Positions 1-64,000 of a DNA stretch of 64,000 bases are shown here, piece by piece (position 1 is the stretch's first letter; each line of letters opens with the position of its first letter). The stretch is taken from positions 13,640,001-13,704,000 of the forward strand of contig JANJGN010000035.1 of the NCBI GenBank assembly GCA_026770705.1, given 5' to 3'. The stretch is from Isurus oxyrinchus. Lineage: Eukaryota. The position numbers and the translations under genes are program-made. The notes beneath the pieces were generated by a model. It saw nothing but the letters and a program-made list of their open reading frames with translations. It searched no databases and was not told where the DNA came from.

Positions 1-1149
1 TGTTATCCAAACAGAACAAAGATTTCCATGCAAATAAATTCACCCTTTTATTTATATTTCCAAATGATGCATCAAGATTGGGAGTCAGCTACACCTAAAC
101 TGACAAAAAAAACAATCAGCGACTAAGCTGATTAAACATTAACCTATTTACCAGTTAGACAACAGCCGAAAGTTCAGTTGAAACAAGAAAATATATAAAT
201 AAATAATCGGTTGTATATTTTAAATAAAAGTCCAATATCTGATAACTTGTCACTGCATTAAGTACATAACCAGTGCTGAATACAACATGGCTCAAATAAA
301 ACTTGACATTTCCGTTCAGAGCTTTCGAGATGGAAGACGCTCATCAACATCTTAAGTTGTCCATGTACATGACGAAGCAATGGGCAATCGAGAGTGCCAT
401 CTGATGCAACTGTCTGACGCTCTTCCACGAGAATGTTCGCAGCCAGGTATCCCTGGAGAGGGATCACGCATTGTATGCTGGCATTGCCGAATCCTTCCAT
501 ACTTGCTGGACACTGCGGGGGTTGGGCTGCTTTATTGACCTTTTTAAACACACTTTGCTTTCACGTTTGTAACTTGCCTTTAAATGTTGTCTTCGTCTTT
601 ACTGTTTCAATTTAAGTGGCTGAGCTTTACGTTGTCCCTTAATTTGAAAACTTAGTTTATATGGTTGACTCAAAACAGTTATACAGAACACAAAAGCTTT
701 CAATAAGTTGTTTTTTCAATGATTCTGAAGGAGAGAACTTGAGCGTTTCTGAAAATAAAGAGACATACTGAATGTTTTCGTCTTGCACTCATCTGGCCAG
801 TTGGTCAACTTGCGAAGTAATCTGATGGGTGCAAGATAAAAAGCTTCAACATGTCTCTTTTTTCAGCCACACTCTGGTGAGAACTTACAATTTAGGACGT
901 GAATTTCAACGTAACCTTTGGGCTGAAAATATTAAACAATCATATAATATCTGAATACTCATGGCGATGCACTTTTAACAATTTGGTGTCCCTTTAACTT
1001 TGAAGTCCACCTTAAAGTGCATGGTATCAGAAAGGCGGTGGTGCCCACGCAGCAGGATTGCACTGGGAGGTAAGGTTGGGCGTCGAGGAATGGACTGTTA
1101 ACTTCATAGTGATTAGAGTGCGCCAACGCCCAACGTGACAATTGGCCCA

Positions 1150-1400
1150 CATTGGAAGTCAACCACATTGATGCGGGCCTGGAATCACATGTAGGCCAAG
1201 CCATTTAAGGACCGCAGATTTTCTTCCCTAAAGGAATTCAGGGGAAAAAATGGGTTTTTATAAACAATCGACAATGGTTTCATGGTCATCATTAGACATT
1301 CCTTTCATTCCAGATTTTTACATAATTCAAATTTCCCCACATGCCAAAGAGAGACCGATCTCTGACATGCCAGTCCAGTGGCAAAAACGTTATTCCAAAT
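1150..1400 (-). mobile_element. tRNA-derived SINE, degraded (paralog at 41985-42330)
   Basis: Reverse complement of the SINE core seen at 9040-9355: agtcaaccacattg...tggaatcacatgtaggcca...gcagattttcttccctaaagga. Confidence 0.8.
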
Positions 1401-1886
1401 CCTCCTGTGATCGACATTCATGGAGGAGATGGAACACAATATGAACTGAATCTCCAAATTCTGGTTGAAGCAGAGACTTCTAAGAATCAGTGATAGAGCA
1501 GAAAACTTGGGCCCAGTGCCTGTTCCCTCAGGTGGGTTTGTGCAAACACTGTAAGTCACTGAGATTGCCCTTCACGGCCAAGTCTCAGTAGTTCGTGTCA
1601 GCTAAGAACATGAATGTGGAGAGAGAGTAGACAATTTCTGGACTGTTTCATCATCAACCCCATATGCCTCTCCACCGTATTGTCAGGTTAGCAATACAAA
1701 TGCATTTCTTAAAATTAAAATGCTTTGATCAAAGTCTACTCATCTTCATTTTTCTGCATCGTGCACCTGGTGATGAATCTGTGGTGGATAGACACATAGT
1801 CTGGTGAAAGAAAACAAATGCATCAATGTTAATTGCTCTTTCTGGGATGTTCGAATTTCGCCAGCCTTCGGCTGAGGCAGAGTACA

Positions 1887-1955
1887 CTCGCCTCCCTTAA
1901 TCCTGATAACCGTCCTGTGCAAGTTAAAGTCTCATTAGTTTACCTGCCCACTGAC
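1887..1955 (+). pseudogene. U2 snRNA 5'-fragment relic (paralog of 47298-47369)
   Basis: ctcgcctcccttaatcctgataaccgtcctgtgcaag...tctcattagttta aligns without gaps to 47298 onward; weak similarity to U2 on its own. Confidence 0.4.
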
Positions 1956-2839
1956 AACACATTGCTAAGGGTAATAGCTGGAACTATTACACTTCGCAAT
2001 GTACTGCCGTCTCCTTTTGCCTCACTGGCTAAAGTCTTCCCCCATCCACTTTTCTTTTCCGCCTGAACTACGGCAACTTTGGACAAAATATCAAGTTGCA
2101 CCTTGTCAATGTACGTTGCCCCCTTCTATTCTCTTGCCATCTCCTTCCCCGTCTCCAGTGAGGCTGCTTGGACACCGAGTTCGGCTTCTCTCACACCAGC
2201 AAGTCGACGGGTTTCACTTGCACGGAGCAGGTTCGTGCAAACTCAATCAAAACATGGAAAGATGGACATGGTGTAATGCGGGGGGGACGTAGCTTCAATG
2301 GCCCCCCGGGGTCGTCAGACTCACACTTCCCTGTCTAGTTGTAGATTGTCACAATATTGTCTTACCCAGCCTTGGCAGCTCTGCTTCCCTTCGTCCTCAG
2401 CAAGAACGTTCACTGCTCACCAGTTCGGTTCTCCCACCAGCCCACGCACAAACATGAACTTCGGAAACAGTCCCTAAACCCCAAGAAATAGGAGAACTTG
2501 ATGGGAAGTGCAAAACACATTTCGCAGCGGTCTCCAAGTTCTGCACATCAGTGCACAAGGGCAGCCACATCTAAAATCACTGCAGCATTTTGCAGCCTCT
2601 CTCCAGATAAACAGTTTGCTGAGCTTTATTTTCATCAAAAGTGTCCAAACTTTTATTTTTCCACATTAGGCTCCACCTGGTAAATTCCTGCCAATCGCAT
2701 AATACAATTCTATCCCTTTGCAGAATTTATTTTTTCCTCCTTACATTTTTTGTTTCCTACCTAACTTTGTATAATCAGAAGATTTAATAAGATGATAGCT
2801 GGTTCTTTCATGCTGGTCATTCAGATAGATCCTAAAGAG

Positions 2840-4170
2840 ATAAATATCTAGCATTGGCAGCCTACCTCTTGTTTCAGCTCAGTACCGGTTAATTACCCAT
2901 TTATTTCGATTTTCTCTTTCCTTAAGGTTGGACTACCCTCAATCCATGTTAAAAAAAGAGTTCTTATGTTCTGCAGTTCCTTTTAGTTGGCAACTTACTG
3001 GAAGTCTTTTTATCAGGCAAATGCACAACATCAGCACATTCTCCTTAATCCAGCCTGTTTGTTATATCATCAAAGCACTCTAATTATCTTCACAAACACG
3101 ATTTTCCCTTCACCAAGCCATGTTGGCTCCTCCAGGTTGTAAAATAATTTTTGTATATGCCCGGCTAGTATATCCATTATAATGTTTCCTAGAATTTCTC
3201 AATGACAGCTATTTGACTAACTGTCATTTTGTTCCATGCTTTCAGCCTCATTTTTGTCTTCAATAGTGGCATTATTTTTTGTGGCTTTTCAAATCCCTCG
3301 GATATTTGTAAAAGTTAGTTGATTCTGGAACTTTGAAACATATTTAACCACTGCCTCAGCAGCAACTCATCCAAAGACCCCAGAATACAAACTATCAGTT
3401 CCAGTGACGCTGCCAGCCATAATTCCCATAAGTTTACCTAGTATTATTTCCTCCTAGTATTATGATATATTTAAACTCCTCTCTCCCTGTTTCTCCCTGC
3501 TTCCTTGTTTCTCTTGGGGTGATTTGTGCGTCCTCTTCCGTGAAAGCAGAAACGAAATAACGTCTCAAACCCTCTGCCAATCTCTGTTATTAACGCTGCA
3601 GTCTGACTCTCTGTAGGGCCAGCGCTCACAATCGCTGCTTTTTTCCTTTCATACACAGTTACAGAAGCTTTCACTGCCTGTTTCATAATAGTATTAGTTG
3701 TTCTCTTCCCCTCATTTTAAATGGTTGCCAATTGCCATGATGAGTGCAAGACAAAAAGGTTCGACATGTCTAATTTTTAATCAATGCTAATATTCCATAT
3801 TTCTCACAGTTTTGTTTTTATCTCGTAACCTAATTTCTACTCGGTCATTTGTCTCCTTTCCTGCTTACCTTTCCAAACCTCTGGCATAAAACTGGACCTT
3901 GCAGCATCTTACATCTATTTTGAATTACAATGAGATGCCGTCAATAATGTCCTGCCTTAAGCATGGAGGCGAATCCCTCTCGAAGAGCCTTTCTTCCTCA
4001 GTGCAACATATTCTTGCTGACATTTGTGATATAACTACCTAAATCGTGGCCATTTCTTCTCTGATGCCTACATGTTGACTATAGTTACTTTGGATAACTG
4101 TCTTTCCATGAAGTAGTAATCGCCTTCGCTTACCTTTATGGCCCTAATTCAAGACCAACTTTCACAACAC
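2840..4170 (-). mobile_element. Old CR1-clade LINE ORF2 fragment (paralog ~47880-49350)
   Basis: cacaaacacgattttcccttcaccaagccatgttggct at 3091 reads SQHGLVKGKSCL on the minus strand (CR1 RT SQHGFxKGKSC motif); many stops and frameshifts. Confidence 0.85.
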
Positions 4171-5225
4171 GTGTTTTTCTACTGGGAAACTGAAGGGTGT
4201 AACAGGGATAACTAGCCCTCCACATATCCTAACTAAAACATAAAAATAAAACTGCATTGGGGCTGAGCATTGTTCTCTGCAGAAAGACAATAACAAGAGT
4301 TCAAAGGTTTCTCATCAATCTGCTGCTGACAGTAGACTGCGGTTTTCATGTTGCTGTTTGCTGCTCATAACAAATACCCATATACCTTCTTGAGGAATAA
4401 CATTGAAAATGCACCTGTACAGCTATATCTTTGTATACAATGCGCATGACCGCAAGAGAGATCCTTTGTTCATCAGTTGCATCCTGTTTTCACATTCGCC
4501 ACTTTACCTATGACATATCAATTAGGCCATTTTGGTTTAGATGCTAATCGGCAATGCGTGTGTGAGAAACCCACATCTGCAAAAACAAAAAGGTACCTGG
4601 GTTAGACCTGTGCATTGCAATACTTTCTGCACGTAGTCAAAAGCAACAATAACCACATATAGTTATTTTAGAAAACTTCACATATTTCATTCCAGGGAGT
4701 GAAGATGAGAACAGGTTATTAGGTAATGAACAACACCCCCCAACACCAAACCCCACCCCCGCACTCCCCCCACCATCCTCACCCTCTCTCCCTCACATTC
4801 ATGAAATTATTTGCCATCAATATCCAGATTGCAAAGTCCGCAGTTCAAAGATAGCAGCCAGTTGAGGTTAACCCAAGAAACAAACAGCACAGAAGTAGAC
4901 TTTTTGATCCGTTGATTCAGTACCCACTTTAATATCACAGTTTGTTTTAAATTCATGGCAAGAAATGAACGCACCTTTGCAGTATCTGCGTCGGGATACT
5001 GATCATTCGAACTCTGCCATTAGTTGCCAGGCATTCGACCAGTCGGGGGATGAATTATCCGCGCAAATATATTTACAGACACTGAAGAATCAGCTTCTCC
5101 TCTAGATCATTATGTGTCCAGATACATAGTCAGTTATAACGTAATCTTCACAGTTCATTTTGCCGCCACGGATTCTAGAACAGGCTTTTGAAGAACAGGT
5201 TTAGAGCTTGTGTTTACATAGGATT

Positions 5226-5302
5226 CGTAGTCCTGGCAACAATTGGCCACGAGGTTTGTTCTTTGGTCACGAATGTAATAATTCAAACCCACCATTTTGC
5301 CA
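5226..5302 (+). pseudogene. tRNA-like relic, isotype unassignable (paralog ~50388-50464)
   Basis: A-box-like tggcaacaattgg and B-box-like attcaaaccc at tRNA spacing in both copies; no reliable cloverleaf. Confidence 0.25.
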
Positions 5303-5318
5303 AGCTTCTGCAGGGATA

Positions 5319-5392
5319 AGTGCACTGGTTAGTAACCAATTGCCCTCCATTCATAATCTCCAGGAAGGAATTTCAACACCCACCCCACCAGA
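5319..5392 (+). pseudogene. tRNA-Met(CAT)-like relic (paralog of 50481-50555)
   Basis: Shares ttagtaa...ttcataatct with the 50481 copy; very degraded. Confidence 0.3.
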
Positions 5393-5399
5393 CGCCTGG

Positions 5400-5665
5400 T
5401 TGGAGACTTCGATTTCTGCTTGTACAAAGTTATGGAAAATAAATAGCTTTTTCTTGGATAAAGGTAATGCAGGCGCAAGGCAGCTCTGAGGTACATTCAG
5501 AAGCAAAGTTTTTTCGAAGCTTCATTAGGACTGTTGATCGACTCACTGGTATGCAATTACCTTCTTTATCCCGACACCACTCCATGAATAATGGTTCTGC
5601 AAATGCAACCCTCCAGTCGTCTGGCACCAGAAAAGGTTTGGGAATCAGTGTCAGCGCCCCTACAA
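5400..5665 (-). mobile_element. CR1 LINE RT N-terminal fragment
   Basis: ORF 5430..5627 PDDWRVAFAEPLF..CRDKEGNCIPVS is a decayed CR1 PxDWRxANVTPLFKKG..GNYRPVS motif. Confidence 0.9.
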
Positions 5666-5670
5666 TAAGA

Positions 5671-7690
5671 ATATAAGAACAAAAAAAATGGGAGCAGGAG
5701 TTCCCAATTCAGCCCCTTGAACAAGACCCGCCATTCAATACAATCATGGCTGATCTCAGTTCGGCCGCAATTCTAATTTCCCGCCATCACCCCACAACTT
5801 TTCTATGGGTTACTATTTTAAAATCTGCCTATCTCTTCCTTAAGTTTATTCAGCATCCTGGCATCCACTCCAGTCTTGAGATACTGAATTCCACAGGTTC
5901 ACGACCTTTGAGAAAAGTAATTCCTTCTCATCGCTGACATAAACCTAGCACCCCTCAGTCAAAAACTGGGTCTTTTTGTTCAGGAATTCCCCTGAAGGGG
6001 AAACAGCTGATCCACGTCTACTGTGCCTACCATCTTCACCATCATACGCGCCTCAATTAGATAGCTGCTCATCCTTATAAACTCCAGGGAAGCTAGGCCT
6101 AAACTGCTCAATCTCTTTTCATAAGACAAGACCCGCACCTGTGGAATCAACCTGGTTAGCTTCCTCTGAATCACCTACAATCCAACTACATTGTTCCTCA
6201 AGTACGTAGAACAAAAGTGTGCACGATGCCTCAGGTGCATTTTCGCCAATGCGTTGTATAGTTGAAACAACACTGCTTTATATTTATGCTTATTCATTAA
6301 GCAATGAATGCCAAAATTTAATTTGCCTTCCTTATTACATGCTGCACCTGTTGCGAACTTTCAGCAATTCAAGCACAAGGATACCCAGTTCCGTCTGCAC
6401 TGAATTATTCTGAAGTTTCAATGCATTTAAATAATAAGTCGCCTTTTCAATCTTCCTAACAAAATGGAGAACCTCACACTTATTCACATTAAACCGCATC
6501 TGCCAAATTGTAGCCCATTCAGCCAAACTGTCCATATCCATTTGTAAATTTCTTGCTTCTTCATTGAAACCTACTTTCCAAACTATTTTTGTGTCACCTG
6601 GAAACTTAGGTATGTTAATTTCTATCGCTGAATCCAAATCATTAATATAGAGTGAAAATAGTTGGGCCACAAGGAGAAAAACCTTGGCAGCCCATCTGTT
6701 CCAGCTTGCCATCCAGAAAAATACCGACTTATCTTGGCTTTCTGCTTTCTGTTGATTAGCCAATCCTCTATCCACTCGAATATATTAGCCCAAATTATGT
6801 GTAATTTAATATTGTGTATTAACGATTAATGTGGCACCCTATTAAAGACCTTCTGCAAGTCAAGATATACTACATCTACAGGATCCCCAATATCTGATTT
6901 GCTTGTCACTTCTTCAAAGAACTGTAGCAAATTATTCAAACAGGAATTAATCTTCATAAAACCATACTGACTCTAAAGGATTGCATTTTGACTTTCCAAA
7001 TGCCCCATCACTACTCCCTGAATAATGGATTCCAACAATTTCCCTACAGATGTTAAGGTAATTGGTCTATAGCTTCCTGCATTCTGTTTACCCAATTTTT
7101 GAATGAGCACGTTATTTTAGGTTTTTTTTTCATTCCACAAGAAGCTTTTCAGAATCCGCTTTTTTTTGGAAAATTATACCTAATGCTTTCACGATTTCCA
7201 CTGCCACATCCTTTAAGACCCTGGGATGTAGGCCATCAGTTATTACGGACCGTTCAGATTTTAATTCCAATAGTTGGCTCAGTACATTTTTGTAGTGAAT
7301 GTTTTTGTTCTACGTTCCTCCTTCTCTATTTCCTGTTACTGCTTTTTCTATTTGTTGGTTCTGAAGTCCTCCACCGTGAAAACTAATGCAAAATACTGAT
7401 TCAGCGTCTCTGCCATTTCTGTGTTCCCCAATATTTACTCCCCAGGCTTATACTCCAAGGGAACAACATTCACTTTAGCTACTGTTTCATTTTTTTATAC
7501 TTGTAGAAGCTGTTGCTATCAGTTTTACAATTTGCACATATTTTCTTTCATAAATTACCTTTGCTCTTTTAATTTATTTTAGCTACTCTTTGTTGATCTT
7601 TAAGCAGCCTGGAACTGAACTTTGCAATTTGGTATACCTTCGTTTTGCCATTATGTTACCTTTAATATCCTTGCTTCACTGTGGATGTCT
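5671..7690 (-). mobile_element. CR1 LINE (RT domain + 3' UTR), apparently nested in an older CR1
   Basis: 3' tail ataagaac..aaatgggagcaggag at 5671; ORFs LFSLYINDLD..IPKFPGDTKI..WQMRFNVNKCEVLHF (6335..6775) and IQRKLTRLIP..LSYEKRLSSLGL (5980..6174). Confidence 0.93.
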
Positions 7691-7719
7691 TTTTCCTCCT
7701 CCTTTCTTTCTTTGCCATG

Positions 7720-8740
7720 TCCTTGACATTCATGCTTCCCTGGATATGTTCGTCCTTCCCTTCAGCTTTACGGGATCTTGTTAGCCCTGAAGTCTCACTA
7801 TGTCCTGTTGAATAAGGCTCCCACAGGTCTTACGTAGTGTTTCCCACAAGATGCTACTTGCTGTCCACTTTGGCCAGATCATTTCTTATCATAATGGAAA
7901 CGGCCTTGCCACAATTCAGGGCCTTTACCTCTGGTCCCTCTTTGTATTTTTTTTTCCATAATTACTTGAAATCTTACAGAGATATGGTCACTATATCCGA
8001 AAGGCTCCCCTAAGGACACTTCTATTACTTTCCTGGTTTCATTCCCAAGTTTAGGTAGAGCACCAATCCTTCTCTTGTAGGACTCTCTACGTGTTGGGTC
8101 AAAAAACTCTCCTGGATACACTCTACTAATTCTGCACTCACTAAGCTTTTCACACTACGACAATCCCAATTAATATTGGGGAAGTGGACATCGCCTTCTA
8201 CTTTTAAAAAATTATTTATGTTCTTCTCTGAGATTTGCCTACATACCTGCTCCTCTATCTGAAACTGACTGTTTCGAGGTCTATAGGCCATTCCGAGGAA
8301 AGTGATTGGCCCTTTTTTGTTTTAAAGTTGTACTCATATTGCCTCAGTTGAAGAACCTGTAAAATTCCCATGCCTCTTTTCTACAATAATTGACTCCTTG
8401 GTCAATAATGAAATGCCAAATATTCTTTTACAATCCCACCTCCACCCTTCATGTCTGAAGATTCTATGCACTGGAATATTGAACTGTCTGTCCTACACTT
8501 TCCTCGAGCATTTTTATGTGATAACAAAAATATTATATTACCAAATGTTAATCAATGCGGTCAATTTAACTACTTTACATGTAAGTCTCCTGGCATTAAA
8601 GTAGATAAAATGCAGCTTTGCATTATTCTCTTGTGCTTTAACATTTGCTCTTCCGTCCAGTATGACTTTTTTTCTCTGCTATATTGGCTGTGCATCAAAC
8701 CCAAAGGAACCTCTCCTCTGAATCCCATTGCCCTGCAAAA
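7720..8740 (-). mobile_element. CR1 LINE endonuclease-domain fragment
   Basis: ORFs YRPRNS..GDVHFPNINWD..FLTQHVESPTREG (8025..8291) and GEPFGYSDH (7879..8121) are APE-type EN motifs YRPP, GDFN, SDH. Paralog 50760-51110 reads VITEIWL. Confidence 0.92.
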
Positions 8741-9039
8741 CCCGCAAGAAGCAAATGAACTAAATTAACAAAACCAAGGACATATTAAAAGGCATCCCAG
8801 TGAGAAAAAAACTGCAGAACTGTCGATGAACTGGGCAATCCAAACGTTCAGCGATCAGAGTGAGTCTGCGCAGTGGAATTCCCCACGGATTAACCCTCCA
8901 CCCCGACACGACCAATCCCATGTAGCCAGCGAAAATATAACTTGTCCACCCCTGCACCCTTCGCCAAACAACCCCCACCTCACCCACCCCCCCCCCCCCC
9001 TCGCCCCCACGCCCAGCACACCCCAACACAGATGGCAGG

Positions 9040-9355
9040 TTGATATCTCCCCTGACTAATATCACAGTGTAATGCCTTGGGGACAGGAATACCAAGACAG
9101 ATATTGAAATTTAAATTCAAATCCTGATGATCACCATGAAAAAGCTGCCCATTTTCAAATAAAACCCATTTAGTTTCCTGATCCCCTTTAGGGAAGGAAA
9201 TTTGAATTTCTTTCCTAGTCTCGTCTACATGTGACTCCAGGCCCACTGAAGTGTGTTAGACTCTTATGTGTCCAATGTACAAGGGGCAAATTGGATTCGG
9301 CAATAAATGCTGACCTGGGCAGCGATGCCGAAATCCCATGCGCAAATTTAAAAAG
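9040..9355 (+). mobile_element. tRNA-derived SINE sharing its 3' tail with the LINE at 11615-12515 (paralog 51310-51610)
   Basis: Core ctttagggaaggaaa...ctacatgtgactccag and tail ggcaataaatgctgacctgggcagcgatgccgaaatcccatg recur in several copies in the window. Confidence 0.85.
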
Positions 9356-9639
9356 AACATGGGTGTTCAGAAAAATCCTGTAAAATTTACCACTTTTCTA
9401 ACTAAATATCATTTGGATCTTAACTACAGAACATTATAATTTAATATTCTAACAGATTGCATTCATTGAATTCAAGATTGTTTAAACCATTTTTAAAGTG
9501 ATATTTATTCGGGCTTTTTTGGAAATTTTTGTTTTACCTTGTGCTTGGATCCGATGGAAATGATCCAGAATTCAGGCCAATGTGGAGTCACTGGCTGCAC
9601 CATAATGCACACAATAGGGCGTGAACGTAAGCTGAATTT

Positions 9640-9770
9640 ATATGAAGAAACCAAAGTTCTGTGGAAGCTGCACATCTGAAATAAAAAAATAAAATACTGG
9701 AAATACTCAGCAGGTCTAACAGCATCACTGGAGAGAGAAGGAGACTTAAGATTCCGAGTCTCACCATAAT
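9640..9770 (-). mobile_element. Penelope-like 3'-end fragment
   Basis: atctgaaataaaaaaataaaatactggaaatactcagcaggtctaacagcatc resembles the 13374 and 42630 elements. Confidence 0.7.
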
Positions 9771-10179
9771 TCTATTTTTATCTCCATTCATTTATATGGA
9801 AAAGTGTTCTCCAATTTTAGTGTGGGGTTCAAATTCTGGCCTTGTAGTTTAAACAGAAGTGCTGCTAAATCTCATCAGGTTTGACAATATTTGTGCACAG
9901 AGAAACAACGTAAATTCGGAGGGGTTGAGGTGGGATAATTATAATTTCCCCACTCAAATTCCAGGTCACATTCGTTGCAATATTTCCCTCCAATATCAGT
10001 TGTTCTCCGCTGTATTAAATTTACAGGTGACCTCAAGAGAGGATATAGCAATTATGCTCACAAATTGAGATTTTGGGCATAAAACAAAACCCTGTATTAA
10101 AGCAGGCCAGTCTGCCTAGCGAGGCTACATAAGTAGAGAGGACGGAACAGGACCACTAATCAGTCGCATATTTCCATTA

Positions 10180-10860
10180 ATTGCCCCCAGCCCAAACACC
10201 AGCACAATACCAAGGAATGCCTGGCCCAGTCTACCCCAACCCACCTCCACCTCCGTGCGCACACAAAACAAAACAACCTACAAATGCACCGCAAAGTCAA
10301 CTTCCTAACCCCCACCAATTTTTCAAAGTTTTTCCAAACCAGTCCACCCTTATAAATTGCCTTTCCAACCATCTAACAGCCACCCACCCACTCCACACCC
10401 AAAGACTCCTACCAACCAGCCCCGCCCACCAGCAAACCCCAGACACACAAACCTCCGAATCCCCAACCCAACAACGGCCCCTCAATTACTTCACCACGAT
10501 ACCCCCCTCCATATCATTCCAACCCACTAAAGCAACATGACCTGCTTACACGAACCCCGGTATCCCTCCCCCAACCTCTCCAACAAATCCCCACCCTCCC
10601 TGCCCTACCCCGAAACCTCCTTCCTACTTAACACCCGCAGTCAAAAAAACATTCCCATCTGCATCACGCCCACCTCCTTCTCCCAGGTCAGGAACAGCAC
10701 CACCTCACCCGCCCGATCTCCGAGCCCCTCATTCCTACAACCCCTAATCCACCAATAGCCCCTCACAGACTCTACACCCAACCGCTCTGCCCTTTCACCC
10801 CCAAACAACAACAACCACACAACTACCCCACCCCCACCACCTCCACCATGCAACATTGTC
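10180..10860. repeat. C/A-rich low-complexity tract (paralog 52700-53330)
   Basis: Strong C/A strand skew; gives spurious Pro/Thr/His-rich ORFs. Confidence 0.85.
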
Positions 10861-10899
10861 CAACTCGAACACGGTCGAACTCACAATGTGAACCGGGAG

Positions 10900-11030
10900 A
10901 CAAACAAAAGAATGAAAATGATGCTGATGCTGCAGATCTGAGAAACAGAACATAACATGTTGGAGAAATGCATCTGTGGAGGAGCGAAAGAGTTGGCTTT
11001 TCGAGTCTGTTTGAACCTTGTTCGAGATTT
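10900..11030 (-). mobile_element. Penelope-like 3'-end fragment (paralog ~53335-53470)
   Basis: gatgctgcagatctgagaaacagaa...gcatctgtggagg...tttcgagtc motif. Confidence 0.7.
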
Positions 11031-11614
11031 CACAGTGTACTCATCAGTCATCTGTCCAATCCAGGCTGTATTGGTGGGCCTTCTACTAAACAGCCAATTT
11101 CTTTCAGTGAGATGGAGACATTATTGCTGAGTTTTTGTGTTTACTTCTGGTTGTGGAAAGACCTGTCCATTCAACATCGCACCTTGCATGTCCTGCCAGT
11201 GACCCGAACACCTGCTGTGTGCATACAGGGACTCTATTTGGTATATTTTACTGAAAGGTACATTTTGTCTCAAAGTTAGTTGCTAGCTTGAATCTGTTAA
11301 AAACAGGTGATTAAATGTTGGAGCACCTCCTCTGATTGCTGAACGTGTTCAACCTGAAATATGCAATCGAGATCATGCCACCAAATGTAATCCAACTTTG
11401 ATCCTGTGTGTGTTTGTTGCTCAGTATTTTCTGTGCTGAACGTCCACACTGGGACTCCAAGCTGTGCCTCAATACTCGAGCAGCTGGTATAGACTGAATG
11501 CCAGGGAATGGCCTCAGATACTGTTTTCGTATAAAATGCACTACCGGAATATTTCCTCCCCATGCGAGGATGCGTATTAGGCGCAACAACAGTTAGTTCG
11601 GTAAGTGAACTGTT

Positions 11615-12515
11615 AGGTGTACTTTAACATATTCACATGAGAGAAGCAGTCCAGGATCAAATGTAGCAAGGCCTGGACATTACCCATGGTTGTGCTAACA
11701 ACTGGCAAATAACATTCAAGCCACACAAGTTTCCGGCGATGACCATCTGCAACATGAGAGAGTCCAACCAACGCCCCTTTACATTGCATTGCATGACTAT
11801 ATCGGAATACCCCACCATCAACATCCATAGTGTTACAATTGACCACAAAATCAACTCGATTCGTCATATAAATAGTGTGTTACAAGAGCAATTTGTGGTG
11901 TGTAACAAATAGTGTGTTACAAGAGCTACTAGTCTAGACGTCCTGCAGCAAATAACTCACCTCCTAACTCCCTAAAGCCTGTTCCCCATCTACAATTTGC
12001 GTTATGGAATCCTCCTCAGTGGCCTGAATGAGAGCAGCTCACACAGCTATCAAGACGTTTGACACATCCCACGTAAAATCAGTCCTTTTAAAAGTAACCC
12101 CACCCATAAACCATTACTCCCTTCACCACCGAGACACAGTAACAACATTGTACACCATCTGGAACAGGTACAAAAGAAATTCACTAAAGCTCCTTAGGCA
12201 GCAACCTCGAAGTCCAATACGACTACCACATATAAGAACAGAGGCAGCAGATAGATGGGAAAGCCACCACCTGGAAACCCCCCTCCAAGTCACTCATCAT
12301 CTTGACTTGGAAATATATCAGACATTGCACAACTGTAGCTGGGTCAAAATCCCTAAAATACTTCCCTAAGAGCAGTGTGGGTGTTTTTGTATACCGCATG
12401 GGCTGCAGCGGTTCAAGAAGGCAGGTCACCACCACCTTCTCAAGGGGCAATATGTGATGGCCAATTGATGCTGGCACAGCCTGCGAAGCCCACATCCCAT
12501 GAATGAATTAAATTA
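11615..12515 (+). mobile_element. CR1/L2-group LINE 3' end (second family)
   Basis: Decayed RT C-terminus (tggcaaataacattcaagccacacaag = WQITFKPHK) and 3' UTR ggctgcagcggttcaagaaggcag..gcccacatcccatgaatgaat. The same tail occurs at 16250-16640(-), 27940-28090, 36105-36420(-), 44700-45030 and 62420-62550. Confidence 0.85.
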
Positions 12516-13373
12516 AAATGTGGATTTATTTTCCTATCCCTGGTTGCTCGATGATTGATTGAATCAAATTCCGAATTTAATTTATCTTCATGACTGCTGC
12601 TGATTTCTTGTTGTGTAACTCAATGTGTGGAGCTCTTTACAAAATCATCTGTGTCTGTTGCGCAAAGGGAGGCAACATATCCAGTCATTTCTTTCTTCAA
12701 GTAGTGATTCGTCAAGTTGTGTGTAACATAATGTAAAATTAGCACAATATCTTCCATTCTCGGTGCTCAAGCGAAATAATCCAAAATTGTTCAGAGGCAA
12801 ATTATTTCATTTAATGCAATGTGTTGTGTACCAGCATTCATTCAGATTGTAACGTGCATATTCTTATTAAAGCACATGAAATTTAACTGATGCAGAGAGT
12901 TTTTCATGATGATCTGATGGATAGTAAAGTTAAATAAACAGCGGGATGTGTTAACTATCCTGAAAGGTGTACTGAAACGTACCTTCACAATAAAGGGGAT
13001 TAAGGTTATCGGACGAATGTCAAATTGAAAGCAATAGTTCACAAAGGAAATAAGATACTGATCGATTGGAGAGAATTTTTGGAAAAAAAAAAAGAATTGT
13101 GCAAGCAACTCGTGCTAGGTTAGCATATATTGCTCATGCCTAATTGTCTTTGTTCAAATGATATTTAATAGTCAGCAATGTCAACCAGAAGAGGTAAAAG
13201 CATTTGTTCACTAATGGTTTCGTGGTCATCAGCATATTTTCAGCTCCTGTTTGTTTTTTACAATTGGATTCGAGTTCCAAATCAATTACTCGCTTCTGCG
13301 TGATTGTAAACCATATCTCCACGATCGTTATTCTGATACTCCAATGTTACAACCCAAGAACCATAACACTATG

Positions 13374-13564
13374 ATAAAACAAAAAAACTGCGGATGCTGG
13401 AAATCCAAAACAAAAACAGAATTACCTGGAAAAACTCAGCAGGTCTGGCAGCATTGGCGGAGAAGAAAAGAGTTGACGTTTGAGGACTTGAAATGTCAAC
13501 TCTTTTCTTCTCCACCGATGCTGCCAGACCTGCTGAGTTTTTCCAGGTAATTCTGTTTTTGTTT
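13374..13564. mobile_element. Young Penelope-like fold-back insertion with 15-bp TSD
   Basis: Flanked by exact direct repeats aaccataacactatg (13359-13373, 13565-13579); internal ~75-bp inverted arms are nearly identical. Confidence 0.9.
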
Positions 13565-16249
13565 AACCATAACACTATGCTGCCAGTGCCACCCCTTCTT
13601 CTGTTTTAAGTCAAATATTGGAGAAGCTTGTTTGTTTCCTTGACAGTAAAGCATTACATTTAAATCTTCAATGAACGGGACAAAAATCAGGCGAAAAATA
13701 ACATCATTGCGGATATGGGGTTTACCACTTAGAGATTCGCAAATGGCAACACTGAGACTTATTAACATATAGACCAGGACTCGTTTACAATTGAATGTAA
13801 AGTTGACATGTCATCTTTGAAAGTGCCTTGGTATTCGCGGCAGAGGTACATCACCAACCCCCATATTATCTTACAATGCAGTCGACGCGAAGGTCCGGTG
13901 AGAGGGAGGCTCCCATACCTATCATCAGCAAGAAGAGAAACCAAGTGTGGGACTCAGATGTAAACCAAATATCCGGGTGCAGGTAAGTTTCAGAGATGTG
14001 TCTTATTGCTTTATTCTTCCTTTGGTCAAAGTTTCATCAGATAATATTAGATTTTCAGGACACTCCAGGCAAATACTTGAGGCCGATTGGTGTGGAGACA
14101 TCAACAATTATCTCTTAAGTTTGCTTCCCCAAATTACACGTATAATTCTGATATCGTTGAAACACTTTCGGAAATGTAAATCATCACTTCACAGCCTGGC
14201 GTTTCCTGTCCCTATTCTTCCACGAGCTCCTCAGACTGTGGGTGCCAAGAATTTATTTTATGAAGACGATGCGTCCTCCTTGGTATATTTCATGGGAGAA
14301 CTGGTAATACCTGAGGGAAAGGTGCTCTAAACAGGTTCACCTGTAACGGGGGTTTGGTAAGGCAATTGGCGGTAGAATGCAATAGAGGTTTCTAGTCTCC
14401 TTATGATACTGAAAAGATTATGAATATATAAGCGGTTTAATGTTCCAAGCAATCAGAACAGAAAACATGTTTTGGGAGAGCGTAATAATTTTGTAACCCT
14501 CTCAAGTATATTCAGTATCCAGGCCGCTTTAGAGCAGGTAGTCACAGCTTGGAATTTTTGTGCCTACATATTCGGACAGGAAACCCTTATCGGTAGACAG
14601 CAGATATCCTACACATTTATATTTCTGTTTGTCGTTGTCAGGTGATCTTTACACAAAATGTCAGCATTTTATACACTTAATGCTGGTTACATCAGTTGCA
14701 GAAGTGTATCATGCAGCTTATCACTCAGTTTCTTACATAAAGGAGAGCGAAGTGAAAGGAGCATTTTTGAAGTAAATTAAGAGAGGAAGCAATTTGTAGG
14801 GAAATCTCTATGTGATCGACGAACAGTAGTAGCATGCCTAGCCAGATTATTTACAGCAACCGATTGATATAAATGCGGTTAGAAATATACAACATTAGAA
14901 CACTATTTTATTCAGGACAATTATAAACAAAATGAGACATCAAGATTCCATGAGTGCAATAATTTGTCTATTGCTTATACAATGGACAGTACAACGTCAA
15001 ATTGAATAACAATAACGCTTAAAATTGTTTTATAATGATTATCAATGCCATCATCATAAAGAAACAAAGGATGCAAGTTCAACTGATTATTATAATCGCA
15101 GTTAACAGAAGATAGGTTTAGTAAAATATCTTACCTTGTATAATGTCCAACGAAATTAGGCGCCAAAGTTCCATCCGTGCAATTATTTGTGCTTGTTCAA
15201 CCTCAAATTGAATAGCCATACTACTTAAGCTTGTATTATTATGATTGCTATTGCCATCACCATTATTATGCAAACCATGCAACTTCTGGTGGAATATTTA
15301 CACGGGGCTATATTGGTCGATTAAATTGAACTGTCCTGGAAACTATACTTCTGTTGGCTATTGCAGAAAAAAAATCTAATTGGAGATAACAGATTCCTCC
15401 AATTTCAGCGCACATGTCAGACAAGTGAAGGAAAAGCACTTCGGAAATGAATGAATTTTTAAAAAGTTATTGATTGACCTCAAATCGATTCCTCCGGCAG
15501 GGAAAGGAAGTTACGTTTGAAGGTGTAGTGTTTTGGGTTTCACTGCATTGAGGTATCAGTTCCTTTAACACGTGATCCTCAAAAAAAGTGATTGGAAGAA
15601 GCACAATCATTACCAAGAAAACATAAATGTCAGATTCACAATTTTCGAACTGGGCTAACTGATAAAATTTATTTTTTACTCTGTCTGTGCCTTTTTTCTT
15701 ATTCTCACAATATTCCGTTAGCAACCTATGATGTCGTAAGCAATATTGCTCAGTCGTTATTAAGCAAAATGCTCGCTAGCTAATCTCGGTGGAACTCTCT
15801 AATTTCACTTAGGGAAAGTTGATCAACAATGATTTGAAACATGGCTCAATCACTGAACAATGAACGAGGACCCGCCTTTCACCATATACACACAGAATCC
15901 GGTAAAGCAGAAGACCCTGTGAGTTATCAAGGCTCAAAGTTTCATTCAGCAGCCAGTCAACTACGCAGCCAAGTGATACAACTAGGACAGCCGAAAGCTC
16001 TGGGTGTAAGATTAAAATTTATTTAAACTACTGAATTATACCTACTTAAATGGGTTAACAATTTCACAGTAACTGTTACATAGTCAATATACAATGAAGA
16101 AAGTGGTACTCGTGGTTATCTGTTAGAACAGCATGAAATAGAATTTAACTTTATTTTGCTTCGCTCTGCATAGTATATTCGCATATATAACCTCTATAGG
16201 AATGCAGTTGAACGTATATAGGACTATACTTCAAAGTTTGGCTTTTTCA

Positions 16250-16640
16250 AGTCAGCCTCAGGACGTGGGCGTCCCTGACAAGCTCTGTATTTAATTTCAT
16301 TTAAAGATTCCACTTTGACTACACCGAGTTGGGCTTCCATCTCGAACCACTACAGCTTCTGTGGCGATAAGGCTCTCAGAAACTTAGTGTGCAAGGGATG
16401 GAGGATTTCGTGCCAACGAGGCTGAGGGAAGGAAATTTTATTTATAAGTGAGGACATCGGCTGATTGAGTTAGGCTATTGGGTATGATCACAGTCCCACA
16501 GACTGGCTGCCGCTTGTCCTTCTCAGCAGTAGAAGATGTGTGTTTAGTACACGCTGCCCACATTGAATCGATGGCTTCCTAACTTTTCTCCTGGTGACGG
16601 TGCCCACTGCATTCTACAGTCGACCAGTGGCGGAGGTCTG
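16250..16640 (-). mobile_element. LINE 3'-tail fragment (same family as 11615-12515)
   Basis: ggacgtgggcgtccctgacaag...ctcgaaccactacagc is the reverse complement of the 12400-12500 tail. Confidence 0.65.
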
Positions 16641-16699
16641 ATTGTTTGAACTGATACAACTCTATGTGTTAATTACCAAACTCAGAATGTTTTATCAGA

Positions 16700-17600
16700 T
16701 TTATTCCCTGATAACCACTCTTCTTTCACCTCTTACATATCTTATCTCTCTCCCTATGTCCTCTCTCTTCTTGTCCCCCACCACCTCCCCCGGTTCTCCC
16801 CCTCTCTTTGTTACTCTCTCTTCATCTATTTCTCTCTGATGCACCTCTGCAGCATTTGTCTCTCTGTCCGTTACTCAATTCATTCATGATGTTTTTTTGC
16901 GATCTGGTCACTAATCAATCTTGTTCCTTTTCTCTCTAGGTCCAATTCTTTTTAACTCTTTCCCCGTCTCTCTCTGCCTATCTTCTCTCTCTTGCACCAC
17001 TTCTCTGCAAACTCCCACCCACCCACGCTCTCTTTCTCTCCATCTGTCACATCCTTCACCCAGCTCTCTTCTGCTCTCTCTCTCCATCCCCAACTCTATA
17101 ACTCCCACACACTGCCACCCCGCGGTCTATTTCTGTTACTCTAACCCCGCAACACCACCTCCTGCTGCCTCCCTCTATCCACATCTGTCATCCCATCCAA
17201 ACGGCCCGCTGCTGTCTTGCACCTCTCCAATTCTGTCTCTCCCGAACACTACCTCCCCCTGCTGTATCTTCTACTCTCTCTCTCTCTCGTTCTCTTCCCA
17301 TCGCCCCCATCTCTCACACCCACAGCCATTTATTGCTCTTTATTTTACTCTGTCTCTCTCTCTCTCCCTGCTTATCTCTGTCTCTCTGTCTCTGCCCCCC
17401 CATGCCTACCTCTGCCAATCACCGGCCCCTCCCACCCTCTCCCTGTCTCTCTCTGACCCACCCTATCCCCGCTGTCTCCCTCTCAAACTCTCTCTCCATC
17501 TCTATCCCTCCCAACACCGCCATCCCCCGCTCTTTACCTTCCTCTCGCAGTCTGTTTGCCTTTCTTCTCTGTCTATCTCCCTGTCTCTCTTTCACATGCC
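16700..17600. repeat. CT-rich polypyrimidine low-complexity tract
   Basis: Degenerate (CT)n; source of the 227-aa Ser/Leu/Pro ORF. Confidence 0.9.
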
Positions 17601-20600
17601 GTAATGTTCCCTTGATATATTTTACTGACGTACACACTGTGGAATTTGCCATCTTTTAGGTCATTCAGATTGTCTTGGGAGTTTTGTCTATTCTCTATCG
17701 GATAATTCTCTATTGGACAAAAACAGCTCCGAGCCCAGTGCCATTGGCAAGAATATGCAGAGCACATTGTTTGAGCGGTCTTTCGGTGAGTTTCTGGTCA
17801 AGATCTGGAACAGTAGATGTCATTTAGAATTGGGGGACTCGATTTGAACATATTTGGCAGTTGAGTAGTGTTCGTGCTTTCGTGCACCACAGCATAACTG
17901 ATTGACTTTCAATGATTTCCCTGCAGAAATTAACGCCAAGCCCTCGCTTGCACTTCCAGGATTGTGTTGACCCCCATAGCTAGTTTCAAGCACAGTTGTA
18001 TCTGTTTCACTCGGTCAACTCATACAGATAATGGCGATCTTCTTATCCTACAGACAAGAATGTTGCCCCCTTGCACATTACTGCACTGAAATTAATTGAC
18101 AAACTGGGTTTCAGATGTAATGCTACCTTCCTGTATATCTGCCACAGTCTCTTTCAGTGTTAACTATAAACCCTATTTTTTTATTTATCCACATTCTCTG
18201 AAACTGTGCTTCTGATGTGCCAAGACTAAATCGCATCCATAGTTGTCAGAGTAAATCTCTTAACTTGGCTTTGCATTTCAGTGATTCCCTTACATTGAAT
18301 CCTAAATTGCTCTGCTCCTCATTGTCACAGGCATCCCACTGACTGGACGATGGTCTGTTGCATCGTTTTAGATCCAGTATCAATGACCCCTCACATGGCA
18401 AGCAGTGAACTCCATCTCTCACAGGCGCAACCAGACATTCATGCTGCGGTGGAATGTGCTGTTGTGTTAACAGCATGATATGAGCTCCAATTGCTGGCTG
18501 CTGATTGCAAAATTCAGCTATTGTCCACATTGCTCATTGCACGTGTAACTTAGCATAGTCATAAAAATTGTGTACACGACTGCGTATCCCTTCTTCTAAC
18601 CCTCCACAAACGCCGGTAAATACCAACTCCCAAACATACATCAATGTAAAACAACTCTGGTCAAGGCTTAGTGAATAATCAAACTGAAAGGAAAAAGAAA
18701 GATTCATACTTTAAGACAGTTGTTACCATTATAAACATGATCTATCGACTGAAATAGCTATTTACACTTTTCGCTCCTGTTTATTTTTTGTGGGAGCCTG
18801 TGGTGCATTCTAGGAAGTGAACCAAATACATGCCTTGTGAGTATATCCATATTGAAATTCGTCAAATCAAATTTATTGAAATGGAGGGGTATTTTTTAAG
18901 GATTAATTCTGCAGATAGCTGTTTTAGCGCGGATTCGACAAAGAACCTTCATGCTACAATGGTCAGCTGCCTGGTAACTCAGGTGATGAAGTAGAAGCTA
19001 TTCGCGTGTTATAGCATAAAACAAATGGCTGTGAACTGGCAAACCGTGCTACATTTCTCCAATTTCAAATCGTGAAAGGAACAGAATCAAAAGCCAAGTT
19101 GCCACTTAAATGTACATGGAACCAAAACTGGATCCCTGCACATAGGTCTTGTCAGAAATAAATTGAGATATCGTGGAAATGGATCCCAAGGCCTAAAAAG
19201 GAATTATGTTTTTCGTTTCAAGGATTTTTCCCGAGCTGATAAATGACGTTGTTTTGTCAAATGCTGGGAATGCAAATAAAATTGCTTTTTTGGAAACAAA
19301 ATAATTGCAATATGTATTGAATGGAAAGTTTATATTTTGGCAGGGTGCACCAAATGTACCATCGGCCAAGATTCCAATGGCTTTGTGAGAAATGTCATGA
19401 AGGACACATAGTAAAATAAATTACTGCTTTCTCTCAGAGGACATTGACCTGTCTGGTAGTGAATTTGACCAGTGTCTTTTTGGCGGTGGCGGATGTATTT
19501 CTGTTGTACCACGATATTGCCATTTGGCCCAGCAGAGAAATGTATGCTTTCAGAAGCGTTGGAGGTCGTTGTGCCATATATGTGAGTAAAGAGCAAATTC
19601 TTTACATGCGGATGAATTACGTGAATCCGGAAAGCCACTCCAGCATGTGCTCGCTTTATTTCATATAGGCTTGCTGAATATGGGCAGTACAGAAGGGGCT
19701 CGCTCACGTGTTCCTGTCCCACACCAACCTCCTTCCACCTCTCCACTTGAATCTAGCGATTGAAGAAAAACAATTTGGGTTTACCTGAAACTCTTAACCT
19801 CGTGAAACATCCTCAGCTGCTTCACAGTAGTGTTACCAGCCAAACTCACACCCAGACACAGAGGGCGATATATACTTAGGACGTCAAAATGTGGTAAAAG
19901 AGAGGGTTTGTGGAGCACCTTAGGATGCATGGCTGCTGAGCAGACTGGCACAGGTTGTTTTATGGGCAGTGGTATTTTCTTTGTCCACAAATTTAGGGAA
20001 ATTTGAAGTCAAGCAGGTCAGCCAAGAGAGAATTCGAATAGTCGAGACTCGGGACATCAGGAGCTGATAAGAATTTCCTGTCCACATAACTTGTTGCCAC
20101 TCAAAGGCATACATAAACAAATTGGACATACTAAGCATTCCAGGCTGAAAGCGCTACCACCGCGATGACACGTCCCTCCCCTCTTCTACCCACGGGATAT
20201 TTTGCTGCTTTTCCGGTGTGACAAGGTGAAATTTCTCACTTTGGATTTACCCAATAACTGGGAAATGCATCGCCTTGCATCGACATGCTAAAACCTCAAC
20301 TTTTTGGAAATATCTCTCATATTTACCTCTGAGATTTTAGTTTTCTAGTGGAAAGTCCCGAGTCTAATTCCGTGTAATCAATGTTAAATACATTCTTCAG
20401 ATTTCCCGAAACCAGCTTGGCTGAAGTGCCTGTTGGAGGCCATTTCATTTGTGATTTTTTTTTTTTATGAAGCTGAGTGGATATACGAATGATATCAGCG
20501 TGGGTGTATATGTGTCCAGGCAACTGCGTGATTGGTTTAAACCCAGTCTTATCTGCTGCATGACCTTTGATTTATCTGCTCTCTTGTCCACCCATTGCCA

Positions 20601-21224
20601 ACGCGACCCTCGAATATTCCTTCACCAGATAGAGTGACACAATATGAGTAAAACGTCCCCCATATATTTAACTTTCAATGGAGTTCCATTAGAAGGCAGA
20701 GAGTGAGAGCTTTCTTCCAGTATAGTTTTGCCATAGACTAGTGCTCAATCCCATGTGATTTATTTCAACAGTTCTGACGATATTCTGTGCACAGTACTCT
20801 TGGTTAAGATTCTTTGTGAATTATGCTGTAAGAGTGGACAGGAGAAACCTCTTGGCCAGAAGTCATTTTTTTTTTCACTTGCAATTAACATGTTCTGGAA
20901 ACTGATGCACAGGAATTGCCTTTGGAGTTCGTAGTCATCCCCTGCATCCTACTGCTTTTGGACATATCCATATCACTCGCTGTTTCAATTCTCTTATGTG
21001 AGGTGCTGTGGAGAAATTCGAAGATACAAGTAAATAGGTTAAGTAATTATACAGGAACTGCCACTATTTAGCTTTGCTCTGGAGATAAATAAGTGACTTG
21101 AATCTCCGCAGCACCTTTTCTGAACATGACAATGCATCTTTCGCAGAGAGAAACTGTGACCTGTCAATATGATTGTGATTATGATTAGCTGATATTTTGT
21201 GTGTGTTCGTCAAGAGTTCTAAAA

Positions 21225-21955
21225 TTCAGAAGGATCTGTGTGTCATAGTGGATGGATCACAAAAAGCCTAGTGTGCCGGTACAGCAAATAATGAGGGAAG
21301 CTAATATAACGTTAGCATCTAATGTGAGGGGAATTGAATAAAAAAGTGGAGAGATTTTGCTTCATTCGTACAGGGCAATGGCGAGAACACATCTGGACTT
21401 TTGTGTACAGTGCTGGTCCCCTTCGTTAATTCAGGGGTAAAAGCATTCAGGTTTTGAAGCTTTTCAAGACCGGCAATGGCTGGGTTAGCTCGTAAGGATG
21501 GGTTGGAGAAGAGAGCCCTCTAGCCACTTGTATGCAATGGAATGTGGAAGAGAAAGAGAAAGAGATAACTTTATTGAAACATAAATGAGCATGAGGGGCT
21601 TTGATTGGTTGTACGTGGAGAGGATGTTTTCTCTTGTTGGAGAATCTAGAACTAGGGGCCACTGTTTAAGATTCAGATTTCGCCCATTTAGGACAAAGTT
21701 GAGTCGAATTATTTTCCCTCCGGAGTGGTGAGCGTTTGGTACTGCCTTCCTCATAAGTCAGTGGAAGCAGATTCTTTGAATAATTTTAAGGAAGAAGTAG
21801 ATATACTTTTGATTAACAAGGGAGTGAAAGGTTATCAGGGGTGGCGGGAATGTCGGGTTGAGATTACATTCACATCAGCCATGATCTTACTGATTGGTGC
21901 AGCAGGTTCGTGGGGCCGACTGGCTGGCTCCTGTTCTTTGCTCGTATGTTCGTAA
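21225..21955 (+). mobile_element. CR1 LINE 3' end (paralog 55790-56520)
   Basis: agaacacatctggacttttgtgtacagtgctggtccc ~ RPHLEYCVQFWSP; 3' UTR ends ctcctgttctttgctcgtatgttcgta. The paralog encodes GLSYKERLDSLGLY. Confidence 0.9.
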
Positions 21956-22019
21956 TGTCAAATCCATGAAATCAAGCGCAAAGTTTATACTTGGCATGGA
22001 TTGATCTCAGTGAAATGAA

Positions 22020-22340
22020 ATAGTGTGTGGCGGCTGAGGATGAATGCTTTTCAACTGCCAGCGTTTTCCCCAAGGGTCAATCATTGATCAATTATTCTTT
22101 CCTAACTGCAATAAATGAAGGAGAGTCTGGTGCAGGGTTGGAACAAAATAAAATTTACGGATTATAAAAACTTGGCAATTTGGTACACATTGGTGAGTGT
22201 GATTGTAGCCTCCAGTTGGCCTAGAGGGAATAGCGAATTGGGCTGAACCGTGGTAGATGGAGCTGAGCGCCGCTAGCTGTAACGTTTGAAAAGGGGAATA
22301 TGGCAGGACAATGTGTAATTACCATTCTGAAATGCGCAGT
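22020..22340 (+). mobile_element. Very old CR1 RT-core fragment (paralog ~56590-56900)
   Basis: agcgttttccccaagggtcaatcatt / agcgtgttcccaagggtcacttttgg are decayed SGVPQGS.LG. Confidence 0.6.
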
Positions 22341-22389
22341 TGGAAAGAACAGTCTTCCTGTCCACACAGACCGTCATATTTGTATTGTT

Positions 22390-22700
22390 ATTTGTTCATG
22401 AGATATGGGCTTCGCTGGCTTCGGGCGAGCATTTATCGACCACCCTTGTTCAAAAGGTATTTATGAATCAACTACATGTCGGCCAGGCCAGTTAAGGACG
22501 GCAGATTACCTTCCGGGAAGGATAATATTCGACCAACGTCGGCAATTAGACATTTGGCAATAGTTTCGCCGTCATCATCATCAGACTTTTAATTCTACAT
22601 TCATGTGGAATTCAATCTTCCCTATCTGCTTTGGAAAATCCCGTTTCCCACAGCATTACCCTTGGTCTGTGGAATACTAGTCAGTGCACTAATTCAATGC
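22390..22700 (-). mobile_element. tRNA-derived SINE (paralog 56945-57275)
   Basis: ttcatgagatatgggcttcgctggc...aggacggcagattaccttcc is the reverse complement of the SINE tail and core. Confidence 0.8.
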
Positions 22701-23799
22701 ACAATCTCGAAATGGAGTTATATAGTATGATATTACCTGAAGGTGCTTCAACTATAATTAGCTGGTCCTGCATCAGTGGGAGTTTTTGTGGACAATTCCT
22801 CACTCGATAATTCTCAAATAACTAATGGCATTAAAACCGGTACAGGCTTGTTGCACGGGCAGTGTACATCAGTTGTAAGGAGATGTTAAATTTTAGCGAG
22901 GTCGCTTCTAATTGCCACTCGAATGCTTTCAACGTGACTTAAAAAAATATTTTCAAGGTGTTGGGAGGATTTGATAGGAGGTCCATAACCAGAGCGACTT
23001 CTACCGAATGGGCAGATAGCCAACGAGCATGGATTGAACATCATTGGAAGTAGCTTAAGGGGAAACATGGCTAATTTATTTCTGAATTTGGGACGTTCTT
23101 CCCGAAAAAAACGTGTCTGGAAATAGCTTACAGAACTAATTTTAAAGGAGAATAGGACAGTTCTTTGAGAATGAAAACTTGACAGCTTTAGGGAGAAAAA
23201 GGATGGCTTGGAGATGTGTGACACAGAATCACTGTGCTCCTACAAGAGCTCAGCACACAGAAGTTCAGCAGATGTGCTGTCGATGTAGGAGCCGGACATG
23301 CACGGATAGTAGCCAGTAGAGGGCAGTGGAATGCTTTCCAGACCAAAGCCAGTCGGAATGTCATTAGGTCACATCAGGAGGGGGTAATGAGAGGTCTGAT
23401 AGCAAGAGTTATTTTTGGGGGCGCCTCCGGCTGCCCAAGAAATTCACATTTCGGCTGGGAATCCGAATAGGATCAGCTTATGCTCCAGGGTAGGAAGGCT
23501 ATGTAATTACGTACTAGTCACATTCCAACACTGTTAATCTTGTTTTTAATAAAATAACCACTCAGTTCCTGTCAATGCACTTATAAGTAAAATAGCCTTT
23601 TATGCTATTCTGTGAAATACCATCCTCAGGTTTTAGGTTTTTGCACAGCCTTCACTCGTTTATTGAGTTACATCGTTTACCAAGATACATATACACATAT
23701 ATATATATCTAACACTTCGATGACTTAATATTTTTTTTTGCGAGAAGTCAATCGTACTCAAAATAATTCACCCTCATTTGAGTGCTTTTCCTTGTTAAC

Positions 23800-24535
23800 A
23801 TTTCAGAAGTACAGAAGATCAGAGGGAAATTTGTGTACATGTCCACACATCCCTGAAGGCAGCAAGACAGGTGGATATGTGGGTATGGAGGCTTATGGGA
23901 TACTTGCATTTATAGGCCGAAGCATAGAACATATGAGCAGCGATAATATGTTGGAGCTGTTTAACATTCTGATTGGGCCCCATCTGGAAAGCTGTGTGCA
24001 GTTTTGTTCCCCACAAGAAAGGAAGGATGTGGATGCAGTGGAAAGGGTTGAGAGGAAAATCACTGTTTGTTGCTTGGCCTGGAGACCTTCAGCTATGAAG
24101 ATAAATTGGATAGGCTGGCGTTATTGGCCATAGAGCACAAAAGGCTGAGTGGGGGTGGGGGGGTGGGGGGTGGTGGGAACTGATGGAGAGATGGAAAATT
24201 ATGAGGGGCATAGATTGGTTTGACAGGAAAATACTTTTCCCCTTTGCAGAGGCGTCAATCATTGGGGGGCATAGGCTTAAGCTAGAGTCAGGAGGTTTAG
24301 AGTAGATTTGAGGTTTTTTGCTTTACACTGAACCTGGGGGCTATATTGAACTCACAGCCGGATAGGATGGCAGAGGCAGGAGCACTCACATCATTTAATA
24401 TGCATTTCAATTGCATTTGAAATACATGTGCAAAGAGGGCTACGGCCCAGGAACTGGGAAGTGGGATAAGAATCGATCAAGGCTTGATGGTTGACACATA
24501 CATGATGGCCTAAATTCCCTGTTTCTGTGCCATAT
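23800..24535 (+). mobile_element. CR1-clade (HER1-like) LINE 3' end (paralog 58470-59185)
   Basis: ORFs LIGPHLESCVQFCSPQERKDVDAVERVERK (23738..24133) and LIGPHLVYCVQFTSPQYRKD..RRLRGEL (58596..58850). Confidence 0.92.
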
Positions 24536-25614
24536 TACTCCAAGGCCCAATGGCAGTTTTTGTGCATCGTTTTGACGTCAATTTAATTTTCTTTCACAGC
24601 CGCCCAATGATTTTGCTCTTCTGGAGGTCAGATCACAAATGCCCGTAACCCTGGGCCGGGCCTCTCGCGATGGGCCGCCACCAGCGCCGCTCTACTCCAT
24701 GCTTCATTGGCACAGCAGGAGTTTCAGTGGAAGCCAACCTGCCGCCGACGTGAATGCATCCAGTAGATGATGGCAGATGCTTTTCGGGTACATGGAAACA
24801 GGTTGCTGAGTGAAGCTAAAGCAGTATGATAAACAGAATGAAGAGACTTGGGGCAACTGACTAACTGAACCTAAGAGGACAGGGAGAGGCAATTCCTCCC
24901 TTCGCTTTGTGCGGGCTCTATGAAATATCTCTAAAATTAATGAGTGTTCCTATGTTATTTTCCATTCGCCCCTTAAATATTAAATCAATGCAGATTTGGA
25001 GTTAAGCTTGAGTATTCTTCCGCCAGTTTTTGAAACCATAATTAAATGATTGCCCACTTTTATATTCGCTCTTAACTCAGGTACACAGCCCTCGCTTCTC
25101 GGTTTCCATTCACCCCTCCACAGCCATTCAATCTCTTTAATTACTGCTATGTTGGAAATAATGTATTTTTGTATTCTTTAATTTTTTCCCATGTATCATT
25201 AACATGTCTCACTTTCCATACTCTGCCTAATCTCAGTGTTTTGTCCTGCACCCGCTTGTCTTCTCCTCTCTTCATTGTCACGCACCCCCTTGCTTTCTCT
25301 CACTGACCCATGCTCTGCAAGGCATTTAATTGATTCTTGCGTCCGAATTCCCACGTGTTATGTTTTGAAATGAGGCTTGTTAGGAAGATACATCAATCCT
25401 CTGTGCAAGACTATTTGCAGAAGCTACTTCGAACCAACCAAGCCCAGGATGCATGGGAGCAGGTGGAAACCTTTGCTTACTGCTTCCCCCCTCAGGTTCT
25501 CACGTCATACCCCATCTGCCCTCATTTCTCTATCAATTACATATTGCGCCCTTGTTTCAAACTTTCCAACTATGCCCTTCACCGTAAATTATTCTCCAGT
25601 GTCGTGAGGTCGTG

Positions 25615-25715
25615 CTGGGGGTGGGGGGGAGGCGGGGGGGTGGTGGGGGGGGGGGGGGGGTGGTGGGGGGGGTGGTGGTGGGGGCGGGGTGCGGGGTTTC
25701 TCGGGGGGGGGGGGC
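25615..25715 (+). repeat. Poly-G tract (G-quadruplex-prone)
   Basis: About 95 nt of interrupted G runs; absent from the paralogous site at ~60220. Confidence 0.9.
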
Positions 25716-27399
25716 AATATGTTAATGAAAATCATATTCCTACAGACCTTTCTTTTGCCCATTTTGATGGCCACACCAACCTGGGATACAACAGCATGAC
25801 TTTCTTTCAATTTCTTAATTAAATCCACCGTGTTCATCCACAAACACGTAAATTCTTTACAAGGTTAAAAATAAACGGTCAACTTTGCCATTTATCACTT
25901 GACTTGTTTCCTTCCATATGTTCCCTGAATGCACCGCTTCCAAACTTGCCATGGGAGATATTTCAAGTTCATGGCTTGGAATCGCCTGTCAGTCCAATTA
26001 AGGACATGAAAGGCAATCTCTGCCGGGCCGTTTCCCTGTTTCCCACCGAGGGTTTCACTGTGAACCACCGAAGTTCTGAACACCATGCAACCTGGCGCAG
26101 TGTATTCCATTCACGACTCAGTGAAAACGAGGCACGGAAAAACAGGAAACAAATATTCTGCAGGGCGTCGTGAGTTAACCTTCAGCACATGTGCCCAAAT
26201 GCTTTGGTGGGTTTAACCCTGTCTCTGACCTATAGGCCCAAGAAGACACAATGGGCTGCGAGGCTGAGAACCAACACGGAAGTATTGAATGAATAATATT
26301 ACTAAATGCACTGCTCAGGAAAACGTGGGGAAGGGGACAATGTGGTACCTTTTAATGTAAACGTTGTCCTCTACAATCTATTCCTTACACAGACGATTAC
26401 AGCTCTCACAATTTAAGAAGTTACTCAGAATTCGCTTTCATCATTTCAGGGAGATGGGAACACTCTTTCTCACAGCCAAGAAAGTGAAAACGAATTCCCA
26501 TTCAATAACCTTAATATCTTTCCGTGGTTCACTTAGCCAATCATCTAAAGCCCCAAAGCAGGAACATGCGTGAAACAGTTGTTGTCACATCTCACGCTGC
26601 TGTGATGGAGCCAGTCCGAGATTGGGAGCAAGACAAGATACAGGGAAGCAGTCGGATTTCCTGGGAGGGGAATCATCTGTCGAGGGCGGATTCCGACTGG
26701 ACAATGTGAGGGGGCGGGAGGATCTGTTGTGAGAGCACAGAGAAGGGGACAGAAACTGCCAGAGCCCCAGAAACCTTTTTCAGCACATTACCTGATATTG
26801 AATCTGAGAGTTCAGGATTCGTGTGCTGCTTTTTCCACTGCCCATGATATGATGAAAAACAATTCCTGCTGCATTCTCCTTCGCCTTCAAGAAAGACTGA
26901 TATTGAGACATACCATGCTGAAATAATGCACCCGTAACAAACCGTTTAAACACCAGAGAAACATTTGTCAGATAACCATTGCTGTTTCTGCACTCAACAA
27001 AATGGGAGCCACTCTATTCACATTTTACTCTATTTAAATGCAGAGGTCCGCGAAATGTCCCAGGTTCCTCTATTCCTGCTGACTTTAGGAGGTAGATATA
27101 ATTCTAGAGGCTGCCATGATTAGTCTCCAGCAGAATAAAAGGGACAGGTGTAGAATGTGGTGATCATATTGTCGGCTAATTTGTTCACTGACTACACAAT
27201 TCATTTCCTACCTGATTCACACCTTCCTGACTTGTCCTCATATCCCTTGATTCTGAAAGATTCCTGAGAAATCATTGGCCTTGTTCTCGAATATACTGAG
27301 CCAGCACCTAATGTCCTCCCATATTGAAATTCCAAAAGGTTCCTTGGCACCTGTGCGCTCAGACAGCCTCTTTCAATCAAGATTCCCATTGACGTTGTC

Positions 27400-27680
27400 A
27401 GCGAGCACACCTCCTCCCCTCTTCCCAATATCCCTTGCCCTCTAAAGCCCTTCCTTCCCCATTTCTTTCCCCTCCTCTCATCCTTCTCCTTTCCCCTTCC
27501 CCATTTCCTCAATCCCTGCCTCTCCCTCTCCCCACACTACCCCAATCTCTCTAGGTCTCCTGCTCCCATTCTACACCTCAACACTTCCTTTCACTTTCTA
27601 ACCCTGCCTCTCTACCCCAATTTCCACTCCCCCTCACACCCTCCATCTACCCTGCACCCCCACTCCCCCTCCATCGCAAA
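27400..27680. repeat. C/T-rich low-complexity tract (paralog 61910-62140)
   Basis: Pyrimidine-rich tract at the same position in both copies. Confidence 0.8.
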
Positions 27681-27745
27681 ATGAGTGCAGGAAAATTCAT
27701 GGATACAATGAATGAGATCAGAGTCAGAAACTTCAGCGCACACCA

Positions 27746-27807
27746 ACGCCCGTCGCTCAGGTGCTTAATGAACCAATTCCGTCAACTGGAGATGCTGAGA
27801 CCTGCCT
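27746..27807 (+). pseudogene. tRNA-Thr pseudogene lacking the T-arm (paralog of 62210-62271)
   Basis: acgcccgtcgctcaggtgcttaa...ggagatgctgagacctgcct aligns without gaps to the clearer 62210 copy. Confidence 0.55.
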
Positions 27808-28519
27808 CTCAACTTATCACCAAATGATATGTTTCAAGGTTCCAACAAAGGGGAAAGTGTCTGCAGTTCATGTGTAAAGTTCCACCCGATTTAAACCTTC
27901 AAGACTGTTTTGCCAGTACAGGGACATAAAAACTCAAAGTGGTCCAGGGAAAAGTTCTGCACTAAATGTACCTCGTGGGCTGCAGCGGTTGATGAAGGCA
28001 GCTTACGACCAACTTGTCAAGGGCAACTGTGGATGAGCAATAAGTGTTGACCCAGGCAGCGAAGCCCACATCTCGTGTATGAATACAAAGAACTTAAATA
28101 TTCTTTATGTACAGGTCTAATGAGTCATTCTGAACGACCAGCTGTGATGGGAACTGAGATAAACCCTTTAGTAGTAGGAACTGAATAATCAATATGAGTG
28201 CATACACATCAGGAAATGCGGCAGGACGCGGGTGGGAGGGAATGATAATAGAGGAAGGTCTTGTATTCCCAAAACGATTGACTGCCCTAAAATATGCCAT
28301 TGCCAAAACTTAGAAAGTGTGACCAAATTCGCCTTCTTCCTTTCAAGGTGGGTGACATCACAATTTCCCGCCTCCAAGAACAAATGAAGTCGTTACCTTC
28401 ACCTGCAATTGGATCCCCGTTTTTTTTTTATCTTCCCGCTGATATTTCTGCAACTGAATGTCGCTCCTAAACTCACATCAGCCTTGAAAACATTGAGGGC
28501 CCAAGACGAAAATTCGGGG

Positions 28520-28860
28520 AGCACGTGTGCTCATGTTTTTGTTTCTAGACTTGTATTCGGAAAACCTAGGTCAATGATTTTTTGTGGACACCGGTTCGAA
28601 CCCACCATCACAGATGGTGGAATTTGAATTTTTAAAAATGTGTAATTTCATATCTAATGATTATCCTTTAACGAGTGCCAAGATCACCTATCTGATCCAC
28701 TAATGCCCTTTTGGCGAAGAAAGTCTGCTGTCTTCATGTGCTCCGGCCTACATGTGACTCCAGGTCCACAATGGAAACTCTTAAAACTTACCCCTGAACA
28801 AGAATGGGTTGCAAATGCTGATCTAATCAGTGACAGCCAACATCCCAGGATCACATTTTT
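28520..28860 (+). mobile_element. tRNA-derived SINE, copy-1 specific
   Basis: B box ggttcgaaccc at 28593, core ccggcctacatgtgactccagg, tail aaatgctgatctaatcagtgacagccaacatccca. Confidence 0.85.
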
Positions 28861-29376
28861 AAACAGGAGCCACATCACACGCTACCACTGTGACAGATCA
28901 AGTAATTGTTGCAGCGAGAATATTGATGAAAAAGAACAATCAGAATGACTGGGACTGCTTTTGTCGTAAATGTTCTGTAGGTGGCAGATTTATAAGGCAG
29001 GATATGGAGAGCATAGCTCAATGGAAAACATTCTGTGAATGCTAAATTTATCATAAATGATATGAAGCACCTTAGGTTGCAACTTGATCTATGTGGATAA
29101 ACTAAACAACTTTCAAGTGTCTGTCTTTCTGTGAGGACCATGTTGAAATTTCTGTAATGTTCTTTAATTGTGTTGTACCAACTCCTGATTTATGTGGAAA
29201 ACTGGAATTTGGTTGCATTTTATCTAATGGTTAATTTGAAATGTTTTGTAATGTTCTTTCAGATATCTAATAAATAAAGCATATTACTAACAAAGCAAGA
29301 TATAAGTGGTAAATTAGATAAATACTATAGCTAACGTAAGACATTGAAGATCGCTGTGTGAGAGCACATTTTCAAA

Positions 29377-29448
29377 ACCCATACAGCTCAGAAGGTGGAG
29401 CATCAAATTTGTATCTGATGGTACAGAATTTATGTCCCTGTTCGGGCG
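29377..29448 (+). pseudogene. tRNA-Lys(UUU) pseudogene
   Basis: Hand alignment gives 56/73 to canonical vertebrate tRNA-Lys-TTT; 3' gtccctgttcgggcg intact; B box and anticodon loop broken. Confidence 0.88.
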
Positions 29449-29746
29449 CTCTGTGTTTAAAACTGTCCTCAGATGAGGAAAGCATTTGTAATGAGCCTTC
29501 TCACAGATCTCAACTCATGTTCATTGTCATTCAGCTTCGAGACCACCTTGCCACAACTTTATTTGCTTCAATAATATTCTTGCACATTTCCAGCAAGGCT
29601 GTTTATTTTTAAAAAAAGCACGTTTTCCTCACTTGGAGCTTGATTTGCTTAGATATTCCCACTTCCGAGCGTGGAAAAATCGTTTCTCTGTTGTGATGAT
29701 GGGTGTTATTTCATTTAAATGTTTTTTTTTGGGAATATGGTCGCAT

Positions 29747-29886
29747 NNNNNNNNNNNNNNNNNNNNNNNNNNNNNNNNNNNNNNNNNNNNNNNNNNNNNN
29801 NNNNNNNNNNNNNNNNNNNNNNNNNNNNNNNNNNNNNNNNNNNNNNNNNNNNNNNNNNNNNNNNNNNNNNNNNNNNNNNNNNNNNN
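29747..29886. other. Assembly gap (140 N)
   Basis: Run of N. Confidence 1.
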
Positions 29887-30439
29887 AACTGGGGTAGGTT
29901 AATATAGACAACTTGTCCGTGAGGACTGAGGGATAAAAGTATAAAGTGGTTAGGGTCATGCATGTGTAATGAGAGAGAATGTGGTGCAGTTGAATTTACA
30001 AGTGAAGAGGTTGAGTTTAAAATATATTTCATTAGGTCACTGGAGACTTGTTTATTCAGGAGCGACCTTTCAAAGGGAAGTTAAGAAGTGACAATGAGCT
30101 TTTAGAACTTGCAAAGTTTTCACAGGTAAAAAACAAAATGGAAGTTGTACTAAATTATTTTAACCCAAAATAGAGCCATGATGAGATCGTATATTTTATT
30201 AGTGGGAGAATTTGGATTTCCTGTTTTGAAGACATTCACTTTAACCAACTAAGTCATGGCACTGACAGTATCGAGACAATACTAAATCCAATCTTGTCAT
30301 TTGCACCAGTGGATTTTTCTACACGCATTAATTGGAGTTGTTCGGACATGGTGAGGTCTTTGTAACACAGCGAAAGTTAGCACAGTAGTTTATACAGCTG
30401 AATTATTTAATATCCCAGTGGGAATAAATAGTAATATAT

Positions 30440-31129
30440 AATAATTTATATTTTTATGTGTTATGTTTGAGAGACAACTCCAAATTCCGGAAGCAGACTA
30501 TCTGTGCTCAAGAGGTTTTTATATTAAACCAAATGAAACATCTTATTAAGTTAAAGCACATTTAAGCACATACTCATGGCTACATATTACAGCTATCACT
30601 TTGAAGAAAACCACACACTAATGTCCGTTAAGGAAACAGCAACCCATGGACTTTAAGCAGGCACCAGCAAAAGCATTTTCACCTTACAAATCTAAAATGA
30701 GGTTTATACACTTTGGCTCCTTTGCAGACAGAGTGGTAGGCTTACAGGGTTTAATTTTACATTGCCTCTGCTTTTCATACACAAAACTGCTGCCTGTTGT
30801 AACCAGCACAACTCAATGAACGTAAATTCTCATTGCATCTCATGCCACTTTGAACTCCACCTCTTCTAACAATAAAATCCGTTTCATAGTTCTAGTTTCA
30901 TTAGTATTATAAATATATTGCTTGGTCTCTGCTAGCTTCGTGCCATATTTAACTCCCATTGTTGAATGTCCTTTTGAACAGAAAGCAAATTCACTCAACG
31001 TCTCTTATATCTCATTTGGTGTACATCAAAGTTTCCAAGCTAGCTGGCTTAAAGCCAGTTGACATATACCTATAGACCAGCACCTTATTGAAGAAAATTC
31101 CAATAGGATACATAAATAGCTTCATGACA
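30440..31129. mobile_element. Probable solo LTR (paralog starts ~63573)
   Basis: Copy 1 ends agcttcatgaca and copy 2 begins tgtcataac, giving TG..CA-type inverted termini; no coding content; TSD not resolved. Confidence 0.45.
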
Positions 31130-32024
31130 CAAATGATTGAAAACAGCGTCCGAGACCGCACATGAAAACCATTCTATTCAGTTGCTCCAGGAAAGAGCAT
31201 GCATAGTGCCGACAAATGGATCAAATTTCAAAATCGCACACGGGTATCATTTTTAAAGGCACATTTCGGTATTTAGATAAGCACGCCCTGCTGCACCAAA
31301 TCACACTCCTCAATGTCCACTCATCGGCCGACATTTTCTCCATGGCATGTGCGTGCCTGCTTGATCCTCTGGCAATTAATAGCCAAAGTCGCTCTCTCTC
31401 CATAAATGGCGCCTGAGGCTCTGAACATGTCGATAATTTCTCTTTTTATAATGTACATTACATTGGGGTAAGAAGAATGAGAGGAGATTGAAACACTTCA
31501 CATTTCAAAGCACTTTAGAGGATACGCTTTTTACAAAAAAAAACTCGCTTGTAAATGCAAAAGACAATTCACAAATAAAAACTGGAGTTGCATTTTTGGC
31601 TACAGAAAATGATGTCAGTTACATCGAAGCCGCATTCTTTCTTTCAAAATGTATGACATCACTCCCTTGCAACGCCAGGAACAGATGAGATCGTTTTCTG
31701 AAGCCTAGATCCATCCCAATCAATTTGAAACCTCCTACTTTCATTTCTATAACTCATTGGGCGTTCCTTAATTTACATTATCTTCAACCTATTCAGGATC
31801 CGGTTGGAGGAATGGCCGCATTATATGACACTGTGAAAGAGAGACCTGTAAGGAAGTGAGAAGACTGATGAAGAGGAGGCAAAGTGATGGAGTCGGCCTG
31901 TGGGTGTTGGAAGTATTTTGCAGTGGGCGGATTTGTTTGATTTCAAACGATAAATAAAATAAAGGGAAAGTGCATTTCCAGCTGTGAGACATTGAATTGC
32001 GCTCTGGGAACTGCAGCTGTAGAA

Positions 32025-32097
32025 TCCATGATAGCTCAGTCAATAAGGCATCAGTCTTTTAATCTGAGGGCCCAGGGTTCAGCTCCTTGTTGGGGCG
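32025..32097 (+). pseudogene. tRNA-Lys(UUU) pseudogene, best preserved copy
   Basis: 60/73 to canonical tRNA-Lys-TTT; anticodon loop cttttaa intact and T-run terminator 4 nt downstream, but G18/G19 and A58 are mutated and the acceptor stem is mispaired. Confidence 0.93.
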
Positions 32098-32209
32098 GCA
32101 CTTTTTTGACTGTGAGCGTCAAATCAGTTTGAATGGACCCCTGAGATGAGAGGAGCTCATTGTCAGTGCCATTGTATGCTTTGCCCTTGTTATGGTAAAT
32201 CTATGAGTT

Positions 32210-32315
32210 TTCTGCACTGAAGAATGGTCACAGGGCCTCGAAACGTTAACTCTGTTTCTCTCTCCTCAGATAAGTGCCAGAGCGGCTGACGTTTACCAGC
32301 ATTTGCTGATTTGGT
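32210..32315 (+). mobile_element. Penelope-like 3' end with minimal hammerhead ribozyme motif
   Basis: ctgaaga-atggtcacagggcct-cgaaacgtta (32217-32248) followed by ctctgtttctctctcctcagat. Confidence 0.7.
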
Positions 32316-34025
32316 TGGATATGACTTTTAATGTGGCCTGACCAGGGGTGTAACTGAGATTCAGATTAATTTGAGGATTATTGTAGTTATTACAGTAGTA
32401 ATTTTTCATCTTCAAACTTTCTTGTTTAAAACATATCTAATTTTATAAAAGAAAATCCGTTTGAGACTTGTTGGTCTTATTCACTGAAATGAAAGCCTGC
32501 ATCTCTAAATTGTAATAAAGCATCATGATACTTGTTTCATGTTTCCCTCTGGGATTTGAAGAACACAGCATATACCATTGGGTGTGTCATTATAATTGGC
32601 CAAACTGTCGGCCACACTTGAGAATCTGAAAAGCAATTATTTCCCGATGAGTTTTCTTCTTTACCAGAACTGATTCAGTAGTTGCTTCAGAATCACAATC
32701 TTTAAAGCATCTCTCGTTCTTAGTAGCTTCAATGGAGTTCTCACTCTTTCAGAATGTTGTCAGGCATTTCTGCGAGCTTTTTTTGCTGCATTTAGACTTG
32801 GCTCTTGATTGGCCGAGATTTCTCAAATGTTCAGGCTCTGGGAAAGGGAGCTTTCTCGATATCAAACCCATATTACTCTAAAAATACCGCGATAGGTCCA
32901 ATCATCATCAGCCTGACGTCAATAACAAGAAGCATTATGCAAATTGTCCTCAGTATTCAACCATTAAAAAGTGGAGTGGTGCTGCTGAATTTGCAATTCT
33001 TCCACACCAGGCTGATACACACCTTGTGTTGCTCTGATGAGTATCTGTAAGAATACCAGAAACTGGGACAGGATTAGCATTCACTGGCCTTCAGGACTGC
33101 TTCAACGTTAAATATGGTCATGTCTCATCTTGTCGTTAAATGTCACCTTCCTGACGTGTTCTCATGTCCCTTTGTTCTGAAAGGAAACCGACTTTTATCC
33201 AAAGATGTGTTGAACAAGATCAGCACATTCTCCCCGCCTCAAGAATTCAAAATTTGCTGAAGCAGTTTCATGAAGTGATTTTGATAGGTAAGTTGATGAA
33301 AGGACAGTCGCTGGGGACTGTCGCGCTGGCTGTCAAGGTCTCAGAACAAGCTTTCGGTAATTGTCACCGAGAAAAGGGAGATATGCTTCTTCATAGTCTC
33401 ATGAACCTTTTGAATTCTAACAGGGGAGAACTGTGCATGTTCGCTATTTATAATAGCGTCCGAGGTTGATATTTCAGAACAAAGGGATATGAGGAAACCT
33501 GCGGAGGGTGACATTGTGATAGGAGGAGAATCATGACCATATTAAATGTTGGAGCAGTACTGAATGGCAGCAGATGCTTCTCCTGCTCCTGTTTCTGACG
33601 ATTTTACATACACGGATCAGAGCAACAAGCAGGGCTAGTTTGACCTTGGAGTGGATCGAGTGAAGATACCGATTTTTAAGTGGTTCATCGGGAATATAAT
33701 TTGCAAACTGCAGGCTCCGATTGCCTGTTGTTTCTTCAAATTAAGATTAGACTGATGGAGATGTATTTGGTGTTAAATTTGTGACATCGGAAAAAACTTA
33801 TCAAACTTGCCTTATAGAACAGGAAGTTCTAGCCCAATCAAGGCTTCAGTCACAAAAATATCTTGCACTATACTTACAAAAAAAATGCCGAATTAAATCA
33901 ATGGTAACAATACATTGACACCGTTCTGCTGACATTTTAATGGATGCCCCATTTGGGTATTTTGAGGCTTTAGGGAAATCCAGTATCACTTGCTTAAAGT
34001 TCTTCTTTGAAACGAGATATACCAT

Positions 34026-34098
34026 CATCAGAACAGGGACTTGAACCATGGACCAGAAGAGTAAAAACCGAATGACTTACCGAACGTGGTAATTCTTC
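34026..34098 (-). pseudogene. tRNA-Lys(UUU) pseudogene
   Basis: gaacagggacttgaaccatggacc matches the reverse-complement T arm; 48/73 overall with no gaps. Confidence 0.85.
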
Positions 34099-34684
34099 GG
34101 CAGCAGTCACTGCATTGTCTGAATACAGGGCACATGAGAACTGTGGATGATCACTGATTATGTTCAAGTAAGGGAGGACATTTCCAGAGGTTCTGTCAGA
34201 TCAGACGTATTTGAAGACTGATGAAGAAAGTACGATTGATATGGAGGATGATTCCTGAAGATATTGAATGTAGGAGCAGTACTGATGGCAGGAGAGGCTA
34301 TTCTTACTCACTTATCTGTTATTCCTAGCGGCACTCAAGAGATCAATAAGCGGGATGATGTTGAAGGAATGCACATACAGCAAAACCTTTCCACATACTA
34401 ATTGGTTAATTTGCTGGACAGTTTGGAAACCCTGGCCTTCTGTTTTCTCCAGTGTGTTAAAATGAAAAGTGGGCTGTCAGAGATAACCATAGTGTTAAAC
34501 GGGTTAAACATGTAAAAACTGTTCCAGTTTGCTAAAACATGGGGTTGTTCATTTCAGAACAGAGAAGAGGAGATTTTGTTTTTCTCTGAGTATTCTAAAT
34601 CTTAGGATATTTCTGCCTCATATGGCGTTTTTCACTGAATATTATTCAGGTGGATGGAGGTAGATTTTGTCTAATTGCAAATTT

Positions 34685-34810
34685 AGGGGATGCTGGAAAC
34701 CTAAAACAAACTCAGAAAATGCTGGATAAACCAAGCATGTGTAATCGTAACTGTGGAGAGAAAAATAGAGTAATGGTTTTGAGTCCATACGACTCTTTTC
34801 AGAAGAGCTG
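34685..34810 (-). mobile_element. Penelope-like 3'-end fragment
   Basis: ggatgctggaaacctaaaacaaactcagaaaatgctgga...ttttgagtccatacgactcttttcag; interrupts a CR1 3' UTR remnant (~34480-34960). Confidence 0.7.
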
Positions 34811-36104
34811 GGTTATTGTTCAGAAGGGAATAAGAGGTTACGGGGCAGTTGGAAGGGTAAACGGGATTGGGGAGCACAAAACACAAACAGTTCAGAACAA
34901 TGATCCTATTGTATGGGAGAGCAGGCACGAAGGGGCAGAGTAGCCTACATCTGCTCATATTTCATATTTGCTGAAGAATGGGACATCTACGACAACAAAT
35001 GGTCAAGTCAGAATGCACTTTTATCTGTCAGAAAGGCTCGCTTGAAATAATCAACACGATTCCCAAAAAAGGATAAAAGGTATGAAGACTTGGCAAATAG
35101 GTTCGATTGTTAATACATTCCGAAGCACATCTCAGTCTATTGCAGTCAGAAAGCAAAATAATCAGCATCCACCACTTTCGCTGCTGTGGCTCACGTGATT
35201 TGAATACATGGAGCTGAACAAATCACCCCAAAAACGATTTGAATCCAAAAAACTCAAATTTATTTTTGAATCCTTTCACAACCGAGTAATAGTTTTGCTC
35301 CTGCATGGAACTTCAATCTCTCTCAAAATGTATCACATCCTCAGCATACATAGCGTTGCACTCCTGGAAATTTGCCCTCCACAGCCCAATTCCATCACAC
35401 GCAGACAAACTCCCTTCCCTTCAAAAATTTTCTTCCTGTCCAAATTCCCCGCTAGTCCACATAGCTGTGTAATGTGACTACTGCGCTTTCCCAAGCCTCT
35501 GCTCTTGTGCTCCTGATCTGTTGAAGATCACGTTAAGTGAGAGACCAAGAAGTTGCAGAAAGTGCTGCCCGGACGTTTGAAATTGATGGGTTATGTATTC
35601 AGGGTTGATGAAACTATGTAATTTGTTGTTGGCTCTGAGAAAGTGCGACATCATTCACTTTGAAAGCAAATTGGTGTCACTTGAGCAAATCACGTCATTT
35701 GGGGGCAGTTATGACTTTTACCAGAACGACGTTGTCCATTGGGCATTGCACGTTTTATGATCTTTCCCTACGTTTCCTGCGCTAGTATCCATCACACGGT
35801 CCTTACTTGTGGGACCTCGATCACAGTTCACCACACCATTTGATAGTTGCATTTCTCACTTTACACCTGATCATCAAGAAATGAACGAGCAGCTTGCTGG
35901 CCCGTGCTGAAAGACAAGTTAAAAAATCGTGTTGGGACCTCATCTGTGAAGGTTTGTAGACACCGAAAATATAACCATCAGGGGACACACCCTTACTCAG
36001 CGGGTCGAAACCCACAACTCTGGGAGGAGTGCAACATTACAAGATGTGCAATGCAGTTACTGATTTTTGGAGTAGGAATGAAAACTCAGTTTCTGTGCCT
36101 TGCT

Positions 36105-36420
36105 TTTATTCATTAATGACACGTGGGCTTCGCTGGCTGGGCCAGTATTTGTTACACAAACATTAATTGCCCTTTGCGAAGGTCGTGCTGAGCTGACTTC
36201 TTGTACCACTGCAGGCCATGTGGTACACACACACCCACAGTGCCGGTAGGCAGAAAGTTGAAGGACATGGACTCTGTGACAGAGAAGGAACGGTTGATAA
36301 GTTTCCAAGTCAGAATTGTGAATGATCTAGAGGGAACCTCTCTGTAGTGTTTTTCCCGTCTATCTGCTGCCCTTACCTTTCTGGATGGTAGTGGATGTGT
36401 TTTTGGAAGCTGCTGTTGAA
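36105..36420 (-). mobile_element. LINE 3' tail (family of 11615-12515)
   Basis: attcattaatgacacgtgggcttcgctggctgggccagtattt...accactgcagg. Confidence 0.8.
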
Positions 36421-37419
36421 TGAGACAAAGCGAACCCCTGCCAGCGCCTCAATGTCTCTTATTCGAAGCGCCTGAATGACAACTCACTTTAAGGCCTCTC
36501 TCTCTCTCTCTCTCTCTACACTGGCACCCGACATGAATATTTCTGCATTTTCTGTTTTCAATTTGATATTGCCTAGAATTGAGAAGAGTAACAGCTGATC
36601 TCATTGAAGCACATAACATTTCAAGGGATTTGACAGGGCAGATTTTTGGAAGCATGTTCCCTATGCATGGTGTTTCTAACTGTATAGTTAGGGTCATGGG
36701 GAGGATTTCAGGGTGACTAAGGAGGTCATTGCAGTGTGGAGAGAAAGGATGTTCGAGAGGTTTTGAGGGCAGAAAATATTTAACCGGAGGTAACAAATAA
36801 AAATGTACAATCATATTTTTCGGAGTAGCCTACAGGCCATTAACTACTGAGAAAGGTGTTGAAAACTATAGTAGGGGCAAATTATGGAGAATATGAAGAA
36901 TTATAAATTTATTATCATAGTGGTTGTAATTACCCTAACATAGATGGAGATATAATGGTGTAAGTGGCAGAGAGAGGCATAGATTCCTAGTATGTATTCG
37001 GTTTGGTTATCTATCACGAAATGTTTACTGTCCAATGACAAATGAAGCAATTTTCAGCCTGTTTCTGGAGAATGAGGTGCTTCAAGTGGATCAGCATAAG
37101 TAAGCAATCATGCACAGGACAACGATTGTGGTCCCTTTATGGCTAAGATTGACTAGGGAAGGAGACAAAGGGGCATCAAAGTTATCATTAAATTACTGGG
37201 GGAACGCCAACTGAAATGGGGTAAGAATGGATGTTCCCTAGATAAATATGAAATTAAAATTACCTGCCAAATTGCAACACAACAATGATTTGTATTTAAA
37301 GTTGAGATAATTTGCGTAATATAAAAGCACATTTCCAAAAAAGCAAGAGGCAGGTAAAATAAACTTTTTTTTTATTTTCTTGAACGTGAACGAGGTAGAA
37401 GTTGAGAGGAAATAGAAAA

Positions 37420-38730
37420 AGTTTACTTATGTGAGTAGTGAGGTGGATACTGTGACCAGGAATGAAGCTGAATTCAGAAGGTTCAAAGGGGAACTGAAAA
37501 AAAAACTAAAACAAATACTAGTAGCAAACAGAAAGTATGAGAAGAAACTAACAGCTACCATCATGGGGAATCCAAACTCTCACTGTAGACATATAAAGAG
37601 AAAACTCTCTGTTAATGGACGAGTGGGGTTGACCTGGTGATATATCCATGGAAACAGAGCCATGGCTAAGACGTATTCAATGAATGTTTTGCCTTACTCT
37701 TTAGCAAGGGAGAAGATAGTGTTCAGATATTGTGAAAAAAGGGACATTAAAACACCAGAAGGCAAAGGGATTGGCATTATTAAAGAGGAGGCATTGGATA
37801 GCATGCCTATTGTAAAAGCTCAGAATGAAGAAAAAACATGATGAGTTGTATCCAAGCATAATGAAAAAAGTGATACTATATATCTCAGAGACATTGATCC
37901 GAATTTTGCAATCTCCCTTTGCTGGTTCCAGAGAACTCGAGAATTTCAAATGCTAGCCATGTCTTCCAACAATGGGCGCCAGCATTTACAGGCCAGTCAG
38001 TTTAATCTCAGCTGCGTGGAGGTTTTAGAAATGATAATTCACTAGAACACGAAGCGTCACTTGTACAAATGTGAGCTAATTGAGAAAACTAACACAGATT
38101 TGTTAAGGACAAACCTAAATTGTTTCAAGAAATGTTTTGGTAAGGTAAAAGAGAGCGTTGGTAAGGGTAAGGAAGCTGATGTAGTGCACATGAACCAAAG
38201 GAATGCATTTTATAAAGTCAAGCACAATCGAATTGTGAGCAATGTTAGAGCTCATGGGAGGAAAGCTCCAGGTGTAACGATGCTATGAAGTCGGCAGAGT
38301 GGAAGGAAACTAAAAGTAGTAGTGAACATTTATTGTTTTCTTGAGGAAGGTTCCTAGATTTGGATGTCAGGAACGCTCGGACTTCCGCAATATGTCTTAA
38401 AGACCTACACCTTTTTGTAAAGGCCCCAATTTCAAAACTTGAAGATGATGCAACAATTGGAAAAAAATAATAAACCAGGAGGAGAATATTGTAGCACTTC
38501 AAGAGGATGTTGAAAGTTTTGGCATATAGGCCGGACAATTGGCAGGTGAATCTTTCTGGAGAGAAGAGTGAAGTGATTCATTTTGATCCAAAGAATCTAG
38601 TAGGCAATATAAAATAAACGGTGCAATCCTGAAGGATTTGTTTGTATATGTGCTTCGATCTATATATGGATGAGTAATTGAGAGAATGGTTAAGAAATTG
38701 AGAAGCATCCTGAGATTGATCAGTAAGGGT
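37420..38730 (+). mobile_element. Degraded CR1 LINE ORF2 (tether + RT)
   Basis: Decayed motifs tacaggccagtcagttta (YRPVSL), gatgtagtgcacatg..aatgcattttataaagtc (DVVYMD..AFDKV) and atttcaaaacttgaagatgatgcaaca (ISKFADDTK). Confidence 0.85.
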
Positions 38731-38739
38731 ATGATGTCA

Positions 38740-40150
38740 CTATCTCTGTAAACTTTCTAGCCCGACAACCTCCTTATACTCGTTAACTTCTCCAACCCCT
38801 ACAGTACTCCCTAAGTCTGTAACATCCACTTGTCCTAATAATCCTCCATATCTTAGTAAACTTCTCCAGCACCTTCCAACCCATCGTTTCTTCTTTGCAT
38901 CTTTCAGTTCCTAATAAACTCCCTATCTCTGTTACGTGCAACGCACTCTGTATAACACCCTTTCAGTAAATTCATAAAACTCTCCCTATCACTGCACCTA
39001 TAATAAGCGACTATAAACCTCAGCTTTCTCTGAAACCTGACCAACGCACCGTATGGGCTAACTCTCTATCCTCCTTCAGCCCCTTAAACCACTCATCAAA
39101 CCCCTATACACCTTCATTTCCCGGTAACAATCTGCCCTTCAATGCTTGCATTCTCTGTAAGCTCCTCCGGCCATAAAACACTCCTTACATCTGGAGTCTC
39201 CTCCAGCCTCATCAACCGTCCCTATGTCTGTATTATTCTCCAGCCCCTACAATCGTCCCTACCTCTGTAACCTTCTCCAACCCCTACAAAACTCCCCTAT
39301 GTAGGAACCTTCACATTGCCTATCACTTTCTCTCTGATTGAAAACTTCTGATGTCATTAAAACACTCCTGAACTAGGCAACCTCCTCTTGCACTTACCAC
39401 TCTTCCTACCTCTGTTAAATCCTCTAGGCAAATAACAATTCCTATCCCTGTAATCAGCTCCAGCCCCTGCAATCCCTCTAGTTCTGTAAACCTCTCCAGG
39501 CAATGCAACACCTTTAGCATTTTAACCTCCAGCGGCTCCTACAGCCCTCCCCACCTCTGTAACATTCATTGGCCGGGCAGTGCTCCCTACCTCTGCAACA
39601 TCCTCCAGTCCTACAACCTCCTCCCTGTATCCCCCTCCAGCTCCTACGAATCTCTCCATTTTAGTAATCACCTCCAGCCCCTAAAACCTCCCAATCCCTG
39701 TTACTTCCTTCAAAGCTTACACCCCCCCCCCAACTCCGTAACCTCCTCCAAACTCTACAGTTCTCCCTATCTCTGTAATCTCCTCCAGCCCCTGCAAACC
39801 TCTCCACCTCTGCAACCTCTTCTAGCACCTACAAGCGTCCCTATCTATACAGACTCCTCCAACGCCTACAACACTATCTTACTCTGTAAAGTTTGGCAGT
39901 GCCTACAACCCTCCCCATTTCTGCAGCATTCTCCAACACCTACAGCCGCCTCTATGACTGTAAGCTCCGTATAACGATTCTTATCTCTCTGAAAACCTCT
40001 ATCCCCTAAAGCTCTCCCTAGTTCTATAATCTTCTGCGGATCCTACAATCGTCCCTATCACTGTAATCTCCTCCATTCCCCACAATCCTTCCTTTCTCTA
40101 AACGTCCTCGAGCCCCTACAACCCTCCCAACTCTGTAACCTACTTCAAAC
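38740..40150. repeat. 37-bp minisatellite, ~35-38 degenerate units
   Basis: Consensus ~ctccctatctctgtaacctcctccagcccctacaacc; three consecutive 37-nt units are readable from 39763. Confidence 0.93.
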
Positions 40151-40426
40151 CTGTCAAACATTACAATTATGCTTTTACTGGCAGCTTAATCAATGCAACT
40201 TGTCTGCAACATTTTCTATATTATAACAATAACTACATGTTTCAATAAGTCATTCAATGTCGCGATTTTATGTTTGGCATTTTATATTTCGTAAAATGCA
40301 AGTTTTTGTTATACATTTGTTTCGCAATTAGTCCCTCAAGGCATACATTGAAATAAAACATAAAATCACTGGATGAAGTTTTTTTTTTTCAAGAAGTTAG
40401 GCTGCACCATGTCCAGTTGTAATTAT

Positions 40427-40716
40427 GGTACAATGGTTTGTGCGGATGTTAATGGGCAAATATTCTGTGGTACAGAAGTGTAGGGGTTATTTACTGCACA
40501 AATAATCCAAACTACAGGCGTGTAGCTGTTATGTTACCGAACTAATAATCCAGGGAACAGGATCTTAGGGATTATGTCATTTGACTAATTTTCCAGGGTA
40601 CAGCAGTGTCTATGCTATGTTACTGGATTAATAATCCAGGGTACAGTAGTGTCAGTTTTATGTTACTGGACTGGTAATACCAACATTGTAGGTGTTATGT
40701 TACTGCAATAATTGTG
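40427..40716. repeat. 43-bp minisatellite, ~7 units
   Basis: Consensus ~ggtacagnagtgtaggtgttatgttactggactaataatccag. Confidence 0.88.
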
Positions 40717-42629
40717 TTGAACGCAGATTATATAATCAGTTGCAAAATTAAACCTGATTGGGTGTGTTCCTTCAACGTGCCAACAGAACACTGATTTCCA
40801 TACAAATTGCTTCAACCTTTTATATAAATTCCAACCACAATGATTCAACAGGCATGTAGATTCAGATACAACTGCCGTCACAATAACAACCATCTACCAA
40901 CCTGTTTGATGTAACGTATTTAGCAGTTAAGCTACAGCTAAGTTTTCAGTCGAAGTGGAAAAAAAGTGAACAGAAGTGCAATATGAGACTTTCCTCCCTC
41001 CATTCAGTACGTAACTATCGCTGGAGTACAACTTGCCTCAAACACAACTTCGCTTTACAGTTTCGAACCATGAACATGGAAAACCCTGATCAACGGCCCA
41101 AGTTGACCATTAACAATCTAGGCAGCGGACGAGCGAGGGTGTCGTCTGAACCTACTGTCTGTGGCTGTTCACTGCTATTTCCATGACTGTGCGTCCCTTG
41201 AGAGGGAACACGCGGTCTCTGCCGGCACTGTTCAGGCCATCCTTCCTCGGCGGGTAACGAGGGGACTGCGGTGTTTCATTGACTCTGTTAACCACATTTA
41301 GATTTAGTGTTTGTTACTTTCCTTTAATTTTGTCTTGATTTTGCAGTTTCCATTTAGCAGATTTCCCTTTACTTTGTGCCTTATTTTGTTAATTTATTTT
41401 TATTTGTTTGACACAGAAGACTTTAATGAAACAGAAAACACCATAAACATGTTATTTCAGTCATTTTGTAACAGAGAACTTCAGTGCTGCTGAAAAAAGA
41501 GACATGTCAATCCTTTTCACCTTACACTCATCAGGTCATTTGGCAGCCTTGCGAAATAACCTGATAAGTGAAAGCTGAACTGTTTCAATATTTCTCTTAC
41601 TTCATCAACTCTCTAGTTGCTAATTCCAATTTCGGAAGTGAATTTCACTGAAATATTTGGGCTGACCATATCTAGCAATCAGGGATAATTTCTGAATGAC
41701 CATGGTGATGCACTTAGAGAGTTTGGTGCGCATTAAACTTTGTGCTCCACATTAAAGCACATGGTATCAGAAAGTCTCTGGTGCACACGTGGCAGGTCTG
41801 CACTGGAAGGAAACATTGGGCGTGCAGGAAAATACTGTTATATCCATAGTGTTCAAATTCACCAACGCCCAAGGTGACAATTGCCCCATTGCTCCTGAGA
41901 AGAGACATGCCTATCGGATTAAGTGAGTTGTGTGCATATTTTTTGCAAAAAGCTTTGCACAAGATGCAAATGTTTTCTTTTGTTCCTAATTTGTTCAATG
42001 GAATGTGGGAATCGCTGGCCTGTGCACCATTTATTGCCCATTTCTAATTGTCTTTGTTCAGAGTGCAGTTATGAGTCAACCACATTGTCATGGGTCTGGA
42101 GTGACATGTCTTTCAAGCCAGGAAAGGCGGCAGATTAACTTCTATAGAAGACATTAGTAAACCATGTGGGTTTTTTTTAAAAAATCGACAATGGTTTCAT
42201 GGACATGTTTAGACTTTATTTAAATTCCAGGTTTTCAATGAATGCAAATTTCGTCAACTGCTTTGGTGGGAACCGAACTGTGCCTGAGAGCATTAGCCTG
42301 GTTTTCTGGAATACCAATCTAGTGGCAAAAGCTATATTTTGCTGCCTCCATATATGTGTCTTTGGACATTTTTCACACAAGTGGCTCGGATCTGGAATGC
42401 ACTGCTTAAATTGTCATGGAGGCACGTACAAATTAGGCATCAAAGAGGACATTCGATGATTATCTGAATCGAAATAATGTCCAGGGTTCGGGGGAAAGGG
42501 CAGGCGAATGGCACTAGGTGATAATCTTCATTTTCAGAGTTGGTGTCTGATGCGAAGGGCAGATATTCTCCTGCTGTGCGGTTAAAATTCTGTGACATCA
42601 TCAAAACTTACCAGGCCTGACAAACGAGC

Positions 42630-42830
42630 TAAAAAAAAAACTGTGGAAGCTGGAAATCCAAAACAAAAACAGAATTACCTGGAAAAAAATCAGCAGGTCT
42701 GGCAGCATTGGCGGAGAAGAAAAGCAGTGACCTTTCGAGTCTTCATGACCCTTCAACAGAACTGATTGAATATTAGAAGAGGGGTGAAATATGAGTTGGT
42801 TTAAGGTGGGGTTGGGGGGTTGGGGAGAAG
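42630..42830 (-). mobile_element. Young Penelope-like 3' end (same subfamily as 13374-13564)
   Basis: gctggaaatccaaaacaaaaacagaattacctggaaaaa..cagcaggtctggcagcattggcggagaagaaaag is near-identical to 13395-13470. Confidence 0.88.
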
Positions 42831-42849
42831 AGCAGTCGGCCGTCTACAC

Positions 42850-43750
42850 CAATAATGCTATCCAGCGGAGAAAGGCAAGGAGGCGCTTGGACAGCATTTG
42901 GGGATGCTTTGGGCTCCATTCAACTTCGTAGTGCGTCGTACTTCATTGTGCATCATGGGGTCACTGGCTTTCAAATGATGAGTCTAATTGCTTTAACCTG
43001 TGCTGTTCAACACACGGGCGAACAAACATTTGTTTCATCTGAAGTAACACCGCAGTAAAAGAGGGCTTTATTGTGAGCTTGCAAATCGCACTTAGTCACA
43101 GCAAATGAGGCACACGCCAGAGCTGAAAGTAGGTGTGCACGTTTAAAGAGGCAGTTCCAAGAGATTGAACCTCTCTTACAGTTTCCCTCGAGGTGGCCGT
43201 GGTTGGCCACAGACCATTGTCCAACTCCTTGTGCAATGTGCTGTGCAAAGAGTGTCTGGAGAGACGCACAGCATTTTTTTGTGTCGAGATTCCTCCAGAG
43301 TAGCTCCGTGACACAGGACTCTGTCCCCCCCGGGACACGCAACCAGATAAACATCAACTGCAGCTGGAGGATGATCAACTGGATGAAATGAACTCTTTGG
43401 TCTGCCGGAACGTTATGGTCTTCCAGTGCAAAATGTTGACCATGGCCAATAAATGTAGACTGGCACATTACAAACTCCTAGACTATGTGCTGAGGAATGC
43501 ACTAAAGCTTGGAGTGCCAACTGCACTGGCGCAATGGGGAAAGGTTGTTCTCTAAATGCTTTCAGCCAAAGCGCAAGGAGGGTCCTAGAATTGTATAGAC
43601 CCCTCGAACTACATAAATCACAGTGAATGTATGCAGTGAATACTATATGCATCATAATTGTGGTGAAGCACCTCAGAACGCTACATGATCTAAGTAGACA
43701 AATTAAAAACCATTGCAATGACTACCAGTTATGACCATTATCAATGCTGC
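42850..43750 (+). mobile_element. Tx1-clade (L1 group) LINE ORF2 C-terminus + 3' UTR, degraded
   Basis: Across frameshifts it reads AKSVWRDAQ..SRFLQSSSVTQDSV..NINCSWRMIN..WSA/RNVMVFQCK..CRLAHYKLLDYVLRNALKLGVPTALAQWGKVVL-stop (43555), which resembles fish and shark Tx1 ORF2 ends (from memory). Confidence 0.8.
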
Positions 43751-44699
43751 AATATTATTTCATAGTAGTGAAGCAGCTCAGGGTGTTGCATGTTCCATGT
43801 GGGGAAGTTGAATATGATTGCAGTTTTTATGATGGCCAATTTGAAATGTTTTGCGAAGTACTTTCAGGTATTTTATCAATAAAGTATATTTTGGCAAAAA
43901 AAAGGAATGCTATTTTTGATAGGTTGTCGGATGCTCTTGCTATTCCGTTCCATTAAACACAGGAGGGCACTCGATTGGCCATTGCGGCTCATTTCAATTG
44001 CATTCACACCATGTGCCCTTGTTTTGTTTATTAATTTACGATGTGTGACAATGCTGGCTTGGCCCTTTTCTTCCAGTTTATTTATTTACAAATTCAGTCA
44101 AAGCGCTCTGGGCTGCATTTTCAAAGGTTCAAATGATAAGACATTTTGAAATTAAATTGCCTGGAAGAAAAAAATGCACAACCAGGCCCATGAGGCTGGT
44201 GATCTGAGGAGACAAGTTTCAGAAAACAATTCACGCAGATAAATGTGAAGAGGTGTGCTTTGACAAGAATAGCGAGGAAATGTAACTTCAACTTAAAAAC
44301 ATATAAGAAGTCTGCAAGGGAATGTGAATGGCACAGTAAGGCATTGGGACATAAGTACATTCATCCTAGAAAATTACATGTCAGTTTGTGAAAACACTTT
44401 AAAAACAACTATATATTGTGCTTTATAGACTGCCTAATGTACCCATGTTTAGCCGGGTCAAATGGATCGAGATCAGAGCAACATCATGCCCTGACTCTTG
44501 AGGTTTGAAGCTAACTGTGACTCATCACTATGTGGTAAAAGGGGATGGAAAATGTGTTTTGATGCCACTTGTTACAGAGCTGAATATCAGTGTAAGAACA
44601 ACTGGTCACTAATCGTTCTTATCCACAGGCTTTGGATTGTGAGCAACCGGAATAAGGATGGCTGATTTCCAACAATGAGGAACACTTTGCATGTCAATA

Positions 44700-45030
44700 A
44701 GTCCCCAAGGCCCCTTAAACTGCACCTTTCAAATTGACGTTAACTATAATCTAGAAGGATGAGTACAACAGACAGATGCGAAGATCCGCAACTGGGAATT
44801 CCCATCCAAGTGACTCACCACCCTCACTTGGGAATATATCGGCTTTCCTTCACCATCCCTTGCTCAATATCCTGGAACTCCCTCCCTACCAGCAATGTGG
44901 GTACAGCACTGTACACAAGTGCTGCAGCGGCTCAGGAATCGAGCTGACCATCACCTTTTCAAAGGGGCATTAGGGATGGGCAATAAATGCTGCCCAAGCC
45001 AGCGAAGGGAACGTCCTATTAATGACTTAA
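44700..45030 (+). mobile_element. LINE 3' tail (family of 11615-12515)
   Basis: ggggcattagggatgggcaataaatgctgcccaagccagcga. Confidence 0.85.
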
Positions 45031-45379
45031 AAGGACATTGGGAAAGAAGCTGCTCTTGACGAGCATTTTCCTTTAGAATCTGTCCACCGACCTGACCTGG
45101 GCCTAACACATTCTCCAGACTCAGTCGCTTGAATTGCTTCTCCAGTGGCCATTCATTGATCGGAACACAAAACCCCTTTAAATCAGGACGAGAAGCCAGA
45201 GGCACATTCAAATGTTTCGGTAATTCATTGTTTTCAAATCAACTAAAGAAGAAAAAAAAAGCACTTTGATTACTTAGCAGCATGAGAGGAATTATCTGTG
45301 ATCAAATCCGGAACTTTTGGGTAATATGGATTTATTATATGATGCGAAGTTTGCACTTCATACATTATTTGCGCTAAGA

Positions 45380-46290
45380 CCATAAAGGCATAAGATATAG
45401 GAGCAGGAGTGGGCCATTCTGCCCCTCAAACCTGCCCCACCATTACTTAAGATTTTGGTTTATATTCCCCACGCCTGAACTCCTCTATCATTTCAAGTCC
45501 TCGTGGCCCCCAACTCCCTGTCATTTCAAAAACCTATCTACATCCTCTTTAAATGGCCACCACCACTCCCTAAGGAAGAAAATTCCAGACATTCACAGCG
45601 CTCTGAGAGAAGAGTTTCCTTTGCGACGCAGTTCCAATGCGTCTCCCCTTATTCTGTAACTTTGTTCCATAGTTCAAGCTTCGCCCACTAATGGCAACAT
45701 CTGCTCAGCATCTACCTGTCAAGGCCACTAAAGCATTGTTAAGTCTCAATAAGATCGACCCTCATTCTCCCATGCTTTAAAGAATAAACGCCTAAACTCT
45801 TTCACCATTCTTAATAAGTCAACCCCTTCACCCCAGGAATCATCTGAGTCAATGTTTGTTGAATGTCCTCTAATGCCTTTAAATGCTTTCTTAAATAAGG
45901 AGACGTAAACTGTATACAGTACTCCAGGTGCGGCCTCACCAACACCCTACCGAGTTGAGAAAAGGCTTCACTTTTTTTTTTACTCCAACCCGCTAGCAAT
46001 AATGGCCAAAATTCAATTTGCCTCCTCAATTGGCTGTTGCACCTTCATGCTACTTTTCGTTTTTCCTGCACAAGAAAAAACAGCGCCCTCTGTGCTGCCC
46101 GACTTTTGGAGCAGCTCTCAATTTAAATAGTAGCCTGTCTTTTGAATCTTCCGACCAAATTTTCATGGCTTCACACTTTTCAAAATTAAGCTGCATCTGC
46201 AAAGTTTTTGATGATTCACTAAACCTGTAACTACCCAGTCGCAGATTCTTTAAGTCCTCATCAGAACATAACCCCCCACTTATGTACAAT
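45380..46290 (-). mobile_element. CR1 LINE 3' end
   Basis: ORF 45811..46029 LVRPHLEYCIQFTSPYLRK; tail accataaaggcataagatataggagcaggag. Confidence 0.92.
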
Positions 46291-47269
46291 TCTCTCTATT
46301 GGCGCATCATTCACAAGTTGAATTCCGTTTCTGACTTTGCTTTTTGTCCATCAAGATTTTCTGAGTCTGAATTAATAAAAGCAATTAGTTTTTCCTTCAT
46401 TGTTATATTTAATTACATTCTAATGCTGAGTTGATCATCTGGACTTATCATGATCGTTCTAAATTGGATATAAAATGTTCAAAAAAGATGTTCTAATCCT
46501 TTCGCCATTTGACATTAAAGAAATTGAGTATTGCTGGAAAAGGAGCTTCATCAAAAACTATCCTTTTTCAGCAATGTAATCCTGTAACATTATTACTTTT
46601 AATTTATGCCTTCATTCTCCTGACAAATATCTAAACTCGTGTTGTCAAATTATTATTTGCAGATGGTGAATTGTCATATTATCTCAAGCATTAAACACTT
46701 TCTTGACAAGTTTTGCTGGGTTTTTTTATTGGTATTAATGGAGGAGATACAACGCCTTGGGAACTGAACCTAACATCTCTGGATGAAGCAGAGGCTTGAA
46801 AGAATCAGTGATAGAGAGAAAAAAGAACAATGACTCAGTGCCTTTTTCAGTCAATTGGTCTGTATAAACAGTAACAGAGAGCGTCCTTCACAGCTTATTC
46901 AGAGTGCTCATATCATCGAAGGACATCTTCGGTGAATATGGTGATGGAGCAGCCAATTACCATGATTGGTTCATCATCAACTCCTGCTGCCTTTCCCCCG
47001 CATTGGCATTCAGTGGAATGTATGTCACAACAACCTGTGCTCGATTCAAGTCGAAGGGCAGGTAGGAAGGGGCAAGGAGCCAGGCATAGTAGGTCAATGT
47101 TAGCGAGATAAAGGTGTTTCTCAAATTTAAAGTGATTTAATCCATGTTAATTTACATGCAATCATCTCCAGCACGCCCCTGGCGATTTCTTTGTAGCAGT
47201 TAGGGTTCAAGTCTGGCGAACCGACCAAATCTATTAATGTTAATTGCACACTCTGGGAGGTCTGACTTT

Positions 47270-47860
47270 CGCTTGTTTTCGGCCGAGGCAGAGCACGCTC
47301 GCCTCCCTGACTTCTGACAAAGATCCTGAACAAATTCGATTCTCATCAGTTTAATTGCTCACTGACCTCATGTTTCTCATGGATGCCATCTCCTTCCCGG
47401 TCCTCACTGAGGCCGCTTGGAAAACGAGTTCGGCCCCTCTCGCACGGACAAGCCGAAGACTTTCAATTCCAAAGCGCTGGTTGTGACAAACCTAAGCAAG
47501 ACATGGGAAGACAAACATATTGTAATGGGCGGCGGGATGGTTGAAATATTAATCACCTCTCGGACTCGCCCGGCCTTGTCCTCTCCTGGGTAGTTGTTAT
47601 TCGCCACACAACGGTTTGGTCCTGACTCGGCAACCCCGCTTCTCCCAGGCCTCGGCAGCGACGCTCACCGGCCCCCAATTGGGCCCTCGCGCCTCCCCAC
47701 ACACTAAAATGAATCCAGAAAGGACGCCGAACCATAAAAAAAATAGTCGTAACCGCCGAGCAGTGCGAAACCCGTGCCGCCACAAAATACTTATCGCTGT
47801 GCACGTATGTACAAAGGCAGTCGTATCACCCTGCACTGCAGCATTCTGACGCCTCTCCCC
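47270..47860. promoter_or_regulatory. CpG-island-like block
   Basis: About 45 CpG in ~590 bp (rough hand count), far above the flanks; paralog 1850-2610 is also CpG-enriched. Confidence 0.5.
47298..47369 (+). pseudogene. U2 snRNA 5'-fragment relic
   Basis: Gap-free 39/58 match to vertebrate U2 nt 1-58 by hand, including aagatc and ttctcatcagtttaat, in register with U2 nt 1; branch-point-binding GTAGTA lost. Confidence 0.6.
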
Positions 47861-50480
47861 TTATAAATAGTATACTTTTTTTTAAACTTCAATCAAAGTG
47901 AAGAACTTTTATTTCCCCACATCTGCCAAATATCCGCCAATTCGCATAACCCATTTCTAACCTTTTGCAGTACATTAGAGACGGTACCTTCATGCAAAGC
48001 ATTGATATCGATACCGTAGAGTTGAAGAACTAGCACTGACCCTTCCAGCGTTTCTCTAGTTACAGCCTGCCTAGCTGCAAATGACCCTCATTATACCGAT
48101 TCTCAGTTTCCTTTCATTTAGACCGTCCTTTATTCATGTTAACCTGATAAGCTCTTACCTTCTGCAGCACATTTTACGTGACAAATTACTGGATGATTTT
48201 TTTTATCAGTCAAATACACGGCATTTGCACATTCCCCGTTAGCAAGCCCTATTGTGTTATTATCAGAAGACTGTAATAAACTGCTCAAACACGATTTTTC
48301 GTTCACCAAACCATGTTGACTGTGGCGGATTTCAATACGCTTGTGGTCAATGTCCTCTTAGTAATTCTTTAATAATGTTTCCTGCATTTTCGCAATGATA
48401 GGTATTGGACTAACTGCCCTATTCTTTTCTGCTTTCAGTCAACGTTTTTTTTAATATTGGCTTTATATGTGCAGCTTCCCAATTCCCAGGGACATTAGTA
48501 AACATAGTGAATTCTGGAAGGTTGCAACAAATTTACCGACTATCTCAGCAGCCACTTCTTCAAATGCCCTAGTATGCAGTCTACCAGTTCCATGGAAATG
48601 TTAGCCTTTAGTCTCATTATTTTCATAATATTATTTCCTCTAATTAAAGTGATTTTCTAAGTTCCTCTGACCCTCTTCCCCCCTGCTGTTCTCATTTTCC
48701 TGGGATGATTTTATGCCCTGCATAGTGATGACATCACCCAAATACATACTCTAAGTCTCTGCCATTGAAAGTTATTGACTATTCAGTCTCACTCTTTGAA
48801 GGAATAGCGATCACCATCGCCACTCTTTTCCTTTTTTGTATACTTGCAGAAGCTTTCACTGACGTTGTTACATTAGTCATCGTTGTTGCATTTCCCTTAT
48901 TTGTTCTTGATGCAAAGAGCTCAGGTGACTGCAAGACAAAAAGCTTTAACATGTCTCTTTTTTCGGCAATGCTCATGTTTCATATTTCTCGCTGTTTTTT
49001 TCCTTCTCATGACTCAACCTTGCCATTAGGCTCCTTTGCTCTTATCTAATGTCTGTCCAACTCTGTGGAATTCCACTATTTTTTACAGCAGCTTACTTTT
49101 AGTGAGATGGCATCCATAATGTCCCGACTTACACACGGATGGTGAATCACTCCTGTAGAGCCTGTCTTCCTCAATGCAATATATTCTTGCTGATGCTAGT
49201 GGCATATCTACTAAAATGGCGGCCGTTGCTTCTCTGAAGGCTTTCATTTTAACTTTAGTCACTTTTGCCAAGTCTGTTTTCATAAACTATTAATGGCCTT
49301 CATTTACGTCTAAGGCACTAATTCCAGTCACGACTTTCAAACATTCAAACCGTTTTCTTTGCTGGGGAATCACAGAGAGCAACAGAGAAAACAAGCCCTC
49401 CCAACACCAGAATCAAAACTTATTAAAAGAAAAACTGCATCCGGGCTGAGCATTATTCTCTGCAGAAAGGCAATAACAAGAGTTCAAAGGGGTTTCAACA
49501 CCATGATATGGATCGCAGACTTGCAGTTTAGCGTTCTGGTTTGCTGCTCATTACAATGTTTCATATTTATTCTGGGAACTAATGTTGAAAAATGCACCTG
49601 AAAATGTATATCTTACTAACCAATGTTTTTGACCGCAAGAGAGAGCCAATGTTCCTCAGTTGCTTCCTGTTTTCACTGTCACCTCTGTACCTCTGACGAG
49701 TTAATAGGGCTATCTCTGTATAGATAGGAATAAGCAATATGCGCCTGCACTTCTGCAGAAATATGTTACCCGGGCCAGAAATGTGCATTACGATACGTTC
49801 CACAAGTTGGCAATAGCAACAGAACCACAGCCAGTACTTTCAGGAAACTGCATATCTTTATTTGCAGGCATTGAACATGAGAACAGCTGTGACGTAGTGG
49901 ACATTAGCCGCCCCCCATCTCCCACCACCCATCACCCCGGCTCTCTCCCTCGCATTCATGAAATTATTTGCCATAAATATCCAGATTTTAATGTCCACAG
50001 TTAGAAGCATTTCGACATTTGAAACTTATCCAAGAAATACACAGCGCATACACAGACAATATAGTCCATTGATACTTTGTCCGCATTAATCTCACAGTTT
50101 GTTATAAACTTGGCCACGAAATGGACTTGCATTTGTTGTATTAGTGCCGGGGTGCTGATCATCCTAACTCAGGCATTAGTTACAAGTTATTTGGCTGTTC
50201 AGGAGCTGGGTTGCCCACGCGATTATAATTGGAGACTACGATCAATCAGTTTGTGCTCCAGATTATTATGGGCCCAGGCAGATAGTCAGTTTTAATGCCA
50301 TCTACAGAATATGTGCTGCAACCCTATGCCTTCTGGGACCCTAAAACAGGCGTTTGAATAACAGGTTTCGAGCTTTACACAGGGTTCATAGACGTGGCAA
50401 AAATTGGCCACGAGCTTTATTGTTTTGTGAAGCATGTTGTAAGTTTGGACCCCCATTTTCACCATATTCTGAAGGGGTAT

Positions 50481-50555
50481 ACATCATTTGATTAGTAAGG
50501 AGGTGCCGGACATTCATAATCTCTAGGCTGCAAATTCAAATCCTCCCATGGCTGG
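50481..50555 (+). pseudogene. tRNA-Met(CAT, elongator)-like relic
   Basis: acatcatttgattagtaagg...ttcataatctctaggctgcaaattcaaatcctcccatgg follows GCCTCGTTAGCGCAGTAGG...CTCATAATCTGAAGGTCGTGAGTTCGATCCTCACACGG at roughly 60%. Confidence 0.45.
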
Positions 50556-53500
50556 TTGTGTACTTTGATTTCTGTTTGTGAATATTTTTGGTAATTAAAT
50601 GCATTTTTATGGGATATGGGTATCGCAAGACACAAGGCACGGTGAGCTGCTTTCACAAACAGTTTTCTTCCATTAGTTTCCCAAGCACTGATGCTCAACT
50701 CACTGGCCTGCATTTGCCTTCTTTCCAATTCTGCCCTCCTTGAATATTAGTTTCATATTGCAACAAAATTACTCCTTGATTATTAATGCAATGACACCTA
50801 ATCTTTAAAACACTCCACCCCTTGCCCTTCAGTTCGTTTTGCCGTTCCCTCAACCATATCTCTGTAATAACATTGATTAACATATGTCCATATGTTAATC
50901 AACACCCTCAATTCTTCTGATTTACTTTTAAAACACATTGCGTTAAAATATTTGCAATCCATCCCTGCATTATTCCCTTGTGTTTTTACGGTTGTATATT
51001 TGCTATGCCTTCCAGGATGACTTAGTTTGATTTCTATCTTTGGCTGTGTATCATCCCCTGCTGTATCTGCCTTCTGTATCCATTCACTCTATGCCCCATC
51101 ACACCATCATGAGAAAATAAACTAAATGAACAAACCATTAAAAAGGCAGGCACTTGAAAACACAACTGTGGATGAACAGGGAAATCGCAAAGTTCAGCGT
51201 TCAGTCTGAGCGTGCAATTTCTCATCGCACCACCCCCCACCACCCGGCAGACAATCCCATGAAGGCAGGGAAAATATCACCTGGACCCCACACCCCCATC
51301 ACAGGTGGCTCAGTGATATTTCCTCTGACTAATATGGCAGTGTAATGTCTTGGGGATCGGGCTACCAGGACAGATGTTGAAATTTGAACGCTAAGTATAA
51401 CGATGACCATGAAAGCTTTGCTGATATTCGTAAGATGTCCATTTCATTCATTAATGGCCTGCCGGGGAGGGAATCTGTCCTTATTACCTGGCCTGGACTC
51501 CATTTGTCTCCAGATTGGCTCCTAAATGTCCGGTGAACAAGGGGCAAATAGCAATGGGGAATAAATGCTGGCCTGGCTAGCAACGTCGACATTCCATGAG
51601 GGAATTAAAAAGTAACATCACCGTTCATAAAAAAAGAACCTGAATAACTTGCCCCATTTCCTCTTCAATATAATTTGGATTTTAGCAAAGATGGCATTAA
51701 GAAAATTTGCAAAACAACCGGTGTTAAAACCTAATGCGCCAATGGAATGCAATCCTTGAATTCATAATTTTTGAAAACTTTTTAAAGTGATATTTATTTT
51801 CGGCTTTTTTTGAGATTTTATTTAACCTTGTGCTTTTTCCTGATGTTATTGATCCAGTAATGAGGTCAGTATGGAGTCTCATGCAGAAAAGGCAGTGTCG
51901 TTACTCAGGCAATAAGGGGAATACCCTAGGCCCATTTATACGAAATAAGCAAAACGCCTTGGAAGCTGTAAAGCTGAAACAAAAACACAAAATGCTAGAA
52001 ACACATAGCAGTTAACAGCATCGGTGGATAAAAAATAAAGTTAAGGCCCACAATAACGTTGTTTTCCTCTTCACTAATTTTTTAATGAAAATGCATTCTC
52101 CAATTTTCATCCGGGGGTCGAATTCTACCCTTGAATTGAAAACAGGTAGTGCTGGTAAATCTCAGTACGTTTGACAGCGTGTCTGAACAGAGAAACCGAG
52201 TGAACGTTTTGAGTTCCAATGACTCCACCATTGAACGTCTATAATCTTTGAACAAATTAATCCTGATCCTAAAATCATGCAGCTCGTCAAGTTATATTTC
52301 AGCGGGAAGGTTGAGAGGAGATAGATCCTGAGTTCAGTTAATCGATAGCTCTGAACACCAAGCCGGTCCTATTAAATTTGAAATGTTTGAGTTCCGCTTA
52401 CAATGTCACTCGTTCTCCGGAGCAGTCCGCAGTGGGGTAGTGGTTTGGCAGGTATCAACTCCCACCTACATTACAGGTCACAGACGCCATGATATTTCTT
52501 TCAAATATCAGTTGTTCTTCGCTGGTTTCAACTGACAAATGAGTTGCAGAATGGAAATGGCATTTGGGCTTAAATATTGAGATACTGGTCACTCAGCAGG
52601 CTGTTGCATTAAAGCAGGCCACTCTGCCCTACGATGCTACGTACTTGGACAGGAAAAAAAACAGGGTCACTAGTCAGTTTCTTATTTCCATTAAGTGCCC
52701 ACTCACCCTATCAAAACCATCCGCCCACCCACCAACATCAGCCCTACACATTCTAATCCACCCACTCCTCCCTGCCTTGACTAGCACAACAAAAAAAACC
52801 TACCTCACACCCACCCCCTCCTTCCTACACCTCACCTGTCAACATCCTCACTCAGACAAACTCCTAATCCCTGCCTACCCAAACCACCTACAAGCAACCA
52901 CCCACTCCACACCCATTTGCTCCTCCCTGCCTCTGCAAACCACAAAATCCACGTCACCTACTCCCGTCTGCCTGCCCCCACAACCCAGCATTAGCCTCAA
53001 CCACGCACACGCCCCACACGCCAACAAACGCCTGACCACTTCACCCCCGCCAATCATCCATACACAACTCACCCAGCAACTTCCCCCTAGCCGCCACAAA
53101 CTCATCTCTTCCGCTTTACCACACGCAATTATCAACACATCCCAATCGCTCGATGCCTACCACCTTCTCCCTGCACCATACCAGCACCAGCTCACCACCC
53201 CATCTCCAAAACCCTCCACCATTCCGCCGCAACCATCCTACATACCCTCAACAACCCTCCCCCCATCCTCTCCTCCATACCACCTCAACCAGCTCCCCCA
53301 TGCCCCCACACCCAATGCCACACATTAGACCCAAATTAAAAGCAAAATTCTGCAGATGATGGAAATTGAAAAAAAAAATCACCAAATTCTGGAAACCATC
53401 ATCAGGTCCGGCAGCATCTGTGGAGAGGGATACAGTGTAAATTTTTTAGTCCATATGACCCTTCTTCGATGCGCTACTGTGTATGGATCAGTCATCTCCC

Positions 53501-56500
53501 TCTAATCCGGGGTATCATTTGTGGGCTTCCCATCAAACAGCCAAAACTCTTCAGCGACGTGGATAGATTCTTGTTGGGACCATGTGGGTGAATTTCACAC
53601 CGTGTTTTTGTGAATGCTGCTGGTTGTGGAATGAGCTGTCCATTCATCATCGCACCCTATCTGACCTTCTAGTGACCCGAACACCTATCGTGTGTGGACA
53701 GGGCCCTCTGTGCTTTCACCCACTGAAAGGTACATTGTTTTGTACATTAAAGCAAACCTAGCTGAATGTGATGAATAAATAAAAACACTTAAATGTTGCA
53801 GCAGCTCCTCTGTTTGCTGAAAGTGTTCTGCCTGAATTGTTCAATCGGGTTCATGCCACCAAATCCAAGTTTGATCTATCTCTCGTGTCGATGTGTTACT
53901 CAGTATTTTCTGTTCTGAACTTCGAGGCTGAGACTCCAAGCTGCGCCTCAATACTCCAGCAGCGGCCTTAGTCTGAGTACCAAGGCTAAGTGTCATATTC
54001 TGCTTTCGTACAAAATGTTCTATCGTTATTTTTCCCCCAATGGGAGAATGGTTAATATGAGATTGGTATTTCTGGTGACAGTGGATGTGTTCCTGTTTCA
54101 TTTCGACGTTGGCAAATGGCCCCGACCAAGATTATTTCCTTCTGGAAGCGTCGGAGGTCATTGTTCAGTATGTAAATACAGAATAAATTGTTCACATACG
54201 GCCGATTTATGCGAAGCTCAAAAGGCAGCTCCAGCACCTGTTTACTTTATTTTATATAGACTTGCTTAGATTGGACAAATCGTAAGCGGCTTGCTCCCGT
54301 GTTACTGCCCCACAGCAACTACTTCCACCTTACCAACTAAATATAGTGATCGAAGAGAAATACTTTGCGTTTGTCTGAAAGTCTGAACCTCGTGAAGCAA
54401 CCGCAAATGCTTCATAGGAGTGCTAACAGCCAAGACTCACACTTAGCCCTAGCTTAGGAAGCAAAACACGTGTTAAATAAGGGTTGTAGGAGCACGTTAG
54501 GGTGCCTGGCTGCTGAGCAGACTTCTGCAAGATTGCATGTAGGCAGCGGTGTTTTGTTTGAAAACATATTTAATCAAGAGTGAAATCTAGCAGGCGGGGC
54601 AAGAGAACATGGGAAAATTTGACACTCCGGAATCTATTCCAGTCCAGCTACCTAATTGTCAATCAACGGGCTAGAGAAACAAATAGGATGTGCTAAGCAC
54701 ATCAAGCGTACAGAGACAACCCTGTGGCAACTGCCATCCCCCCTCTTGCCGCCGGGATATTTCACAGCCTTTCGCTCATGACAACCACATAGTTATCGTT
54801 TTGGATTCACCCAACAAGTGGAAAATGCTTTACCATGTGTCTACCTGCTGAAGTCCCTACTTATTTGTAAACATCTCTCTCATATTCACTGCTCAGCCTT
54901 TTGTATTCTAGTGGAAAAGCCCCAGACTGCTTACCTGTATACATTGTCTTATCGCATCTTCAGAATTCCCAAAAGCAGATTGGATGATCTGCCTGTTGGA
55001 GTCCAACTCATTTGTGATTGTTTCTTTCTACGAAGCGGAATGTATATATGGATGTTATGGGCTTGGGTAAGCAAATAGATCACAGTCAGCCACCTGATGG
55101 GTTGAAAGCTGGATTTATCTGTCGTTTGACTTTTAATGTATCTACTTTCATGTCCATTCATTGCCAACGCGTCCATCAAACATCTTGCCATCTGAGATAG
55201 TGAGGCAACATGAGTAAAACAATCCCCACATACGTAACTTTCAAAGCAGGTCCTTCGATGCAAATGGCGAAATCTGCCTTCCAAAACTGTGATGCCACAG
55301 ATGAGTGCCCCATCCCATCTGTTTACTTTCCACAAATGTGACTATGTTCTCGGCCCAATAATCTGGGACAAGTTTCCTTATGAATTGTAATGTCAGATTG
55401 GGCATGAGGCTGCTTGTTGCCAGAAGTCCTTTTGCTTATTTCCAATTGTCCTGAACATCAACTTGCCACTGATGAACATGGAATTATTTTCAAGTTCCTA
55501 GTCGTCCTCTGGTTCCTAGTGATGTTGGAGATATCCATATCAATCGCTGTTTCCTTTTGCACATGGGAGGTGCTGGGCAGCAATTCGAAGATTACAGTTC
55601 ATAAGGTAAGTAATTGCAGGGGTCCAGATAATACTAAGTTTTGATCTGAAGAGAAGCAAGTGACTTGAGTCTCCGCAGCACCTTTTCTGACAATTCGAAA
55701 GCGTCTTCAAAGTAGAGAAGTATTATCCTATCAATAGAAATGTGAGACTGGCTAGCTGATATTTCGTGGGTGTTGGTCAAAAGATCTGAGATTCAGAGGG
55801 ATCTGGCTATCAAAGTGCAAGAATCACAAATTTCTAGTGTGCAGGTACAGCAAGAGATTAGTGAAAACAAAATAGAATGGTATAACTTATTCTGAAGGGA
55901 ATGGAATACAAAAGTAGGGAGATTATATTTCAGTTGTACAGGGCACTGTTGAGAACACATCTGGAGTTTTGTGTTCAGTACTGTTACCCTCAATTAAGGA
56001 AGATGTAAAAGAATTAGAAGCAGTTCAGAAAAAAATACAAGATTAACATCAGGAATGGATGGGCTATCTTACAAGGAAAGGTTGGATAGTTTAGGCTTGT
56101 ATCCAATTGAATATAGGACAGAAAATGACAACTTTATTAAAACATATATCAGTGTGTTGGATATTGATAGGTTGTATGTGGAGATGATGTTTCCATTTGT
56201 GGGAGAATGTAGCCCTAGGGGTCATTTTTTTAAAAATTAAGAGGACACTCCATTGAGACAGCTGAGGGGCATCACTTTCCCTCAGGGAGTGGTGAGACAT
56301 TGGATCCCCCTTCCTGAAAATATAGTGGAAGAAGGTTCTTTGAATATGTTTAAGGCAGAGATAAATATATTCTTGATTAACAATGGTGTAAAATGCTATT
56401 GGGCGTCGGCAGGAAAGTGGGACTGAGGTATCATTTAAGTCAGCCATGGTGTCTTGTTGAATGGAAGAGCAGGCTCGAGGGGCTCGCTGGCCGACTCTTG

Positions 56501-59500
56501 CTCCTTGCTCTTAAGTTTGTCTGAACAATCACACGGAAGCAAGAGTAAAATGTTAACTTGTTATCGAATGGCCGCTCTGATATGAAACTGTGGGGGGAGG
56601 TGGAGAATGAATGCTTTTCAGATGCTAGCGTGTTCCCAAGGGTCACTTTTGGATTAATTACTATCTCCTAACTTCTATATATGAACTAGGGTATACTGCA
56701 AGAAGCAACATGATAAAGTTTGTTAACGGAACACAACTTGGTAACTGGGTACATATTGGTGAGTGGGGTTGTTGACTCCAGATGGCATAGGGAGAATAGT
56801 GAAATGGGCAGGAGCTGGTAGATGGAGCTGAATGTTGTCATGTATAACTTTTGCAAAGGCGAATATGGCAGGACAAATTTCAATTAACATTCTGAAAAGA
56901 GGAGTTAAGAAGAGCTGTCTTCCTGTTCACACAGACCAATCATGAATTTTTTTTATTCGTTGCGGGGTTGTGGTCGTCGGTGCCTTGGGTCCAATATTTA
57001 TTTCCAAACTCTTAGTCAGAGGGTATTTAAGGGATAGACACAGGTAATGCAGACTTGTCAAGGATGGCATATTTCCTTCCCGAAAGGATATTAGTGAATC
57101 ATACGGGGCTTTAAAGCAATCGGCAATGATTACACGATCCTCATCAGCAGAATTTTAATTCCTGACTTTTATTGAATTCGAATTTCACCATCTGCCGTGC
57201 AGAATCTGGGTACACAGATCATTATCCTGGGTCTTTGGAATAATAGTCAGTGACAATACCACTATGCCACCACCTCTAAATGGAGTTATACAGTCTGAAA
57301 TAAGCTGAAGGGGTGCCAGCTTTACAAATTGTTGTTTGAGTCAGCTGGAGGTTTGCGGACAATTCCTCACACGAGAATCTTCGAATACTTAATGTCTTTA
57401 AAAGCGGTACAGGGGAAGTGTCCAAGCTTGTTACACGGGAAATGACCTCAGCTGTAAGGAGAGGTAAAATTATCGCGAAGTCGCTCCTAATTGGCAGAGA
57501 AATATGTCGGAGGTAACTTACTAAAGCTTTGGAAGTTGCTGGGAGGATTTGATCTAAGAGACAGAATTAAAGGGACACTGAATTAAGGTCATTGTAAGTA
57601 GTTTGAGAGATAATAAAGCTCATTAATTTCTCACACAGTTGTCGGACTCTGGGACGTTGTACCTGAATTTTTTTTAAAAAGTGTCTGGAAATTGCTTACA
57701 GAAATAATTTTAAACGGAAATCGGGGAGCTCGTTGAGAATGAAAAAATGACGGGCTTCAGAAGATAAAGATTGGGGTGCAGATGTGGGACATAGTATCAC
57801 TGTGCTCCTTCAACAGGATAAGCAGACGTGCTGTCGATCTAGGCGCCAGACCCGCATGAATATCAGCAGGTAGAGGGCCATAGGGTACTTTCCGGGCCAA
57901 CAGAAGGCTGATTGTCATTAGATCACAGCACCAATTGGTCATGAGACATCTGGCAGCCAGTGCTATTTGTGGGCAGAGCCAGTGGCTGCCCGGGATACCC
58001 AGATTTCTGCCTAAATTCCGGCTCCTGTCAGTTCGATTTCAGGCTAGACAGGTGAAATAATCACTTAGTATTCACATTAACACCATTTTATTGTATTTTA
58101 TAATAACATTACCGCTTTGTTAGCATCGAGGTTAGTTGAAATTAATTAACTAGTATTTGGAACGTTTATATTTGGGCTCAGAATTTTGCATAGACTTCAC
58201 GAGTTTATTGAGTTACATTTATTTTCTGACTCAGTTCGAGATGGCTCCCACGAGCCTAGGTTTTTTTTTCAGTATTTGGGAAAATGCTGTTCACTTCTCT
58301 AAGGGAATGTCATATATAGATGGATTTATACATATAACATCATAGACACATACGGACATGTATTGCATAAATACTCGTAAATTTTTTGAGAAATTGCATT
58401 CATTCTCAATATAAATCACTACCACCTGAATGCCTTCCCCTTTTTTCAACTTGGATGTAACGAGGACCTTAAGGCCTAGGTGTACATATCCATAGATCCT
58501 AGAAGACAGCAGCACAGATACATTAGTCAGTTATGACGTCATATGAGATATTTGCCTTTATTAGACGAGGCGTAGATTAGAAGAGCAGAGAGGTTATGTT
58601 GGAATTCTTTGGAATGCTAATTGGGCCGCATCTGGTGTACTGTGTGCAATTCACGTCGCCACAGTACAGGAAGGATATTTTTGCACTCTCCAGGGTGCAG
58701 AACAGATTCATGGGGATGTTGTCTGGGCTGGAGCATCTTAGGTATGAACTGAGACAGGACAGGTTGACTTGGAATACCATAGAGCAGAGAAGGCTGAGAG
58801 GGGAGCTGAAAGAGGTCATCAATATTATGAGGGGCTTAGGTAGGGCATAAGGCAGATGGAATAAAAATGTTTTCCCCATAGCAGAGGCGACAATTACCCT
58901 CGGGCACAGATTTACGTTAAGGGGCAGGAGTTTTAGAGAAGAACTGAGGATTGTTTTTCACCCAGAGTGAGTTGGGCGGGGTTGCTACGGGAATTCACTG
59001 CCAGAGGGGGTGATAGATGCAGGAATGCTGGCAACGTTTAATAAATGTTTTGATGAGTAAATGAAATGCCACAGCATACTGAACTACTGGCCATGTGCTG
59101 GGAAATTAGATTAGAATAGATAGGTTCATGATGGCCTGCAAGGACAAAATGGGCCGACTGCCCTTTTTCTGTGCTGTATAACGCTATGGTTCTAAAGACT
59201 GTTTCTGCTCACTGCTTTGATGTCAAATCCGTTTTCCTTCAGAGCCGCACAATGAGTCCGCTCTTCAGGACATCAGCTCTCAAACGCCCGTACCTCAGGG
59301 CTGAGCATGTCGCGATGTGCCACCACCAGCACTGTTCTAAGCTGCTCTTCATTGGCACAGCTGGAGATTCAGTGGGAGTAAATCTGCCGCCAGCTCAATG
59401 AGTTCACTCCATGACTGATATTCCTTTTAATGTCCAAGAACGCATGCTGCTGACTGAACAAAAGCTATGTGATAAAGAGAATAAAGAGACGAGGGGGAAC

Positions 59501-62209
59501 TGACCAACAGAAACCAAAAGGAAAGGAGGAGGACATTCCACCCTTCGTTATTGTGCTGGTTCTTTGTCAAATCTCTACCATTAATCAGTGTCCCTATTTT
59601 AATTGCCGATAGCCACTCAACTGTTTAATCAAAGCACTTTTGAAACTTAATATTGAGCTTTCTTCCACCAGTATTTCAAACCATATATAAAGTTTACCCA
59701 CTATTCGTTTTACTGTTTTCCCAGGTCTACATCCCTCCCCTCCCCCGTTTCATTCTCCCCTCCTACACCTTGCCACATGTCTAAACATTGATACGTTTCC
59801 AATAATACCTTTCTGCTCTCTTTCATTTACTCCCATCCATCACTAACATGTTTCTCTTTCCATCCTGTTCCCAATGCCACACCCACTTGTCTGCACTTCT
59901 TCCCATTGTTAACCACCCCTTTGCTCGCTCTCATAGACCCATCCTCCGCACGGCCATTCATTGATGTTCGAATTCCCAATTTTAAAATGAGGGATGTTAA
60001 AAAAAATACATCAACACTCTGGAAAATGCCACTTGGCAGAAACTGATTCTTTCCAACCACGCCCAGGGGACATGGGAACTCGGGAAAACCCCTTGCTCAA
60101 CAGTCCCCCTCGCAAGTTCTCACTCCTTCCCCTGTCTGCCCTCATTTTTCCACCAATTCCACGACTCACCCTTGTTTTAAACTTTGCCTTTCACTCTAAT
60201 TTGTTTTTCTGACGCCATGAGGACATGGGAGGCAACATGATAATGAAAATGATATTGCTGCTGAATTCTCTTTGCCACTTTAATTTGACTTGGAATACAG
60301 CAGCACGGCTTCCATCTCTTTCTGTGATTAAAACCACCGTGAGCATCCACAAATAGGTCAATTCTCTACCATGTTAAAATCAACTGGCACTTGTGCCACT
60401 TCTCCATCGAATTGTTTCCTTCTATCTGCTACCTCAATGCGCATTTGCCAACCTCGCCATGGGAGATATTTAGAGTGCATGCTTTAAATGTGCCTGACAA
60501 TCCAATTGCGGCCCTCAAACCAATCTTCACCGGACACTTATCCCTATATCCAACCCAGACCTTCACTCAGAAACGCCAGTGCTCTGAACACCAAACAGTC
60601 TGGCTCAATCCCTTCCATTCAGTAATCAGAGAAAACGATTTATGGACAAATTGGAAAAAAAAACCTGCGGTAATTTCTGAGCTACCTTTCAGCCCATGCA
60701 CGTAAATGCTACTGGGGGATTTAATCTTGACCCTAACTTAGAGGCCCCAGGAAATACACTGGGCTGGGAGAGCAAGCTTCCACATGAAAGGATTAAATGA
60801 TTAATATTGTAAAATACGCTGCTCAGGAAAGTGGGGGCAAGGAAACAATGTTGAGCCTTTTAAAAGGCATGTTGTACTGTCCAGTGTGTTTATTACTCAG
60901 AAGTTTAAAGCTCTCATAATTTAGAAAGCTACACGGATTCACTTTCATCATTTCAGGGAGACGGGAAAACCGTTTCTCACATCCATCTAAGAACAAAAAC
61001 ATGATATTGGTTTCCTTCTCACTAACTAAATGCCTTTCTGTGATTCGCATTGCCTTCAATATTCTAAAGGCCTACAGATAAACAACAGTTGCGAAGTATC
61101 ACGCTGCAGTGATGGAACAAGTCGTTGGTTGGGAGCAAGACCAGATAAAGGACGGCATTCGGGCTGCATGTGAGGGGAATGACCTGTGGAGGGCGGCTTC
61201 TGACTGAAAAAAATGAGCGGTGCTTTGGGTTCTGTTTGGAGACCCTAGAGAGCCCAGAGGAGGAGGGAATCCGAGGGGGATCAGGATAGCTGAGTCCTTA
61301 CATTTTACTGACGTTGAATCCTGACATTCAGCGCTCGGGTTCTACTATTTCCACCGCATTTGAGAAGATTAAACACAACTCCTGCTGCATTCTCCTGCTC
61401 CTTCAACAAAGCTGAGATTGGGACATGCCAGGCTGAAATAGTATGTCCGTAACAAACTGATAAAACACCATAGATACCCCAATCAGAATACCATTCCCAA
61501 CTTCTACACTCAATAGAATGGGAGCCACAGTACTCACATTTCACTCTATTTACAGAGAACTGGTGTGCAGAACCTCCCTGGTTACTCTGTTCCTTATGCA
61601 TCTCGGAGGTGAATATAATTCTGGATAGTGTCCTGACTGGTGTCCATTGGAAAAAACAGGGGCAGGAGCAGCATGTAGTGACTTTTTCCTCAGCTTCAAT
61701 GTTCATTGAGTCCACAGTTAAATTCCTACCTGACTAGCAAATTCCTAAATTTTCCTCATATACCTTGATTCACACAGGACCCAAGAAATTATCATTCTCA
61801 AACTCGAATATACCACCGTTCTGTGTCCAAATATGAAAAATTTCAGAGGCAACTGTGCGGTCGGACAGACGCTTCAAATCAAAATTCTCATTCACATTGT
61901 CATCGAGCACACTCCCTCCCCTACTCCCCTTCCCTAACCCTTCTCCCCACTGCCCTCCGTCAGTGCCTCTACACTCCCCTCCCCCTCTCCTTTCTCATGT
62001 CACCTCATTCTCACCTCTACGTTCCACCCTCCCCCTCTCCACTTTCCCTCCCCATTATGCACCTGCCCTCCCCCTTCCTCTACCCACTCAACCCCTCCAC
62101 CACATCCCCTCTCCACCCCTCCTACTCCCCACCTCAACCCACGGTCTGTCCAGTGAAATTCATGGATACAGTGGAAGAGATAATATTCAGATTTTTCAGA
62201 CCAACATCA

Positions 62210-62271
62210 GCGCTCGTGGCTCAGTTGATTAAAAAGCCCGTTCAGTAGACAGGAGATGCCCAGAGCTGCCT
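62210..62271 (+). pseudogene. tRNA-Thr(AGU family) pseudogene lacking the T-arm
   Basis: cgtggctcagttgattaaaaagcccgttcagtagacaggagat vs canonical CGTGGCTTAGTTGGTTAAAGCGCCTGTCTAGTAAACAGGAGAT, then jumps to cccagagctgcct (~12-13 nt deleted). Confidence 0.8.
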
Positions 62272-62977
62272 CTTAACTTATCACCAGTTGGACGTTTTGA
62301 ACATGCTAGCAAAGAGGAAAGTATCAGCTGTTGAGGTGCAAATTTCAATTTGATAGCAACCCTCGATGCCGTGATCAGTACAGGGAAATAAAAACTCAAA
62401 TTGTCCAGTGTCAACTTCATTGATAAATGTTCCTGGAAGGCTGCAGCGGTTCAAGTAATTAGGTCTCCACTACATTCTCAAGGGCAACTAGGGATGGGCA
62501 ATAAATCCTGACGCAGCATGAAAAGCCCACATCCCCTGAATGAATTAAAATACACTTAATTATCTTCCTGATGTACAGGCAACATGAGGTATATTGAATG
62601 ATGAGCTTGTGAGTGCACTCAGCAGGAAAGGCGGGGGCGGGCATGATAATACATGAAGTTCTTGTGTTTCCAAATCAATTCAGTGCTCTACAATATGTCA
62701 TTGCCACAACTTAGAGAGTGACACAGAATTCTTGTTTTCATAGTGGGTAACCTGACAACTTCCTGCCACGAAGAACAAATAAACGCATGATCTATTAGGA
62801 AAACTGGAAACTGATGCACTTTTTGTAATGGCCATCTCGAAACGTTTTCTAATGCCCTTTCATGTATTTTATGAAATAAGTACAGAAGTAATATACTAAG
62901 TAATTAATGCTAAATTATATACAGCTTAAATATGTTAGAAGATATTGCATATCGTTGTGGAAAATCAGGCTTTAAAA

Positions 62978-63050
62978 GACTGGATAAATCAGTTGATAGA
63001 GTCTTAGGCTTCTACTCTAACAGTGCAGGGATCAAGTCCCTATTCGGACA
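62978..63050 (+). pseudogene. tRNA-Lys(UUU) pseudogene (paralog of 29377-29448)
   Basis: 53/73 to canonical with no gaps; followed by a ttttt terminator remnant. Confidence 0.88.
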
Positions 63051-64000
63051 ATGAATTTTTAACACTGCCCTGAGTGGTGGAAGGGTTTGATCGTAGGCAC
63101 ATTCATGCATTTGAAATGAGTGGTTCTGGTCTGGTTGTATTTAAAAGTGCATAGGTTGGATTTGAAATGTACTTGATGAGATACGTGGGAGGCTTGGTTT
63201 TTCTGCTGCTGACTTTCAAAGGGAAGTTTAGAAGTGACAAGGAACTTCAGAATTTGCAGAGATTTCACAGGTAAAAAAAGGGGAAGTTATATGGAGTTAT
63301 TTTGACACAAAGTAAAGGCATTAGGAGAACATAGATTTTTATATTTGGAGAATTAGTATTTCCTATTTAGTAGACAAGCCATTTAAACAACAAAGTCACG
63401 GCACTGGGAGCACCGGGATGCTTCTAAATCTTATCTTATAATTTGCATCAGTGAATTTTCTGACACGCATCATTTGGAATTGTTGGCACATGGTGAGGAC
63501 TTTCCAACTGTTATGACCCAGCAGTTAATCCAGCTGAGTTATTTAAAATGCCAGTGGAAAACGTGAAATAACTGTCATAACCAATACTGTTAACTAATAT
63601 TATTGAGAGATAACTCTAAACTCAGGAATCAGACCACCATTTCTCGAGATGTTTTTGCATTAAAATAAATGAAACATCTTATATGTTAAAACAAATTTAA
63701 AAACATGCACATGGCTACAAATTGCTACTATCTAACTTTTAATAAATTCCCAAACTAACCTCCATTAAGTTACCAGCAACCACGGGCTTTAAGCAGACAC
63801 CAGGCAAAGGATTTTCACCTTTAAACATTCAAAGTGAGTTTTCTGACACTTTGAATCCTTTGCAGACACAGTGCCAGGCTTCCTGGATTTCATCTTGCAT
63901 TGCATCTGTCCTGCACAAACAAAGCTTCTGTCTGTTATAACCAGCATATCCCATTGAATATAAATCGTTATTTCAGCACCAGCCCCATTGAAATCCGCCT

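What the first reader, a model, noticed from the sequence alone, without database searches (positions are those of the whole stretch)
1..64000. Ancient ~41-kb tandem unit that looks like a fossil tRNA/snRNA gene array
Seen: 1-~31000 is repeated in direct orientation at ~40770-64000. The only host-gene-like items I can identify in the unit are dead small-RNA genes (Lys x4, Thr x2, Met-like x2, U2-like x2). Homology runs off both window ends, so more units may exist. Known: vertebrate tRNA and snRNA genes often lie in large tandem arrays homogenised by concerted evolution. Inference: this is an array that escaped homogenisation and decayed (birth-and-death), with substitution-dominated divergence of about 30-40%.
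Basis: partly seen in the sequence, partly recalled or inferred. Interest (0 to 1): 0.7.

Follow-up and report, generated by a model that had tools for sequence, protein, structure and literature searches.

The report
Megabase fossil lysine-tRNA gene array
The window holds two of 22 head-to-tail, roughly 44-kb copies of a DNA block whose lysine tRNA genes are broken in every copy while a related block on the same contig keeps intact ones, so it is likely a tRNA gene array that multiplied long ago, stopped being homogenised and died in place.

Summary
Confirmed, and larger than seen. The window's repeat (72% identical, mostly substitutions) is two of 22 same-orientation units filling 0.96 Mb; typical pairs are 70-72% alike, the closest 91%. 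Units carry up to four tRNA-Lys(UUU) relics and two truncated tRNA-Thr(AGU) relics: 63 per Mb against 0 in 200 kb of background. None of 51 aligned Lys relics keeps both promoter boxes, yet the majority of 19 copies at two sites is 72/73 identical to the working gene. A paralogue 2.6 Mb away shares most of the unit and keeps intact Lys genes at those two positions. No conserved window, codon rhythm or Pfam domain points to another gene. Trees give two bursts (about four unit types, then a C-B-D-A block copied several times) and little since; a second species holds one unit's orthologue at 95%, so the array is far older than that split. Not confirmed: Met-like and U2-like relics, so 'snRNA' should go. 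Best reading: a dead tRNA-Lys segmental array, birth-and-death, likely in a cartilaginous fish.

The parts
1..40770 (+). Unit 1 of the window (subfamily A); one full period of the array, cut at an arbitrary phase
40782..64000 (+). Unit 2 (subfamily B at marker D), with internal deletions and lacking the 32.0- and 34.0-kb Lys sites
7688..38737 (+). Part of the unit shared, at 65-78%, with the living paralogue G000:C35:16.97-17.10 Mb
26765..26837 (+). Very old tRNA-Lys(UUU) relic, already decayed before amplification
   Evidence: E 0.022; majority of 21 copies 55/73
27746..27800 (+). 5' part of tRNA-Thr(AGU), truncated near nt 50
   Evidence: E 0.0064
29377..29449 (+). tRNA-Lys(UUU) relic, slightly damaged before amplification
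   Evidence: E 2.7e-8; majority of 13 copies 67/73
30212..30263 (-). 5' part of tRNA-Thr(AGU), truncated near nt 50, also in the living paralogue
   Evidence: E 4.3e-5; Rfam 22.5 bits
32025..32097 (+). tRNA-Lys(UUU) relic, 60/73; intact at the homologous site of the living paralogue
   Evidence: Rfam 29.7 bits
34026..34098 (-). tRNA-Lys(UUU) relic, 52/73; intact at the homologous site of the living paralogue
   Evidence: E 1.2e-4
38734..40712 (.). Decayed tandem repeats, ending in a 43-bp array whose length varies from 190 to 1,641 bases among 20 units; absent from the living paralogue
61280..61353 (+). Position in unit 2 homologous to the 26.8-kb Lys relic; not detected on its own
62210..62264 (+). 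5' part of tRNA-Thr(AGU) in unit 2
   Evidence: E 7.8e-6
62978..63050 (+). tRNA-Lys(UUU) relic in unit 2 (homologue of 29377)
   Evidence: Rfam 27.7 bits; E 6.8e-8
63353..63404 (-). 5' part of tRNA-Thr(AGU) in unit 2
   Evidence: E 1.9e-4
47300..47361 (+). The likely 'U2-like' stretch: rejected as a U2 relic; part of an old low-copy repeat

Best explanation
This is a dead tandem array of 22 roughly 44-kb units carrying broken tRNA-Lys(UUU) genes, likely built by unequal crossing-over from one segment of a larger tRNA-Lys gene cluster and left to decay once the copies were redundant. Shown: the units, their order, their relics, the living paralogue, the lack of constraint. Inferred steps: (1) a segment with two intact Lys genes, one slightly damaged Lys gene and three older relics was copied head to tail into about four to six unit types (pairwise distance now about 0.36-0.38); (2) subfamilies lost one or other Lys gene (A and C the 34.0-kb gene, B the 32.0-kb gene); (3) a C-B-D-A block was copied several times (pairwise about 0.23), probably still with about one intact gene per unit; (4) exchange almost stopped (one later local duplication, about 0.09), and all remaining genes decayed at or above the neutral rate, while Lys-tRNA supply was kept by younger, 97-99% homogenised arrays on the same contig.
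For: 22 units, one orientation, 964 kb. 49 Lys and 12 Thr relics at 18 bits or more in the array, 0 in the reversed array, 0 in 200 kb from 20 background places. Alignments made without the tRNA give 72/73 identity to the working gene at two sites, called tRNA-Lys(ttt) by ARAGORN (19 copies each); a pairwise test agrees: copies of different subfamilies share only 2.1-2.6% derived sites in the gene against 7.7-11.6% in flanks. Living paralogue with kilobases of shared flank and intact genes at the same two sites. 0 of 51 relics keep both A and B box; best copy 63/73. Relics differ from the gene 1.24-1.32 times as often as spacers differ from their commonest base. No constrained 60-nt window among 1,855 (mean 0.814, SD 0.034, max 0.897). 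Subfamily-shared deletions: 7 of 7 A copies, 4 of 4 C copies at 34.0 kb, 2 of 2 D copies at 32.0 kb. Order C B A C B A B D A B A B A C B D A C B A C D. Organism B holds the orthologue of unit 1 at 4.6-5.1% difference. Young arrays nearby: 4.5-kb units 98.7-99.2%, 14-kb units 97.1-97.6%.
Against: tRNA relics are under 1% of the unit, so they label the unit without proving they drove its spread. Survival of one gene per subfamily to the second burst rests on 73 sites each: P 0.06-0.14 singly, with 6-11 undecided columns, picked after the fact. The protein screen is weak: 300 of 327 stop-free frames of one copy, and it missed even the LINE reverse-transcriptase pieces. Markers give partly different trees (u13689 and u13866 join the C-type units at marker B but the B-type units at D or E), so units are mosaics and subfamily labels are approximate. 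The neutral baseline is biased low. Unequal crossing-over is inferred, not shown.
Confidence: 0.8

Rival explanations
1. The unit was amplified for another, now unrecognisable gene (a protein-coding or long non-coding gene), and the tRNA genes rode along.
For: 40 of 44 kb are not tRNA module; the first 7.7 kb and the junction repeats are missing from the living paralogue; a CpG-rich stretch follows the U2 candidate; other windows of this contig hold birth-and-death receptor arrays of ~30-kb units (scan note e1-9061094, unchecked).
Against: Flat conservation over 38,890 columns of depth 10 or more; the strongest codon rhythm (z 4.36) lies in a LINE piece and within the shuffled maximum 2.97-4.56; no Pfam hit over a curated cut-off in 300 of 327 frames; the CpG-rich stretch has no match outside the array.
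Confidence: 0.1
2. The array still works without its tRNAs, as a chromatin domain, boundary or small-RNA source, which is why a megabase was kept in place.
For: Kept with little change in a second species; CpG observed/expected 0.49 against 0.19-0.37 at 18 of 20 background places; the human 1q23.3 tRNA repeat is proposed as a boundary (PMC4041453, abstract and passages).
Against: A and B boxes are barely better kept than the rest of the relics (G/C sites 0.28 and 0.25 against 0.32); no conserved motif window; the raised CpG level is shared by the whole tRNA-rich region and by two other places on C35; the difference to organism B (about 5%) is spread along the pieces laid.
Confidence: 0.07
3. 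The relics are tRNA-derived SINE heads or retrocopies inside an ordinary old segmental duplication.
For: The genome has tRNA-like repeat heads: weak Thr-type hits at 3 of 20 background places; the Thr relics are truncated.
Against: Lys relics are full length, sit at the same positions as intact genes in a paralogue sharing kilobases of flank, converge on the exact gene and are absent from background at 18 bits.
Confidence: 0.03

Closest known systems
Human 1q23.3 tDNA VNTR (Darrow and Chadwick 2014, PMC4041453; abstract and passages read)
   Same: Head-to-tail array of tens of multi-kilobase units in which tRNA genes are a few percent of the unit.
   Different: There units are 7.3 kb, 98% identical, with five intact genes and live copy-number change; here 44 kb, 66-91% identical, one isoacceptor, every gene broken.
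Clustered, abundant tRNA loci of sharks and rays (bioRxiv 10.1101/2025.06.08.657570; passages read)
   Same: Large chromosomal tRNA clusters; this contig has intact Lys, Val and Met genes from 13.28 to 17.1 Mb.
   Different: That survey dropped loci scoring under 50, so arrays this decayed are invisible to it; it notes histone genes beside the cluster, and none of 150 scored histone hits (of 2,496 candidates) lay on C35.
[quoted passage not shown] 2010, PMC2888827; abstract and passages); birth-and-death model (recalled)
   Same: Genes are born by duplication and decay as unconstrained sequence.
   Different: Here the whole record of one expansion survives as a megabase block with live, dying and dead stages side by side, rather than scattered single pseudogenes.
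Mixed concerted and birth-and-death evolution of 5S rDNA in freshwater stingrays (PMC3123226; search listing only)
   Same: Pol III gene arrays in a cartilaginous fish showing both modes.
   Different: 5S genes in short units; not a fully dead long-unit array, as far as the listing shows.

Membership tests
Homogenised tDNA tandem array (1q23.3 type) | Head-to-tail units that each carry tRNA genes | tested here: met
   22 units, relics at fixed positions
Homogenised tDNA tandem array (1q23.3 type) | Units nearly identical (about 98%) | tested here: not met
   median 70-72%, best 91.5%
Homogenised tDNA tandem array (1q23.3 type) | Intact tRNA genes | tested here: not met
   one degenerate ARAGORN call in the array; 0 of 51 relics keep both boxes
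Homogenised tDNA tandem array (1q23.3 type) | Copy-number variation between individuals; CTCF binding | not testable with these tools
   needs raw population reads and ChIP
Birth-and-death multigene array | Duplicates descend from intact genes and many become pseudogenes | tested here: met
Birth-and-death multigene array | Copies diverge independently; neighbours are not each other's closest relatives | tested here: met
   interleaved subfamilies, tip branches about 0.12
Birth-and-death multigene array | Some family members stay intact | tested here: met
   intact genes in the paralogue and flanks; their expression was not tested
tRNA-derived SINE or retrocopy | Dispersed copies without shared flanks | tested here: not met
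   kilobases of flank shared with intact genes; 0 in 200 kb background
U2 snRNA gene array | U2 gene or relic in the unit | tested here: not met
   E 0.067 at best; majority 38/57; C5 copy not U2-like; no Rfam U2 hit in window or paralogue. Score 34 beat 300 of 300 random pieces, but it was the best of about 145 such pieces per unit
Tandem cluster of protein-coding genes | Shared exons with codon-like constraint or known domains | tested here: inconclusive
   none found, but the screen is insensitive to genes dead this long

The most novel reading that the evidence does not exclude
A whole megabase tRNA domain was switched off at once: after the second burst every unit still had about one working Lys gene, then all died together and the array froze, recording a domain-level shutdown of Pol III genes and the divergence at which concerted evolution stops. 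No relic in 22 units is better than 63/73, whereas the paralogue shows every grade from 60 to 73.
Probability: 0.25. Interest if true: 0.65.

Novelty: new variant of a known kind. Interest (0 to 1): 0.42.

Why it matters
tRNA arrays are normally seen either homogenised and working or gone. Here one contig holds 99% arrays, 97% arrays, half-dead units and a 70-80% fossil of the same gene, so the life cycle of a tandem gene array can be read in one place. Twenty-two neutrally decaying copies of 40 kb, with an orthologue in a second species, are also a ready ruler for deep-time mutation in this lineage (transitions/transversions about 0.8-1.0, weak CpG decay). It shows that a megabase that looks like unique non-coding DNA to standard annotation can be a tRNA graveyard. 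It is not a new molecular mechanism.

Tried and rejected
ARAGORN found 0 genes in the window and in 40 flanking 10-kb stretches; Rfam alone saw 3 of the 9 relics later detected in the window. Met: elongator and initiator genes from the genome gave no site of their own. U2: see the observation check. Assembly artefact: rejected, copies are 9-33% apart and organism B holds the sequence. Large mobile element: rejected, no dispersed full copy; only repeat pieces match other contigs (these searches score only the best candidates). Pfam on 300 of the 327 stop-free frames of 50 aa or more in unit 1: four weak hits, all under cut-off; whole-frame scans could not be run. TFIIIC-box retention: not supported. 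Histone neighbourhood: no C35 hit among 150 scored. Expression: no RNA holder listed; four runs guessed to be RNA covered only repeat pieces in the tables shown; no evidence either way. Absolute dating: the epaulette-shark rate of 7e-10 per base per generation (PMC10587355, abstract and passages) cannot be turned into years here; a search for a yearly shark rate gave nothing usable. Branch-wise timing of gene loss stays at the level of majority and pairwise counts. The window's one stretch of N was not interpreted. Part's relic list (left flank) was cut from view; counts come.
Full report
Setting. The window is G000:C35:13,640,001-13,704,000 in a 4.98-Gb genome. That the animal is a cartilaginous fish is inferred: its repeats resemble shark elements as I recall them, and unchecked scan notes on this genome say the same. 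I did not test it.

The repeat. Self-comparison gives nine colinear direct blocks between 10-30862 and 40782-64000. Over 17,397 aligned columns identity is 71.9%, with 2,084 transitions, 2,803 transversions and 395 gap events. Of 18,282 aligned unit-1 bases, 6,339 (35%) match anything in 833 kb of DNA from outside the array; 65% are unique spacer.

Extent. A 5.6-kb probe found homologues only on C35, apart from a repeat piece, from 13.41 to 14.33 Mb and once at 16.98 Mb. In 1.264 Mb fetched round the window, markers A, B, D and E each count 22 copies, C 18, F 21, G 16, H 20 plus one inverted. The array runs from 13,381,915 to 14,346,351, 964 kb, mean 43.8 kb per unit, marker spacing 14-68 kb. 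All units face the same way. It begins and ends inside the tRNA-bearing part of the unit. The window's unit 2 is cut short at about position 30.9 kb of the unit.

The relics. With tRNA and U2 genes taken from the genome itself the window shows five Lys(UUU) relics and four 5' pieces of Thr(AGU); the reversed window shows none. Over the array 49 Lys and 12 Thr relics reach 18 bits (63 per Mb), against 0 in the reversed array and 0 in 200 kb from 20 places elsewhere. ARAGORN calls one degenerate gene inside the array and four Lys genes just left of it. Among 51 aligned Lys relics none keeps both the A and the B box and the best is 63 of 73 identical to the gene. Met-like sites were not found. 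The U2-like stretch scores E 0.067; it beat 300 of 300 random array pieces but was chosen from a whole unit, the majority of 21 copies is only 38 of 57 alike while Thr windows score 30-33 against U2 by chance, and its dispersed copy on C5 is not U2-like. I drop it.

They were real genes. Alignments built without any tRNA give majorities 72 of 73 identical to the working gene at the 32.0- and 34.0-kb sites (19 copies each) and 67 of 73 at 29.4 kb (13 copies); ARAGORN calls all three tRNA-Lys(ttt). The 73 of 73 is biased by projection on the gene and is not relied on. A pairwise count agrees: copies from different subfamilies share 2.6% and 2.1% derived sites in the gene, against 11.6% and 7.7% in the flanks. 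C35:16.97-17.10 Mb matches unit positions 7.7-38.7 kb at 65-78% and has intact Lys genes at exactly the 32.0- and 34.0-kb positions, grading from 60 to 73 of 73. Its Thr pieces are truncated at the same point, so these, like the 26.8-kb Lys relic (55 of 73), were dead before the array arose.

Nothing else is conserved. Across 38,890 columns covered by 10 or more units, 1,855 windows of 60 nt average 0.814 (SD 0.034, maximum 0.897); the Lys relics are below average (0.73-0.77); the top codon-rhythm score is in a LINE piece and within the shuffled range. Relics differ from the gene 1.24-1.32 times the spacer expectation (that baseline is biased low). Pfam on 300 of 327 stop-free frames gave four sub-threshold hits; this screen also missed the LINE reverse-transcriptase pieces that I recognise by eye in the translations printed, so an anciently dead gene is not excluded.

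History. Trees of four markers (20-23 rows each) show three to four well-supported subfamilies and a few lone units, tips about 0.12 and root depth about 0.18-0.2 changes per site; median pair identity 70-72%, best 91.5%; the living paralogue branches at the base. The order is C B A C B A B D A B A B A C B D A C B A C D (my intervals, from marker D), a C-B-D-A block copied several times with losses. Markers partly disagree, so some units are mosaics. Lesions shared within subfamilies (a 4-nt gap in 7 of 7 A copies and a 7-nt gap in 4 of 4 C copies at 34.0 kb, a 3' deletion in 2 of 2 D copies at 32.0 kb) show that the second burst copied dead genes too. Three of eight subfamily-site pairs carry few shared changes (A 32.0: 3, B 34.0: 2, C 32.0: 4, against 6.2, 5.7, 8.8 expected; P 0.14, 0.075, 0.063; excess sharing 0.013-0.028 against 0.05-0.09 in flanks). 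This suggests, without proving, that each subfamily kept one gene until about the second burst.

Age. Organism B holds the orthologue of unit 1: 457 differences in 9,015 bases (run X6) and 262 in 5,640 (run X5), counted on the eight longest pieces listed for each. Corrected distances of 0.36-0.38, 0.23 and 0.09 put the first burst at about seven times, the second at four to five times and the last local duplication at about twice the A-B split. With a recalled, untested neutral rate of 0.5-1 per billion sites per year the first burst would be 180-360 million years old; treat this as a guess.

Context. Intact Lys genes flank the array on the left (13.28-13.33 Mb) and fill 14.7-17.1 Mb with Val and Met genes. 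There 4.5-kb units are 98.7-99.2% and 14-kb units 97.1-97.6% identical: concerted evolution is alive on this contig, and the fossil escaped it.

Comparison. It works like the dead end of a tDNA tandem array and meets the three birth-and-death features tested; it fails membership of the homogenised 1q23.3 type (PMC4041453) on identity and intact genes. Six searches for a described fossil tRNA array (listings only, in a library lacking most subscription journals) showed none.

Verdict. Observation largely right, reading right for tRNA-Lys and wrong for snRNA and Met. New variant of a known kind; interest 0.42.

Noticed in passing
array-wide; window 13600-29600 against organism B: Transitions are no commoner than transversions: 0.78-0.95 among units, 247 to 248 against organism B at 5% divergence; CpG sites differ only about 1.5 times as often as other G/C sites (0.31 against 0.20). 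Old LINE copies elsewhere give 0.96-1.02, a young repeat 2.27 on short pieces.
   Followed up: partly
G000:C35 13.2-17.1 Mb (L218-L233, L081-L093): CpG observed/expected is 0.37-0.73 across the tRNA-rich region against 0.19-0.35 on other contigs, suggesting a long-standing low-methylation domain.
   Followed up: partly
G000:C35:16,933,451-16,961,774 and 17,053,256-17,095,753: Young homogenised tRNA-Lys(UUU) arrays: seven 4.5-kb units (about 99%) and four 14-kb units (about 97%), each also carrying decayed Lys copies.
   Followed up: partly
G000:C35:13.25-13.37 Mb and 14.36-14.46 Mb: Further, older Lys and Thr relic clusters on both sides of the array, partly homologous to the unit's tRNA module.
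   Followed up: no
window 47380-47600 (and about 2135-2350): A CpG-rich stretch with a CGGAAGT motif (ETS-like, recalled) in most units, matching nothing outside the array; could be a dead promoter.
   Followed up: partly
window 13376-13564: A near-perfect palindromic repeat pair absent from the other units, so a later insertion; it causes the spurious miRNA and plastid Rfam hits.
   Followed up: partly
window 30381-31129: A ~760-bp dispersed repeat, 77% to many copies on other contigs that are 86-88% alike among themselves, inserted before the array arose; class not determined.
   Followed up: partly
G000:C30:301,801-530,148 and C29: A live U2 snRNA array with ~2-kb spacing on C30 and further intact U2 genes on C29.
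   Followed up: no
G000:C37, C40, C48, C50, C73: Very large histone gene clusters, most of 150 scored hits; initiator-Met-like genes lie on C40 and C73.
   Followed up: no
G000:C35:17,038,963-17,039,037: A Lys-derived gene in the living paralogue reads anticodon TTA (ochre-suppressor-like), with 7 changes; probably decaying.
   Followed up: no
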